From Thermoanaerobaculia bacterium (GTDB lineage: Bacteria > Acidobacteriota > Thermoanaerobaculia > UBA5066): a stretch of 64,000 bases of DNA. A program made the translations under genes and the position numbers. Shown piece by piece: positions 1 through 64,000 of the stretch (within the stretch, counting starts at the first letter, position 1; every line of letters begins with the position of its first letter). The stretch is from contig CAVRAY010000001.1 of the NCBI GenBank assembly GCA_963719225.1, forward strand, positions 1,216,001 through 1,280,000, written 5' to 3'. Under the pieces are notes generated by a model that made no database searches, was not told the DNA's origin, and saw only the letters and a program-made list of their open reading frames with translations.

Positions 1-1
1 C

Positions 2-568
2 GGGCACCACCACCACGTCCACGTCGTGTCGGACGATTTCGGCCGCCCGCTTGGAGCCTACGCGGGCTGCCCGACGGGACGCGGTCTCGACGAAGCGGGT
101 CCGCGGGTCTTCCTCAAGGTGACGCTGACCCGCGAAGGGCCGGCGCGGATCGAAAGGATCCCGGCCGACACGCGCACCGTGCGTGACGTCGTCGTGGACG
201 TCAGCGATCTCGAGGCAGGCCCCCTCGTCGAGAGGGTCGAGGCTGCGCTCGCCGAGGCCGGCGTGGAAGCGCCCGATCTCGTGCGCGTGACGTTGACGGG
301 AACGCAGGCTTACGGCGCGCGTCCCGCCGACCTCGTCCGGCCGATGGCCGCACGCGTGCGACATCTCGCGGTCCGCGACCAGACCGAGCCGCCCCCGCCC
401 GAAGCGGGTCCCCGCTCGGCGGAGGGGCGGTTCGCGTCGGACCTTCTCGCGTACCGGGCGTCCGCGGTCGACGACGCACGGCGACGGGCCGCCGACCTGG
501 CGCTTCGACTCGGCCGCGATGCGCTCGCGGGGAGGCCCGTCAGGCCGCCGGAGGCCGAGGAACGATGA
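2..568 (+). CDS. Mre11/SbcD/YhaO-like metallophosphoesterase DNA repair exonuclease, C-terminal part (5' truncated by window edge)
   Basis: Frame is open from nt 2 and reads GHHHH...YAGCPTGRGLDEAGPR (GHxH plus the YxGxPxGRxxDExG motif). ATGA overlap with the downstream SMC-like ATPase. Confidence 0.8.
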   Translation, partial: GHHHHVHVVSDDFGRPLGAYAGCPTGRGLDEAGPRVFLKVTLTREGPARIERIPADTRTVRDVVVDVSDLEAGPLVERVEAALAEAGVEAPDLVRVTLTGTQAYGARPADLVRPMAARVRHLAVRDQTEPPPPEAGPRSAEGRFASDLLAYRASAVDDARRRAADLALRLGRDALAGRPVRPPEAEER

Positions 569-3474
569 AGATCGAGCGCATCCGCATCGAGGGTTTCGGT
601 GCGCTTCGCGATCTCGACCTCGCATGGCCCGAGGGAAGCGTGCTGCTCGCGGTCGACCCGAACGAGACGGGCAAGACGACGCTCTGCGAAGCCATCGTCG
701 CGGCCCTGTACGGGCTTCCGAAGACGCGCGGCGTGGCGGGGCGGGTCCGCGAGGTGAGAAGACCGCGGAGCGGGGCCCCATTGCGCGTGGGTCTCGACGT
801 CCTGGCCGGCGGGACCCGCTGGTCGGTCGACCGGGATCTCGAGCTCGGCACGCTGCGCGTCGTGGACCGGGACCGCGGGCTCGAGAGGACCCAGGAGTTC
901 CTGCGCCCGGGGAACCGGGACGCCTTCGGCGAGACCGTCACGGGAGGGCTCACGGAGGATCTCTTCCGCGCGACGGCGTACGTTTCGCAGAACGTGCTCG
1001 ACCGCGATTCCCTCGACGCAGGGCTCACCGTCGAGCTCGCGCGCATCGCCGACTCGGGCGGCGGAGAGGCATCGGTCGTGCGCGCGTTGAAGACTCTCGA
1101 CGCGGTGCTCCTGGAAATGCCCGAACCCGCCGCGGGCGCGAAGATCTCCGTGGACACCGAGATCGCGCGGCTCGGCAGGCGTGTCGAGGGCCTCAAGCAG
1201 CGGCGGGCTGAGCTGGCGGCCCGCCGCGCCGTCGCGGCACAGGCCTCCGCGCGTCTGTCCGGATGCGTGAAGGCGTACGACGAGACCCGGCGGGCCGCGG
1301 AGATCGCGACTCTCGTGGAGGTTCTTGCGCACCGTCACGCGCTCGCGAAGAGGCGCGAGACGCTAGCCTCGGCGCTCGCCCGGCGAAACGAGGCCGAGAG
1401 CGAGGCCCGGGCCCTGGCTCCGGAGGCCGAGCTCTTCTCCGACGACGCCCTCGCCGCCGTGGACCGGCTCCGCGAAGAGCGGGGAAACCGGCCTCAGGCC
1501 CTCGAGGGGGCGCGGACCGCCTACACGGAAAGCCTTCGCCTCGCCGAGAGGGAAGCGGAGGAGACGGGACGCCGGTTCGGCCCGGCGGCCCGCCTCGGGG
1601 AGGCGGAGCGTGCCGGCCTCGAGGACATGCTTCGTGCCGAGCTGGCGACCTCGCGCGATCTCGCGGACGCCGAGCGGGTCCTCGACGAGAAGTGGAACGG
1701 CCTCCGCCGGGACGGCCTCGCGGAGGACTTCGTGCGCCTCGAGGCTCTTCCGTCCGAGGAACGCGGCTTCCTCGCCGGCGCCGAGGAAGAGCGCGCGGGC
1801 CTCGAGCTCGAAGGCGTGCGGCTGGACCGGCGCGTCGCCGACGCGGGTGCGACGGCCGCGATCGCGGCGGGCGAGCGGTCGCAGCGCGTCAGGCTCGCGC
1901 GGTCGCTCGTTCTCGCAGCCGCGTTTCTCGTGCCCTTCGTCGCGTGGCTCTCCTGGCGCTCTGCGGGCGTGCCCTTCTACATGACCGCGTCCCTCGCGGC
2001 TTTCGTCCTCACGCTCGGACTCTTCGGCGGCATCGCGTGGGCGCGCGCGATCCGGTACAGGGTCGGCGACGAGGCCCGGGCGCGCGAGGAGGAAGCCGTG
2101 AGCCGGCGCAAGGCGGTCGATCTGCGCAAGCGGCTCTCGAACATGCGCCTGAGGCTCGACAAGCTCGCGCGCGCGGCGGGCTATCGGGACGCGTCGTCCC
2201 TGCTGAAGGCGCACCGCCGGACGCGTAACGCCGAGGAGCCGCGGCGACAGCTCGTCGCCGTGACAGCGCGCCGCGACGATGCGAAAGAGCGTCTCGAGTC
2301 TCTCGGAGAGGCTCTGCGACCGCATCGCGCGGCCCTCTCTCTCCCCGAGGGACTTCCGACCCCGGAGGAGGCCGAGCGCTCCCTCGCCCTTCTCGCCGAT
2401 CTCGCACGCGCGAAGCAGGATGCCCGAACCCGCGAGGAGGTTCTCGCGCGCGAGAAAGAGCGTCTCGATCGCGAGGAAGCCGACCTGGCCGCGCTCGAGG
2501 GACGACTGCGGGAGGCGGTGCGGAGGACAGGCGTCCCAGGCGCGCTCCCTCTGACCGAGAGTCTGCTTGCCGTGGAAGCGGGTCGTCGCAAGGCAGCGCG
2601 CTTCCGAAGACTCCTCGAGCACGAGCTTCCGGCCCGGCGGGAGAGTGCGGGAGAGGGGGAGGAAGCGGACCTCGCGTCCCGGCTCGTCGGGCTCGACGAA
2701 GAGGCCGCGCGACTCTCCGCGCGTCTCGGAATGGATCCCCAGTCGCTCGCGCTTCCCGACACGCCGGAGGCCGCGCGGCGCCAGGCCGATGCCGCGCGGA
2801 AGGCGATGTCGGTCGCCGAGAGCGCGCGCACGACGGCCGAGCGCGAGCTCGCCGATGCGGCGCGAGAGGGCGGCGAGACGGCGCGCGCCGTCGAGGAAGA
2901 TCTCGCGACGGCCGAGGCCTTTCTCGCGAGAGCGGTGCTGTTCCGCGACGCGCTCGACCTCGCCCGCGGCACCCTCGCGGCGGCCGCCTCCTCTGTCTAC
3001 GGCGACTTTCGCCGAGGCCTGCAAACGGCATCGCGCGAGATCCTCGCGACCTGGCAGACGCCGTACGAGGCTCTCGAGTTCGGCGACGACCTCTCGCTCT
3101 CGGCGCTCGTGCGCGGCGGGCGTGTCGCGACGAAGGCGGAGATCCAGTCGGGCCTGTCGACGGGCGCGCGCGAACAGCTGCACCTCACGGCACGCCTGGC
3201 GGCGCTGCGCTATCTCGGCACGGGCGCCTCGGGCGTGCCGCTCCTCCTCGACGACCCGCTCGTGGGCGCCGACGACGAGCGATTCCTCGCCGTAATGCGT
3301 TTCCTCGCCACGGACGTCCTCGGCGAGCGTCCGGTCCTCGTCGTCTCCTGTCACGGCTGGCGGCACGAGCGGCTCCTCGAAGCGCTTCCATCCGAGGTCG
3401 TGAGGAAGCTGGCCCGCGTCTCTCTGGCTCCGTATTCCGCACGCCTTGGCTCCCCCGGTCCCGGCGGGACCTGA
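565..3474 (+). CDS. YhaN/SbcC-like SMC-type ATPase with coiled coil and two central TM helices
   Basis: N-terminal MKIERIRIEGFG, Walker A-like DPNETGKTT, signature LSTGAREQL, Walker B/D-loop LLLDDPLVGADDER, long coiled coil. Confidence 0.85.
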   Translation: MKIERIRIEGFGALRDLDLAWPEGSVLLAVDPNETGKTTLCEAIVAALYGLPKTRGVAGRVREVRRPRSGAPLRVGLDVLAGGTRWSVDRDLELGTLRVVDRDRGLERTQEFLRPGNRDAFGETVTGGLTEDLFRATAYVSQNVLDRDSLDAGLTVELARIADSGGGEASVVRALKTLDAVLLEMPEPAAGAKISVDTEIARLGRRVEGLKQRRAELAARRAVAAQASARLSGCVKAYDETRRAAEIATLVEVLAHRHALAKRRETLASALARRNEAESEARALAPEAELFSDDALAAVDRLREERGNRPQALEGARTAYTESLRLAEREAEETGRRFGPAARLGEAERAGLEDMLRAELATSRDLADAERVLDEKWNGLRRDGLAEDFVRLEALPSEERGFLAGAEEERAGLELEGVRLDRRVADAGATAAIAAGERSQRVRLARSLVLAAAFLVPFVAWLSWRSAGVPFYMTASLAAFVLTLGLFGGIAWARAIRYRVGDEARAREEEAVSRRKAVDLRKRLSNMRLRLDKLARAAGYRDASSLLKAHRRTRNAEEPRRQLVAVTARRDDAKERLESLGEALRPHRAALSLPEGLPTPEEAERSLALLADLARAKQDARTREEVLAREKERLDREEADLAALEGRLREAVRRTGVPGALPLTESLLAVEAGRRKAARFRRLLEHELPARRESAGEGEEADLASRLVGLDEEAARLSARLGMDPQSLALPDTPEAARRQADAARKAMSVAESARTTAERELADAAREGGETARAVEEDLATAEAFLARAVLFRDALDLARGTLAAAASSVYGDFRRGLQTASREILATWQTPYEALEFGDDLSLSALVRGGRVATKAEIQSGLSTGAREQLHLTARLAALRYLGTGASGVPLLLDDPLVGADDERFLAVMRFLATDVLGERPVLVVSCHGWRHERLLEALPSEVVRKLARVSLAPYSARLGSPGPGGT

Positions 3475-3487
3475 AGCGCCAGCGTTC

Positions 3488-3496
3488 TGCTAGACT
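3488..3496 (+). promoter_or_regulatory. Putative extended -10 (TGcTAGACT) upstream of secD
   Basis: TGn-TAGACT in the intergenic gap. Confidence 0.35.
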
Positions 3497-3600
3497 CCGC
3501 CGGTTCGCCCGGGAGTTGCCCGGGCGCATCCCGCGGTCTTCCCGTCTCCCCGGTGGCCCCGTGCCGCCTCCGGACGGGCCCGCCTCCGGAGGTTGCGTTC

Positions 3601-5232
3601 GTGAACAAGCCCACTGGATGGCGCGTCGGCGTGACGTTGGCCGTCCTCATCGGTTCGGTCGCAGCCTACTGGTGGCGCGGCCACGAGGCGTTGAAGAAGT
3701 CGCCGACGGCCCCACCCAACCCGACGACCTCGGACGTCCTCAGGAACGGGCTCAAGCTGGGCCTCGACCTGCGCGGCGGCATCCACCTCGTCATGCAGGT
3801 CAAGACCGCCGATGCGCTGCGCGTCGAGTCGCAGGACACGCTCGAGCGCTTGAAAGACGAGGGCGGCAAGCGCGGCATCGCGATCGTGGCGACGGGCCCG
3901 GCCGACGCCACCGGATTCGGGCTGAGGCTCGACGAGAAGACGGACGCTGCGAAGCTCAAGGATCTCGTGACGAGCGTCCTCCCGCCGAACGCGTGGTCCG
4001 TCGACCAGCGCGGCCGCGAGTGGAAGATCTCGTACAAGGATTTCGAGCGCCTTCAGATCGAGGACCAGGCCGCACGGCAGGCCGTCGAGACGATTCGCAA
4101 CCGCGTCGACGCTCTCGGGGTCGCCGAGCCCGTCATCCAGAGACAGGGAACGGACCGCATCGTCGTCGAGATCCCCGGCGTGGACGACCCGAGCCGCGTC
4201 AAGGAGATCATCGGCACGACGGGTCTCCTCGAGCTGAAGCTCGTGGACGACCGCGGCGGACCGTATCCCTCCATGGATGCCGCCCGCGGCGCTTACGGCG
4301 GGACGGTGCCCGAGGATCTCGAAGTCGTCGAGGGGTTCACGGAAGACGCGGACGCCCGCACGCGGAGCACCGTCTGGTATGTGCTGAAGCGTGCCGCAGC
4401 CGTCACGGGGCGCGACCTGAAAAACGCGCGCGTCGACCGCGACAAGTTCAACCAGCCGGCCGTCATGTTCTTCCTGAATGCCGCGGGCGCCGTGAAATTC
4501 GCGAAGGCGACCGGCGAGAACGTCGGTAAGCATCTCGCCATCGTGCTCGACAAGCGCGTTCAGTCCGCGCCGGTGATCAACAGCCAGATCAAGGAGAGCG
4601 GCATCATCGAGGGGAACTTCACGGCCGAGAAGGCCGACGCGCTCTCGCTCGTGCTCCGCTCGGGTGCCCTCCCGGCCGAGATGATCATCCTCGAGGAGCG
4701 CACGGTCGGGCCGTCGCTGGGACTCGATTCGATCAAGAAGGGCGTCCTCGCCTCGATCGTCGGCATGATCTGCGTCTTCGTCGCGATGGTTATCTATTAC
4801 CGCCTCTCCGGCGTGAACGCGGTCGTCGCCCTCGTCCTGAACGCGCTCATCCTGCTCGGAGCGATGGCCTACATCAACGCGACGCTCACGCTGCCGGGCA
4901 TCGCGGGCTTCATCCTCACGATCGGCATGGCGGTCGATTCGAACGTCCTCATCTTCGAGCGTATCCGCGAGGAGATGGACAACGGCAAGGCTCCGAAGGC
5001 GGCCATCGATCTCGGTTTCAAGCGCGCCTGGGGAACGATCGTCGACACCCACGTCACGACGATTTCCGCCGCCCTTTTCCTGTTCCAGTTCGGCACCGGT
5101 CCCGTCAAGGGGTTTGCGGTCACGCTCGTCATCGGCCTTCTGGCCTCCGTCTTCACCGCGGTCTTCGTTTCGCACCTCCTCTTCGACCTGATCTACGGGC
5201 CGAAGGAGCGCGTCGAGACCCTTTCCATCTGA
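3601..5232 (+). CDS. secD: Protein translocase subunit SecD
   Basis: LKLGLDLRGG, RNRVDALGVAEP, LRSGALP, VGPSLG, GMAVDSNVLIFERIREE. GTG start after GGAGG. Confidence 0.97.
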   Translation: MNKPTGWRVGVTLAVLIGSVAAYWWRGHEALKKSPTAPPNPTTSDVLRNGLKLGLDLRGGIHLVMQVKTADALRVESQDTLERLKDEGGKRGIAIVATGPADATGFGLRLDEKTDAAKLKDLVTSVLPPNAWSVDQRGREWKISYKDFERLQIEDQAARQAVETIRNRVDALGVAEPVIQRQGTDRIVVEIPGVDDPSRVKEIIGTTGLLELKLVDDRGGPYPSMDAARGAYGGTVPEDLEVVEGFTEDADARTRSTVWYVLKRAAAVTGRDLKNARVDRDKFNQPAVMFFLNAAGAVKFAKATGENVGKHLAIVLDKRVQSAPVINSQIKESGIIEGNFTAEKADALSLVLRSGALPAEMIILEERTVGPSLGLDSIKKGVLASIVGMICVFVAMVIYYRLSGVNAVVALVLNALILLGAMAYINATLTLPGIAGFILTIGMAVDSNVLIFERIREEMDNGKAPKAAIDLGFKRAWGTIVDTHVTTISAALFLFQFGTGPVKGFAVTLVIGLLASVFTAVFVSHLLFDLIYGPKERVETLSI

Positions 5233-5251
5233 CCAGAGAAGCGGAGAGAAC

Positions 5252-6484
5252 GTGCGCCTCCTCCACAAGACGAACATCGACTTCCTGAAGGTCAAGTGGA
5301 TCTGCATCTCTCTGTCGATCCTCTCGATCGTCATCGGCACGATCTCGCTGATCGTGAAGGGCGGCCCGAACCTCGGGATCGACTTCACTGGCGGCGCGCA
5401 GATCGTCTACCGGTTCTCGAAGAACCCCGACGAAGACCAGATCCGCAAGATCGTCGAAGCGGCGAACGTCAAGGTCGTCTCCGTCCAGCGCTTCGACAAG
5501 CCCGAGAAGAACGAGGTCCTGCTGCGCGTCCCCCTCGAGAAAAAGGAAGGGCGTGACCTCTCGAAGGAAATCACGACGGCGCTCACCAAGGATCTCTTTC
5601 CGAAGGGGACGGAAGCCGGAGTGTTCGACTTGAACCTGAACGGAGGCGATCTGCTTCTCGCGAAGCTGATCGCCGACGACCCCGAGAAGCTCGCGACCCG
5701 GCCCAGCGCCGACCCCAAGGTGGAGTACGGCCGTGAGGCGCAGGCGATCATCGCGGCGCGCTCGGAACGAGGGCTCTTCGCATCCGTGGACGAGGCCGCG
5801 AAGACCCCGGGCGTGTCGCCGGCCGCCGGCGAGTGGCTCAAGGCGAAGACGGTCACGGGACCCTTCACACTTCTCTCGGCCGAGAACGTCGGCCCCCAGG
5901 TCGGAAAGGACCTGCGCGAGAAGGGCATGTGGGCCATCCTCTTCTCCTGGGCGGCGATGCTCGCGTACATCGCGTTCCGCTTCCGCTCCGCCTCCTTCGG
6001 AACGGCGGCGGTCGTGGCGCTCATCCACGACACGTGGATGACTCTCGGGCTCTGTTCGATCCTGAACCTCGAGATCTCGCTCACGGTCGTCGCGGCCTTC
6101 CTCACGCTGATCGGCTATTCCGTGAACGACACCGTCGTCGTCTTCGACCGGATCCGTGAGAACCGCGAAAAGTCCAAGCGCACGCCGCTCGCCGAGCTCG
6201 TGAACCACTCCATCAACCAGACGCTGTCGCGGACGATTCTGACCTCCGTGCTCACGTTCGTGGTCGTCGTCGTGCTCTTCTTCCTCGGGGGCGAGGTCCT
6301 CCGCGGCTTCGCGTTCGTGATGATCGTCGGCATCATCGTCGGGACCTACTCGTCGATCTTCATCGCGGCTCCGCTCGTGGTCGTGTGGGAGGAGTGGAAG
6401 CGGAAACGGGCCGAGAAGAAGCCCCGGCCCGCGCCCGCGCCCGCGAAGGGCGGAAAGGCCGCCGCCGCGAAGGCGAGATCGTGA
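5252..6484 (+). CDS. secF: Protein translocase subunit SecF with inserted HhH/ComEA-like subdomain
   Basis: LGIDFTGG, VGPQVG, GYSVNDTVVVFDRIRE, SINQTLSRT, GTYSSIFIA. Confidence 0.97.
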   Translation: MRLLHKTNIDFLKVKWICISLSILSIVIGTISLIVKGGPNLGIDFTGGAQIVYRFSKNPDEDQIRKIVEAANVKVVSVQRFDKPEKNEVLLRVPLEKKEGRDLSKEITTALTKDLFPKGTEAGVFDLNLNGGDLLLAKLIADDPEKLATRPSADPKVEYGREAQAIIAARSERGLFASVDEAAKTPGVSPAAGEWLKAKTVTGPFTLLSAENVGPQVGKDLREKGMWAILFSWAAMLAYIAFRFRSASFGTAAVVALIHDTWMTLGLCSILNLEISLTVVAAFLTLIGYSVNDTVVVFDRIRENREKSKRTPLAELVNHSINQTLSRTILTSVLTFVVVVVLFFLGGEVLRGFAFVMIVGIIVGTYSSIFIAAPLVVVWEEWKRKRAEKKPRPAPAPAKGGKAAAAKARS

Positions 6485-6574
6485 CGAACGTGAGGGCGGC
6501 TCCGGCAGGGTAGAAGCTACGGGCGGCCGAGGGCGCCCTTCTTGCATGATTCCGGTACCAGGAGGACTCCCCAC

Positions 6575-7390
6575 GTGCTGGTGGTCTTCACGGACCTGGA
6601 CGGGACTCTCCTCGAGGAGGACGGTTCGCTCTCCGAGGACGCGCGTGCGGCCGTGGGCGCCCTTTCGGCCGCGGGGATTCCCGTCGTTCCGCTCACGAGC
6701 AAAACGCGGCTCGAGCTCGAGAGCTGGATCGCGGTCCTCGATGCCGGAGGCGCCGGGGCTTTCGAGAACGGCGCGGGGATTCTGACGTCGGGAGATACGA
6801 AGACGGTGATTCCGGGGACAGGAGAACGGGAGATTCTTAGAAGGAGAGAGACCGAAGTCCTGCCCGCTGCGGTCGCCGTTGGCGAGCTGCGCCTCGCCCT
6901 CGATGCGCTTCGCCGGCACACGGGCCTTTCCCTCTTCTCCTTCGAAGAAATCCCCGACGCCGAGTGGGTACGCCTCACCGGCCTCCCGCTCGACGACGCG
7001 GGCGCGGCGCGTGCGCGGGAGTTCGATCTTCCGTTCATCGTCTCCGACGGCGACGCCTCCGCGGTCTTGTCCGCGCCGCTTCCGCCGCGCGTTCGACTGG
7101 TTCGCGGCGGGCGCTTCTGGCACCTCTCGGGCCTCCACGACAAGGCAGACGCCGCGCGAAGACTTCTCGAGCTCCTCCGCCCGTCCCGGACGATCGGGCT
7201 CGGCGACGCGCCGAACGACGCCGCGTTCCTTCGGATCATGGATCATCCCGTCCTCGTCCCGAAGAAGGCGGGAGTCGACGAAACGTTGCGCGCCGCCCTT
7301 CCCCGCGCTGGCGTCGCGCCGGCCCCCGGAGGCGCGGGCTGGAGCGCGGCCGTGCGCGCTCTCGTTCCCGCGGAAAGGATGGGTGCGTGA
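6575..7390 (+). CDS. Mannosyl/glucosyl-3-phosphoglycerate phosphatase (HAD IIB, YedP/MpgP-like)
   Basis: FTDLDGTLL, TSKT, ENG, GGRFWH, GLGDAPND motifs. GGAGG RBS at 6561 precedes GTG 6575. Confidence 0.88.
   Translation: MLVVFTDLDGTLLEEDGSLSEDARAAVGALSAAGIPVVPLTSKTRLELESWIAVLDAGGAGAFENGAGILTSGDTKTVIPGTGEREILRRRETEVLPAAVAVGELRLALDALRRHTGLSLFSFEEIPDAEWVRLTGLPLDDAGAARAREFDLPFIVSDGDASAVLSAPLPPRVRLVRGGRFWHLSGLHDKADAARRLLELLRPSRTIGLGDAPNDAAFLRIMDHPVLVPKKAGVDETLRAALPRAGVAPAPGGAGWSAAVRALVPAERMGA
6828..6955. repeat. Convergent motif pair 1 (GGGAGATTCTTAGAAGGAGAGAG 6828-6850; CTCTTCTCCTTCGAAGAAATCCCC 6932-6955)
   Basis: Near-complementary AT-rich arms inside the phosphatase CDS; cores 107 bp apart. 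Confidence 0.8.
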
Positions 7391-7391
7391 G

Positions 7392-8684
7392 ATGACCCTG
7401 ATCGCGAGCCCCGAGCTCGATGCCGGCGTGATGACGCTCCTCAAGAATCTCGGCCGCGTGGACCTCCTGGTCGGGATCCCGTCGTTCAACAACGCCCGAA
7501 CGATTGGGCACGTCGTACGCGCCGTCGCGGCGGGCCTCGCCCGCCACTTCCCCGAGGCGAAGACGGTTCTCGTGAACAGCGACGGCGGCTCGACGGACGG
7601 GACACGCGACGTGGTGGTGAAGACGGAGCTCGGCGACCTCACCGAGATCCTCGTGGACGCGGTTCCGTCCTCGCCCCTTTCGCGCATCGTGACGCCGTAC
7701 TCCGGGCTGCCGGGAAAGGGGAGCGCGCTCCGCACGATCTTCCGCATCGCCGCCGAGCTGGAGGCCTCCGCGTGCTGCGTCGTCGACAGCGACCTGCGCA
7801 GCATCACGCCGGAATGGGTGGAGCTCCTCTTGACCCCCGTTCTCGACCACGGGTACGAGTTCGTCGCGCCCCTGTACGCGCGGCACCGGTACGACGGCAC
7901 GATCACGAACACGATCGTGTATCCGCTCACGCGCGCGCTCTACGGGCACCGCGTGCGTCAGCCCATCGGCGGAGATTTCGGGTTCTCGGGCAGACTCGCG
8001 AGCCGGTTCCTCGAGTACGAGGGCTGGGAAGGCCCCGTCGCGAGGTACGGCATCGACATCTTCATGACGACGACGGCGCTCGCCGAGAACCACCGGGCGT
8101 GCCAGTCCTTCCTCGGCGCGAAGCTCCACGATCCGAAGGACCCGGGAGCGGACCTTCAGGACATGCTCGTCCAGGTCGTCTCGACCCTCTTCGACCTGAT
8201 GGGACGCTACTCGGACGTCTGGAAAGGAGTCAAAGGCTCCCAGGACCTCCGCACCTTCGGCCTGCCGTACGCGGTCGGACTGGAGCCGGTGCCCGTCAAG
8301 ATCGACCGGCTGGTCTCGCTCTTCCGACAGGGCGCGGCCGAGCTTCCTCCCGTCTGGAAGAGCTTCCTCGCCGAAGACGTCTTGCGCGGCATCCAGGAAG
8401 CCGCCGCGCGCGTCCCGCCCTCTCTTTCCGACGAGCTCTTCGTGCGGATCGTCTACGACGCCGCGGCGGGGTACACCCGGAAGAGCCTGCCGAGGGAAAC
8501 GCTCATCCGGTCCCTGATCCCGCTTTACCTCGGCAAGGTGGCGACGTTCGTGGAAGAGACGCGCGAGGCCGAGGCTGCGGAGGCCGAAGCGCGGCTCGAG
8601 ACCCTCGCGCGCGTCTACGAGAGCGAGAAGGCGTCTATCGTCCTGGCCTGGGACACGAAGAAGAAAGAACAGGCGAACCCCTAA
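7392..8684 (+). CDS. GT-A/GT2 glycosyltransferase, mannosylglycerate/glucosylglycerate synthase-like
   Basis: GIPSFNNARTI, NSDGGSTDGT, GKGSA, VDSDLRS, RQPIGGDFG, YGIDI. ATG 7392 lies just after the upstream stop. Confidence 0.8.
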   Translation: MTLIASPELDAGVMTLLKNLGRVDLLVGIPSFNNARTIGHVVRAVAAGLARHFPEAKTVLVNSDGGSTDGTRDVVVKTELGDLTEILVDAVPSSPLSRIVTPYSGLPGKGSALRTIFRIAAELEASACCVVDSDLRSITPEWVELLLTPVLDHGYEFVAPLYARHRYDGTITNTIVYPLTRALYGHRVRQPIGGDFGFSGRLASRFLEYEGWEGPVARYGIDIFMTTTALAENHRACQSFLGAKLHDPKDPGADLQDMLVQVVSTLFDLMGRYSDVWKGVKGSQDLRTFGLPYAVGLEPVPVKIDRLVSLFRQGAAELPPVWKSFLAEDVLRGIQEAAARVPPSLSDELFVRIVYDAAAGYTRKSLPRETLIRSLIPLYLGKVATFVEETREAEAAEAEARLETLARVYESEKASIVLAWDTKKKEQANP

Positions 8685-8696
8685 AGGAGGTCCGTG

Positions 8697-9377
8697 ATGC
8701 TCGAGAACCTCGGAAGGCAGATCGGCGACGCGTTTCTGAGACTGGGGGACGCCTTCCTCTCGGTCATCCCCGCGTTCGTGGTCCTCGTGGGCGCCCTCCT
8801 CGTCGGACTCATCGTGGGGGTCCTCATCCGGCTCGCGCTGAACCTCGTCTTCCGGATGGCGCGCGGAGGCGACTCGAGCCCGCTCCTGCGCGCCGCGGGA
8901 TTGAAGACCGCTCCCTCCGCCCTGGCGGCGGGTATCTCGTTCTGGGCGGCCGTCCTCGTGGCGCTCGCGGTGGGCGTGAACGCCCTCGAACCGGGAGCTC
9001 TCCGGAACGTGCTGGCGGACATCGTCGCGTTCCTGCCCCGCATCCTGACGTCCGCGCTCATCGTCCTCCTCGGGTTCGGTCTGGCCGCCCTGGCGCGCCG
9101 GAGCGTTCTCCTGGCAGCCGTCAACTCGGGCCTGCCATGGGCGCGAGCGGGCTCGCGTCTCGTCCACGCCGCCGTTCTCGTCTTCTTCGTGGCCATGGCG
9201 CTCGACAACCTCGGCGTGGCCCGCTCGATCCTCGTCGCGGCTTTCTCGATCGTGGCGGGAGGCTTCGTCCTCGCGCTCGCCCTTGCCTTCGGCCTCGGCG
9301 CGCGCGACCTCGCGAAGGGCTATCTCGAGAAGAGGCTCCGCGCGGAAGAGGAGGAGAGCGGCATCCATCACGTCTGA
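8697..9377 (+). CDS. Membrane protein with MscS-associated TM-helix repeats (CmpX-like)
   Basis: Multiple TM helices, FLPRILTS, ALAFGLGARDLA C-terminal motif; AAGGAG RBS. Confidence 0.7.
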   Translation: MLENLGRQIGDAFLRLGDAFLSVIPAFVVLVGALLVGLIVGVLIRLALNLVFRMARGGDSSPLLRAAGLKTAPSALAAGISFWAAVLVALAVGVNALEPGALRNVLADIVAFLPRILTSALIVLLGFGLAALARRSVLLAAVNSGLPWARAGSRLVHAAVLVFFVAMALDNLGVARSILVAAFSIVAGGFVLALALAFGLGARDLAKGYLEKRLRAEEEESGIHHV

Positions 9378-9410
9378 GCGCCAGAGCCGCGCGCTTCGGT
9401 CCTTTGGGCG

Positions 9411-10631
9411 TCAGGACTTGAGGACGCCTCCCTCGGTCGCGATCGCTTCCAGGAGCTGATCTCCCGCGTCCGGGATGGCGGCGAGGACCCGGGCCCAGTT
9501 CGGGATGAGCGGAACACCAAGCGGATCGAGATTAAACTGCTCCACGCCGGCCTTGAGCGCTTTCGCGAAGGTGGCCACCGCCGACTCCTCCTCGTGGCGC
9601 TGGAAGACCAGCCCGTTGAAGCGCGCGAGAGAGTAGTAGTCGTTGAGCGCGTCCTCGGCGCGGCGCTGGTACGAGGCCAGGAGGGACTTCAGCGCGCCCT
9701 CCGAAAGCACGACGTCCGCGGCGGCGAGCGTGCGGAGCAGGTGCTTGGCGATGTCGCAGGCCATGCGGTGCAGTCCGCTGTTCGGGTCGTCGGGCGAGAG
9801 GGCCTGGTGCTTGTGGTCGTACTGATCGGCGAGATCGATCTGGCAGACGCGCCGCGGCGCGCTGTGCCGGAAGACCTCCGAGAGGACGCCGATCTCGAGA
9901 CCCCAGTCCGCCGGCACGCGGACCTGGCGCGCGAGGTCCGCCGACAGCGCGAATTCGCCCGCGAGGGGATAGCGGAAAGACGAGAGGAACTCGAGATAAG
10001 GATGCGATCCCAGGAGCGCCCGAAGGGCCGAGAGGAGCGGCCAGACGAAAAGGCGCACGACGCGCCCGTTGAGGCGGTCGGTGAATCGCGCGTAGTACCC
10101 CTTGCAGAAGTCGAAGTTGTAGATCGGGTTGACCAGCGGGTAGAGAAGCCTCGAGAGCGAGGCTCGGTCGTAGTCGATGACGTCGGCGTCCTGGAGCGCG
10201 ATGTGCTCGATGTTCCCGAGCGCCAGCAGGTATCCGAAGGCCATCCAGCAGGCCCTGCCCTTGCCGCGTTCCCCGAGCTTGAGGTCGCTCCCTTCCAGCT
10301 TCGCGAGGAGAGCCGTCACGCCCGGGCCGTCGTTCCAGAGGACGACCGTGCGCACCTTCATCCTCTTGAAATACTCCAGCGCGCCGCGGTATCCCGCCTC
10401 GTCGGCCCGGTCGAGCGAGATCACGACCGTGTCGAGATAGGCGAGCTGGGAGATCTCGTCGCAGATGCGCGCGAGCGCGGGGCGCTCGAGCTCGTTGACG
10501 AGGCAGGGGATGAGGAGCGCAGTGCGCGCGCGCCGCGTGGTGCGCGCGATGGCCTCGTCCAGCTCCTGGGTCGGCCGGTTTCCGAGGCGCGTCAGCGTCG
10601 TGATCGAGCCGGCCTGGAAGAAGTCGCTCAT
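9411..10631 (-). CDS. Glucosyl-3-phosphoglycerate synthase (GpgS)-like glycosyltransferase
   Basis: MSDFFQAGSITTL start, GKGRACW, DAD, KGYYAR, GRVVRL, RYPLAGEF, DWGLEIG, YDHKHQ. Confidence 0.85.
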   Translation of the reverse strand: MSDFFQAGSITTLTRLGNRPTQELDEAIARTTRRARTALLIPCLVNELERPALARICDEISQLAYLDTVVISLDRADEAGYRGALEYFKRMKVRTVVLWNDGPGVTALLAKLEGSDLKLGERGKGRACWMAFGYLLALGNIEHIALQDADVIDYDRASLSRLLYPLVNPIYNFDFCKGYYARFTDRLNGRVVRLFVWPLLSALRALLGSHPYLEFLSSFRYPLAGEFALSADLARQVRVPADWGLEIGVLSEVFRHSAPRRVCQIDLADQYDHKHQALSPDDPNSGLHRMACDIAKHLLRTLAAADVVLSEGALKSLLASYQRRAEDALNDYYSLARFNGLVFQRHEEESAVATFAKALKAGVEQFNLDPLGVPLIPNWARVLAAIPDAGDQLLEAIATEGGVLKS

Positions 10632-10687
10632 TTCACCCGAACATATCAGCCCGCGGACCGCTGCGCGGTCTAAACTTCTTCCCCCCT

Positions 10688-11935
10688 TCACCGCTCGGCA
10701 GAACTTGCTTCGTCCCCGAGAACGCCCTCCCATCTCGCGACCACGACGGCCGCGACGCAATTGCCGGCCAGGTTGATGGACGTCCGGGCCATGTCCATGA
10801 GCTCGTCCACGGCGAGGATCATCGCGACCCCCGCTTCACCCGGCAGGTTGAACGACGCGCAGCCGGCCGCGATGATGACGAGCGACGCCCGCGGCACGGC
10901 GGCGACGCCCTTCGTCGTGAGCATGAAGACGAGGCACATGTAAACCTGTTCGACGAGCGAGAGATGCCGGCCCGCGGCCTGGGCGATCGTGAGGGTCGCG
11001 AGGACGATGTAGAGCGTCGAGCCGTCCAGGTTGAAGCTGTAGCCAGCGGGAAGGACGAAGCCTGCCACGCTCTTGGGGACCCCGAACTCGACGATGCGCT
11101 CGAGGGCGCGGGGGAGCGCGGCCTCGGAAGAGGCCGTCGAGAACGCGATGAGGAAGGGCTCGCGGATCTTCCCGAAGAAGCGCTTCACGGAGACCCGCGC
11201 GAGCTTGAGGGCCGGAACGAGGACGAGGAGCGCAAAGACGACGAGAGCCGCGTAGAGCGATCCGACGAGCTTCGCGTAGCTGTTGAGAACCTTGATGCCG
11301 TGATGCGAAACGGCACCCGCCATGGCCCCGAACACGCCGAGGGGTGTGAGCGCCATGACGTAGTCCGTGAGCTTGAAGAGCACGGCCACCGCGGACTCGA
11401 AGAAGTCCACGAACGCCGTCGCGCGTGTTCCGACGTGTGCAGCCGCGATGCCGAGAAGCGTCGCGAAGATGACGATCTGGAGGATGTCCTGTCGGGCCAT
11501 CGCGTCGATCACGTTCGACGGGAAGAGATGGAGGAGTGTCTCGACGAGCGTCTTCGGCTTGGCGAGGGTCTCGCCCGTGGGCGGAAGCGTGAGGTCGAGG
11601 CCCGGCTTGACGAGGTTCGCGAAGGCGAGGCCGATCAGGAGGGCGATCGTGGTCGCGACCTCGAAATAGATGAGCGCCTTCACACCCATGCGCCCGACAG
11701 CCTTCACGTCCCCCGTCCTGCCGATGCCGAGGACGATCGTGGCGAAGATGAGCGGGACGACGAGCATCTTGATGAGGCTGATGAAGGCTCTCGAGAGGAA
11801 TCGGAACGTCTCGTAAGCCCACGGGTACGTCTCGGCGGGAAGGAAATGCCCGAGGACGACGCCGAGGATCAGCGCGTAGAAGATGAGCGCCGTGGACGAC
11901 AGCCACCTGCGGCGGCGAGGAGGGAAGGCGCTCAC
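10688..11935 (-). CDS. Dicarboxylate/amino acid:cation symporter (GltP/DctA family)
   Basis: AFSTASSEAALP, GYSFNLDGS, KGVAAVP, DMARTSIN. GTG start overlaps the dedA stop (GTGA). Confidence 0.93.
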   Translation of the reverse strand: MSAFPPRRRRWLSSTALIFYALILGVVLGHFLPAETYPWAYETFRFLSRAFISLIKMLVVPLIFATIVLGIGRTGDVKAVGRMGVKALIYFEVATTIALLIGLAFANLVKPGLDLTLPPTGETLAKPKTLVETLLHLFPSNVIDAMARQDILQIVIFATLLGIAAAHVGTRATAFVDFFESAVAVLFKLTDYVMALTPLGVFGAMAGAVSHHGIKVLNSYAKLVGSLYAALVVFALLVLVPALKLARVSVKRFFGKIREPFLIAFSTASSEAALPRALERIVEFGVPKSVAGFVLPAGYSFNLDGSTLYIVLATLTIAQAAGRHLSLVEQVYMCLVFMLTTKGVAAVPRASLVIIAAGCASFNLPGEAGVAMILAVDELMDMARTSINLAGNCVAAVVVARWEGVLGDEASSAER

Positions 11936-12591
11936 GTCGTTCCGACTCCGCGCGCGCGCCGCAGCCGCCGTGCCCTCCAGGTCTCCCACAGGAGCGGCAG
12001 CATCGAGACGGCGATGATGGCGAGGATGACGAGAGAGAAATTCTTCTTGACGATCGGGATGTTGCCGAAGAAGAAGCCCGAGAAGACGCAGACCGCGACC
12101 CAGAGCACCCCGCCGATCACGTTGTACGCCAGGAATACCCCGTAGCGCATCGAGCCGACTCCCGCCACGAAAGGCGCGAACGTTCGCACGATCGGAACGA
12201 ACCGCGCGAGGATGATCGTCTTTCGTCCGTACCTCTCGTAGAACTCTTCCGTCTTCCGGAGGTGCTCCTGCTTGAGGTACTTCACGCTTCCGCTGAAGGC
12301 GCGCAGGCCGATCCGCTTGCCGATCCAGTAGTTGACCGTGTCCCCGAGGATCGCTGCGAGCGACAGGACGAGAAACAGCAGCCAGACGTTCAGCGTGCCG
12401 AGCGACGCGAGCGCTCCGGCCGTGAAGAGGAGCGAGTCGCCGGGCAGAAAAGGAGTCACGACGAGGCCGGTCTCGCAGAAGACGATGGCGAAGAGAATGA
12501 GGTGCGTGAACGTTCCGTAGTCCCGGACGACGTCGGCCAGGTGCCTGTCGAGATGGAGGAAGACGTCGACCAGCTGCTTGACGAAGTCCAT
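11932..12591 (-). CDS. dedA: DedA family membrane protein
   Basis: FCETGLVVTPFLPGDSLLF, GDTVNYWIG, ARFVPIVRTFAPFVAG. Confidence 0.95.
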   Translation of the reverse strand: MDFVKQLVDVFLHLDRHLADVVRDYGTFTHLILFAIVFCETGLVVTPFLPGDSLLFTAGALASLGTLNVWLLFLVLSLAAILGDTVNYWIGKRIGLRAFSGSVKYLKQEHLRKTEEFYERYGRKTIILARFVPIVRTFAPFVAGVGSMRYGVFLAYNVIGGVLWVAVCVFSGFFFGNIPIVKKNFSLVILAIIAVSMLPLLWETWRARRLRRARGVGTT

Positions 12592-12653
12592 CGGGGCTCC
12601 TTCGATGGCGCGGAGATTAACCGGAAAGGCCCGTGAGCCCCGATAATGGGGCC

Positions 12654-14843
12654 GTGCTGCGCTTCGAGGACATCCTGGAGAAAGTCGAGTCCTACCACCC
12701 CGGCCTGGACGAGGACCTGCTGCGCCGGGCGTACGTCGTCTCGGCCCACGAGCACCGCAACCAGCTCCGCTCCTCGGGCGAGGCCTACCTCGTCCACCCG
12801 CTCAACGTCGCGATGATCCTCGCCGAGATGAAGCTCGACGAGGCGTCGATCGCCGCCGGGCTTCTCCACGACGTTCTCGAGGACACGACCCTCACGAAGG
12901 AACGCCTGTCGGAGCTGTTCGGACCCGACGTGGCCCACCTCGTGGACGGCGTCACGAAGATCGGCAAGTACGCCTACACGTCGAAAGAGGCCCAGCAGGC
13001 CGAGACGTTCCGCAAGATGCTCCTCGCGATGACGGACGACCTCAGGGTCATCCTCGTCAAGCTCGCCGACCGCCTCCACAACATGCGGACTCTCGAGCAC
13101 GTGCCGGAGGCGAAGCAGCGTGCGGCAGCCTCCGAGACGATGGAGATCTACGCGCCCCTCGCGAACCGGCTCGGCATGGGCAAGATGAAAGGGGAGCTCG
13201 AGGATCTCTCGTTCCGCTTCCTTCATCCCGAGGAGTTCTCGGCCCTCCGCGCTGCCGTGGACGAGCGGATGGCGGCCTCGGCCGCGAACGTCGAGAAGAT
13301 CCGCCAGGAGCTCGTCGCCAAGACCGGCGCCATGGGCATCGAAGCCGAGATCACCGGGCGCGTGAAACGCTACTGGTCGATCCGCCAGAAGCTGATCCGC
13401 CAGGCGATTCCTCTCGAGCAGCTCTACGACGTCCTCGCGTTCCGCGTTCTCGTGGACTCGATTCCCGACTGCTACACGGTCCTCGGGATCGTGCACCAGG
13501 TCTGGCGGCCGGTGCCGGGCCGCATCAAGGATTACATCGCGATGCCGAAGCGGAACTTCTACCAGTCCCTCCACACGACGCTCGTCCCGGAGGGTGCGCC
13601 GCCTTTCGAGGTGCAGATCCGCACGCGCGAGATGGACCTCATCGCGGAGAACGGCATCGCGGCGCACTGGAAGTACAAGGAAGGAAAGCCCGTGCGAACG
13701 GACGCGCGGCACGAGGAGCACGTCGGAGTCCTGAGACAGATCCTCGAAACGACGAAGGACGTGTCGGACCCGCGTGAGTTCCTGTCCTCCCTGAGGATCG
13801 ACCTCTATCCGGACGACGTCTACACCTTCAGCCCGAAAGGGGCGGTCTACTCCTTCCCACGCGGTGCGACCCCGGTGGATTTCGCGTACCGGATCCACAC
13901 GGACGTCGGTCACCACTGCGTCGGCGCGCGCCTGAACGGGCGTCTCGTCCCGCTCAAGACGCCGCTCGCGAACGGCGACATCGTGGAGATCCTCACGTCT
14001 CCCTCCGCGCAGCCCTCCCGGGACTGGCTGTCGTTCGCGCTGACGTCGCGCGCGCGGAACAAGATCCGCGCATTCATTCACGTCGCCGAGAAGGAGCAGT
14101 CGATCGAGATCGGCCGCCGCCTTCTCGAGCGGGAGCTCAAGAAGTGGAAGAAAAGTCTCCCGAAGCTCCTCGAGGCGAAGGCTTTCGACCCGTTCCTCGC
14201 CGATTTCGGCGCCGGAAAGGTCGACGACCTGGTCGCGGACGTGGGATCCGGGAAAGTCGCTCCGCGCGCACTCGTCGCGAAGCTGCTGCCGGAGACGGCG
14301 GCGGCCGCTCCGCCCTCTCCCTCGAAGGTCTCGGCGATCTCGAGCGTCGTCCGGCGGGTCCTGCCCTTCGGCGCGGCGGCGGGAATTCGCGTCAAGGGCG
14401 AGAACGACCTGCTTGCGACGCTGGCCCGATGCTGCCAGCCGGTGCCGGGCGATGACATCGTCGGCTACGTGACGCGCGGAAGGGGCGTCTCCGTTCACGC
14501 CACGACCTGCCCGAACGTACGTTCGCTGCTGTTCGACCCGAGCCGCGAGATCCCGGTTGAGTGGGCGACGGCGAAAGACGCTTCCGTCACGGTCGACCTC
14601 GAGATCCGGACCGAAGACCGCCAGGGAATGCTGGCGCGCATCACGCAGGTTCTCTCGGCCGCGAATTCGAACATTCGGTCGATCGAGGCCCGCACGAGCC
14701 TCGACTGCAACGCCTCGATCGAGGCAAGCGTCACGACCCGGGATCGCCGGCACCTCGAGCGGCTGCTCGTCTCGCTCCGCGCCCTCCCCGGCGTGACGGA
14801 CGTGCGGCGCAAGCTCCGCGACTCGGACGCCGAAGCGGGCTGA
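12654..14843 (+). CDS. rel: Bifunctional (p)ppGpp synthetase/hydrolase (Rel/SpoT)
   Basis: HD domain (LLHDVLED, KLADRLHNMRTL), synthetase (YQSLHT, EVQIRT, AAHWKYK), TGS, CC and ACT domains. Start placed at GTG 12654 (MLRFEDIL). Confidence 0.96.
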   Translation: MLRFEDILEKVESYHPGLDEDLLRRAYVVSAHEHRNQLRSSGEAYLVHPLNVAMILAEMKLDEASIAAGLLHDVLEDTTLTKERLSELFGPDVAHLVDGVTKIGKYAYTSKEAQQAETFRKMLLAMTDDLRVILVKLADRLHNMRTLEHVPEAKQRAAASETMEIYAPLANRLGMGKMKGELEDLSFRFLHPEEFSALRAAVDERMAASAANVEKIRQELVAKTGAMGIEAEITGRVKRYWSIRQKLIRQAIPLEQLYDVLAFRVLVDSIPDCYTVLGIVHQVWRPVPGRIKDYIAMPKRNFYQSLHTTLVPEGAPPFEVQIRTREMDLIAENGIAAHWKYKEGKPVRTDARHEEHVGVLRQILETTKDVSDPREFLSSLRIDLYPDDVYTFSPKGAVYSFPRGATPVDFAYRIHTDVGHHCVGARLNGRLVPLKTPLANGDIVEILTSPSAQPSRDWLSFALTSRARNKIRAFIHVAEKEQSIEIGRRLLERELKKWKKSLPKLLEAKAFDPFLADFGAGKVDDLVADVGSGKVAPRALVAKLLPETAAAAPPSPSKVSAISSVVRRVLPFGAAAGIRVKGENDLLATLARCCQPVPGDDIVGYVTRGRGVSVHATTCPNVRSLLFDPSREIPVEWATAKDASVTVDLEIRTEDRQGMLARITQVLSAANSNIRSIEARTSLDCNASIEASVTTRDRRHLERLLVSLRALPGVTDVRRKLRDSDAEAG

Positions 14844-15029
14844 CTCTCTCCGTCCCAGCCTCGAAGTTTGACGATTTTCCGTGCTGTTTTTTGGAGCGGG
14901 CTCGAGGCGCCGGCCCGCGGGAGGAACGCGCGGCTTCGCCCCTACGCTCGCATCCGCTCCGGCGGGATGGGGCGGACTTATACCAAAGCCTTTGCACAGG
15001 AGCAAGGGAAATCTTGCGGGCCTAACGAC

Positions 15030-15058
15030 TTGACACCCTTCGGGGGGAACTTCAAAAT
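15030..15058 (+). promoter_or_regulatory. Sigma70-type promoter of pil operon (TTGACA-N17-CAAAAT)
   Basis: Perfect -35 with 17-bp spacer in an AT-richer intergenic region, 65 bp before pilM. Confidence 0.55.
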
Positions 15059-15123
15059 AGGGCGAGTCAATCCCTTTTCGCGTCTCGCCCCCGGAGGACC
15101 GGGTCGAGGGAAGGAACCCTATC

Positions 15124-16179
15124 GTGCTGTTCCGAAAGGCGAAAAACCTGGTCGGTCTCGACATCGGCTCGTCCGCCGTGAAGCTCGTGGAGCTCAAAGA
15201 GGGCAAGGAGGGGACGTTCCAGCTCGTCAAGGCGGGCCTCGAAGTCCTCTCGCCCGAGGCGATCGTCGACGGCGCGATCATGGACTCTTCCCTCGTCGTC
15301 GAGACGATCTCGCGTCTGCTCGCGTCGACGGGAGTGAAGAACCCGAACGTGGCTGTCTCGGTGTCCGGGCACTCGGTCATCGTCAAGAAGATCATGCTGC
15401 CCACCATGCCGGAGGAGGAGCTTTCCGAGTCCATCCGGTGGGAAGCCGAGCAGTACGTCCCGTTCGACATCAATGACGTCTACCTCGACTACGTCGTCCT
15501 GGACCCCGGCGCCGTGGGCGAGACCATGGGCGTCCTCCTCGTCGCCGCCAAGAAGGAGAAAGTGGACGACTTCAAGAACGTCGTCACGCAGGCCGGGCGC
15601 ACACCCGCCCTCGTGGACGTGGACGCCTTCGCGCTCCAGAACTGCTACGAGGTGAACTACGGAGCGGATCCGGGGCGTGTCGTGGCGCTCGTGAACGTCG
15701 GAGCCTCCGTCATGAACGTGAACATCCTCTCGCAGGGCCAGACGGTCTTCTGGCGCGACATCACGTTCGGCGGGAACCAGTTCACCGACGCCCTTCAGAA
15801 GGCCTACTCCCTCAATTTCGAGCAAGCCGAGTCTCTGAAGAAGGGGGAGCCGGTCGCGGGCCAGACGGCCCAGACGATCCAGCCCGTCCTCACGGGAGTG
15901 GCCGAAGATGCGGCAGCCGAGCTGCAGAAGACTCTGGATTTCTTCCAGGCCACCTCCGGCGCGGATCGCGTGGACTCGATCATGATTTCCGGCGGCGGCG
16001 CGAAGGCCGCCCACCTCGAGGACGTCCTGAAGGACAAGTTCGGGCTCCCCGTGGAGGTCCTGAACCCTTTCCGGTCGATCTTCACGGACGATCGCGCGGT
16101 CGACGCCGCCTGGCTCTCCGAGGCGTCGCCGGCGCTCGCGATCGCCGTGGGCCTCGGCGTGAGGAAGATCGGGGAGTAG
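15124..16179 (+). CDS. pilM: Type IV pilus assembly protein PilM
   Basis: VGLDIGSSAVKLVEL actin-like fold, EAEQYVPF, SGGGA, NPF; first gene of the MNOPQ order. Confidence 0.95.
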   Translation: MLFRKAKNLVGLDIGSSAVKLVELKEGKEGTFQLVKAGLEVLSPEAIVDGAIMDSSLVVETISRLLASTGVKNPNVAVSVSGHSVIVKKIMLPTMPEEELSESIRWEAEQYVPFDINDVYLDYVVLDPGAVGETMGVLLVAAKKEKVDDFKNVVTQAGRTPALVDVDAFALQNCYEVNYGADPGRVVALVNVGASVMNVNILSQGQTVFWRDITFGGNQFTDALQKAYSLNFEQAESLKKGEPVAGQTAQTIQPVLTGVAEDAAAELQKTLDFFQATSGADRVDSIMISGGGAKAAHLEDVLKDKFGLPVEVLNPFRSIFTDDRAVDAAWLSEASPALAIAVGLGVRKIGE

Positions 16180-16183
16180 CGGC

Positions 16184-16852
16184 ATGATTCGCATCAACCT
16201 CCTCGCCGAAGCCCGGCCGCAGCGCAAGAAGAAGGGTGTCGCCGCCCTCGGGGGCGCCGGGCGGCTCAACACGCTCCTCATGGGAGGCGTGATCGGCCTG
16301 GCCATCCTCATCGGCATCGTGCATTACTGGGTGCTCCGTTCCCAGATCAAGGCCCAGGAAGAGAAGATCCGGATCGCCCAGATCGAAGTCGCGCGCCTCG
16401 AAGCCGTCCTCAAGGAAGTGAAGGATTACGAGGCGAAGAAAGCCCGCGTCCAGCGCAAGGTCGACCTCATCAACCAGCTCAAGCAGAACCAGCGCGGTCC
16501 GGTGCGTCTCATGGACGAGGTTTCGAAGGCGCTCCCCGACCTCGTCTGGCTCGAACGCATGGACTACCACGGCACCACGATCTCCATCGACGGCAAGGCC
16601 TTCAATCCGCCCGCGGTCGCGAACTTCGTGGCGAATCTCAAGCTCGTGCCCTCTTTCCAGGAGCCGAAAGTGGAGTTCACGGCCTGCAGCGGGCCAGGCG
16701 GCTCGGCGCTCTATTGCTTCAAGACGAATTTCGGATTCTCGAACACAGACCGTACGCAGCCCGACAGCGGCGCCGCGAGGGCCGCCGAGCCGGCTCAAGC
16801 GCCGCAACCGACCGAGACGCCGAAGCCGGCCGGAAAGCCGAAGAAGGTCTAG
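16184..16852 (+). CDS. pilN: Type IV pilus assembly protein PilN
   Basis: MIRINLL motif, TM helix, coiled coil, LPDLVWL. Confidence 0.93.
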   Translation: MIRINLLAEARPQRKKKGVAALGGAGRLNTLLMGGVIGLAILIGIVHYWVLRSQIKAQEEKIRIAQIEVARLEAVLKEVKDYEAKKARVQRKVDLINQLKQNQRGPVRLMDEVSKALPDLVWLERMDYHGTTISIDGKAFNPPAVANFVANLKLVPSFQEPKVEFTACSGPGGSALYCFKTNFGFSNTDRTQPDSGAARAAEPAQAPQPTETPKPAGKPKKV

Positions 16853-16861
16853 GGGAAAGCC

Positions 16862-17527
16862 ATGGCGACGCTCGACCTCAAACAGCTCGAAGGGAAGCCC
16901 TGGTACTACGGGCTGGGTATCGGCCTGGGCGTCGCCCTCGCGCTCTACGCCGCCGCCTACTACCAGCTTCCGAACTTCAGCGAGATGAAGCAGACGCTGG
17001 AGAACAAGAAGAACGAGCTCGACCAGCTGAACCAGAAGATCACGCAGGGCCGCGCCGCCGAGCGCCGCCTGCCGCAGCTGCGGGAGGAAGTCCGCCGGAC
17101 CGAGCTCGATCTGCAGCGGCTTCTTCAGATCCTTCCGACGGCGCGCAACGCCGAGGAGCTCATCAAGAAGATCCAGGCGCTCGCGGGACAAGGTGAGTTC
17201 TTCCTCAAGAAGTGGACGCCGAAGGAGTACATCAACAGGGACTTCTACGCGGAGTGGCCCATCGACCTCCAGATCGACGGGACCTACCACAATCTCGCGC
17301 TTTTCTTCGAGAAGGTGGCGCGGTTCTCCCGGATCATCAATATCGAGGATCTGGTCATGACCGGCTATCCGGACGCGGCCGGAGGCCGCACGCTCGGGGC
17401 GACGTTCTCGATGAAGACATTCATTTATCTCGGCGACACGGAGGCGGCGACGCCTGCGGCGGCCGGGCCGAAGAAGGCGGCTCCTCCCCCCGGCGCCAAG
17501 AAGAAAGCCGCAGGGCTCGAGGGATGA
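16862..17527 (+). CDS. pilO: Type IV pilus assembly protein PilO
   Basis: TM helix plus coiled coil, LP motif, FYAEWPI...GTYHNLALFF...RIIN. Confidence 0.93.
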   Translation: MATLDLKQLEGKPWYYGLGIGLGVALALYAAAYYQLPNFSEMKQTLENKKNELDQLNQKITQGRAAERRLPQLREEVRRTELDLQRLLQILPTARNAEELIKKIQALAGQGEFFLKKWTPKEYINRDFYAEWPIDLQIDGTYHNLALFFEKVARFSRIINIEDLVMTGYPDAAGGRTLGATFSMKTFIYLGDTEAATPAAAGPKKAAPPPGAKKKAAGLEG

Positions 17528-18048
17528 GCGCGCGTCGTCTCCTCGCCGCGATCGCACTGCCGGCCTTGCTCCTGGCAGCGCCTGCGCCGTCGCGCGCCCA
17601 GGCCCCGCCCGCCACCTCGGCCGCTCCGGCTCCCGCGACCGCTGCGGCTGCCGCTCCTGCTCCGGGAGCTCCGGGCAAGGTCACCGAGCAGGATTTCACC
17701 CCGTCCGTCTACACGTACGAGGTTGCCGGACGGCGGGACCCCTTCCGCTCGCTGCTCGTGCGAAACCCGTCGGACAAGGATCGTGTGCGCCCGCCGGGCC
17801 TCGCGGGGGTCATGGTGGACGAGCTCGAGCTCCAGGGCACGATCAAGGTCAAGCAGGGCTGGGTCGCGATGATGCGCGGCCCGGACAACAAATCGCACCT
17901 CGTCCGCAAAGGGACGACGCTCTTCGACGGCGAGGTCATCGAAGTGTCGGCAACGGAAGTGACGTTCCGTCAGAACGTGAACGATCCGACGAACCCCAAG
18001 CCTTTCCGGGAAGTGGTCAAGGCGCTCTCACTCCATAAGAAGTCGTGA
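17524..18048 (+). CDS. pilP: Type IV pilus assembly protein PilP
   Basis: Signal peptide, GRRDPFRS motif, beta domain; ATGA overlap with pilO. Confidence 0.85.
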   Translation: MSARRLLAAIALPALLLAAPAPSRAQAPPATSAAPAPATAAAAAPAPGAPGKVTEQDFTPSVYTYEVAGRRDPFRSLLVRNPSDKDRVRPPGLAGVMVDELELQGTIKVKQGWVAMMRGPDNKSHLVRKGTTLFDGEVIEVSATEVTFRQNVNDPTNPKPFREVVKALSLHKKS

Positions 18049-18134
18049 CCGAAGGGATGTCCATGACGACGAAGCTGATGGGCACTAGGAACTCGAAGGG
18101 CACGGGAGACCTCGTGCCGTCCGGGGGAGGAAGC

Positions 18135-20909
18135 ATGCGGCGGAACCGAAGGGGATCGATGTCCCGTTTCGCGGCGCTCGCGCTGGTCGGCGCCGTGCTC
18201 GGCGGCTGCGCCTCGCGCAGCGACCGCGTCGCCTCCGGAAACCCGTCCGCAACCGGCATGCCTGCAAACGGCGTTGCGCCAGCGACGCTCACGGGGGCCA
18301 CCCTCCTGACCGACGGAGAAACGCCTCGGCTCCTCCTCAGCGGCAACGGCCCTCTCTCTCCGACGCTTTACAACCGCGAAGGCTCGACGAAGGTCGTCGT
18401 CGACATCGCGAACGCGGTCGTGTCCCCGGGTCTCGAGCCCCCGCGCGCCGACGGTGTGGTTCTGTCGCGCCTCGACATGAAGTCGTTCACCGAGATGGGG
18501 AAGCCCCACATCCAGTTCGAGCTGACGGGACGGTCGCCGCTCGCCCCTGCGATCACATCGGAATCCGGCTCGCCGGCGATGGCGATCGCGCTCGGAAAAG
18601 CCGCTCCAACGGCGGCCGTGCCGGACCTGAAAGTGGCGTCCGCGGCTCTGCCCGCGCCGGCTCCCGTCGCGCCGGCTCCGGCCGAACCAACGGTCAAGGT
18701 CGAGGACGTGGCGGCTGACATGCGCGCCTCCGCTCCCCCTCCCGCGACCGTTTCGGCGCCCCCTCTCGTGATCGCCGGAGCGGACCAGCCGCCGGTGCCC
18801 GTCCGCCACGCCGCGACCGGCCGCGCCGCGACGCGCCTGTCGGCCGTGGGTGTCCACGTTTCGGATGGCAAGCTCGTCGCGACGCTGGCGGGCAACGGAA
18901 GCTTCACGTACGAGACGTTCGCTCTCCAGAACCCGCCGCGCTACGTCGTGGATCTTCCGGGCGTTCTGCTCGCCATGCCGAAACGGGCCCAGGACGTCAA
19001 GCATTCCGCCGTGAGCCGCGTTCGCGTCTCGCAGTTCAAGGCCGGTCCCGAGCCCGTGACGCGCGTCGTGTTCGACCTTGCGTCTCCTTCCGAGCCCGCG
19101 GCGAAGGCTTCGCCCTCGGCGCTTGCGCTCGTCTTCGGAAGCAGCGCCACGAGCGCCTCGTCGGGCAAGAGCGCCTCCGCATCCATGAGCGCCTCCGGTA
19201 ACGCCCCGGCGGTCGCTCCGGCGGCCGCGAAGGCCCCCGAGCCGCAGCCGGCGATCGTGCGCGCCGCGCCCGAAAAGATCGCGGCGGCGCCCCCCGTGCC
19301 AGCCGCTGCCTCGTACGAGAAGCACGAGGTCGACGACCCGAAAGAGCCCGTCGTGAGCGAGGGCCGCGCTCTCGACGTGACGACGTCCGCAGCCCCATCG
19401 AGGCCCGCGGCTTCGGCCGCTCAAATAGAGGCTCCGGCCGTCGCGACGCTTTCGGCCCCGAAACCCGAAGCGACGCGTCTCGTGCAGGCGTCGCCCGAGG
19501 TCCACGAGGTGAAGTCTCCGCCTTCGGCACCCGCGCCTCCCACCCGGTCGGCCTCTGCCGAGCCGCGCCGGAAAAAAGTCGCGACGGCCGAGGACAAGGC
19601 CCTGATCGAGGCGGCCGAGGCCCTTCTCGTCCAGCAGGACGGGTCCTCGCGTCCCCGCGAGATTGCGAATCCCTACGAGACCCGCACGCTCGGCTCGGGC
19701 GACAAGCAGTACACCGGCGAGCCCATCACCCTCAATCTCAAGGACGCCGACATCAAGGACACGCTCCAGCGGTTCAGCGAGCTGACGCAGCTGAACATCG
19801 TCCTCGATCCGGATGTGCGTGGAACGGTCACCGTGAGCCTGCAAGACATCCCCTGGGACCAGGCGCTCGAGCTGATCCTCAAGATCAACCAGCTCGGGTA
19901 CGTGCTCGAGGGGAACATCATGCGGATCGCGTCCACGACCAAGCTCACGCAGGAGGAAAACGCGAGGCAGCAGTTCCTTCTGGCGCAGGACAAGAACCGC
20001 CCGCTCAGGACCGTGCTCCAGAAGATCTCGTACGCGAACGCGAATGAAATGGCCGCTACGGCGCGCAAGGTCATGTCGGCGCGCGGCGACATCTTCATCG
20101 ACGCGCGTTCGAACACGCTCATCATCAAGGAGCTCCCCGACTACCTCCCGACGGTCCTCGATCTCATCAAGAACCTGGATATCGCGAGCCCACAGGTCAT
20201 GATCGAGGCGCGGATCGTCGAGGCAAACCGCACGTTCTCGAACGAAGTCGGCATCGTGTGGGGCTTCACCGGCGTCGCCGACGCCTCGCACGGCAACACG
20301 ACCGGCCTCGTCTTCCCGAACGCGGGCAACGTCGCCGGCAACGTCTCGCTTCCCAGCGGAGCGCCCCAGGTCCTGAGGCTCAGCCTCGCGAACGTCCTCG
20401 ACACGTTCCATCTCGACGCTTCGCTCCACGCGGCCGAGTCGCGCGGCCTCGTCAAGGTCATCTCGACACCGAAGGTCCAGACGCAGACCGGCGAGGAAGC
20501 GTCGATCCAGTCGGGCTTCCAGATCCCCGTCCAGACGACCGTGAACAACACGACGTCGGTCCTCTACATCAACGCGACGCTCCGGCTCGACGTCACGCCT
20601 CAGATCACGAACGAAGGCACCGTCATCATGAACATCACGATCCAGAAACGTGAGCCGGCGGTCGGCATCAACATCGCGGGAGGGCAGAACATCCCTCTCA
20701 CGACGCGCGACGCCAAGACGCGGCTCATGGTACGCGACGGCGGCACGGCCGTGATCGGCGGAATCTTCAAGATCACCACGAACGACGGGCAGTCGATGAT
20801 CCCAGGCCTTTGGAAAATACCGATCCTCGGCAATCTGTTCAGGAGCCGGACTCAGACGGAGAGCACGGACGAGCTCATGATTTTCATCACGCCGCGGATC
20901 ATTCGGTGA
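18135..20909 (+). CDS. pilQ: Type IV pilus secretin PilQ with two AMIN domains and a lipoprotein signal
   Basis: Lipobox VLGGC, AMIN domain (NPPRYVVDL, RVRVSQF), GEPITLNLKDADI, PWDQAL, QVMIEARIVE, PILGNLF, FITPRI. GGGAGG RBS precedes ATG 18135. Confidence 0.95.
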   Translation: MRRNRRGSMSRFAALALVGAVLGGCASRSDRVASGNPSATGMPANGVAPATLTGATLLTDGETPRLLLSGNGPLSPTLYNREGSTKVVVDIANAVVSPGLEPPRADGVVLSRLDMKSFTEMGKPHIQFELTGRSPLAPAITSESGSPAMAIALGKAAPTAAVPDLKVASAALPAPAPVAPAPAEPTVKVEDVAADMRASAPPPATVSAPPLVIAGADQPPVPVRHAATGRAATRLSAVGVHVSDGKLVATLAGNGSFTYETFALQNPPRYVVDLPGVLLAMPKRAQDVKHSAVSRVRVSQFKAGPEPVTRVVFDLASPSEPAAKASPSALALVFGSSATSASSGKSASASMSASGNAPAVAPAAAKAPEPQPAIVRAAPEKIAAAPPVPAAASYEKHEVDDPKEPVVSEGRALDVTTSAAPSRPAASAAQIEAPAVATLSAPKPEATRLVQASPEVHEVKSPPSAPAPPTRSASAEPRRKKVATAEDKALIEAAEALLVQQDGSSRPREIANPYETRTLGSGDKQYTGEPITLNLKDADIKDTLQRFSELTQLNIVLDPDVRGTVTVSLQDIPWDQALELILKINQLGYVLEGNIMRIASTTKLTQEENARQQFLLAQDKNRPLRTVLQKISYANANEMAATARKVMSARGDIFIDARSNTLIIKELPDYLPTVLDLIKNLDIASPQVMIEARIVEANRTFSNEVGIVWGFTGVADASHGNTTGLVFPNAGNVAGNVSLPSGAPQVLRLSLANVLDTFHLDASLHAAESRGLVKVISTPKVQTQTGEEASIQSGFQIPVQTTVNNTTSVLYINATLRLDVTPQITNEGTVIMNITIQKREPAVGINIAGGQNIPLTTRDAKTRLMVRDGGTAVIGGIFKITTNDGQSMIPGLWKIPILGNLFRSRTQTESTDELMIFITPRIIR

Positions 20910-20920
20910 GGAGCGAACTG

Positions 20921-21514
20921 ATGAAGAAGCGCTTTTTCACTTTCGCCGCCATCCTCGCTGTGCTCGCGGCCGCCGCGCTCCCCGGCTGCTCGACGAACAC
21001 GCAGGGCGACAGCGCCTCGCCGGTCTTCCTCGCGGGCGATTTCACGCTCCTGCCCCTCCAGAAGTGCGTGAACGACAATACGCCGCTTCAGTTCCAGACG
21101 ACCACGCTCCGGAATCGCCTCAAGAACCCGATCACGAGCTCGATACAGTTTCTCGACGTCCAGATCGACTCCTACTTCGTCGTCTGGAAGCGCATCGACG
21201 GTGGGACGACCGCGTCGCCCACTCAGCAATTCGGCGGCAACCTGATCGTTCCGGCGAACGGACAGTCCACTCTGACGAACTATCCCTTCATGTCGGCGGA
21301 CAGCCTCATCCGCCCGCCGCTCGACCAGCTCTTCCCGTTCAACGGCGGCGTCGACAAGGAGACGGGACGGGCGGAGATCCGCCAGGCCGGAAACGTCACG
21401 TGGTACGGCCACACGTTTGCCGGGCAGGCCGTCGTCTCGGACGTGGCGACTTTCGACATGATCTTCATCTTCTGCGGGTCCACCGGGCGTATCGAGGCGA
21501 AGCGTGCCCAGTGA
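20921..21514 (+). CDS. Hypothetical lipoprotein in pil operon
   Basis: MKKRFF signal, lipobox ALPGC, GAGGAG RBS, beta-rich sequence. Confidence 0.8.
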   Translation: MKKRFFTFAAILAVLAAAALPGCSTNTQGDSASPVFLAGDFTLLPLQKCVNDNTPLQFQTTTLRNRLKNPITSSIQFLDVQIDSYFVVWKRIDGGTTASPTQQFGGNLIVPANGQSTLTNYPFMSADSLIRPPLDQLFPFNGGVDKETGRAEIRQAGNVTWYGHTFAGQAVVSDVATFDMIFIFCGSTGRIEAKRAQ

Positions 21515-21527
21515 CGAGGTGACTTCC

Positions 21528-23516
21528 ATGCGACGTTTCCAGATTCCGAGCGCCGCCCTGGTCGCGGGCCTTGCGATCCTTCTGAGCGGCTGCTCCGGCG
21601 AGACGCCGACGGCTCCGTCATCGGGCGGGGGGAACGGCGGTAACGGCGGTGGTGGCAACGGCTCGTGCACGGTGCTGGTCTCGATGTCGGCCACGACGCA
21701 GAGCCCTCTCGTCGGGACGGCCGCCATCGTGCGGGCGACGGTCACGCGCGCCGGAGTTCCGATTCCGGACGGCGGTTCCGTGCAGTTCACCACCGATCTC
21801 GGCTTTTTCGGAGAGAACGGCCTCAACACGATCTCGAAGACGACTGTCGGCGGCGTAGCCGACGTGACCGTTGTCTCCAACGACGCCGGCACGGCGCACG
21901 TCAAGGCGCTCTTCGACTGCGCGAATGCGCAGATCAACCTGAATTTCGGCGGCATTCCGGACACGGGCCCGTTCATCTCGTCGCTCACGCCGACCACAGG
22001 TTCGTGCGCGGGCGGCGACCTGGTGACGATCCTGGGGGGTCGCTTCACCGGAACGAGCATCGACGTGTTCTTCGGCGGCGTGAGAGGCTCGATCAGGGGA
22101 GCCGTCACGGACACGCAGATCGTCGTGTCGACGCCCGCGCGCACGTTGAGAGATTCGGCCGTGCCCGAGACGGTCGACGTCGTCGTCAGGGTGAACGGCG
22201 CGTCCTCGGCGCCCAAGTCGTTCACCTACGCGTGCATCCCGATCAATCAGAGGATCTTCATCTCGTCGATCGTTCCGACGGAAGGTACGTCCGCGGGGGG
22301 CGACCTGGTGACGATCAACGGCGGCAATTTCGGCTCCAACATCGCGACGACGCGGGTCACCTTCTGCGGCCGGCCGGCGCAGATCACGGCGCAGCAGGAT
22401 CAGCAGATCACCGTCACGACTCCGGCGAGCCCGTTGGATCTGGAAGTGTGCGACGTCGTCGTCACGCGCGACCTCGGCCTCGTCTCGCAGCAGTCCGCCA
22501 CCGCGCCGCAGCAGTTCACCTTCCGCCGCGTGCTCACGCCGGTGATCAACTCGGTATCGCCGAGGACGGGCCCGAACGACGCCTCGACCCGGGTCACGAT
22601 CTTCGGCTCCGGCTTCCAGTTCCCGCTCCAGGTCTTCATGACGGGCGGGACGTGCGGCGCGCAGCGCGTCGAGGCTGCCGTTTCGGACATCTCGCTGACC
22701 ACGATCGTCTTCAAGACGCCGATCGCGACGAACAACGTCTGCCTCATGAACCAGCTCGTCGACATCGAGGTCCTGAACCCGACGACGGGGAAGAAGGCGT
22801 CGTGCCCGGCCTGCTTCAAGTTCTACTCGTGCCCGACCTCGGGCTCCGCCGCGCCTTCGTCCGCGGACGGGACGGTACCGACCACCGTCGTCATCTCGGG
22901 CGCGAACTTCGAGTCTCCGATCACGGCGAACTTCAAGACGGTGAACGACAACCTCATCGCGTTGAACGTGACGTCGGTGTCCGCGAACGCGATCGTCCTG
23001 ACGATGCCGCCGGCCAGCCAGCTCCTGGGCGGCTCCCCGGCGTGCGCGGACATCACCGGCAACATCGAAATCACGTTCCTTGGCCTCACGTGCGCCCCGA
23101 TCCAGGTGCCCTTCAGGTATCACCTTTCGCCGCCGTTCGCGTCGACCGCTGGTCCGAACAACCTGAGCCAGGACGGCTCGCCGTTCCCCGCCACGGGCGC
23201 GCCGGCGACGATCACCGTGACCGGAGGCAACTTCACCGATCCGATGACGGTACAGCTCGTCAAGGACGGCAGCGTGGTCGCGAACACCCTGGTGAACAAC
23301 GCGAACGTCGCGAACGTGAACACCCTTACGTTCGTCGCGCCGGCCGTGCTGGACTCGTCCCTCAACAAGCAGAACTGCACCCTTGGCGGAACGATCTCGG
23401 GCACCCAGCTCGTCCCGACGTCGTTCGGGATCCGCCTGACCAGCACGCGGACGGGTTGCACCACCGACCTGCCGAATGTGCTCGTGTACCATCCGCTCGA
23501 TCCGACGTGCAAGTGA
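21528..23516 (+). CDS. Cys-rich surface lipoprotein with Ig-like (Big_1-like) and multiple IPT/TIG domains
   Basis: Lipobox LLSGC, Gly linker, repeated PxxGxxxGGxxVTIxGxxF units. Confidence 0.85.
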   Translation: MRRFQIPSAALVAGLAILLSGCSGETPTAPSSGGGNGGNGGGGNGSCTVLVSMSATTQSPLVGTAAIVRATVTRAGVPIPDGGSVQFTTDLGFFGENGLNTISKTTVGGVADVTVVSNDAGTAHVKALFDCANAQINLNFGGIPDTGPFISSLTPTTGSCAGGDLVTILGGRFTGTSIDVFFGGVRGSIRGAVTDTQIVVSTPARTLRDSAVPETVDVVVRVNGASSAPKSFTYACIPINQRIFISSIVPTEGTSAGGDLVTINGGNFGSNIATTRVTFCGRPAQITAQQDQQITVTTPASPLDLEVCDVVVTRDLGLVSQQSATAPQQFTFRRVLTPVINSVSPRTGPNDASTRVTIFGSGFQFPLQVFMTGGTCGAQRVEAAVSDISLTTIVFKTPIATNNVCLMNQLVDIEVLNPTTGKKASCPACFKFYSCPTSGSAAPSSADGTVPTTVVISGANFESPITANFKTVNDNLIALNVTSVSANAIVLTMPPASQLLGGSPACADITGNIEITFLGLTCAPIQVPFRYHLSPPFASTAGPNNLSQDGSPFPATGAPATITVTGGNFTDPMTVQLVKDGSVVANTLVNNANVANVNTLTFVAPAVLDSSLNKQNCTLGGTISGTQLVPTSFGIRLTSTRTGCTTDLPNVLVYHPLDPTCK

Positions 23517-23539
23517 CTTCCTTTCCAGCAGCTCTTTCG

Positions 23540-23567
23540 GTTCGGGCCGCCTCCGGGCGGCCCGAAC
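23540..23567 (+). terminator. Perfect 12-bp stem-loop after the IPT gene (terminator or mRNA stabiliser)
   Basis: GTTCGGGCCGCC-TCCG-GGCGGCCCGAAC; weak U-tract. Confidence 0.6.
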
Positions 23568-23613
23568 TGTCTCGAAACCGGATGCCGTAGACTTCGAAGT
23601 CGGATCAAGGAAC

Positions 23614-25224
23614 ATGGCCCTTTTCGGCGGTCCTTCCACCCCGGTGTCCCGACTCGAGGAGCTCAAGAGGCTCCTTCAGAAGGACCCCACGTCGCGTCAG
23701 TTCCTGGCGCTGGCCGAGGAGTACCGCCGGCACGGCAAGTACCGCGATGCCGTCATCACTCTCGAGCGCGGGCTCCAGCTGCACTCCACCTCGGTTGCGG
23801 CGCACGTCGCTCTCGGACGGACCTATCAGCAGCTGGACCGCCTCGAGGACGCGATTCGCGCGTTCACGAACGCGCTTCGGCTCGATCGCGAGAACCTCGT
23901 CGCCATTCGCCAGCTGGCCGAGGTCTACCTGGCCCGGGGAGACAAGATCGAGGCGATCAAGAAGCTGAAGCTCTATCGCGGCCTCAAGGCCGGAGACCGC
24001 GACGTAAACGACATCATTCAGAAGCTCGAGGAGGAGATGTCCGCAGCGGTTGCCGAGCGTCCCCGTTCGGGCGTCCAACCTGTGTTTGCGGATTTTTCCA
24101 CGGTGCCGCGCCCGTCCCCATCGCCGAGCGGGATTCGCCGGGTTCAGACGATCCCGCGCCTCGAGCGTGTGGAACCACCGTCTCCTCCGCCCCCGCCGCC
24201 GGAGACGAAGCCCGACCTCATGGAGCTCACGTACGACGGCCCGAAAGCCTCGAGGCCCGTCGAGGCGGTTCGCCTGACTGCGCCGGAGCCGCCCCCTCCT
24301 CCGGCGATGCCGCCACCTCCACCGCCGTTATCGCCGCCGGTCGTGGAGGCTCTCGTCGCGAACTCTTCCACCGCGCCGGTTTCGTCCGAGGTGCCGCCTC
24401 TGTCGCCGTTTACCGCGCCGATCGCGCCGATTCGCGAACAGCCGGAGCCCGAGAAGGCGCCGTTCGTGCTCGCCGAGAACGAAGCAGAGCTGGACGTTCC
24501 GGAAGAGCAGGCGACGGCCCCCTTCACATTTCCCGTGGATCTTTACAGGACGGAAGCGGCCACTTTTTCCGCCCGGGTGCCAGCCGAAACGGCCCCGTTC
24601 GACGTCCCCGACGCGGGTCTCGGCGCGCCTCCGGAGAGCGAGCCGCTCGTCTCGGAGACTCTCGGAGACCTCTACCGCGCCCAGGGCCACATGGCCGATG
24701 CCCGGGAGACGTATCGCACACTCGCGGAAACCGCGGCCGACGAAGCGCGTGCCCGGGCGCTGCGCGAGAAAGCCGCGGCTCTTCCGCAGGCGGAGAGGAC
24801 CGACCATCCGCGCCTCAGGCGTCTCGGGCGGCGCTTTCCCGCGCGCCCCGAAGCGACCGTCGATGATCTCAAGGGGATCCTCCTGAACCTCGTCCAGGGG
24901 ACGGAAGGGATTCGCGCGGCGACCCTGACCGACCTCGAGGGGCTTCCGGTCGTGATGGCCGGACCGGCGTCTCGGGAGGCCTCGATGGAAACCCTCGTCG
25001 CCGAGCTCAGCTCTTTCCTGAAGAACGTCCGGCGCACGACGGCCGAGACCGGCACGGGCGAGCTCGAATCGCTCGCGGTCGCGGGCCCGACCGGCGGAGT
25101 CGTGGTCTCACCCGTCAATGGCGATTACTCTCTCATCCTGCGAGTCGACCCCGAGGCGGCGCTCGGCGAGATCCGGTGGGAGGCGGCGCGCACCGCGCGC
25201 GCTCTCCGCCCGGCGGTTCGCTGA
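23614..25224 (+). CDS. TPR + Pro-rich linker + C-terminal Roadblock/LC7 (MglB-like) fusion protein
   Basis: N-terminal TPRs (FLALAEEYRRHG), SETLGDLYRAQGH TPR, C-terminal GIRAATLTDLEGLPV...YSLILRVDPEAALG. Confidence 0.8.
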   Translation: MALFGGPSTPVSRLEELKRLLQKDPTSRQFLALAEEYRRHGKYRDAVITLERGLQLHSTSVAAHVALGRTYQQLDRLEDAIRAFTNALRLDRENLVAIRQLAEVYLARGDKIEAIKKLKLYRGLKAGDRDVNDIIQKLEEEMSAAVAERPRSGVQPVFADFSTVPRPSPSPSGIRRVQTIPRLERVEPPSPPPPPPETKPDLMELTYDGPKASRPVEAVRLTAPEPPPPPAMPPPPPPLSPPVVEALVANSSTAPVSSEVPPLSPFTAPIAPIREQPEPEKAPFVLAENEAELDVPEEQATAPFTFPVDLYRTEAATFSARVPAETAPFDVPDAGLGAPPESEPLVSETLGDLYRAQGHMADARETYRTLAETAADEARARALREKAAALPQAERTDHPRLRRLGRRFPARPEATVDDLKGILLNLVQGTEGIRAATLTDLEGLPVVMAGPASREASMETLVAELSSFLKNVRRTTAETGTGELESLAVAGPTGGVVVSPVNGDYSLILRVDPEAALGEIRWEAARTARALRPAVR

Positions 25225-25263
25225 ACACCTCGGGGGAAACGCACCGGTGACCGAAAGGGAACG

Positions 25264-25755
25264 ATGAACGTCAAGGAGATCAAGGAACTCGTCGAGCTGG
25301 TGTCGCGCCGGGGACTCGCCGGCCTCGAGATCGAACGGGCGGGGTTCCGCCTCCGCATCGAGGGCGCCCCCGCTCACCGTGCCGCGCCCGTCTTCACGCA
25401 GGCCTCCGTCGAGCGCGCCACTACCGAAGCGCCCGCACTGCCTCCCGCTGCGCCGGCAGCGTCCGTCGCCCATCGCGTCCCGCCCGGCCCGCCCGGTTCT
25501 GGAGAGCGCGAGGGATTCCACGTCATCACCGCGCCCATCGTCGGCACGTTCTACCGCTCTCCGAACCCCGATTCCGACGCATTCGTGAAAGTCGGCGACG
25601 TCGTCGAGAAGGGCAAGACCCTCTGCATCGTCGAGGCGATGAAGCTCATGAACGAAATCGAGGCGGACATCGCGGGCACGGTGGTGGCCATCTACCCGCA
25701 GAACGCCCAGCCGGTGGAATTCGGAGAAAAACTCTTCGCAATCCAGCCGCGCTGA
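25264..25755 (+). CDS. accB: Acetyl-CoA carboxylase biotin carboxyl carrier protein
   Basis: [20 protein letters not shown]. Confidence 0.96.
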
Positions 25756-25765
25756 CGGGGACGAC

Positions 25766-27132
<1,367 letters not shown>

Positions 27133-27136
<4 letters not shown>

Positions 27137-27687
27137 AGGATCTCGCGAAGGACCCCGCATCCGAAGCGCCTCGCCGCGTGTACCTCGTCGGTTTCATGGG
27201 GAGCGGCAAGACGACGAGCGGGCGGATTCTCGCAGACCGCTGGAACGTCCCGTTCGTCGATCTCGACCTCGCCTTCGAGTCGATCTCCGGCCGAACGATC
27301 CGAGAGACGTTCGAGGCGCACGGGGAAGCTTATTTCCGGGAACGGGAATCGGAGCTTCTGCGCGGGACGGCAACTCTCGCTCAGGCCGTGGTCGCGCTCG
27401 GAGGCGGAACGTTCACGTTTCCCGAGAACGTCCGCTTCGTGAAGGAGCACGGCATCTCCGTGTTCCTCGATCCTCCCTTCGACGTGCTCGCAGCACGGCT
27501 CGCCGAAAAAGCCGCCGATCGACCGCTGTTTGGCTCGCTCGAGTCAGCCCGAAAGCTCTGGGAAGCGCGTCGGCCCTTCTATAAAATGGCGGACCGGGCC
27601 CTGGACGTGAATCACGAGACGACTCCCGGCGAGGTCGCCGGCCGGCTTGCCCGCCTGCTCGACCCGGGGAACGCCGGGGGCCGCTGA
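27133..27687 (+). CDS. aroK: Shikimate kinase
   Basis: [34 protein letters not shown] start overlaps the accC stop. Confidence 0.92.
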
Positions 27688-27688
27688 C

Positions 27689-28447
27689 GTGCGTTATCTC
27701 ATCCTGTCCGACCTTCATTCGAACGACGAGGCTCTGACCGCCGTTCTCCGCCGCGTGAAGCGCAAGACGTTCGACCGGGTCGTGTGCCTCGGCGACTTCG
27801 TCGGCTACGCCGCGGATCCGAACAAGGTCCTGGACCGATTCCGGAAGCTCCGCCGGACGACGATTTCGGTGCGCGGGAACCACGACAAGGTCGTCGCCGG
27901 CGTGGAGGAGGGGCTCCTGTTCAATCCGCCCGCGCTCGAAGCGGTGCGCTGGACGGTTGAACGGCTCTCGAAGCAGAACATGGAGTTCCTGAAGAAGCTC
28001 CCGCTCGGGCCGGAAGTCGTGGACGGTCGCTTCGTCGTGTGCCACGGCTCGCCGCTCGACGAGGATGCCTACATCTTCTCGGACTTCGATGCCTCGCTGA
28101 ATTTCGTTCAGATGCACCGCTTCGCCGAGGGCATCGACCTGTGCTTTTTCGGCCACAGCCACATCCCCTCGATCTTCACGCTCGAGCCGGGCGGCATCCG
28201 GGTGGAAGCCGTGCGCGAGGCGCGCCTGAAGCTGCGCCTCGAGCCGGGGAAGCGCTACCTCGTGAATCCCGGCTCGGTCGGCCAGCCGAGGGACCGGAAC
28301 CCGCGCGCCGCCTACGCGATCTATGACGCGAGCGCTCGTGTGGTCCATTTCGACCGCGTGCCCTACGACGTGGGCGCCACGCGCCGCAAGATCCAGCGCG
28401 CGGGACTGCCCGCCGTTCTCGGCGACCGGCTCGTCGTCGGGCTCTAG
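27689..28447 (+). CDS. Metallophosphoesterase (YfcE/Metallophos_2 family)
   Basis: SDLHSN, LGDFVGY, RGNHD, HGSP, FGHSH, NPGSVGQPRD. Confidence 0.92.
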   Translation: MRYLILSDLHSNDEALTAVLRRVKRKTFDRVVCLGDFVGYAADPNKVLDRFRKLRRTTISVRGNHDKVVAGVEEGLLFNPPALEAVRWTVERLSKQNMEFLKKLPLGPEVVDGRFVVCHGSPLDEDAYIFSDFDASLNFVQMHRFAEGIDLCFFGHSHIPSIFTLEPGGIRVEAVREARLKLRLEPGKRYLVNPGSVGQPRDRNPRAAYAIYDASARVVHFDRVPYDVGATRRKIQRAGLPAVLGDRLVVGL

Positions 28448-28464
28448 TCCGGCCGGCGGACCCG

Positions 28465-30567
28465 ATGCGCAGCCTCCGCCTTCGTGCCCCCGCTGCCTTC
28501 GTCGCCTCCGCCGTCCTCGCGGGCTGTGTCACGTTCGGTTCCGAGAAGGGACCGCCGAAAGGCACGTATCGCGAGCGCCTGATCGGGTACGCCGCTCTTC
28601 TGCGAATGGAGGACCGCCGCGCATACGATCCGCTGCTGTCGGGACGCACGGCAGCCTCTCCGGATCCCTGGCTGCGCGCCAAGACCGCGCTCGCGGTCTC
28701 CCGCCTGAAGGATACGGACGCATCCGTGTACCTGCCCGTGCTCCTGAAGGACCCAGAGGCCTCCGTGCGCCGCGCCGCCACGTTCGGAGCCGGGCTTTCG
28801 GGTGACGCCCGCCTTCTGCACTTCCTCGTTGCGGCGCTGGGCGATCCCGATGACCAGACCGCCGCGAATGCCGCCGAGGCTCTCGGGAAAATTGGCGGAA
28901 AAGACGCCACGGACGCCCTGCTCGCCGCTCTTGCAAAGCCCAGGGGCCCGCGGGCGGGGTGCGCGCTCGCGCTGTTTCGGAAGCCCGAGGCGCGAAGTGT
29001 CACGGCGTTGCTCGCCGCGTTCGGAGAAGAGGATTCTGCTCCCGAGCTCGGGCGCGCGGTCGTCTATTCACTGTCACGAAAACCAGATCCCGCGGCAGTT
29101 CCGGCGCTTCGCGCGGTGCTTAGAAGGGAAGAAGAAGGGGCGTCCCGCACGCCCGCGAGCGAGGAAGTCGCCTGGGCGGCGCGAGGTCTTGGGATCCTCG
29201 AGGATGAGGAGAGCGTCCCCGACCTCGTCCGCCTCGCGGCCAGCCGCGACATCTCGGTTGCCGTTCAGGCCCTGACCGCGCTCCATTCACTTTCTAACAA
29301 AAGTGTCTTTTCCCTTCGCGAGGAATTGACTCGCGGCGCACGGGAAATTGCTCTTCTCCGAGCAAACGATTCCCTTCCCGGAGTGGCCATCGCCGCTTTG
29401 CGCCTCCTCGGAGCGTTGCCCGACTCCCCCGCGTCGCGTGCGACGCTCGAAGAGAACCTGCTCAAGAAGGGGTGGAGAGGACAGGCGGCCCTCGTGTCTC
29501 TGACGCACCTCGACGCGGCTCGGTCGCCGGAGGCCGCTGCGGCCCGGATCGACGCGGCGGCCCTTCTCGGCGGCACCCTCGAGCTGCGACTCGGTGCCGC
29601 CGAGGCCCTGCAGTTCTTCGGAGGCGATGGTCCGCCGAAGGTTCTCGCGACGGCCCTCCTCGCCGACCGTGCCGCGCGCGTGCGCGCATCCGCCCTTTCC
29701 TCCGTTTCGAAGAAGCAATCTCCGCATCTCTCTTCCTGGCTGCTCGCCGGCTTGATCGATCACGACGCTGCGGTGCGCGATGCCGCACTCGACGCAGGGG
29801 CGCCCCTCCTCGAGAAGGGAAGCGCGGAGCTGAAGCGCGCATGGATGGCCGCGTTCGATCGCGCTTTCGAGTCCGGCGAGCCGGATTTCACCGTCGGCGC
29901 CCTCGATGCCGCGGCGGCCCGCGGCGAGGCCGGACGCGTCCTCGTGGCTGCGCACGCGAACGACCCGGACGCCGTCACGCGCGAGAAGGCGCGGCGGCTC
30001 CTCGTCGAGAAATACGGGGCCGCCAACGGCTCGTTTCGGCCGATCCCGGCCGGAACGCGGCTTTCGACCGAGGATTACGCGCGCGTCTCCCGCGCCGCGA
30101 ACGAGTCTGTTTTCGAGGCGGAGATCGCCACGGCCCGCGGCCCGATCCGGATGGAGCTTCTCGCCGAGGACGCGCCCCTCACGGTCGAGAGCTTTCGCAC
30201 GCTCGCCGCGAAGGGCTTCTTCGACGGAATGGTGATTCACCGAGTCGTGCCGGACTTCGTCGTCCAGACCGGCGACCCGCGCGGAGACGGAAGCGGCGGA
30301 CCTGGTTACGCCATCCGGGACGAGATCAACCCGGCCCGGTACACGCGCGGCGCCGTCGGAATGGCCCTCTCCGGCGCCGATACGGGCGGCTCGCAATGGT
30401 TCGTCACGCTTTCCACGCAGCTCCACCTCGACGGCGGCTACACCGTGTTCGGGCGCGTTCTCGAGGGGTGGGACGTCCTCGATCGCATCGAGCAGGACGA
30501 CCGGCTCGTGTCCGTGCGCGTGACGTCCCATCCGCGTTCGGCCCGTCCGCCCGGAGCCGTGCCGTGA
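28465..30567 (+). CDS. HEAT-repeat lipoprotein with C-terminal cyclophilin-type PPIase
   Basis: Lipobox VLAGC, HEAT repeats, HRVVPDFVVQTGDPRGDGSGGPG, GSQWF, HLDGGYTVFG. Confidence 0.9.
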   Translation: MRSLRLRAPAAFVASAVLAGCVTFGSEKGPPKGTYRERLIGYAALLRMEDRRAYDPLLSGRTAASPDPWLRAKTALAVSRLKDTDASVYLPVLLKDPEASVRRAATFGAGLSGDARLLHFLVAALGDPDDQTAANAAEALGKIGGKDATDALLAALAKPRGPRAGCALALFRKPEARSVTALLAAFGEEDSAPELGRAVVYSLSRKPDPAAVPALRAVLRREEEGASRTPASEEVAWAARGLGILEDEESVPDLVRLAASRDISVAVQALTALHSLSNKSVFSLREELTRGAREIALLRANDSLPGVAIAALRLLGALPDSPASRATLEENLLKKGWRGQAALVSLTHLDAARSPEAAAARIDAAALLGGTLELRLGAAEALQFFGGDGPPKVLATALLADRAARVRASALSSVSKKQSPHLSSWLLAGLIDHDAAVRDAALDAGAPLLEKGSAELKRAWMAAFDRAFESGEPDFTVGALDAAAARGEAGRVLVAAHANDPDAVTREKARRLLVEKYGAANGSFRPIPAGTRLSTEDYARVSRAANESVFEAEIATARGPIRMELLAEDAPLTVESFRTLAAKGFFDGMVIHRVVPDFVVQTGDPRGDGSGGPGYAIRDEINPARYTRGAVGMALSGADTGGSQWFVTLSTQLHLDGGYTVFGRVLEGWDVLDRIEQDDRLVSVRVTSHPRSARPPGAVP
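29116..29304. repeat. Convergent motif pair 2, degenerate (GTGCTTAGAAGGGAAGAAGAAG; ATTCACTTTCTAACAAAAGT)
   Basis: AT-rich arms inside the HEAT-PPIase CDS; cores 175 bp apart. Confidence 0.5.
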
Positions 30568-30737
30568 AATTCGCCGTCGGGCGAAGCCTGCAGCTCGTCG
30601 GGCTCGTGCTCGTGGGTCTGGGTCTCGTCATCGGGCTCCTGAGGAACGACCTGAGGTTCGAGGAGCGGATGTTCTTCGCCGGCGGCGCCGTCTTCTTCGC
30701 GGGCTGGCTGCTCGTGCGACCGTTCAAGGCTCCATGA
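30564..30737 (+). CDS. Small two-TM membrane protein (57 aa)
   Basis: GTGA overlap with the upstream gene and ATGA overlap with the downstream gene; two hydrophobic helices. Confidence 0.7.
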   Translation: MKFAVGRSLQLVGLVLVGLGLVIGLLRNDLRFEERMFFAGGAVFFAGWLLVRPFKAP

Positions 30738-31645
30738 AAGTGTTCGTCGGCCGACCCCTCGTCGAGCCGTCCACGACCGAGCTTCTTGCGGGGCATACCG
30801 TCGTCACGGGAGACGGGAACCTCCCGCGGTCCGAGTGGCCGCTCCTGTCGGACGCCGACGCACTCCTTCCGACGCCGCGCGAGCGGATCACGGACGAGCT
30901 CCTCGCGGCCTCTCCGCGGACCCGGATCGTGGCGAGCCACTCGGTCGGGGTCGACCACATCGATCTCGAGGCGTGCCGCCGGCGCGGCATCCTCGTCACC
31001 AACACGCCGGACGTCCTCACCGAGGCGACGGCGGACCTCGCCTGGGCGCTGATCCTGGCGGTCGCGCGGCGGCTGGGCGAGGGCGAGGCGCTCGCGCGCT
31101 CGGGGACGTGGGACGGCTGGAAACCCCGGGAGCTTCTCGGCATCTCCCTCTCCGGGCGCACGCTGGGCATCTACGGCATGGGCCGTATCGGGCGGGCGGT
31201 GGCGAGGCGCGGCGAGGCGTTCGGAATGGCGGTCGTGGCCTTCGGCAGGAGTCGGAGTGAAAAGGACCTGGAAGAATTCCTTTCGAATGTGGATGTGCTG
31301 TCGATCCACACGCCTTTGACCGAGGAGACGCGCGGAAGGTTCGGAGAGAAAGAGATCCTTCGAATGAAAGAGGGGGCGATCCTCATCAACACCGCGCGGG
31401 GCCCGATCGTGGACGAGGAGGCACTCGTCGCGGCCCTTCGTTCGAGGCATCTTCTGGGCGCGGGTCTCGACGTCTACGAAAAAGAGCCCGCAATCCATCC
31501 CGGGCTGGTCTCGCTGCCGAACGTCGTTCTCCTCCCGCATCTCGGCTCGGCCACGTTCGAGACGCGCCTCGCCATGGCGCGCCTCGCGTGCGAGGAGATC
31601 GCGCGCTTCGCGCGCGGCGAGCCGCCGCTGCACCCGGTTCCGTAG
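30734..31645 (+). CDS. D-isomer 2-hydroxyacid dehydrogenase (glyoxylate reductase/D-glycerate dehydrogenase)
   Basis: GVDHID, NTPDVLTEATAD, GMGRIG, INTARG, GLDVYEKEP, PHLGSAT. Confidence 0.92.
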   Translation: MKVFVGRPLVEPSTTELLAGHTVVTGDGNLPRSEWPLLSDADALLPTPRERITDELLAASPRTRIVASHSVGVDHIDLEACRRRGILVTNTPDVLTEATADLAWALILAVARRLGEGEALARSGTWDGWKPRELLGISLSGRTLGIYGMGRIGRAVARRGEAFGMAVVAFGRSRSEKDLEEFLSNVDVLSIHTPLTEETRGRFGEKEILRMKEGAILINTARGPIVDEEALVAALRSRHLLGAGLDVYEKEPAIHPGLVSLPNVVLLPHLGSATFETRLAMARLACEEIARFARGEPPLHPVP

Positions 31646-31700
31646 GCCCGGAGCTTCGCTCGCGAGCGCCTCGCTCATTCACCCCTCTAAGAAAATCTTC
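31271..31700. repeat. Motif cluster 3: forward copies 31271-31293 and 31346-31375; reverse intergenic copy 31674-31700
   Basis: Reverse complement of 31674-31700 is GAAGATTTTCTTAGAGGGGTGAATGAG. Confidence 0.6.
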
Positions 31701-31708
31701 TTTGAGGG

Positions 31709-33361
31709 TCACCCGATTGAGATGTCCCGCCTTTCGAGCGATCGTGCGGCCAGTATCAGCGGCGCGCTTGCGGCTACGGTTGCCAGAGTGAGGAAAGCGG
31801 CGAGCAGCGGCCACGGCGCCAGATCGACCTTCAGGAGCGATGCGAGAAGCAGGCGAAGCTCGTTCGAGACGACGAGCGTCGAAAGCAGGGAGAGGGCCGT
31901 CGAAAGGACGAGCGCGAAGAGCCCTCCCGTGGAGAGCGCGACGCTGACCGCGTTCGGGGCGTCGTAGCGCGGGAAGAGGGCGCCGAGGCCGAGGTGGAGC
32001 GCCGGGATCGAAAGACCGCCGGCGAGCGCGGCGGCGAGCGCAAACGCGGTGGCCGGCCTTCCGGGCCGGAGAACGAGCAGGCTCGCTCCGGTCAGGGCGA
32101 GAGCCACGGCCGCCGATGGAAGGGCGCGGACGACCCATCGCACGAGGAGCTGGCGCCGCGGGGCGAGCGGCAGAGTCCGGAGGACGAGCGCCGCCCGGCC
32201 GTCGGAGGAGATCGAAGGATAGGCGAAGCGCAGCGACAGCGCCGAGACGAGGAAGAGCGAGAGGCCCGTCTGCAAGCCCGCGACGAGGTCCCGCTGCGAG
32301 GCGTCCGCCCCGGGCAGAAGCCGGACGTTCATCAGGTCGAGCAGGAAGACCGCCGCGAGAGATCCGAGCTGGGCGGGAGTGGAGGCGTCTCGAAAAAGAG
32401 TCGCCGCTTCGGCGCGGATCAGCTCTCTTCCGAGCGACCGGGCCTCCCGGCCCGTTCGAACCCGGCCGGCCCGCGCGGCGGGACCCGTGGACGATTGTCG
32501 GAAGACGTGGAGGTGGAGACGCCAGAGACTCGCCGGAACGAGCAGGAAGGCGGCGAGGCCCACGAGGAGAAGCGCGGTTCCCGGAACGAGCCCCGCTGCC
32601 TCGCCGAGGAGACCGCGCGTGGCCGCGCGCGCAGCCCAGGCGGCCGGATCCAGCCCCGGCGAGTCCGGGGGTCTGGCGCCGAGTCGCGTCACGACGGAAA
32701 GAGCTTCGACCGGATCGAGGAGTCGCTCCGGCCGCGCGGCGCGAAACCCGACGAGAGCTGCGGCAAGACCGGTCGCCGAGAGGAACGCGGCGAGCAGGCG
32801 CGCGCGTGTCGGCGGCACGAGACGCACGAGGAGAAGCGCTGCCGCGATCCCCGCCGCGCCCGCGAGCAGAATCACGCCCGCGAGCGGCACGGCGCCCGCC
32901 GCGAACGCGAGGAGGGGACGTCCGCCGGCGAGAGAGGCGACGACAAGAGCGGGTATCGAAAGGAGAAGCGCCGGCGCGGAAGCGAGGGCGATCGTCAGAA
33001 TGGCCTGCCTCCTCACGAGCCGCGCGTGGGCGAAGGGGAGCACACATAGCGCGCCGAGCTCGTCCGAGAGAAAGAGAGTGGAGACCGCCGTGGTGAGCGA
33101 TCCGAGGAATCCAAGGGCGAGCGCCGCCGTGAATGCGAACCCGAGAAGGCGCTCGAGGAGGAACGCGGGCCGGAGCTCCGGGAGCTCGCCGAGGGCCGCG
33201 CGCGAGGCCCTCAGAGCGCCCTCGAGGCCGGCCGCCTCGAGGCCTGCGAACGCGAGGAGAGCGAGGAGTCCCCCGCCCGCGGCCAGGCGCCCGCGGGCGT
33301 CGCCCGCCAGGAGCGTCCGTCCGGCCGCCCGGGCGGAGTTCCAACGGAACACCGCGTTCAC
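31709..33361 (-). CDS. Putative ABC exporter permease (multi-TM)
   Basis: Many TM segments, STLFLSDEL, LRFAYPSISSDG. GTG 33361 overlaps the ATPase stop. Confidence 0.8.
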   Translation of the reverse strand: MNAVFRWNSARAAGRTLLAGDARGRLAAGGGLLALLAFAGLEAAGLEGALRASRAALGELPELRPAFLLERLLGFAFTAALALGFLGSLTTAVSTLFLSDELGALCVLPFAHARLVRRQAILTIALASAPALLLSIPALVVASLAGGRPLLAFAAGAVPLAGVILLAGAAGIAAALLLVRLVPPTRARLLAAFLSATGLAAALVGFRAARPERLLDPVEALSVVTRLGARPPDSPGLDPAAWAARAATRGLLGEAAGLVPGTALLLVGLAAFLLVPASLWRLHLHVFRQSSTGPAARAGRVRTGREARSLGRELIRAEAATLFRDASTPAQLGSLAAVFLLDLMNVRLLPGADASQRDLVAGLQTGLSLFLVSALSLRFAYPSISSDGRAALVLRTLPLAPRRQLLVRWVVRALPSAAVALALTGASLLVLRPGRPATAFALAAALAGGLSIPALHLGLGALFPRYDAPNAVSVALSTGGLFALVLSTALSLLSTLVVSNELRLLLASLLKVDLAPWPLLAAFLTLATVAASAPLILAARSLERRDISIG

Positions 33362-34086
33362 GGCTTCGGCGGTCCGCCCGCGAGGTCGAAAAAGACGGCC
33401 GAGAGCGCTCCTCCCCGGCCCGAGGCGGTGTCGAGATTCCGGGGAGAGCCCCGCGCGACGAGCCGGCCTTCGACGAGAAGGCCCGCGGCGGATGCGATCT
33501 CTTCGGCGAGCGCGAGCTGATGCGTCGTGAGCAGGACGGCGGCTCCCTTTGCGGCGTGAGCGCGCAGGCGTTCCGAAAGCCCGCGCTGGGCGAGCGGATC
33601 GAGACCGACCATGGGCTCGTCGAGAACGAGGACGGAGGGATCGTGGAGAAACGCCTGGGCCAGCGCCACGCGCTGCCGCGTGCCGTGAGAGAGGGTCTCG
33701 TTGCGTTCCGAGGAGACCTCCTCGAGCTGGAATGCGACGAGCTCCGCGTCGATGCGCTCTTCGAGCTCCGCTCCGCGGTTCCCGAACGTCGCGCCCACGA
33801 AGCGCAGGGTCTCCCGTGGGGTCCATTTCGGCCAGAGATAGGGCCTGTCGGGAACGAAGCCCAGGCGCCGCTTGGCCGCGACGGGATCGCGCGCGACGTC
33901 GATCCCGCACACGTAGGTGCGGCCCGCGGTCGGGGCCAGGAGCCCGGTCAAGAGGCCGATGGCGGTCGTCTTCCCGGCGCCGTTCGGGCCCACGAGCGCG
34001 AAGACCGCGCCCGCGGGCACGTCGAGCGTCAGGTCCGCGAGCGCCGTCTTCCGGCCGTACGTCTTGGTCGCCCCGTCGAACCGGAT
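33358..34086 (-). CDS. ABC transporter ATP-binding protein (start uncertain)
   Basis: GPNGAGKTT, LSHG, LVLDEP, TH. Homology continues upstream of GTG 34020 as IRFDGATKTYG. Confidence 0.88.
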   Translation of the reverse strand: MRFDGATKTYGRKTALADLTLDVPAGAVFALVGPNGAGKTTAIGLLTGLLAPTAGRTYVCGIDVARDPVAAKRRLGFVPDRPYLWPKWTPRETLRFVGATFGNRGAELEERIDAELVAFQLEEVSSERNETLSHGTRQRVALAQAFLHDPSVLVLDEPMVGLDPLAQRGLSERLRAHAAKGAAVLLTTHQLALAEEIASAAGLLVEGRLVARGSPRNLDTASGRGGALSAVFFDLAGGPPKP

Positions 34087-34105
34087 CGACGGGAGTGCGG
34101 CCCCG

Positions 34106-35404
34106 TCAGGCGTAGAGACCCCGCACCTGCATGTCGTAGGCGACGCGCTGGATGGCGACCATGTAAGCCGCGATGCGGTACGAGACGCCGTGGGTGGCGG
34201 CCATGTCGCGCACGTCGCCGAAGGACTGGACCATCATCTCCTCGAGGCGCTCGTTGACCTCCTGCTCGCGCCAGAAGAAGCCCATCCGGTCCTGCACCCA
34301 CTCGAAGTAGGACACCGTGACGCCCCCGCCGTTCGCGAGGATGTCCGGGATGACGACGACGCCCTTCTTCTGAAGGACCTCGTCTGCGTCGTACGTCGTG
34401 GGGCCGTTCGCGCCCTCGAGGATGATCTTCGCGCGGATGTCCTTGGCGTTCTCGGTCGTGATCTGGTTCTCGAGAGCGGCCGGGACGAGGATGTCGCAAT
34501 CGATCGTGAGGAGGTCGCTCGCGTCGAGAGGGGTGCTTCCCGGGAAGCCGACCACGCTCTTGGTCTTCGCGACGTACTCGAGGAGCTTCGGGACGTCGAG
34601 CCCGGCCTTGTTCTGGATGGCGCCGTTCACGTCGGAAACCGCGATGACCTTCGCGCCCTGAAGAAAGAACATCTTCGCCGAGATCGACCCGACGTTCCCG
34701 AAACCCTGCACGGCGACGCGCGCGCCGTCGAGCGGCACGCCGTGGGCCTTCCCGGCCTCGCGGCCCGCGATCATGACGCCCCGCCCCGTGGCCTCCACGC
34801 GGCCGCGCGATCCGCCGATCGTGATCGGCTTGCCGGTGACGACGCTCGTGACGGTGTGGCGCATGTGCATCGAGTACGTGTCCATGAGCCATGCCATCGT
34901 CTGGGAGTCGGTGCCCACGTCGGGGGCGGGGACGTCCTTCTCGGGGCCGAGGACGTCCATGAGCTCGGCGGTGTAGCGGCGCGTGATCCGCTCGAGCTCG
35001 CCGCGCGAAAGCTTGCGCGGGTCGCAGATGACCCCGCCCTTTCCGCCGCCGAACGGGATGTTCATGACGGCGCACTTCCACGTCATCCAGGAGGCGAGCG
35101 CGCGCACCTCGTCGAGCGTCACGTGGGGGTCGTAGCGGATTCCGCCCTTCGCCGGGCCGCGGGCGATGTTGTGATGCACCCGGTAGCCAATGAAGAGCTC
35201 GATTCGTCCGTCGTCCATGATGACGGGGATCGATACCTTCACCTCCTTGATGGGCTCGCGCAGCACCTTGCAGAGCCCGGCATCGAGCTTCAGGAGACGC
35301 GCGGCGTGGTCGAAACGCGACGCCATTTCCTCGAACGGGTTGATCGCCGCATCGCGGGCGGGGCGATGCAGGACGCCCGACGTGGATTCGGGATTGAAAG
35401 TCAC
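34106..35404 (-). CDS. gdhA: Glu/Leu/Phe/Val dehydrogenase (glutamate dehydrogenase)
   Basis: [42 protein letters not shown]; AAGGAGG RBS. Confidence 0.93.
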
Positions 35405-35482
35405 GAAGCCTCCTTGGAACGAGTCTCGGCCGCTCTCTCATTCTATCCGGGCGACGTGTCCTTGGTATGTCACCATCTCGCC

Positions 35483-36064
35483 ATGTCGGCCCCCGATACG
35501 CGCGAGGACGCGGAGCTCGTCAAGCTCGTCCTCGCGGGCGACACGGAGCTCTACGCCGTGCTCGTGAACCGCTATCGCACGCGCGTTTCCCGATACGTAG
35601 AGCGCTTTACGTACGACGTGGAGGACGCCCGCGACGTCACGCAGGACGTCTTCGTCAAAGTGTATGGCGCGCTCGACTCGTTCGACCCGCATTTCAAGTT
35701 TTCCACATGGCTCTTCCGCATCGCCGGAAACGCTGCGATCGATCACCTGCGGCGGCGGCGCGTCCGCACGCTGCCGCTCGAGTACCCCTCCGGAGAGGAT
35801 GGCGAGATGCGCGCCGTGGATCCTCCCGAAGTGCGGCCGAATCCTCACGAGGAGCTCACCCGCCGGCGCCTTCGAGATGCCCTTTCAGCGGCCATCGACC
35901 GTTTGCCTGACGACTATCGGGAGCTCATCAGCCTCCGCCACTACGGCGAAATGCCCTACGAAGAGATCGCCGACCTCAAAGGCATGCCGCTCGGAACCGT
36001 CAAGAACAAGCTCTTCCGGGCGCGCCAGGCCCTGCGAGATCTTTTGCCCAAGGACATCGTATAG
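35483..36064 (+). CDS. ECF sigma-70 factor (RpoE/SigW-like)
   Basis: DARDVTQDVF, FSTWLFRIA, YEEIA, GTVKNKLFRAR. Confidence 0.93.
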   Translation: MSAPDTREDAELVKLVLAGDTELYAVLVNRYRTRVSRYVERFTYDVEDARDVTQDVFVKVYGALDSFDPHFKFSTWLFRIAGNAAIDHLRRRRVRTLPLEYPSGEDGEMRAVDPPEVRPNPHEELTRRRLRDALSAAIDRLPDDYRELISLRHYGEMPYEEIADLKGMPLGTVKNKLFRARQALRDLLPKDIV

Positions 36065-36073
36065 AGGAACGGG

Positions 36074-36595
36074 ATGATCGACATCAGCCGCGACCGCGCC
36101 CGGGACGCCCACCCGCCCTCCCCGGAGGAGCTGGAGGCGGACCGCCGTCTGGAACTCATTCTGGATGAGTGTGTTATGGCGTCGCCGGCCGCTCCCTTCG
36201 AAGCCGACCTCACGGCTCGTGTCATGGCGGCGCGGCCCTTCGCGGCCTGGGAGGTCCGCCGGGCCGGTGCATGGCGCGTTCCTGCCCTCGTGGCGACGAC
36301 CTTCCTCGCGGCCAGCCTCGCCATCTTCCTGGCTCCCCTCTGGACGCTCGGACCCGGAACCGCACTCGAGACTTGGGCGCGCGTGATGGCGGCGGGGACG
36401 GCGGGAGGTCTCCCGGCTCTTCTCGCGGCCGTGCCCGCGCTCGCGAGCGCCCTCGCGGCGGTCTTCGCGAGCGCGTCCGGCACGCGCCCGGTGCTCGCCG
36501 GCGCGCTGCTCGCTTCGGGCAGCGCCCTTGCGCTTCTCGCCGGGCGGCTGGCGCAGCGTCCCTCGCGCCTCGGCGCGATCGCACGCCGCGGCTGA
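36074..36595 (+). CDS. Membrane protein, putative anti-sigma factor
   Basis: Immediately follows the ECF sigma; PFEADLTARVMA then TM helices; GAGG RBS. Confidence 0.6.
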   Translation: MIDISRDRARDAHPPSPEELEADRRLELILDECVMASPAAPFEADLTARVMAARPFAAWEVRRAGAWRVPALVATTFLAASLAIFLAPLWTLGPGTALETWARVMAAGTAGGLPALLAAVPALASALAAVFASASGTRPVLAGALLASGSALALLAGRLAQRPSRLGAIARRG

Positions 36596-36607
36596 CGCGA
36601 GGGGCGT

Positions 36608-37588
36608 GTGAGCCGCTCGAAGCGCTTGACGAGGAGCCGGGCGACTCGGGCGCTTCTATTGATTCTGATTGTCGCTCCGGCAGTCGCGTGGCGCGCGAAG
36701 GCCGAGGAGAGCTCGTTGTCCATTCCCATCGGCACGCTCCGAGCCGGTGATGTCGTGGTCCTCGGGAAGCAGTTTTTCTTAGAAGGTGAATTGGAAGGGA
36801 GCGCCGTGCTCGTCGGAGGAAGCACGGCGGTCGTGTCGGGCCGCATTCATCGCGACCTCATCCTCCTCGGCGCGAACGCGACGGTTCGCCGCGGCGCCCG
36901 CATCGATGGCGACGTGCTTTCCGTCGGCGGTTCTCTCACCTTCGAAGAAATCCCCGGTGGTCACTCTTCGGACGTGACGACGAGCACGACCACGGCGCAA
37001 GTGGGGGGGCACGTCCGCACGATCACCGCTCTCGAGGCGGCCGTCGTCTCCGAGCTCGAGACCTCTCCGCTGACGTCCGGCAGGACCTCGCCGCTCGTTC
37101 TTTCCTTCCGCCTGTTTCTGCTCTTCTGCTGGCTCGTCGTCTCCATCGGACTCCTCTATCTCGCCCCCCGCCAGGTCCTTCGTGCGGCGGACGGGTCGCG
37201 CGGCCGCCTCGCGTTTCTCGCCGCGCTCGGCGCGACCGCGGTCTTGACCGCGCTCCTCCTCGCGGCCTTCGCTCTGTCGATCCTCCCGGCTCGTCTCGCG
37301 CTCGCCCTCGGCGTGGCGCTCCTCCTCGCGCTCGCCGCCGCGAAGGTCTTCGGTCTCGCGGCGCTCTTCGTCGTCCTGGGCCGCCGCGCGACGCCCCGCG
37401 CCGTGCGCGGCGATCTCCTGTTCGGAGACCCGGCGGCGCTCGCGGCCGGCCTTCTCCTCCTCGGCCTCGCGTCTCTCGTGCCCGTCGCCGGCCCTCTCGT
37501 CTGGAGTCTCGCGTCGCTCGCGGGAATCGGCGTCGCTCTCGCGGCTGTCGTGTCGCGCGAGCCGCGCCTCGTGCTCGCCGCCTCCTGA
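36608..37588 (+). CDS. Membrane protein with N-terminal polymer-forming (bactofilin-like) beta-helix repeats
   Basis: Signal peptide, [23 protein letters not shown] repeats, C-terminal TM bundle. Confidence 0.7.
36766..36955. repeat. Convergent motif pair 4 (GAAGCAGTTTTTCTTAGAAGGTGAATT; TCTCACCTTCGAAGAAATCCCC)
   Basis: Cores 165 bp apart; the 17-mer at 36939-36955 is identical to 6939-6955. Confidence 0.8.
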
Positions 37589-37640
37589 TAGGCTCCGGCG
37601 AGAGCCCTCCAAAGGGGCCTCGAAGGAGATCGAGATTCCG

Positions 37641-38512
<872 letters not shown>

Positions 38513-38516
<4 letters not shown>

Positions 38517-40375
38517 TCTGTCAGGTCTGCGGCGCGACGAACGACCTCGATCGCGAATACTGCATCAAGTGCCAGAGCAAGCTCCTCGTGGTTTCGGGAG
38601 CGCCCGAGGCGTACGAAGAGGCGACACCGCAGGAAGAGGGGGTCTCGCTGGATGAGCACCTCCTCGAGCGCGTGAGCATCCTCGAGGAGATCGTCAAGCG
38701 CAGCGCCGAGACGCTGAAGATGCTCCTCGACGCCCTGAACCGGCAGGAAAAGAACGGCTTCGTCGCGCAGACCGGCCTCCTGGCCCTCAAGGACCTTCTC
38801 GAGAGGAAGGGCCTCCTCGTGGAGGAGGAGCTGCTCGATCTCTGGGAGACGCGCGTCGACCACCACATGACCGCGATGGAGAAGCGCGAGCGCTTCCTCG
38901 AGCGCAAGGAGCGGATGCTCGGCGGCTTCTCGGGAGACCGGCGGGATCGCTTCAAAGGGCTGCTTTCGGACGCCGAGTTCGCGTTCTACGCGCTCGATCC
39001 GGACAAGGCGGTGAAGGTGCTCGAGGAGGCGTACCGCCTGGACCGGGACAACGCCGACCTCGCCTTCTTCCTGGGCGAGACGTACTTCAACGAGGGCGAG
39101 ACCGACCGGGCGGGGGCGATGCTCCGCGCCGTTCTCGCGAAGGAGCCGAAACACTTCGACGCGCTCGTGTACGTCGGCGTTCTCGAGAACGAGGCGGGCC
39201 GCACGGATCGCGCGCTCGAGGTCCTGAAGGAAGCCGTCGCCGTCAGGCCCGACGCGTTCCTGCCTCACTTCACGCTCGGAGCGCTTTACGCGCTTCAGGG
39301 CCAGCTCGCACGGGCGGAGACCTTCCTGAAGAAGGCGGTCGAGCTCGACGAGAATGCGCAGGCGTTTTCTCTCCTCGGCACGATCGCGTACGAGCGCGGC
39401 CGGCTCACCGAGGCGATCGAGGCCTTCCAGAAGGCCGTGCGCCTGGATCCCGACGACGAGGACGCGCTCTACCAGCTCGGCCTCTGCTATCTCGACCGCG
39501 GGTGGACGCAGAAGGCGGCGGAACGGTTCCAGTCCGCTCTCGAGCTGAACCCGAACCGGATCGAATACCAGGAAGCGTCGAAGCTCCTGGCGCCGTCCGG
39601 GGGTCGCGCGCTCCCGAAAGTGACCGGCGAGGCGGCACAGCTCGCCCGCAGGGCCGAAGCGGCCGCGGGGCGCGACCCGCAGAAGGCGATGGCGCTCTAC
39701 CGCCGCGCGCTGAAGCTCGACCCGGAGAACCCGACGCTCCTCATCGCACATGCTCTCCTCTGCTCGGCCGTGGGCAGGACGTCCGACGCGGTCGCCACGA
39801 CGCGGCGGGTCCTCTCCCGCGCGCCGGGCGAGATGGTCGCCGCGGCCGCCTACACGACTCTCCTCGAAGCGCTCAAGGCCGAAGGGAAGTTCCGCGAGGG
39901 AAGCCGCGTCGCCGAGGAGATGCTCGGGGCGGTGAAGTCCAACTACGCGCGCTCGATCGCGTACTTCCAGCGGGCCACGACGCTCGCGGAGATGGGGGAG
40001 GACCTCGACGCGGCGCTGGAGCTCGCTGATCTCTCGCTCAAGCTCTCGCCGAAGGAAATGCGGCAGTTCCCGCTCGCGGCCAAGGGCTGGGTCCACTACA
40101 AGCGGCGCGAATACGACCGCGCCGTGGAATGTCTGCGCCGCGCCACGGACCTCGGCGAGACGCCGACCTCTCTCACTCACCTGGGCCTCGCGTACCTCGC
40201 GCTCGGAGACGCGCGGGCCGCGCGACAGGCCTTCGGGCGGGCGAAGCGGCGCGACACGCGAGTCTCGGCAGGGCGCGGCCTCGAGGCGAAGATGCTCGAG
40301 CAGATCCGGCGGAACCTCCAGCTCACGGAGAAGCTCGCAAACCGCGGGCGCACGCGCCCGCGCGACCGCCGCTGA
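38513..40375 (+). CDS. TPR repeat protein with N-terminal zinc ribbon
   Basis: CQVC...CIKC, coiled coil, many TPRs; GTGA overlap with the upstream gene. Confidence 0.85.
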
Positions 40376-40389
40376 AGCGCATTTCCCGC

Positions 40390-40448
40390 TTGACACGTCA
40401 GCTCGACTGGCGATAGCGTCCAAAAACATACCGAGTGTTCGGGATTTT
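40390..40448 (+). promoter_or_regulatory. Promoter (TTGACA-N18-TAGCGT) plus imperfect palindromic operator
   Basis: -35 at 40390 and -10 at 40414, followed by AAAAACATACCGAGTGTTCGGGATTTT (CCGA-N4-TCGG core). Confidence 0.55.
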
Positions 40449-40477
40449 GCCGCTCGACGGCGATGGAGGAGGACGAC

Positions 40478-43285
40478 ATGGTGAATTGCACGAGGATCGC
40501 GCGCACGGTGAGATTTCTCGCGCCCGCCGCCGCCCTGGTCCTGGTGGTCGCGGCGTTCTTCGCGGCGTCCCCAGCCGGAGCCCAGACGGCGACCGCGACA
40601 CTCGACGTCGTGGCGACGGACGGCGCGGGCGGCCCGCTGCCCGGCGTCACCGTCGAGGTGAAGCGTCCGGAGACGGGCCTTTCGCGGACCGGGGTCACCG
40701 GGAGCGGCGGCCTCGCGTCTTTCCCCGCGTTGCCCCCCGGTACGTACGACGTCGCCGTGAAGCTCGCGGGCTTCGAGACCGTCGAGCAGAAGGGCCTCGT
40801 CCTCCTCGTCGGCCAGAGCGCGCGAGTCAGCGCGACACTGCAGGGCAAGAGGAGCGAGACGGTGAGCGTCGTCGCCTCGGCGCCGCTCGTGGACGTCTAC
40901 AAGACGGACTCCTCGACGAACATCACGCCACAGCTGATCCGCGACCTCCCGACGCCGGACCGCGACTTCCAGAAGCTGGCCTTCATCGCACCCGGCGTCG
41001 AGCGCGAGCGCGGCGGGTTCCGCTTCGTGACGGGAGGCCCGGTCATCGGCGGAGGCGGCAACGCGAGCCAGCAGACGATTCTGGTGGACGGCGTCGACTT
41101 CACCGACCCGGCTCTCGGCCAGGCCAAGACGAAGTTCTCGCAGGACGCGATCTCCGAGTTCCGCGTCATCAACAACCGGTTCGACGCAGAGATCGGCGGC
41201 TCCTCGGGAGGTGCGCTGTCGATCCTGACGAAGACCGGCACGAACACGTTCGCCGGGTCGCTCTTCGGCTTCTACCGCGGCGGCGCGCTGCGCGCGAAAG
41301 GCGCCGGGGAAGAGGACTCCGGAATCAGCTATCTCCGCGACCAGTTCGGGTTCACGGCCGGCGGACCGATCGTGAAGGACCAGACGCATTTCTTCGGCTC
41401 CTTCGAGCAGATCAACTCGACGACGGCGATCCTCGTCCGGCCGCAGGGCGCGTTCAAGGACGCGCTGAAGGCGGACGTCAAGCACCCGTTCCACCAGTCT
41501 CTCGGGTACGCGGGCGTCGACCAGACGCTGTCCGACTCGAACAATCTCACGGCGAAGGTCGAGTACGAGCGGTATCGCGAGAACAACTTCCGCGTCGGAG
41601 GCGTCGCCGACGTGACGAACGGGCAGGAGCTCAATCGTGACAACCTCAACGTCACGGTCGGAGATACGGCCGTCCTTGGCTCGACGACGGTCAACGAGCT
41701 CCGCGCGCAGTATGGAAAGAGGAAGTACGACGAGCCGCCGAACTCGACGGCGCCCACCGAGTGGTACACGCGGGGAACGACCCTCACAACCGGCGGAAGC
41801 CTCTACGGGGACCTCTTCGGCGACGGGAACCAGTGGGAGCTGCGCGACACGCTCAACCTCCACCTCGGGGGCAAGACGGGCACGCACGACGTGAAGATCG
41901 GCGCGGCGTTCCAGCGCGTCGTGGACGAGTCGAACATCCCCGTGTATTCGCCCGGGCTCTTCTACTACCTCGGGGACACGAAGGCCCTTCTCTTCGCGTA
42001 CCTGTACGGCGTCGGCTCCGCGGACGTCACGGCGAACACGAACCGGATCGCGGCGTTCGTCCAGGACGACTGGAAGCCGATCTCGAACCTTTCCGTGAGT
42101 CTTGGCGTACGGTACGACCTCGACACGAACGCCAACAACCCGGACTTCAAGCAGCCGGTCCTCGGCATCGACGGGCGCAAGGTGGATTCGACGAACATCC
42201 AGCCGCGCCTCGGCTTTTCGTACGACATCGCCGGGAACGGCAAGTACGTCGCGCGCGGGGGTGTGGGAATCTTCACGGGTCGTTATCTGCTGGTCCCCCT
42301 TTTCACGGAGCTCCAGCAGAACGGCATCACGGGCCGCATCACGTACACGAACGCGAATGGAGCTCTCCTCGGCTTCCCGCAGTTCACGCTCGATCCGAAC
42401 AACCCGGCGAACACGGGCATCCGGTCCAAGCCCGCGATTGGTCTCATGGCGCCCGAGCTGAAGGCGCCGCAGTCCACGCAGGCGACGCTCGGCTTCACGA
42501 CGCGCCTCGGAAAGACGGGTCTCTACGCCGACGTCGAGGGCGTCTACATGAAGGGCCGCAACGAGATCGCGGTCCGCGACGTGAACTGGAGCGGAGACGC
42601 TACCCACATCCGCCCGATCGCGGTGTACGACCAGGTCAACGAGTACACGAACGACGGCCGGTCCGAGTACAAGGCCCTCGTCTTCGCCGTGAACGGTAGT
42701 CTGAAGGGCGGCCACGTGATCGCAGCCTCGGTTACCTTCGCGAGCAAGCACAACATCAACGACGACTTCAGCCCCGAGTTCCCGACGGGCTACCCGAGCG
42801 ATCCGGCGAACATGGAGGCCGAGTACGGGCGGGCGCGGTCGTACGAGCGCATGCGCATCGTGGTGTCGGGCGTGGCCCGGCTGCCGTGGCAGATCTCCGT
42901 CGCGCCGGTCTTCGAATACGGCACCGGCCAGCCGTGGACGCGGCGCCGCGGCTACGACTTCAATGGCGACGGCAAGACCGGCGACCGCCTGCCGGGCGTG
43001 GACCGCTTCGGTGAGGACGGCCCGCGCTACAGCAGCCTGAACCTTCGGGTCGCCAAGGCGGTGCCTCTCTCCGGGATTAGCATCGACGTCATCGCCGAGG
43101 TCTTCAACCTCTTCAACACGGTCAACTACGACGTCACGACCATCGACAACGCGGAATTCCTGTCAGGGCCGACGGCCGCGAACCCGGCGCTCCCCCCCGT
43201 GACGAACTCGCACTACGGGGTCTACACGTCGACGCTGCCGTCCTCTTCGCGCGAGGTCCAGCTCGGCCTGAGGGTGAGCTTCTGA
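40478..43285 (+). CDS. TonB-dependent receptor (Oar-like, N-terminal carboxypeptidase-regulatory-like domain)
   Basis: Signal peptide, LPGVTV...LPPGTY, VDGVD, AISEFRV, GGPIVKD, FVQDDW, C-terminal GLRVSF; GGAGGAGG RBS. Confidence 0.93.
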   Translation: MVNCTRIARTVRFLAPAAALVLVVAAFFAASPAGAQTATATLDVVATDGAGGPLPGVTVEVKRPETGLSRTGVTGSGGLASFPALPPGTYDVAVKLAGFETVEQKGLVLLVGQSARVSATLQGKRSETVSVVASAPLVDVYKTDSSTNITPQLIRDLPTPDRDFQKLAFIAPGVERERGGFRFVTGGPVIGGGGNASQQTILVDGVDFTDPALGQAKTKFSQDAISEFRVINNRFDAEIGGSSGGALSILTKTGTNTFAGSLFGFYRGGALRAKGAGEEDSGISYLRDQFGFTAGGPIVKDQTHFFGSFEQINSTTAILVRPQGAFKDALKADVKHPFHQSLGYAGVDQTLSDSNNLTAKVEYERYRENNFRVGGVADVTNGQELNRDNLNVTVGDTAVLGSTTVNELRAQYGKRKYDEPPNSTAPTEWYTRGTTLTTGGSLYGDLFGDGNQWELRDTLNLHLGGKTGTHDVKIGAAFQRVVDESNIPVYSPGLFYYLGDTKALLFAYLYGVGSADVTANTNRIAAFVQDDWKPISNLSVSLGVRYDLDTNANNPDFKQPVLGIDGRKVDSTNIQPRLGFSYDIAGNGKYVARGGVGIFTGRYLLVPLFTELQQNGITGRITYTNANGALLGFPQFTLDPNNPANTGIRSKPAIGLMAPELKAPQSTQATLGFTTRLGKTGLYADVEGVYMKGRNEIAVRDVNWSGDATHIRPIAVYDQVNEYTNDGRSEYKALVFAVNGSLKGGHVIAASVTFASKHNINDDFSPEFPTGYPSDPANMEAEYGRARSYERMRIVVSGVARLPWQISVAPVFEYGTGQPWTRRRGYDFNGDGKTGDRLPGVDRFGEDGPRYSSLNLRVAKAVPLSGISIDVIAEVFNLFNTVNYDVTTIDNAEFLSGPTAANPALPPVTNSHYGVYTSTLPSSSREVQLGLRVSF

Positions 43286-44064
43286 ACGATCCCGGAGGCG
43301 GCCGCGTCGCCGTCGTGACGGGCGGCGCGGCCGGCATCGGCCGCGCCACCGCCCTCCGTTTCGCGCGGGGCGGCGCGATCGTGTCGGCGTGGGACGTGGA
43401 CGAGAAGGGCCTCGCGGCGCTCGCCGACGAGCTCAAGGCCGCGGGCGCGCCCGACGCCGAGGGCCGGCAGGTGGACGTCACGGACGCTGCGGCCGTGGAG
43501 AGCGCCGTAGCAGGCGTCGTCGCGCGCTTCACGCGGCTCGACGTCCTCGTGAACAACGCCGGAATCGTCCGCGACGCCCAGCTCGTCAAGTGGAAGGACG
43601 GGGCGCCGGTCTCGACGATGTCAGAAGCCGACTTCGACAAGGTCGTTTCCGTGAACCTCAAGGGTGTCTTCCTCTGCGCGCGCGCCGCGGCCCCGCACAT
43701 GATCCGGCAGGGTGCGGGTGTCATCCTGAACGCCTCGTCCGTCGTCGGCCTCTACGGCAACTTCGGCCAGACGAACTACGCCGCGACGAAGGCGGGCGTG
43801 ATCGCGATGACGCAGACCTGGGCGCGCGAGCTCGGGAAGTTCGGCGTGCGCGTGAACGCGATCGCCCCGGGCTTCATCGCGACGGAGATCCTGAAAGCCA
43901 TGCCCGAGAAGGTCATCGCGGGAATGGTCGCGAGGACCCCGCTGGGCCGGATGGGCAGGCCGGAGGACATCGCCGAGGCCTATTTCTGGCTCGCGTCCGA
44001 CGCCGCCGCGTTCGTGCACGGCGCGACCCTCTCGGTGGACGGCGGGCTCGTGGTGGGGACGTGA
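43282..44064 (+). CDS. SDR family 3-oxoacyl-ACP/CoA reductase (FabG-like), probable CTG start
   Basis: GRVAVVTGGAAGIG, NNAG, YAATK, NAIAPG; CTGA overlap with the receptor stop. Confidence 0.92.
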   Translation: MNDPGGGRVAVVTGGAAGIGRATALRFARGGAIVSAWDVDEKGLAALADELKAAGAPDAEGRQVDVTDAAAVESAVAGVVARFTRLDVLVNNAGIVRDAQLVKWKDGAPVSTMSEADFDKVVSVNLKGVFLCARAAAPHMIRQGAGVILNASSVVGLYGNFGQTNYAATKAGVIAMTQTWARELGKFGVRVNAIAPGFIATEILKAMPEKVIAGMVARTPLGRMGRPEDIAEAYFWLASDAAAFVHGATLSVDGGLVVGT

Positions 44065-45065
44065 CCGCGAACGGCCGCTACGCACGCATCGTGTCGACCG
44101 GAAGCTACGTGCCCGAGATCGAGACCTCGAACGACGCGCTTCGCGCGCGCTTCGACGCGACCGCTCCGGATTTCGTGGACAAGATGGAGGCGGGCAGCGG
44201 CATCCTCACCCGGTGGCAGGCGCCTGAGGACTGGGCGACCTCGGATCTCGCCGTGCGCGCGGCGCGGAAGGCTCTCGAGAACGCCGGGCGTTCGCCCGAG
44301 GACGTGGACCTCATCCTTCTCGGCACGGACTCGCCGGACTTCATCACGCCCGCTACCTCGGTCGTCGTCCAGCACAAGCTCGGCGCCAAGAACGCCGGCA
44401 CGTTCGACGTGGGATGCGCCTGCGCCTCGTTTCCAACCGGCCTCTCGACCGCGGCGGGACTCATCGCGACGAACCCGGCGCTCAAGACGGTTCTCGTGAT
44501 CGGCGCCTACATGATGCGCAAGCTCACGGACCCGAAGGACCCGATGATCTTCTTCTTCGGGGACGGAGCGGGCGCCGCCGTCCTCGAGGGCGGCGACGCG
44601 CCGGGGTTCGTGACGTCGGCATTCCGCGCCGACGGCGCCTTCCACCGCAACTGGGCCATCTTCTCCGGCGGCACCGCGGAGCCCGCCAGCGCGGAAGCCT
44701 TGCGCGCGGGCCGCACAACCGTGAAACTCGTCGAGCGCTACCCGCCGGAGCTCAATCACGAAGGCTGGCCGCGGCTCGTGCGCCAGATGGCGACGCAGGG
44801 GGAGTTCTCGGTGTCCGACATCGACCTCGTCCTTTTCACGCAGGTTCGAAAGCCTTCGATCGATCTCGTCATGAAGGACCTCGGCCTCCCCATGGAGAAG
44901 ACGCACACCGTGATGGAGAAGTGGGGCTACACGGGTTCGGCCAGCGTCGCGATGGCTCTCGACGACGCGCGCGCCCAAGGCAAGGCCCGCCACGGAGACC
45001 TCGTCGTGCTCGTCGCGTCGGGCGTGGGCTACAACATGGCCGGCACGGTCTTCCGCATGACCTGA
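44061..45065 (+). CDS. FabH-like ketosynthase III family protein with altered His/Asn residues
   Basis: TGSYVPE, SGI, GCAC (catalytic Cys), FGDGAGA, FTQVR, GYTGSAS, SGVG. Confidence 0.88.
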   Translation: MTANGRYARIVSTGSYVPEIETSNDALRARFDATAPDFVDKMEAGSGILTRWQAPEDWATSDLAVRAARKALENAGRSPEDVDLILLGTDSPDFITPATSVVVQHKLGAKNAGTFDVGCACASFPTGLSTAAGLIATNPALKTVLVIGAYMMRKLTDPKDPMIFFFGDGAGAAVLEGGDAPGFVTSAFRADGAFHRNWAIFSGGTAEPASAEALRAGRTTVKLVERYPPELNHEGWPRLVRQMATQGEFSVSDIDLVLFTQVRKPSIDLVMKDLGLPMEKTHTVMEKWGYTGSASVAMALDDARAQGKARHGDLVVLVASGVGYNMAGTVFRMT

Positions 45066-45076
45066 GGCTTCGCCCC

Positions 45077-46045
45077 ATGTCGCGTTTTCGCAAGGTCCTC
45101 CTCGCGCTCGTCCTGCTCCTCGCCGCGGTCGGCGCGGCGGCGGGACTCCTGTTCTGGAAGAGGCCCATCGCGACGCTCGCATGGCTGGGCAGGTGCCGCC
45201 TCGAGGCCACCGGCTTCACGAAGCTGAAGGTGGCGTCCGCGGCGGGGGTCCAGACCGTCTTCCGCGGCGGCTCCGGGCCGGTCGTCGTCCTTCTCCACGG
45301 CGCCGGCGACCAGGCCGGCGCCTGGTCACGGGTGGCACCTTCACTCTCGAAGAGCTTCACGCTGATCCTCCCGGATCTCGCGGGCCACGGCGAGAGTGCA
45401 CCGGCGCGCGGCCCGCTGCCGCTCGGAGTGCTCCTCCAGGGCCTCGACGGGATCCTCGAGCGCCAGGTTCCGGCCGGCAAGGTCACGCTCGTCGGGAACT
45501 CTCTCGGCGCCTGGATGGCGGCGCTGTGGGCGAAGGAGCATCCCACGCGCGTGGAGCACCTCGTCTTCGTGAACGGAGGGCCGATCCGCGGGGAGCGCAC
45601 GGATCTGACGCTCATGCCGCGCAACCGGACCCAGGCCGACGCGCTTCTCTACGCGCTTCGGGACCCGACGAGCCCGGTCGTTCCGACCTTCGTCGTGGAC
45701 GACATCATCCGCGTTTCGAACGAGGGGCCGATCGCCCGCCTCGCGGCGGACGCGAAAGGGATGGAGACCTACCTGCTCGACGGGAAGCTCGATACGTTCA
45801 CGATTCCCGTCGACCTTCTCTGGGGGGCTTCCGACAAGCTGCTCCCGGTCGCGTGGGCCGAGCGCCTCCAGGCGCAGCTGCCCACGGCGCGCCTGACGAA
45901 GATCGACCGGTGCGGCCACGTGCCTCAGCAGGAATGCCCCGAGGCGTTCTCGTCGGCTCTCTCGAAGATCCTGAAGGACCCGCTTCCGGCTCCTACGGTC
46001 TCCTCTCCGCCCGCCAAGCCCGTCAGAAGGCCGGCAGCTCCGTGA
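45077..46045 (+). CDS. Alpha/beta hydrolase with N-terminal signal/TM
   Basis: LLHG, DLAGHG, GNSLG, WGASD, GHVP. Confidence 0.88.
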   Translation: MSRFRKVLLALVLLLAAVGAAAGLLFWKRPIATLAWLGRCRLEATGFTKLKVASAAGVQTVFRGGSGPVVVLLHGAGDQAGAWSRVAPSLSKSFTLILPDLAGHGESAPARGPLPLGVLLQGLDGILERQVPAGKVTLVGNSLGAWMAALWAKEHPTRVEHLVFVNGGPIRGERTDLTLMPRNRTQADALLYALRDPTSPVVPTFVVDDIIRVSNEGPIARLAADAKGMETYLLDGKLDTFTIPVDLLWGASDKLLPVAWAERLQAQLPTARLTKIDRCGHVPQQECPEAFSSALSKILKDPLPAPTVSSPPAKPVRRPAAP

Positions 46046-48534
46046 TCCATGGCGACGTCCTCGGCGAGCGTGCGCGCCTGACGCCTTCCAAGACGGTGCT
46101 CGTCGAGGTCGCGACCGGGCGACGGTTTTCGTACGCCCAGATGGATGCCCGCGCGGCGGCGGCGGCTCGCGCGCTGACCGAAGGTTTCGGCGTAAAGAAA
46201 GGCGACCGCGTCGCGCTGCTCGCGCACAACCGCGTCGAATTTCTCGACGTGTTCTTCGCGGCGGCGAAAGCAGGATTCGTGCTCGTACCACTCAGCACGC
46301 GCCTCACCACGAACGAGCTCGCGGGAATCCTGGAAGACGCGCAACCGAAAGCGCTCATCTATGGGGCAGAGTTCGAAGAGACCGTTGAAGATTTGCTTAG
46401 AAGGGTAAAGGGATGCGAGGGCGTCGCCCTCGACGCTCCGGCGGAGCCCACGCACGGACGCCTCTCCACCTTCGAAGAAATCTCCTCTTCTCTTCCAGCG
46501 GCGCCTCCTGGCGCCGCTGCAGAATCTTCATCCTCTTCTCGTCCCGCGCCCGAAGATCTCCTCGCGCTCCTCTACACCTCGGGCACGACCGGCAAGCCGA
46601 AGGGCGTGATGGTGCCGCACCGGATGGTGGGGTGGAACGCGGTGAACACCGCCGTCTCCTGGCAGCTCCGCGAGGACGACGTCTCGCCGGTCTTCACGCC
46701 GCTCTACCACGCGGGCGGGCTGGGCGCGTTCCTGACTCCGATCTTCGCGATCGGCGGAACGATCGTGCTGCACGCCGGTTTCGACGTGGAGGAAGTCCTC
46801 GCGACGATCGGGCGGGAGCGCTGCACCGTCGTGCTGGGCGTTCCGACGATCTTCCGGATGCTCCGCGAGGCGAAAGGGTTCGCGGGAGCGGATTTTTCGA
46901 GCGTCCGCTGGTTCGCCAGCGGGGGAGCCCCCCTGCCCCTCGACCTGATCGAGGCGTGGCAGGCGCGGGGCGTCGTCCTGAAGCAGGGCTACGGCCTGAC
47001 CGAGGTGGGCGTGAACTGTTTCGCGATGACGGCCGAAGAATCCGTGAGAAAAGCCGGCTCGATCGGCAAGCCCCTGATGTTCACCGAGGCGCGGCTCCGA
47101 CTCGAGGACGGCCGCGAGGCGGGCACGGACGAGGTCGGGGAGCTCCTTCTCCGCGGGCCGCACGTCTGCCAGGGCTACTTTCGGAACCCCGAGGCCACGG
47201 CCGCCGCTCTCGACGCGGGCGGCTGGTTTCACACGGGCGATCTCGCCAAGCGCGACGCGGACGGCTTCTACACGATCGCAGGCCGCAGGAAGGACATGTT
47301 CATCTCGGGCGGCGTCAACGTCTATCCGGCCGAGGTGGAAGCAGTGCTCTTCCAGCACGCGGCAGTGAAGGACGTCGCGGTCGTCGGCGTGCCGGACGAC
47401 AAGTGGGGAGAGGTCGGCGTCGCATTCGTCGTGAGAAGAGAAGACGAAAAGAAAGACGAAGAGAAGATTTCCATGAAAGGGGAAGAGGGGACGGAGAAAA
47501 GTGAAGAGAAGATTTCTTTGAAGGGTGAAGAGGGGCATGGCGCCGCGGTGGCGGCGGAGCTCGCCGGGTTCGTCGCGTCCCGCCTCGCGAAATACAAGGT
47601 ACCGCGGGAATTCGTCTTCGTCGACGCCCTCCCACGCACGCCCTACGGGAAAGTCGTGAAGGGAGAGCTCCTCTCTTCTTACCTTTCTAAGAAATCTTCC
47701 TTTTCCTCTTCCTCTTCTCCTTCTCCCGTGCTGGCCCACCGCGTCGACGGAGAAGGCCCTCCGCTCCTGCTCCTGAACGGCGGCATGATGTCGATGTCCG
47801 CCTGGGAGCCCGTCGCCAGGCGGCTCGCTGAGCGCCATCGCGTCATTCGATGCGACTTCCGGGGACAGCTCCTCTCGCCCGGCATTCCACCCGCGCGCAT
47901 GGAAGGTCACGCGGATGATCTCGTGCGACTCCTCGATGCACTTTCGATTCCCCGCGTGGACGTCGTCGCCGCCTCGTTCGGCGCTTACGTCGGACTCCTC
48001 CTCGCAGCGCTCCATCCCGGACGCGTCGCCTCCGTCCTGGCCGCCACGGTCACGGATGCGGTCGACGGGAGCCTGGGCGAGGGGAGCGAGTCTTTGGCGG
48101 CCGCCGTGCGGGAGGCCGTCTCGGGCGGCGACCGGACGAAGGTCTACGACCACATCGTGTCGATCGCGTACTCGCCCGCGTGGCAGGAATCCCATCGGGA
48201 CGAGCTCTCGGCGCGCCGGGGGCAGGTGGGGCTTCTGCCGCAGGAGTGGTTCGCCGGCCTGGACGGCCTGCTCCGGGCGCTCGTCACCGTGGACCTCAAG
48301 CCGTACCTTTCGAAGATCACCTGCCCGGTTCTCGTCATCGCTGCGGAGCACGATTCAGCCATGCCGCTCGAGCGCACCGAGGCGGTTGCCGGGGCGATTC
48401 GGGGCGCGGACTTCGTGGTCGTGCCCGGCTCCGGGCACGCCGTGAGCGTGGAAAGGGAGGACGAGTTTCTCCTCATCGCGGAAAGGTTCCTCGAGAGGGT
48501 CGCGCGGCCGACCCACGCGACGGACGCGCGGTGA
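46042..48534 (+). CDS. Acyl-CoA synthetase (AMP-binding) fused to C-terminal alpha/beta hydrolase
   Basis: YTSGTTGKPKG, QGYGLTE, HTGD, GRRKDMFISGG, PRTPYGK, then LLNGG, DFRGQ, AASFG, SGH. Confidence 0.9.
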   Translation: MIHGDVLGERARLTPSKTVLVEVATGRRFSYAQMDARAAAAARALTEGFGVKKGDRVALLAHNRVEFLDVFFAAAKAGFVLVPLSTRLTTNELAGILEDAQPKALIYGAEFEETVEDLLRRVKGCEGVALDAPAEPTHGRLSTFEEISSSLPAAPPGAAAESSSSSRPAPEDLLALLYTSGTTGKPKGVMVPHRMVGWNAVNTAVSWQLREDDVSPVFTPLYHAGGLGAFLTPIFAIGGTIVLHAGFDVEEVLATIGRERCTVVLGVPTIFRMLREAKGFAGADFSSVRWFASGGAPLPLDLIEAWQARGVVLKQGYGLTEVGVNCFAMTAEESVRKAGSIGKPLMFTEARLRLEDGREAGTDEVGELLLRGPHVCQGYFRNPEATAAALDAGGWFHTGDLAKRDADGFYTIAGRRKDMFISGGVNVYPAEVEAVLFQHAAVKDVAVVGVPDDKWGEVGVAFVVRREDEKKDEEKISMKGEEGTEKSEEKISLKGEEGHGAAVAAELAGFVASRLAKYKVPREFVFVDALPRTPYGKVVKGELLSSYLSKKSSFSSSSSPSPVLAHRVDGEGPPLLLLNGGMMSMSAWEPVARRLAERHRVIRCDFRGQLLSPGIPPARMEGHADDLVRLLDALSIPRVDVVAASFGAYVGLLLAALHPGRVASVLAATVTDAVDGSLGEGSESLAAAVREAVSGGDRTKVYDHIVSIAYSPAWQESHRDELSARRGQVGLLPQEWFAGLDGLLRALVTVDLKPYLSKITCPVLVIAAEHDSAMPLERTEAVAGAIRGADFVVVPGSGHAVSVEREDEFLLIAERFLERVARPTHATDAR
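46387..46490. repeat. Convergent motif pair 5 (GAAGATTTGCTTAGAAGGGTAAAG; CTCCACCTTCGAAGAAATCTCCTCTTC)
   Basis: Cores 77 bp apart within the ligase CDS. Confidence 0.8.
47458..47727. repeat. Motif cluster 6: two tandem forward copies (45-bp period) plus a reverse copy with pyrimidine tail
   Basis: 47458-47490, 47503-47535, and 47673-47700 (CTCTTCTTACCTTTCTAAGAAATCTTCC). Confidence 0.85.
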
Positions 48535-49394
48535 GCCCCGCGCCTACTCCGGTCCGCGAGGGCCGCCAGGCCTCCGGCGGATACGGGTACCACTGGGAGC
48601 TGCACGGCACGGGCTCTCGCGAGACCGTGTGCCTCCTGAACGGACTCGCGATGTCGACGAAGAGCTGGCTCTCCTTCCTCCCGGAGCTGACGCCGGCGTA
48701 CGACGTCCTTCTCTTCGATTACCTCGGGCAGGGCGCCTCCGACGACGCCGAGGTGAAAGGCGGAGCGATTCCCGCCTTCGGGGACGCCCTCGCGGGGATC
48801 CTCGATGCCGCGGGCCTCGGCCGAGTCCACGCGGTCGGGGTCTCCTACGGAGGATTCGTCGCCGCAGACTTCGCGCGACTTCACGGCCACCGCCTGCACA
48901 CGCTCACCCTTTCCGGAATCCTGCTGACCCGGGAGACGCTCTTCTCGATGTACCAGGACGTGTCGTTGCGGTTCTATCGGGGCGGGCCGGAGCTCTTCGA
49001 TCTGTACACGCGGTATCTCTACGAAAAGATCTTCGGCGAGGCGTTCGTGACCCGCGTCGGAGAGAAGCTCGAGTCGATGCGGGGCAATTTCCACGACCGT
49101 TATCGGGACCGGATCGAGGCGTTGGTCCGCCTCACCGAGGCGCAGGATCCGTTCTTCGCCGCTCTCGAGGCGAATGCTCCCGGGTACGCGGCGATCCCGT
49201 GCCCGGTGCTGGTCCTCGCGGGCGCCGAGGACCGCGCGATCCCGCCGTCTCAGCAGCGAAAGATCGCCGCCGTGATTCCGCACGCGCGTTACGAGGAGAT
49301 CGAGGGCTCGGGCCACGTCGTCTACCTCGAGCGGCCCGACCTCTTCTGGCCGCGCGTCAGGCGGTTCTTCGGGTCGAGGGATCCGGCTGCCTGA
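48531..49394 (+). CDS. Alpha/beta hydrolase
   Basis: LLNGLAM, DYLGQG, GVSYG, GAED, SGH; GTGA overlap with the upstream gene. Confidence 0.88.
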   Translation: MSPAPTPVREGRQASGGYGYHWELHGTGSRETVCLLNGLAMSTKSWLSFLPELTPAYDVLLFDYLGQGASDDAEVKGGAIPAFGDALAGILDAAGLGRVHAVGVSYGGFVAADFARLHGHRLHTLTLSGILLTRETLFSMYQDVSLRFYRGGPELFDLYTRYLYEKIFGEAFVTRVGEKLESMRGNFHDRYRDRIEALVRLTEAQDPFFAALEANAPGYAAIPCPVLVLAGAEDRAIPPSQQRKIAAVIPHARYEEIEGSGHVVYLERPDLFWPRVRRFFGSRDPAA

Positions 49395-49397
49395 CGC

Positions 49398-50063
49398 TCA
49401 GCGCCGGGCGCGCGCCAGGGGCGCGGGCGCGGGCGCGTCCGACGCGAGCATGGCCTCCCTCAGCACCCCGTGGCGGAGGATGTCCGCGATCTCCCTCACG
49501 ACGATGTCCGTGTCCTTTCCGAACTGGTCGGGGACGCCGAAGAGAATCTCGACGGCGTAGTACTGCAGGAAAACGCGGCTCGCGAGGATCACGGCGGTCG
49601 TCGCCGGAATGCCCGGGCGGATTTCCCTCGACAGCGCGCCTTCGCCGTGTGCCTTGAGGAAGCGCTCGAAGCGCGTGCCCATTTCCGCGTAGAACTTGCG
49701 GATGTGGTTGCCGGAGAGCTCGACGACGTCCACGTAGATGAGCGCGATGTACTTGCGGTACTGGCGCACGCTCTCGCGCGCTCCGGCCGCGATCTCCTCG
49801 AGGTTGTCGGGAAAATGGCCCGAGGCGAGGGCGCGGTTGAAGGGCAGGTCCGGGCTCTCGATCGCCTTCCAGTACTGGCCGAGAACCGTCTGGAAGATCG
49901 TCTCCTTGTCGGGAAAGTGGTGATAGACGTTTCCCGTGGAGACGCCGGCCGACTGCGCGATCTCGCGGATACTCGTGCCCCGGTAACCCTGGCTCGAGAA
50001 GAGATTCAGCGCGGCTTCGAGGATGGCCGCGCGGCTTTTCTCGGACCTCTTGTCCTGCTCCAC
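49398..50063 (-). CDS. TetR/AcrR family transcriptional regulator
   Basis: ILEAALNLFSSQGYRGTSIREIAQSAGVSTGNVYHHFPDKE. Confidence 0.93.
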   Translation of the reverse strand: MEQDKRSEKSRAAILEAALNLFSSQGYRGTSIREIAQSAGVSTGNVYHHFPDKETIFQTVLGQYWKAIESPDLPFNRALASGHFPDNLEEIAAGARESVRQYRKYIALIYVDVVELSGNHIRKFYAEMGTRFERFLKAHGEGALSREIRPGIPATTAVILASRVFLQYYAVEILFGVPDQFGKDTDIVVREIADILRHGVLREAMLASDAPAPAPLARARR

Positions 50064-50086
50064 TCCCCGAGTGTAGTCCCCGGCGC

Positions 50087-51403
50087 TCAGCGCGGAGCCG
50101 AGGCCGGCGTCGAGGCGCCTGCGAGGAGAGCTCTCAGGCGCGGAAACGCGGCGGCGATGTCGTCCATCGAGACCGCTCCCGCCGAAAGCCGGAACCAGCC
50201 CGTGTCGCCGGCGAGGCCGAACGCCTGGAACGGCACGACCCCGATGCCCGCGCCGAGAAGGAGCCGCCGCACGTCGTCGTTCGTTTTCACGAGGGTTCCG
50301 TTCACGCTGCTTCCGAAGAGGTCGAAGCGCGCCGAAAGGTAGATCGCGCCCTGCGGCTCGATCGCGTCCACCGGAAAGCCCTCGTTTTTCATGTCCATGA
50401 CGCCGCGGTACAGGGCTTCGAGACGCTGGACGAGCCTGGCGCGAACGGAGTCGCCATAGGCGGAGATGACCTCGGGCGCGTTCAGGAGCGCGGCGACGCC
50501 GACCTGCTCGGCTTTGGGCGCCCAGGCGCCGACGTGGCCGAGGATGTCGGACATGCGCCGCCGCACCGCGGGCGGCATGACGCCCCAGCCTACGCGCATT
50601 CCCGTCGCGCAGAAGGCCTTCGAGATCGCGTCGAGGAAGATCACGTACGGCGCGCTCTCGGGCACGAGCGCCACGGGGGTGTGGTGCACGGCCTTGCCGA
50701 ACGTGAGCGTCCAGTACACCTGGTCGTAGATGAAGTAGAGGGGCTTCTTTCCCGTAGCCTCGCGCCGCCGATTCTCGTCGACGACCATCGCCGCGATGGC
50801 CGTGAGGGCCTCCTTCGAGATGACGGTGCCCGTGGGGTTCAGCGGCGAGTTGAGGATGAGGAGCCGCGCCTCCGGCAGGTGCGGGCGGAGCTGGTCGGGC
50901 GTCGGGAAGAAGTTGGACGCGGCCGAGACGATCACCGGGACGCCGCGAGCGCCCGACAGGTAGGCGTAATGGTTGTTGTTCCAGGTGGGAACGGGGTAGA
51001 TCGCGGTCTCGCCGGGATCGACGAGCGTCCGATACGCGCCGTAGAGGAGGGGCCTCGCGCCCGAGGCGATGACGACCGAGTCGACGGGATACGAGAGCCC
51101 GAGGTCCCTCTCGTAGAGGCGCACGACGGCCTCGCGCAGCGGCAGGATGCCTTCGGCGGGCGGGTAGTTCGTCTGTCCTGCTTCGAGAGCCTTGCACGTG
51201 CCCTCGAGCAGCTCCTTCGGGATCGGGAAGTACTTCGGGTCGAAGTCGCCGACCGTGAGGTTGCAGACGGGAAGGCCCTTCGCCTGCATTGCGCGGATCT
51301 CCCCGGAGATGCGCAGGATCTCGGAGCCGACGACGCCGCGGGCGAGCGCGGAAAGGCCGGCGTCGCCCTTTTCGGGCGATTGAAAGTAGGGAGTGACGTC
51401 CAT
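50087..51403 (-). CDS. PLP-dependent aminotransferase class I/II (aspartate aminotransferase-like)
   Basis: NLTVGD, NSPLNPTG, DQVY, SKAFCATGMRVGW. Confidence 0.9.
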   Translation of the reverse strand: MDVTPYFQSPEKGDAGLSALARGVVGSEILRISGEIRAMQAKGLPVCNLTVGDFDPKYFPIPKELLEGTCKALEAGQTNYPPAEGILPLREAVVRLYERDLGLSYPVDSVVIASGARPLLYGAYRTLVDPGETAIYPVPTWNNNHYAYLSGARGVPVIVSAASNFFPTPDQLRPHLPEARLLILNSPLNPTGTVISKEALTAIAAMVVDENRRREATGKKPLYFIYDQVYWTLTFGKAVHHTPVALVPESAPYVIFLDAISKAFCATGMRVGWGVMPPAVRRRMSDILGHVGAWAPKAEQVGVAALLNAPEVISAYGDSVRARLVQRLEALYRGVMDMKNEGFPVDAIEPQGAIYLSARFDLFGSSVNGTLVKTNDDVRRLLLGAGIGVVPFQAFGLAGDTGWFRLSAGAVSMDDIAAAFPRLRALLAGASTPASAPR

Positions 51404-51429
51404 CGTTCGAAGTCTATTACGCCGCATCA

Positions 51430-51478
51430 CCTTCATAGTGCAAAGTACTTGACAGAGGCAACCCGGTGGCGTCACGCT
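51430..51478 (+). promoter_or_regulatory. Promoter (TTGACA-N18-CACGCT) with adjacent operator-like site CCTTC-N7-AAAGT
   Basis: AT-rich divergent intergenic region; the site resembles the palindrome at 52474. Confidence 0.45.
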
Positions 51479-51487
51479 CTTCGGGCG

Positions 51488-52075
51488 ATGGCGGCGGAGC
51501 CGACGGCGAACCTGAAAGACCGGGCCGAAGAGGACCTGAGGTTCATCCGCGCGGCGATGGGCCGCGGGGCGGCCTTCACGTGCGTGCCCGGTCGGGGAGG
51601 CGTCGTGATGGGTGCGGTCGGTGCGGTCGCCGCCGTGCTCGCCTCGAGGACTCTCTCGCCGCGCGACTGGCTCGCCGTCTGGGCAGGGGCCGGGGTTCTC
51701 TCCTTCGCGGTCGGCGTCGCCACACTTCTCCGGAAGGCGCGGCACGCGGATCACCGGCCCGCCAGCTCGGCGGCCCGCAGGTTCGCGCTGGCGCTCCTTC
51801 CGCCTCTCGTCGCCGGCGCGGCCCTCACCGCCGCGCTCGCCCGCGCCGGCTCCTACGCGCTCCTGCCGGCCGTCTGGCTCCTTTTCTACGGCTGCGCGGT
51901 GGTCGGAGCGGGCGTTTCGTCCGTGCCCGTGGTCCCGGCATTCGGCGGAGCCCTCGTCGTGCTTGGACTCGCCGCTCTCCTTCTGCCCGGCTCGGGGAAC
52001 CTCCTTCTCGGCCTCGGGTTCGGTGCCGGCCACGTCGTTTCGGGGCTCGTCGTCGCCCGGAGATACGGTGGCTGA
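51488..52075 (+). CDS. Hypothetical membrane protein
   Basis: AEEDLRFIRAAM N-terminus followed by about six TM helices; precedes a wHTH regulator. Confidence 0.75.
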   Translation: MAAEPTANLKDRAEEDLRFIRAAMGRGAAFTCVPGRGGVVMGAVGAVAAVLASRTLSPRDWLAVWAGAGVLSFAVGVATLLRKARHADHRPASSAARRFALALLPPLVAGAALTAALARAGSYALLPAVWLLFYGCAVVGAGVSSVPVVPAFGGALVVLGLAALLLPGSGNLLLGLGFGAGHVVSGLVVARRYGG

Positions 52076-52433
52076 GGCCGCGCGTTCCCGCACGGCCGGG
52101 AAGGAACGGCAGAAGAAGGCGGCACCCGCGCCATCCGAAGCCATGCGGCTCGAGGGGCTCATCCACGAGCGCCTCCGCCTCGGGATCGTGAGCGCGCTCG
52201 CAGGAGCGCCTTCCCTCACCTTCGTGGAGCTCAAGGAGATCCTCGGAGCGACGGACGGGAACCTCTCCGTCCATGCCCGCAGGCTCGAGGAGGCCGGCTA
52301 CGTCTCGTGCGTGAAAGGCTTCGACGGACGCGTGCCCCGGACGGAGTTCCGCCTCACCGAGGACGGCCGCCGGGCGCTGCGCCGCTACCTCGACCACCTC
52401 GAAGCGCTCATCGAGGCCACCCGGAGGCGCTGA
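52068..52433 (+). CDS. Winged-helix transcriptional regulator (HTH_34, MarR/ArsR-like)
   Basis: IHERLRLGIVSAL, TDGNLSVHARRLEEAGYV, PRTEFRLT. Confidence 0.9.
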   Translation: MAEAARSRTAGKERQKKAAPAPSEAMRLEGLIHERLRLGIVSALAGAPSLTFVELKEILGATDGNLSVHARRLEEAGYVSCVKGFDGRVPRTEFRLTEDGRRALRRYLDHLEALIEATRRR

Positions 52434-52473
52434 AACACCATGAGTGTGAACCCGGACGAAAGCATCGCCACCA

Positions 52474-52490
52474 ACTTTGTGTCATAAAGT
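52474..52490. promoter_or_regulatory. Palindromic operator ACTTT-N7-AAAGT
   Basis: ACTTTGTGTCATAAAGT, overlapping TAGAAT, just upstream of CDS 52507. Confidence 0.55.
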
Positions 52491-52506
52491 AGAATGAGGA
52501 TTCCCG

Positions 52507-53142
52507 ATGTACACGAACTTCTCCTTCCTCCCCCCGCCGCTCGCCGTGCTCGCCTTCCTCGGAACGGGCTTCCTGACGGCCGCTCTCCTCGCCGCGGCGG
52601 CGATCTTCGCCCTCGCGGGGCGCGCGCCGCTCGCGCGCCGGCTCCTCCTCGGTTCGACCGTGCTCCCGGCGGCCTATGCGGCCGCTCTCTTCGGCCTCGG
52701 GACTGCGGCGCGGGAGCGGACCGTCCCTCGCGGCGGCGAGAAGTTCTTCTGCGAGATCGACTGCCACGTCGGCTATTCGGTCGCCGCCTTCGTCGAATCG
52801 GCGGAGAGCGGCGGGCGGCGAGCCGTCGTGACGCTCCGGTCGCGTTTCGACGAGACCACGATCTCGCCGCGCCGCGGGAACGAGTCGCTCGTGCCGAATC
52901 CACGTTCCGCGGCTCTCGTCGACGCCCGGGGCCGCCGCTTCGTCGCCGAGCCCGCGGGGGTCGCAGCGCTGAAGGCCGCGCTCCGGCCGGGTGAGTCCTA
53001 CGCGACGGACCTCGTCTTCCGGATCCCGGAGGACGCGGGGGAAGTCAGGCTCTCTCTCGTGGAGGCGGATAACCTGGTTCGACTCCTCCTCGGCCACGAG
53101 CGCGCACCCCTGGCCGGTGAAACGCTCCTCGCCTTGAGGTGA
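52507..53142 (+). CDS. Hypothetical membrane-anchored protein with Ig-like C-terminal domain
   Basis: GAGG RBS, two TM helices, CEIDC, LRPGES motif. Confidence 0.7.
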   Translation: MYTNFSFLPPPLAVLAFLGTGFLTAALLAAAAIFALAGRAPLARRLLLGSTVLPAAYAAALFGLGTAARERTVPRGGEKFFCEIDCHVGYSVAAFVESAESGGRRAVVTLRSRFDETTISPRRGNESLVPNPRSAALVDARGRRFVAEPAGVAALKAALRPGESYATDLVFRIPEDAGEVRLSLVEADNLVRLLLGHERAPLAGETLLALR

Positions 53143-53170
53143 CGGCGCCCCTGCTAATCTCCGGCGCGAT

Positions 53171-54949
53171 ATGCGCTGGTCCCAGTCGTTTCTCGTGACT
53201 CTCCGCGAGGTGCCCGGCGACGCCGAGGTCGTCTCGCATCAGCTCCTTTACCGCGCCGGGCTCATCCACAAGCTCGCGGCGGGCATCTATTCGTTCACGC
53301 CGTTCGGGTTCCGGTCGCTCAAGAAGATGATCGACATCGTGCGCGAGGAGATGGACTCCACCGGCGCGATGGAGGTCGACCTGCCCATCCTGCAGCCGAA
53401 GGAGCTGTGGGTGGAATCCGGCCGCTGGCAGCGCTACGTGGACGACGGAATCCTCTTTCACCTGGAGGACCGCAAGGGCGGCGAGTTCGCACTCGCGCCG
53501 ACGGCCGAGGAGGCCGTCACCGACATGGTGCGGCGCTCCGTCACGTCCTGGCGGCAGCTCCCGTTCAACCTGTACCAGATCCGCACGAAGTTCCGCGACG
53601 AGATCCGCCCACGCTTCGGTCTCCTGCGCGGCCGCGAGTTCCTCATGAAGGACGCGTACTCGTTCGACGTGGACCAGAAGGGCCTCGACGTGCATTACCG
53701 GAAGATGGACGCAGCGTACCGGCGCATCTTCGAACGCTGCAACCTCGAGTACGCCCTCGTGGAAGCCGACTCGGGCGCCATCGGCGGCTCCGCCTCGCAG
53801 GAGTTCATGGTCGTGGCGGACACGGGCGAGGACGCGCTCGTCTTCTCCGACGCGGGCGACTACGGCGCGAACGTGGAGAAGGCCGTCACGGCCCCGCTCC
53901 CCGAGCCGTGGGCGGGGGAGGAGGCGAAACCCTTCGGCTTGGCGAACGCGCCGACGCCGGGTCTTTATACCTGTGAGGACCAGGCGAAGCACTTCGGGAC
54001 GACGACGTCGCGCATCGTCAAGACGATGATCTTCGAATGGGTAAGAGGCGAGGACGAGGCCGGGATCGCCGCGGTTCTGATCCGTGGCGATCTCGACATC
54101 CAGGAAGTCAAGCTGCCGAAGGCGCTCGGCGTTTCGCACGTCAAGTTCGTTTCCGAAGAGATTCTCAGAATGGTATCGGGCACGCGCCCCGGTTTCGTCG
54201 GGCCGCTCGGTCTTCTTCCCTTCAAAGAAAATCCGATTCCCCTCTTCGTCGACCGTTCGCTCGAGCACGCCGTCAACGTGTGGTGCGGAGCGAACAAAGA
54301 CGGCCTCCACCATTCGAACGTCTCGATCTCGCGCGACGTCATGTCGCTGCCCGCGTTTTCCGGTGTCGTCGAGGTCGCGACCGCGCGCGAGGGCGATCCC
54401 TCGCCCACGGGCAAAGGCACGCTTCGGATCCGGCGCGGCATCGAGGTGGGCCACATCTTCAAGCTCGGCACGAAGTACTCCGAGGCGATGAAATGCGAGG
54501 TCGCCGACCAGGCCCAGAAGATGGTGCCTCTCACGATGGGCTGCTACGGGCTCGGCCTCGGCCGCACGGTGGCGGCGGCCATCGAGCAGAATCACGACGA
54601 GCTCGGCATCATCTGGCCGGTGCCGCTCGCGCCGTTTGCGTGCGTCGTCGCGGCGCTCCAGCGCGACGCTCCCGTCGTCGAGGCGGCGAGTGCGCTCTAC
54701 GAGGGCCTCAAGGCCGCGGGCGTGGAGGTTTTCTACGACGACCGCGACGAGAGGCCGGGCGTGAAGTTCAAGGACCTCGACCTCATCGGCTTCCCCGTGC
54801 GTGTCGTCGTGGGCGGCAAGGGCCTCGCGAAGGGCGTCGTCGAGGTCTCCACGCGCCGCGAGAGGAAGGCCGCCGAGATCGCGCCGGACCGCGTCGTGGA
54901 GCTCGTCACGAAGACGCTCGCGGCGGGGGCGAAGACGCTGGTGGGTTGA
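53171..54949 (+). CDS. proS: Proline--tRNA ligase (with INS editing domain)
   Basis: SHQLL, ESGRW, KFRDEIRPRFGLLRGREFLMKDAYSF, GIEVGHIFKLG, GCYG, DDR. Confidence 0.97.
   Translation: MRWSQSFLVTLREVPGDAEVVSHQLLYRAGLIHKLAAGIYSFTPFGFRSLKKMIDIVREEMDSTGAMEVDLPILQPKELWVESGRWQRYVDDGILFHLEDRKGGEFALAPTAEEAVTDMVRRSVTSWRQLPFNLYQIRTKFRDEIRPRFGLLRGREFLMKDAYSFDVDQKGLDVHYRKMDAAYRRIFERCNLEYALVEADSGAIGGSASQEFMVVADTGEDALVFSDAGDYGANVEKAVTAPLPEPWAGEEAKPFGLANAPTPGLYTCEDQAKHFGTTTSRIVKTMIFEWVRGEDEAGIAAVLIRGDLDIQEVKLPKALGVSHVKFVSEEILRMVSGTRPGFVGPLGLLPFKENPIPLFVDRSLEHAVNVWCGANKDGLHHSNVSISRDVMSLPAFSGVVEVATAREGDPSPTGKGTLRIRRGIEVGHIFKLGTKYSEAMKCEVADQAQKMVPLTMGCYGLGLGRTVAAAIEQNHDELGIIWPVPLAPFACVVAALQRDAPVVEAASALYEGLKAAGVEVFYDDRDERPGVKFKDLDLIGFPVRVVVGGKGLAKGVVEVSTRRERKAAEIAPDRVVELVTKTLAAGAKTLVG
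54025..54234. repeat. Motif cluster 7 inside proS (54025-54048 and 54155-54175 forward; 54211-54234 reverse)
   Basis: GAAGAGATTCTCAGAATGGTA and TCTTCTTCCCTTCAAAGAAAATCC; cores 59 bp apart. Confidence 0.6.
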
Positions 54950-54983
54950 TTGTGTGAGATCATGTGTAGGCATGGAGGGAGAC

Positions 54984-55184
54984 GTGCCTACGAATCTCGC
55001 GATCGACGACGGCCTTCTCGCCGAGGCGCTCAAGATCGGCGGCCTCAAGACGAAGAGGGAGACGGTCAATCAGGCGCTCGAAGACTTCATCCGGGCCCGA
55101 AAGCGGCTTAGCGCCCTGAAGCGTCTCGGGACGATCGAGTTCGCTCAGCGTTGGAACCACAAGGCGGATCGCCGGCGCCGGTGA
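54984..55184 (+). CDS. vapB: VapB-family antitoxin
   Basis: MPTNLAIDDGLL...KTKRETVNQAL; GGAGG RBS; overlaps the toxin gene. Confidence 0.85.
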   Translation: MPTNLAIDDGLLAEALKIGGLKTKRETVNQALEDFIRARKRLSALKRLGTIEFAQRWNHKADRRRR

Positions 55185-55594
55185 TCGCTCTCGACACTTC
55201 GCTGCTTTCGGCGGTCTTCCGGAGGCGAAAGCCATCGAGGGGCCCGGAACCGCGGGAAGCGGAGCTCTTTCGGCGCCTCGTCGAGTCGGAAGAGCCCATG
55301 TTCGTCCCGGGCATCGTGCTGCAGGAGCTCCTGTCGGGCGCGCGCTCGGAGACGCAGCGTCGCCGCCTGGAGGAGATCCTGGAAGGTTTCGAAGTACGGA
55401 CCGCAGTGGTCGAAGATCACCGGCTGGCCGCGACGATCCGTGACGAGTGCCGCCGAAAAGGAATCACGGCTGCCGCAATCGACTGTCTCATCACCGCTCA
55501 GGCCATTCGCGCCGACGCCCATCTCTTCACGCTCGACCGGGACTTCGATCGCATTGCAGCCATCTCGAATCTGCGCCTTCTGAGAGAACCATGA
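55181..55594 (+). CDS. vapC: VapC PIN-domain toxin
   Basis: IALDTS, LQELLSG, IDCLI, LFTLDRDF. Confidence 0.88.
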   Translation: MIALDTSLLSAVFRRRKPSRGPEPREAELFRRLVESEEPMFVPGIVLQELLSGARSETQRRRLEEILEGFEVRTAVVEDHRLAATIRDECRRKGITAAAIDCLITAQAIRADAHLFTLDRDFDRIAAISNLRLLREP

Positions 55595-55764
55595 CGACCG
55601 CGGGCCTTTCGCTCACGGAGGATCGCCTTTCGGAAGCCGTCTCGGTCTCCACGGCGTGCCTCGAGTCCGGCACGGACGAGGACGCGGATACGGCGCTGAG
55701 AGGCGCGTTTCACGGATTTCGTCTCGAAATCGTGCTCCCCGCTCTCGTCGCTCGCCTTCGTTAG
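55591..55764 (+). CDS. Short hypothetical ORF or gene remnant (57 aa)
   Basis: ATGA-coupled to vapC; no recognisable motif. Confidence 0.3.
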   Translation: MTTAGLSLTEDRLSEAVSVSTACLESGTDEDADTALRGAFHGFRLEIVLPALVARLR

Positions 55765-55833
55765 TACGTCCGCATCAATTCGGGGAGGGGGGCGCCATCC
55801 TAGAATCGCCGCGGGACTACGAAAGGAACACGC

Positions 55834-58089
55834 GTGAGCCTTTCCAAGCAGGATGCCCTCGACTATCACTCCACGGGCCGCAAGGGCAAGCTGGAGGTCA
55901 TTCCCTCCAAGCCGTGCGCCACGGCCCGCGACCTCTCTCTCGCCTACACGCCCGGAGTCGCCGACCCGTGCCTCGAGATCGCGCGGGACTCCGACCTCGT
56001 CTACGAGTACACGGGCAAGGGAAACCTCGTCGCCGTCATCTCGAACGGCACGGCCGTCCTCGGCCTGGGTGACATCGGCCCGCTCGCCGGGAAGCCCGTG
56101 ATGGAGGGGAAAGGCGTCCTCTTCAAGAGGTTCGCCGACGTCGATGTCTTCGACATCGAGATCGACGAAAAGGATCCGGACAAGCTCATCGAATGCATCG
56201 CCCGACTCGAACCGACGTTCGGCGGGATCAACCTCGAGGACATCAAGGCGCCGGAGTGCTTCTACATCGAAGAGAAGCTCAAGGCGCGGATGAAAATCCC
56301 CGTCTTCCACGACGACCAGCACGGCACGGCGATCATCTCCGCGGCCGCGTTCCTGAACGCGCTCGAGATCGCGGGCAAGAAGCTCGAGGACGTCAAGGTC
56401 GTCTTCGCGGGCGCCGGCGCGGCCGCGAACGCGTGCGCGAACCTCTACATCACGTACGGCGTGCGGCTCGAGAACATCCTCATGGTCGACCGGACGGGCG
56501 TGATCTGGAAGGGCCGGACGGAGAACATGAACCCCTACAAGGAGCGCTTCGCCCGCGACACGAAGAAGCGCACCGTCGCCGAGGCGCTCGAGGGCGCCGA
56601 CGCCTTCATCGGCGTTTCCGCGGCGAAGCTCATCACCGGAGAGATGATCAAGAAGATGGCGAAGGATCCGATCATCTTCGCCATGGCCAACCCGGTGCCG
56701 GAGATCTCCCCGGAGGAGGCGAAGGCCGCGCGTCCCGACGTGATCATGGCGACGGGCCGCTCGGATTATCCGAACCAGGTCAACAACGTCCTCGGCTTTC
56801 CGTTCATCTTCCGCGGAGCGCTCGACTGCCGCGCGACGCAGATCAACGAAGCGATGAAGCTGGCCGCCTCCAAAGCCCTCGCGGACCTCGCGAAGGAGGA
56901 CGTGCCCGACTCGGTCGCCCGCGCCTACGGCGTCGATCATTTCAAGTTCGGGCGCGAATACCTGATCCCGAAGCCGTTCGACTGGCGCGTGCTTCACCAC
57001 GTTGCGCCGGCCGTGGCCGCGGCGGCCGCCGCGACGGGAGTCGCGAAACAGCCCATCGCGGACCTCGAGGCGTACGGCCGGAAGCTCGAGGGCATGCTCT
57101 CGCGCTCCCGGTCCTTCATGCAGGTCATCCACGAGAAGGCGAAGTCGAACCCGAAGCGGATCGTCCTGGCTGAGGGCGATCACCCGAAGATCCAGCGAGC
57201 GGCCAAGATCCTCGCCGAGGAGGGAATCGCCTGGCCGATCCTCCTCTCGCGCGGGAAGAAGGCCGAGGCGGCGCTCGGCGTGCTCGACGTGAAGGCGCCG
57301 ATCACGGTCGTCGATCCGGAGGAGCATCCGCATTTCAAGAGCTACGTCGAGGCTTTCTGGGAAAAGCGGAAGCGCCACGGCGTGACGAAGGAAGACGCGG
57401 AGCACATGGTGCGCGTCCGGAACTTCTTCGCGGGGATGATGGTCGCCCAGGGAGACGCCGACGTCGCGCTCTCGGGCCTGACGACCTATTACCCGGAGAC
57501 GATCCGGCCGGCGCTTCTGACGATCGGCGTCGCGCCGGACGCGAAGAAGGTTTCGGGCCTCTACATTCTCATCCTGCAGGACCGGGTCTTCTTCTTTGCC
57601 GACACGACCGTCAACATCGATCCGACGGCGGAGGACCTCGCGGAGATCGCGATCCGTTCCGCGGACACCGCGAAGCTCTTCAACATCGTGCCGCGTGTGG
57701 CGATGATCGCTTTCTCCAACTTCGGCTCGACGCGCACGCCGGTCACCGACAAGGTGCGCGCGGCCGTGAAGCTCGTGCACGAGCGGCGGCCCGATCTCGA
57801 ATGTGACGGCGAGATGCAGGCCGACACCGCCGTCCTGCCGCAGTTCCTGACGGAGAATTACCCCTGGACCTCGCTCACGGGCGCGCCCAACGTCCTCGTC
57901 TTCCCGGAGCTCCAGAGCGCGAACGCGGCCTACAAGCTCGTCTGGCGTCTCGCGAAGGCGGAGGCGATCGGGCCGATCCTCATGGGGATGGGCAAGCCCG
58001 TGCACGTCCTCCAGCGCGGCGTCGAGGTCTCGGACATCGTCAACATGGCCGCTTTCGGCGTGGTGGACGCTCAGTCGCGGAAGGCGTGA
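55834..58089 (+). CDS. maeB: NADP-dependent malic enzyme with phosphotransacetylase-like domain
   Basis: [36 protein letters not shown]-terminal DGEMQAD and GPILMG; TAGAAT and AAGGA upstream. Confidence 0.96.
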
Positions 58090-58132
58090 TCCCGGGGCAC
58101 GCGGTTCGCCCGTCCGCTACGATGCGGGCCGC

Positions 58133-59479
58133 GTGGACATCCTCACGACAGGGTGCGGCCTCCTCGCCGCCTGGGCGGCCTTGCCCGCGCTCGATGCTTT
58201 CCTGAGGTGGCGGCGCCTCACGGCGCCGGGGGGCGCCCGAGCCCCCGAGGGCGCTCGCGCGCCCGGGAAGATCCTCGCTGTGATCCCGTCGCGCGCCGAG
58301 GGCGCGCGGGTGGGGGATCTCGCGGAGGATTTGAGGAGAGAAGGGGAGAGAAGAGAAGAGAAGATTTCTTCGAAGGTGAATGAGTCAGGGGATGCCGGCG
58401 ACGCCGCGCCGAAGGCTTCTCGCTCGGCCGTGGAGGTCTTGGTGCTTCTGGACGGCCCTGACCCAGACGCCGAGGCGCGACTCGCGCGCGAGGGCGTCAA
58501 ACACCTTTCTAAGAAATCCCCGGGCCCTTCCAAAGGCCACGCCCTCGCTTTTCTGGCAGAAAGCCTACGGGAGCGTCTGAACTCATATGACTTCATCCTC
58601 GTCTTCGACGCCGACATGCGCGTCGCCGACGGTTTCTTTTCCGGCCTGCGCGTGCCCGAAGGGGCCGAGGCCTTTCAGTTGCCGGTTCGCCCTTCGGGCG
58701 CTCCGGGGCCGGGAGCCCCGCGCGTCGAGGCTCTCTCTCTCGCGGAGGCACGACTGGATGACCTCGCGCGGGACGCGGACGGCCTGCCCGTCCGTCTGCG
58801 CGGAAAGGCCATGGGGTTCACCCCGAGCGCTTTCCGCTTCGGCCCGGCGGCGGCCACGCGGACGACGGCCGAGGATTCGGAGGCCACGCTCGCCCTCCTC
58901 GCGAGGGGTGTGACGGTGCACGCGCTCGACGGGCCCTGGGCGTTCGACGAGCCGTCCTCCGACACGGGCGCGATGGGCCGCTCCCGAGCGCGATGGTTCG
59001 GGGGGCACCTGAAGCTCCTCGCAACGGGGTTCGCCGACCTCCTGCGGCTCGCGGCGAGAAGCCCGAAGGGCGCGTTCGTTCTCGCGTGCGATCTCTGGCT
59101 GAGGCCGAGGATCTTTCTGCTCGGGACCCTCGCGTTTCTTGCGATCGGATCGGATCTGCTCATGGTGGTTTTTTCTTCGAGTGGCGCGTGGTCCGCCGCG
59201 GCGCGGGCAGGCGGCGAAGCCGCGACCGGGGGTGCAGCCGCGTCGGCGCAACCCTTCGCGCTCCTCGCTTGCCTCTTCGCTCTTTCACTTCTAGGAAAAT
59301 CTGCGTTGCTTTTCGAGTGGCTCTCGCTTGCCGCGCTTCGCCGGCACATCGGCTATCCCCCCGAGGTGCCCGCGGTCACCCTCGCCGATCTTCTCTCCTC
59401 GCTCTCGATGTGGGCGCGCGCGGCGGGGCGTGGTCTTCTCGCGCCGTCTGCTTGGCACCGGGCACGGCCGTCCGCGTGA
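58133..59479 (+). CDS. GT2 family glycosyltransferase (membrane)
   Basis: VIPS, SKGHAL, VFDAD, TAEDSE, RARWFGG, C-terminal TMs. Confidence 0.8.
   Translation: MDILTTGCGLLAAWAALPALDAFLRWRRLTAPGGARAPEGARAPGKILAVIPSRAEGARVGDLAEDLRREGERREEKISSKVNESGDAGDAAPKASRSAVEVLVLLDGPDPDAEARLAREGVKHLSKKSPGPSKGHALAFLAESLRERLNSYDFILVFDADMRVADGFFSGLRVPEGAEAFQLPVRPSGAPGPGAPRVEALSLAEARLDDLARDADGLPVRLRGKAMGFTPSAFRFGPAAATRTTAEDSEATLALLARGVTVHALDGPWAFDEPSSDTGAMGRSRARWFGGHLKLLATGFADLLRLAARSPKGAFVLACDLWLRPRIFLLGTLAFLAIGSDLLMVVFSSSGAWSAAARAGGEAATGGAAASAQPFALLACLFALSLLGKSALLFEWLSLAALRRHIGYPPEVPAVTLADLLSSLSMWARAAGRGLLAPSAWHRARPSA
58355..58521. repeat. Convergent motif pair 8 (GAAGAGAAGATTTCTTCGAAGGTGAATGAG; CACCTTTCTAAGAAATCCCC)
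   Basis: Cores 141 bp apart; the 16-mer at 58503-58518 is identical to 47681-47696. Confidence 0.85.
59167..59303. repeat. Convergent motif pair 9 (GGTTTTTTCTTCGAGTGG; TTTCACTTCTAGGAAAATCTG)
   Basis: Cores 116 bp apart, in the TM region of the GT2. Confidence 0.55.
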
Positions 59480-60630
59480 AAGCCGTCCTTCTGGTGCCCC
59501 GCCTTCCCGGAACGGGCTTCACGGGAGACCGCTTGCGGGCGGAGCTCCATCTTCAGGCGCTCGCGTCGGCGGGTTACGAGACGGCCCTGGTCGGCGGGGT
59601 CGCGGGAGAAGAGGAGATTCTTCGAGTGAAGGACGCGGCGGCCGTCCATTCCGTGCGGCTCCGTCGCACCCTGCTTCCGGTTGGGCTCGCGTCGGCGGCG
59701 GTTTCCGGCGAGCCGCTCCAATCCGCCCTTTTCAAAGGCGCTTTCGGACCTTGCCTTCGTGACGCCGCCCGCAATGCGGATCTCTTGGTCTGCCTCCTCC
59801 TTCCTCGCCTGCTCGCTCATCTCCGCTCATTCCCGCCCCTCCCTCGCGTGGTGGACTTCGTCGACGCCCTCGCCGAAGCGGCGCGTCAGGCGGCGCGAAA
59901 CGACCCGTCGCCCTGGCGTCGGGCGTACTGGATGGTCGAAGCCTCCCGCCTCGCGGTCGCCGAAGCTCGGGCGGCGCGGGGCGCAGCGGCTCTCCTCGCG
60001 ACGACCCCCTTCGACGCCGCGCATCTCCCGGCCGGCACGCGAGCCGTGGCAAATGGCGTGGCGCTTCTGCCCCCCGGAACCTCGGAGCGCGGGCCCCTCG
60101 TGGCCTTCACCGGGCGCCTCATGTACCGTCCGAATCGCCTGGCGGCGCGACGACTGATCCGCGACATCTGGCCGCGCGTCAGACGCGCCGTGCCGGACGC
60201 CCGTCTTCTCGTGGCCGGCGCCGACGCGCCCGCCGAGCTCCGCGCCTCGAACGGGCGGGAGGGCGTCGAAGTCGTGAGCCCGGTCCCCGCCATGGCCGAG
60301 CTCCTGAGGAGGGCGCGCGTCGTCGCGCTTCCCGTGGACCTGGGAACGGGCACGCCGAACAAGCTCTTCGAGGCGTTCGAAGCGGGCGCGGCCGTCGTGG
60401 CCTCCGCCGGAATCATCGCGCGCGCCAGCTCCCCGGATGCGCGCGCTCCGGCGCGCGCCGCCGCCACGGACGAGGAGTTCGCGCGCGAGATTGCGGACTA
60501 TCTCGGAGATCCCGGCCGCGCCGCACGCGACGGCGAGGCCGGTCGCGCCTTCGTCGAGGCGCACGCGGACCGCCGCGCCTCGGTCGCGGCTCTCGCGGCG
60601 GCCTACCGCGCGGCCGTGGAGGCCGCGTGA
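59476..60630 (+). CDS. GT4 family glycosyltransferase
   Basis: TGDRLR, DFVDAL, NGV, FTGRLMYRPN, GTPNKLFEA. Carries an unpaired motif copy at 59608-59632. Confidence 0.85.
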   Translation: MKAVLLVPRLPGTGFTGDRLRAELHLQALASAGYETALVGGVAGEEEILRVKDAAAVHSVRLRRTLLPVGLASAAVSGEPLQSALFKGAFGPCLRDAARNADLLVCLLLPRLLAHLRSFPPLPRVVDFVDALAEAARQAARNDPSPWRRAYWMVEASRLAVAEARAARGAAALLATTPFDAAHLPAGTRAVANGVALLPPGTSERGPLVAFTGRLMYRPNRLAARRLIRDIWPRVRRAVPDARLLVAGADAPAELRASNGREGVEVVSPVPAMAELLRRARVVALPVDLGTGTPNKLFEAFEAGAAVVASAGIIARASSPDARAPARAAATDEEFAREIADYLGDPGRAARDGEAGRAFVEAHADRRASVAALAAAYRAAVEAA

Positions 60631-61946
60631 GGCCCCGCGGCGAAAGACCGGGCCGGGGCTGGCTTCTCGCGGCCGGCGACGTCTGCGTCGCCGTGGGCGT
60701 CTTCGCGCTGATCGTCGAGGTTCGCCGCCTTCTCCCGCTGCCGGGGACCCTCGGAAAGCTGCCGGCCTCCAACGTGTCGCTGGAGGTTCCGTGGCTCGCG
60801 CTCGTGGGATTCGTGGCGATGGTCGCGCTCTGGCTCGGCGGCACGTACGACGAACCGCTCGCGTCGGTGAAGGAACGGGGCGGCCTGCTCGTCTCGGCGC
60901 TCGTCGCGGGCGGCCTGCTCCTCGCGGCGTACTTTTTCGCGGGCCGGGCCGTGCCGAGGACGGTCCTTCTCATTTACGTGCCCCTCCTCTCCTTCGCGCT
61001 CGGGCTCTGGCGCTCGCTCGCCGAGGTCCTCGCCCCCATCGGCACGCGCGCCGTTCTCGTGCTCGGCTCGGGAGAGGACGCCCGGCGCGCGGCCGAGGCC
61101 CTGCGCGCCGGCCAGATCACGGGCCACTCCCTCGCGGGCTGGAGCGAGAGCGCTTCGCTCGACGAGCTGAAGGACGCCGAGGACGTGATCTTCGCGTCCG
61201 ACCGTCCCGAGGATCGATCCAGGCTCGTCTCGCTCCTCGAGCGCAGCCTCGAGCACGACTTCGACCTCTGGGTTCTCCCCGGGCTCGCCGACATCGTCTC
61301 GTCCCGCGCCGTCACGAGGAGCCTCGCGGATCTCCCGCTTACTCCGGTCGTGACGCGCGGCGCGAGCGTCCTCGCGTTCGCGTGGCGCCGCATTCTCGAC
61401 CTCCTCGTCGGCGCCGTGCTTCTCGTCGCGGCGGCTCCGGTCCTTCTCCTCGTCACTCTCGCCGTCACGCTCGGCAGCCCCGGCGCTCCCTGGATCCGCC
61501 AGCGCAGGGTCGGCCTCGGAGGACGCGAGTTCCTCCTGTGGAAGGTGCGGACGATGCAGGCGGATGCGGAGGCCAGGACGGGGCCCACGCTGTCCGGCCT
61601 CGACGACGAACGGGTGACGCGCCTCGGCGCTTTCCTTCGGCGGACACGGCTCGACGAGCTTCCGCAGCTCCTGCACGTGGTGGGAGGCTCGATGAGCCTC
61701 ATCGGGCCGCGGCCCGAGCGTCCGGAATTCGTGGCGACATACGAGAGGGAGATTCCGGCCTATCGCCTGCGTCACGCGCTCAAGCCCGGCCTCACGGGCC
61801 TGGCGCAGGTCATGGGCGCTTATGCGACGAAGCCGGACGTCAAGCTGCGCTATGACCTCGGCTATCTGTTCCACTGGACGCCCTTCCTCGACGTCTTCAT
61901 CCTGCTGCGCACGATCGTCACGGTGCTGAAGGGGAGCGGGATCTAG
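60627..61946 (+). CDS. Polyprenyl-phosphate glycosyl-1-phosphate transferase (WcaJ/WbaP-like sugar transferase)
   Basis: RRILD, KVRTM, DERVTRLG, LDELPQL, GSMSLIGPRPE, KPGLTGLAQV. Confidence 0.92.
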   Translation: MRPRGERPGRGWLLAAGDVCVAVGVFALIVEVRRLLPLPGTLGKLPASNVSLEVPWLALVGFVAMVALWLGGTYDEPLASVKERGGLLVSALVAGGLLLAAYFFAGRAVPRTVLLIYVPLLSFALGLWRSLAEVLAPIGTRAVLVLGSGEDARRAAEALRAGQITGHSLAGWSESASLDELKDAEDVIFASDRPEDRSRLVSLLERSLEHDFDLWVLPGLADIVSSRAVTRSLADLPLTPVVTRGASVLAFAWRRILDLLVGAVLLVAAAPVLLLVTLAVTLGSPGAPWIRQRRVGLGGREFLLWKVRTMQADAEARTGPTLSGLDDERVTRLGAFLRRTRLDELPQLLHVVGGSMSLIGPRPERPEFVATYEREIPAYRLRHALKPGLTGLAQVMGAYATKPDVKLRYDLGYLFHWTPFLDVFILLRTIVTVLKGSGI

Positions 61947-61975
61947 ACTGGCGCCGGCTCTTGTAAGATTTGCGA

Positions 61976-61991
61976 TGGCCCCGGCATTGCA
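61976..61991 (+). promoter_or_regulatory. Putative sigma54 -24/-12 promoter
   Basis: TGGCCCCGGCATTGCA fits GG-N10-GC and lies upstream of an operon encoding a sigma54 activator. Confidence 0.55.
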
Positions 61992-62036
61992 CCCCGGATC
62001 TCTACATGCGATCTCCGATTCCGCGAAAGGGCCGTC

Positions 62037-62717
62037 ATGGTGCGTGAGACCTTCGAGCAGCAGCGGCTGGGAGCGACTCTTCGCGCGTGCCGCGCGCTGC
62101 GGCACGAGTTCGCGACGCCCCTCTCGGCCGCGGCCCTCCATCTCGAGGTCGCGCGGCGCGCCGCAGCCCGCGCCGAAGAGGAAATCCCCGAGAAGCTGCG
62201 CGCCGGCCTCGAGACGGGCAAGGAGCAGCTCGACGAGGCGTCCCGTCTCCTGGAAGGCCTCACGGCCATCGGGAGCGCGCACGAAGGAGACCCCGGGCTC
62301 CTGGATTTCGCGGCGCTCGTGGCGCGCACGGGCCGGCTTCGCGTGCCCGAGCTGGAGCGGCAGGGGCTCACGCTGCAGAGCGCCGGACCTTCCGACGGTG
62401 CGCTCGTGGACGGATTCCTCGACGAGCTCGAGAGCGCGACCGGGGAGGCGCTCCTCACCGCGGCCCGCTGGTCCGCGCCGGGCAACGCCCGTCTCGAGAC
62501 GCGCCTCGCGGACGGGACCGTGTCGTTCTCGTTCCGGGTCCTGCTCGCGCGCGGCGCTCCCGGCGACATGCTTTTCAAGACGCGCAGCCGCCCGAACGCC
62601 GGGCTCGGCCCCTTCCTCGCGCGCTGGACCTTCGAGGCGCACGGGGGGCGGCTCGAGGGGGCCGAGGACGGAAAACACCTGACCGTGACAGGATCCCTGC
62701 CTCTGGTGAACGCATGA
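62037..62717 (+). CDS. Sensorless degenerate histidine kinase / phosphotransferase-like protein
   Basis: H-box RHEFATPL; G2-like AGLGPFLAR...HGG; N-box and G1 degenerate. Confidence 0.7.
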   Translation: MVRETFEQQRLGATLRACRALRHEFATPLSAAALHLEVARRAAARAEEEIPEKLRAGLETGKEQLDEASRLLEGLTAIGSAHEGDPGLLDFAALVARTGRLRVPELERQGLTLQSAGPSDGALVDGFLDELESATGEALLTAARWSAPGNARLETRLADGTVSFSFRVLLARGAPGDMLFKTRSRPNAGLGPFLARWTFEAHGGRLEGAEDGKHLTVTGSLPLVNA

Positions 62718-64000
62718 AAGTACTCGTCGTCGAAGACGACTCCGAGACCCGAAAAGGAGTTCAGCTGCTCCTCGAGGAGTTCGATCTCGACGTGAAAGCC
62801 GCGTCGACGCTCGCCGAGGGGCGCGCCGCGCTCGCTTCGTTCGATCCGGACGTCTGCCTCACGGATCTCCAGCTTCCCGACGGAGACGGCATCGACTTCA
62901 TCCGGGATGCGCGCGCCGCGGATCCGCGGCGTGAGATCGTGGTTCTGACGGGCCACGGATCGCTCGACACGGCGGTGGAAGCGATGAAGGCGGGCGCCTT
63001 CGACTACCTCGTCAAGCCGCTTCGTCCCGTGCAGCTCGAGGCCGTGCTCGAGCGTCTCCGCCCCGGCGGCTCTCCGCAGGACACGGACGCCGCCCTGTGG
63101 AAGACGCTCGACGAGACCGGACATTTCGGGGCGATGGTGGGGGTCTCGAACGCCATGCGGGAGACCTGCGCCGTCATCGCGCGCATCGCGCGCTCGGACG
63201 CGCCCGTCATGATCACGGGTGAGAGCGGCAGCGGCAAGGAGGCGGCGGCTCAGACGATCCACTCGCTGTCGCGCCGGCGCGAGAAGCCGCTCGTGGCGAT
63301 CAACTGCGGCGCGGTCGCTGCGAACCTCATCGAGAGCGAGCTCTTCGGTCACGAAAAAGGCGCGTTCACGGGAGCCGACAAGCGCCGCGCGGGATACTTC
63401 GAGCTCGCCCACGGCGGCACGTTGTTCCTCGACGAGATCACCGAGATGTCAGCCGACCTGCAGGTCAAGTTCCTCAGGGTGCTCGAGACGCGCTCGTTCC
63501 GGCGCGTCGGCGGGAACGAAGAGATCGGCAGCGACGTGCGCATCATCTCGAGCTCGAATCGCGATCTTCTCGAGGCCGTCGAGAAGAAGACCCTCCGCGA
63601 AGACCTCTATTACCGCCTCAACGTGTTCCCGCTGCACATCGTTCCCCTTCGCGAGCGCCGCGAGGACGTCGCCGTGCTCGCGAAGCACTTTCTCGACCTC
63701 GTGGCCGAAAACGAGGTGGCGGGTCGTCGTACTTTTTCGGCCGCCGCTCTCGAGAGGATGGCTGCCCATCCCTGGCCCGGCAACGTGCGCGAGCTCCGGA
63801 ACGTCGTTCACCGCGCGTACGTGCTGTCCGACGACGGAGTGGTGGACGAAGCGGTCGTGGCGGCCGTCCTCGCCGGCCGGTCGAGCGGCGTCTACTCGTC
63901 GGTGCGACCGCCTGCGCCGGCGCCGCAGCGGGCCGCCGCCGAGACTCCCGCGGCCACCGACGCGCCTGCCGTCCCCGCGGCGGCCGAGGCGTCCGCGTCG
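62714..64000 (+). CDS. Sigma54-dependent NtrC-family response regulator (3' truncated by window edge)
   Basis: [55 protein letters not shown]. Absent from the ORF track because there is no stop in the window. Confidence 0.95.

Follow-up and report, generated by a model that had tools for sequence, protein, structure and literature searches.

Several families of short repeated DNA words have been described in bacteria, and REP, USS and Chi each led to a dedicated protein machine. USS, DUS and the cyanobacterial HIP1 are short lineage-specific iterated words, present in all reading frames, found at orthologous places and scarce in new DNA; for USS and DUS the density is around one per kb. Rickettsia palindromic elements (RPE) are palindromic non-coding repeats which lie in frame within protein genes, without stop codons, and whose orthologous sites are conserved. 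REPINs are defined as REP doublets (PMC3337134; bioRxiv 10.1101/2022.05.22.493013), and MITEs have been reviewed elsewhere (PMC10969869, PMC2229807).

The distribution of a short AT-rich motif was analyzed in a 64-kb stretch of DNA from a Thermoanaerobaculia bacterium (hereafter the window), in the rest of its GC-rich genome and in related genomes. The repeated unit, or arm, is about 25-35 nt long and has a constant core of 12-14 nt. From 5' to 3' it is composed of a variable purine tract, GATTTCTTAGAAGG and TGAAKAGGG, and a 9-bp quasi-palindrome, TTCT-T-AGAA, can be read by eye off the copies. The purine tract (0-60 nt) forms the outer boundary, which is less sharp than the inner one. With at most one mismatch, GATTTCTTNGAAGG matches the window 7 times when 0.05 matches are expected, and none of 100 shuffles reaches 7. 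Using a 26-nt weight matrix, trained on the same genome's own copies that it then counts, we identified 14 copies with scores of at least 14 bits, rising to 16 when the threshold is lowered to 10 bits, close to the "about 20 copies" of an earlier sequence-only reading; the motif is truly over-represented in the window. The same words do recur in unrelated genes, as that reading had noted: at 6939 and 36939, at 46467 and (as reverse complement) 58362, and at 47681 and 58503. The arms of the window are as follows, R-arms being those with purines on the top strand.

6828..6853, + strand: R-arm, 17.3 bits, in a HAD-type phosphatase gene, within an 18-aa insertion relative to sister genera
6930..6955, - strand: its Y-arm partner, 37.1 bits, same phosphatase gene, reads FSFEEIP; lies over native codons, length unchanged
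29111..29136, + strand: weak R-arm, 5.6 bits, HEAT-repeat/cyclophilin gene
29281..29306, - strand: Y-arm, 15.3 bits; orthologous copies in G011, G017, G001, G013 and G006
31350..31375, + strand: degenerate R-arm, 11.7 bits, close to the 3' end of a 2-hydroxyacid dehydrogenase gene
31674..31699, - strand: intergenic Y-arm, 20.2 bits; the nearer R-arm and half the interior (~60 bp), retained by G011, G017 and G006, are absent
36770..36795, + strand: R-arm, 27.0 bits, over native codons of a polymer-forming (bactofilin-like) membrane protein gene
36930..36955, - strand: Y-arm, 33.7 bits, same bactofilin-like gene, reads LTFEEIPG; a small insertion relative to sister genera
46388..46413, + strand: R-arm variant with one added base (GATTTGCTTAGAAGG), 21.6 bits, acyl-CoA ligase gene, reads DLLRRVK
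46460..46485, - strand: Y-arm, 36.7 bits, acyl-CoA ligase gene, reads STFEEIS
47463..47488, + strand: additional tandem R-arm, 23.6 bits, within a 45-bp duplication absent from relatives' metagenome contigs
47508..47533, + strand: R-arm, 36.4 bits, reads KISLKGEEG, in a ~30-aa insertion ahead of the ligase C-terminal subdomain
47674..47699, - strand: Y-arm, 39.9 bits, end of the ligase, reads SYLSKKSS; its pyrimidine tract encodes a Ser-rich linker between ligase and alpha/beta hydrolase
54156..54181, + strand: weak R-arm, 5.5 bits, proS
54210..54235, - strand: Y-arm, 21.1 bits, proS
58360..58385, + strand: R-arm of 38.8 bits with a 30-nt purine tract ahead of it, inside ORF 58133-59479 (no match in a Pfam search) or at its start
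58496..58521, - strand: its Y-arm partner, 28.0 bits
59278..59303, - strand: lone degenerate copy, 13.8 bits, partner not recovered

Five strong pairs are present (6831/6952, 36773/36952, 46391/46482, 47511/47696 and 58363/58518), together with three in which one arm is weak, at 5.5-11.7 bits (29114/29303, 31353/31696 and 54159/54232). Nine clusters had been proposed. With spacing taken as the G-to-G distance minus 14, eight of them are found at identical values (107, 175, 329, 165, 77, 171, 59 and 141); the ninth (116 bp, towards 59632) was not recovered, a lone copy of 13.8 bits lying at 59300.

Across the 4.75-Mb genome, GATTTCTTNGAAGG has 93 exact matches and 248 with at most one mismatch. 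At 18 bits or more the matrix counts 599 copies, versus about 32 in a reversed-sequence control, itself inflated because the motif is partly mirror-symmetric. Between 14 and 40 bits the scores are spread evenly, degenerate copies grading without a break into strong ones, and overall the family amounts to about 300 bipartite elements, or some 600 arms. Orientation is far from random: among neighbours less than 1 kb apart there are 167 convergent, 61 same-strand and 26 divergent pairs, so that the convergent bias claimed from the window holds genome-wide. Of 457 strong copies, about 85% are accompanied by a convergent partner (4 bits or more), and about 8% by one on the divergent side. Partners face each other at 50-460 bp, with spacings down to 51 bp and only 23-40 bp between cores in the shortest units; neither helical nor mod-3 periodicity was found in the spacing of arms. 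The elements themselves are spaced in a Poisson-like manner (CV 1.06), at an overall density of about one copy per 8 kb. Per 100 kb there are 19.2 copies between 0.8 and 3.1 Mb of C1, a region whose centre is the terminus as inferred from skew; the region around the origin has 7.4 and C2, the second replicon, 4.6. According to crude in-house gene calls, 432 of the 599 copies (72%) are in ORFs and 167 are intergenic. Every reading frame and both strands are used, which confirms the earlier remark on differing frames, and intergenic copies occur as well; placement is indifferent to genes, frames and direction of transcription.

Only the arms are repeated and conserved. Searched against the rest of the genome, the interiors gave no significant match elsewhere, and among 160 interiors compared, likeness was confined to the 15 members of a family of kinase paralogues and to one duplicated element. 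The idea that the pairs enclose ordinary host sequence stands for the coding pairs examined: in each of the four set against outgroups, the arms enclose native protein sequence, and about half of these arms lie over existing codons with length unchanged. It does not stand for intergenic pairs, whose interiors are unique non-host filler. That arms are read in frame was verified for the ligase, phosphatase and bactofilin-like genes. In ten of ten orthologues of the ligase, the essential C-terminal subdomain with the catalytic lysine region is bracketed by arms and lies in functional orientation. Nine convergent pairs of G000 are 0.45-4 kb apart; they contain ordinary genes or none, and no transposase-like gene.

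Results concerning sequence constraint indicate that the nucleic acid, and not the protein, is under selection or drive, as the sequence-only reading had supposed: arms depart from the word only where it would bring in a stop codon, and orthologous sites are near-invariant despite diverging third positions. At position N, 70% of intergenic copies have A. In the two frames in which this base would create TAG or TAA, C or T stands there instead, and in the third frame TGA is avoided. The ligase cores are near-invariant over 10 genus orthologues, third codon positions included. Between G000 and G017, identity is 0.91 in cores, 0.73 at third codon positions and 0.55-0.6 in ungapped flanks; against the mean of all coding positions (0.86) the core excess is modest, and concerns one close pair. 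Intergenic arms are kept far better than their interiors. Plain transposition does not explain the overlay of codons without change of length; selection or drive on the motif fits better.

Partner arms show no covariation: their identity at variable positions is the same as for shuffled partners (39% versus 38% at N), and their tract lengths are uncorrelated. Each arm is constrained independently of its partner. This bears on an RNA-level reading, in which purine and pyrimidine arms would pair over long distances in transcripts, the stems serving for instance as RNase III sites or in regulation. The geometry is suitable, since the transcript of either strand has the purine arm before the pyrimidine arm and the consensus arms are complementary across ~23 nt; the purine arm moreover holds a strong Shine-Dalgarno-like AAGGTGA, the complement of which resembles the 16S 3' end. 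However, beyond the conserved core, Watson-Crick pairing is just 0.25-0.5, G·U and A·C are equally frequent in the sense strand of 97 coding pairs (371 versus 366), structure in the interiors is unremarkable (mean z -0.4 to -0.6), and a search of the window against Rfam matched no family. Intergenic pairs lie behind convergent genes in only 2 of 31 cases, no enrichment, which also speaks against terminators. The long-range mRNA or ssDNA stems suggested earlier are thus disfavoured, and we regard an RNA-level element as extremely unlikely. A role of the arms as crossover sites of a site-specific recombinase, switching about 300 loci by flipping or removing 50-460 bp, appears very unlikely as well. 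It would account for ~25-nt inverted repeats bracketing segments in the size range of known invertons, for the sharper inner boundary and for the indel hot spots in interiors and flanks, but none of the nine pairs common to G000 and G017 has an inverted interior. In-silico inversion leaves 39 of 95 host ORFs open, versus 52% of 2850 length- and phase-matched controls, and one of 15 in the kinase family; the constant orientation of the ligase subdomain points the same way, and the 23-40 bp between cores in the shortest units are insufficient for dsDNA synapsis. With no inverted state seen between these two species and no selection for a readable inverted frame, recoding invertons are disfavoured.

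The motif is lineage-specific, as had been proposed: exact copies number 39-159 in each of the 20 genus genomes searched (18 of 18 and 10 of 10 in the sets used), versus 0-2 per genome in 146 other genomes of the class. The outgroups were 12 other genomes of the order and 140 others of the class, six being from the same family. Orthologous arms were found in five other species, yet about a quarter of the arms differ between two species ~86% identical. Arms are gained by small insertion or codon overwriting, tandem-duplicated, and lost by deletion. In G013, a single arm came as a 52-bp insertion, and a G013-specific arm resembles other arms over 24-38 nt only; a whole element of ~190 bp is present in G017 alone among five genomes compared. 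Half-element indels occur, interiors and flanks being indel hot spots, and one whole-element duplicate is 81% identical over 113 bp. No target-site duplication was evident at the gains and losses examined, where the outer boundary is the variable purine tract. Two motif-poor 20-kb pieces of C1 have no or patchy counterparts in five genus genomes and are accessory DNA; a motif-rich piece is syntenic in all five.

We consider the arms to be, with a probability of roughly 40%, a genus-specific family of short interspersed sites, REP/REPIN-like in kind, which a putative sequence-specific protein recognises as DNA. Each arm would be an oriented recognition site for one trans-acting protein, perhaps a recombinase, a transposase-like enzyme or another DNA-tracking enzyme, whose action, or the selection it imposes, would hold the core constant. 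Arms enter singly or as whole units via small insertions, or overwrite codons, and within genes only stop-free forms survive; recently acquired DNA would hold few arms because they build up slowly in long-resident DNA. A cognate enzyme was sought in the genus, and none was found. The arms may also be paired protein-binding sites, as the sequence-only reading proposed. Several of these observations would suit an uptake or self-recognition signal of the USS/DUS or Chi kind, read by a DNA-uptake or processing machine and accumulating in resident DNA by drive or selection, chiefly via point changes at tolerant places: the word is genus-specific, uses all frames and avoids stops, overlays native codons at unchanged length in several genes, is conserved at orthologous sites, is sparse in the accessory regions tested and the second replicon, and grades continuously into degenerate copies. 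We nevertheless judge it unlikely. About 85% of copies follow the convergent-pair rule, and we know of no described uptake or Chi sequence which requires such pairs; one copy per ~8 kb is sparse beside the usual one per kb of USS and DUS; several gains are insertions of 50-190 bp, not substitutions; and there is no Chi-like replication-oriented skew, because the pairs are strand-symmetric. Architectural sites, where a nucleoid-associated or SMC/ParB-type protein would bind the oriented arms and act on the short segment enclosed by them, as a host-beneficial chromosome-organising signal, seem distinctly unlikely. Independent constraint, fixed orientation, placement blind to genes and transcription, and a density highest around the terminus would suit them, but the spacing of elements is Poisson-like, the helical phasing expected of a rigid dsDNA loop is lacking, spacings are as short as 51 bp, and about a quarter of the arms differ between the two species ~86% identical. 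As the two motif-poor pieces of C1 are accessory DNA, the large-scale density gradient may reflect only gene age.

A further reading is that the arms are a genus-wide "bracket" signal and not transposon ends, written into resident DNA, even over codons, by a sequence-directed process, a strand-tracking enzyme reading the convergent pairs. This is speculative and, in our judgement, unlikely. If true, it would represent a new kind of genomic self-signature, or a paired uptake or processing signal, with its own putative writer and reader proteins. A 12-14-nt AT-rich word is kept against GC pressure at about 600 places, of which hundreds are within essential genes, throughout a genus of Thermoanaerobaculia-like Acidobacteriota of uncultured type. 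If a reader protein exists, the arm is a highly specific bait which should ease its isolation. The arms add Glu/Lys-rich and Ser/Pro-rich stretches to proteins and fuse neighbouring genes; in this lineage they thus give rise to protein linkers as well as to annotation errors.

Compared with known systems, the strict rule of facing pairs is, to our knowledge, found in this form in no described uptake, Chi, REP or MITE system. With USS, DUS and HIP1 the arms share a short over-represented lineage-specific word, presence in genes in all frames, orthologous retention and scarcity in acquired DNA; they differ by an obligatory convergent arrangement of partners 50-460 bp apart, by insertional gains, by the purine tracts alongside the word and by a roughly ten-fold lower density. 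Like RPE and intragenic MITEs, they are stop-free and in frame in genes and kept at orthologous sites. Those elements, however, insert whole, with fixed length and common interior, whereas here the arms alone are common, stand on either side of host codons that were already there, and may replace codons at constant length. As to MITEs, the arms are inverted, no clear target-site duplication accompanies the gains and losses examined, and the nine convergent pairs 0.45-4 kb apart in G000 enclose no related autonomous element with the same ends. Invertons, intragenic ones included, likewise have inverted repeats bracketing 50-500 bp, some in genes, but here no inverted state was seen between G000 and G017, and there is no selection for a readable inverted frame. 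Membership of the REP-RAYT system is rejected on three grounds: no cognate RAYT, intragenic copies and unshared spacers. A Y1 transposase (RAYT/IS200, PF01797) exceeds the cut-off in only 2 of 18 genus genomes, G000 not among them, so that a cognate RAYT is absent from 16; the one weak RAYT-like ORF of G000 is missing from all 30 relatives searched, and no arm lies close to it. REPINs are extragenic and their doublets replicate as a unit with a common spacer, whereas here 72% of copies are inside genes and spacers are unique or native coding sequence; each REP is a short GC-rich palindrome forming a hairpin, which the AT-rich arm, with only a 9-bp quasi-palindrome, may not form. What the arms do share with REPINs and their RAYTs is the convergent doublet arrangement (167 versus 26 pairs; ~85% of 457 copies with a convergent partner), a copy number in the hundreds, single arms that represent decay products, and vertical persistence in the lineage.

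The distribution of the repeat was analyzed over the whole source genome (G000; 4.75 Mb, 68% GC, two contigs, C1 and C2), in which the window occupies C1:1216001-1280000. The repeat unit, or arm, has a conserved portion, GATTTCTTAGAAGG followed by TGAAKAGGG, with a purine tract of 0 to 60 nt upstream of both; copies with purines on the top strand are called R-arms and those with purines on the bottom strand Y-arms. Seven matches to GATTTCTTNGAAGG with at most one mismatch lie in the window, against 0.05 expected, and the whole genome contains 93 exact copies and 248 at the same tolerance. With a 26-nt weight matrix, which was derived from the genome's own GATTTCTTNGAAGG copies that it then counts, 599 copies reach at least 18 bits compared with about 32 in reversed sequence; partial mirror symmetry of the motif inflates this control.

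These arms obey a clear orientation rule. Neighbouring copies less than 1 kb apart are convergent in 167 cases genome-wide, divergent in 26 and on the same strand in 61. About 85% of 457 strong copies have a convergent partner (at least 4 bits, 40-500 bp away), and about 8% a partner on the other side. The distance between partners spans 51 to about 460 bp and peaks broadly at 85-110 bp, and neither a 10.5-bp (helical) nor a 3-bp (codon) periodicity was found in the pair spacing. The sequence-only reading had listed nine cluster spacings: eight were recovered at the same distances and one was not recovered. Regular placement of the elements along the chromosome was not found (coefficient of variation of the inter-element spacing, 1.06). 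At one locus of the relative G017 (L147, orthologous to window position ~31700), directly adjoining Y- and R-arms in back-to-back order make up the perfect palindrome CCTTCTAAGAAGATCTTCTTAGAAGG, with GATC at its centre.

According to gene calls made for this analysis, which are crude, 432 of the 599 copies are located in ORFs and 167 in intergenic regions; by the same calls, ORF copies are equally sense and antisense, use every frame and are evenly spread over gene length. Among intergenic copies, 70% have A as the variable base N of the arm. In the two frames in which an A would yield TAG or TAA, C or T stands there instead, and in the third frame TGA at +14..16 is avoided. This frame-specific avoidance of stops indicates that the word is imposed on coding DNA and altered no further than an open frame requires. 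Of the 31 intergenic pairs, 23 occupy tandem spacers, 6 divergent and 2 convergent ones, a background-like distribution. In the window, the acyl-CoA ligase gene carrying four arms and an alpha/beta hydrolase form a single open frame (45934-48534), as they do in two relatives (G014 and G004); the junction is a Ser-rich reading of the pyrimidine tract of a Y-arm, and in several other species the ligase stops just past the arm. The nearest named relatives of this ligase are Thermoanaerobaculia/Acidobacteria MAGs.

The family is characteristic of one genus. Counting unpublished G024, two surveys gave 39-159 exact copies in 18 of 18 and 10 of 10 genus genomes, and 0-2 in the other genomes, 12 of the order and 140 of the class (six from the same family). 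A comparable dispersed word was not found in a 600-kb sample of the sister genus (G072), where only a local cluster of a 22-bp palindrome and a cytochrome gene repeat were seen. The palindrome, AACTGATGGACGCACATCAGTT, is present in about 30 copies within 60 kb (L114-L118, G072:C1:2700-62200), which resemble a set of operators repeated across a mobile or phage-like region. Thirty-four viral contigs have one exact 18-mer match each and none has several, which we take as chance. No description of the element was found in the accessible part of the literature on the motif word, on Thermoanaerobaculia repeats and on intragenic palindromic elements.

Within the genus, constraint follows the arms. 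Between G000 and G017, codon-position identity over 119 genes is 0.92, 0.94 and 0.73 for positions 1, 2 and 3; over 31 shared arms, identity is 0.91 in the core, 0.71 in the inner part and 0.55-0.6 in the ungapped flanks. Ten genus orthologues of the ligase share the positions of the four arms and almost all of the arm nucleotides, and nearby third codon positions vary. Arms of intergenic orthologues are nearly identical despite strongly diverged interiors, and the window arms at ~29300, ~31350, ~31700, ~36770 and ~36950 were also found in five other species.

Gain, loss and duplication were also observed. Of the arms along 175 kb of synteny, 31 of 36 in G000 and 25 of 37 in G017 could be matched at the mapped position; at least one of the "absent" calls is a mapping error. 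A 52-bp insertion with one arm is present in a single relative (G013), its likeness to other arms being confined to the arm itself; among five genomes compared, an element of about 190 bp, composed of two R-arms, one Y-arm and unique filler, is specific to G017. Elsewhere a single arm plus half of the interior has been lost or gained at some loci, and arms are duplicated in tandem. One G000 arm, whole in G017, has its core split by a GC-rich insertion that bears a GAA repeat of 3 bp:

G000 C1, ortholog of G017:C30 ~480359: arm-splitting 74-bp insertion, from the G000 and G017 comparison

In metagenome contigs of four runs, the arms vary in length: there is a 45-bp skip at 47478-47524, and 76 bp are replaced at 46408-46485. 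Joints with a change of strand were not listed for these contigs, which cannot reveal rare forms.

The DNA between partner arms is unique with few exceptions; it is host sequence in the coding pairs examined and non-host filler between genes. Captured DNA was rejected as an explanation, since no significant second copy of the interiors exists elsewhere in the genome. Among 160 interiors compared, sequence is common only to 15 Ser/Thr kinase paralogues and to one duplicated intergenic element, 81% alike over 113 bp. Four coding pairs were compared with relatives outside the genus, and in all four native protein sequence fills the interior:

Acyl-CoA ligase: variable loop and conserved C-terminal subdomain, native interior
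HAD phosphatase: part of the protein, native interior
Bactofilin-like protein: part of the protein, native interior

Coding arms themselves are either small insertions (18, ~30 and ~10 aa) or length-neutral overlays of existing codons. Kinase paralogues form an array on C1 (2295917-2319758, one per ~2.7 kb), and every member carries its arm pair at 107 bp spacing in the same two places of the N-lobe; five more outside the array carry the same pair.

Copies per 100 kb amount to 19.2 in C1 0.8-3.1 Mb, 7.4 elsewhere on C1 and 4.6 on C2; judged by GC skew, replication starts near position 0 and terminates near 2.07 Mb. For two motif-poor pieces of 20 kb, counterparts in five genus genomes are absent or patchy, and a piece of C2 is shared only in part. 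Synteny with the motif-rich piece of the window is kept in five of five. The density gradient therefore probably reflects how long the DNA has resided in the lineage, as judged from three pieces poor in the motif and one rich in it, and the accessory nature of two of the former weakens an origin/terminus gradient as a structural signal. Outside the window, G000:C1:55001-63000 (L234:1-8000) contains kb-long stretches in which the GC skew is 1.00, the + strand is devoid of cytosine and the GC content is 25-73%; this is strongly C-depleted DNA or else an artefact of assembly close to the contig start.

Several functional readings were considered. Long-range RNA or ssDNA stems, suggested from the sequence alone, are contradicted by partner arms that do not covary, by their uncorrelated tract lengths and by equal numbers of sense-strand G·U (371) and A·C (366). 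Structured interiors were rejected on a slight shift only (mean z -0.4 to -0.6), and no Rfam family matched in the window. Terminators were discarded as spacers between convergent genes show no excess of intergenic pairs (2/31), and recoding invertons because none of nine pairs common to G000 and G017 is inverted and the frame stays open in only 39 of 95 ORFs after in-silico inversion, compared with 52% of controls. The 16S 3' end is canonical; there is an apparent, loose likeness between the pyrimidine arm (TCACCTTCTAAGAAATC) and the 16S 3' end/ITS junction (TCACCTCCTTTCTAAGGGATC, G000:C1:905520-905565), and the purine arm contains a strong Shine-Dalgarno-like AAGGTGA. Two genes that were considered as RAYT or as writer of the arms lie at the low-GC end of the second replicon:

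G000:C2:836026-836526: RAYT-like ORF
G000:C2:869298-869993: group II intron-type reverse transcriptase

The REP-RAYT system was rejected, the ORF being unique to G000 (0 of 30 relatives) and a Y1 transposase occurring in just 2 of 18 genus genomes, unpublished G019 included. The reverse transcriptase, the sole one and of group II intron type, has no arms nearby and was dismissed as writer. An autonomous element with the same ends was not found in G000.

The comparisons demonstrate arm-by-arm sequence constraint at the DNA level, an orientation rule and dynamics of gain, loss and duplication. We propose that a single putative trans-acting protein would read every arm as an oriented site; the spacing, which is not helically phased, and the shortness of the smallest units favour one-dimensional tracking or single-strand recognition over rigid looping. 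That the arms serve as an uptake or self-mark signal would account for the codon overlays and for their scarcity in accessory DNA but leaves the pairing unexplained, and we consider it rather unlikely. Our leading reading, to which we give a probability of roughly 0.4, is a family of REP/REPIN-like short interspersed DNA. Unlike REP/REPIN, the arms sit in genes, dispense with a RAYT and bracket native sequence; like them, they persist vertically as short interspersed DNA.
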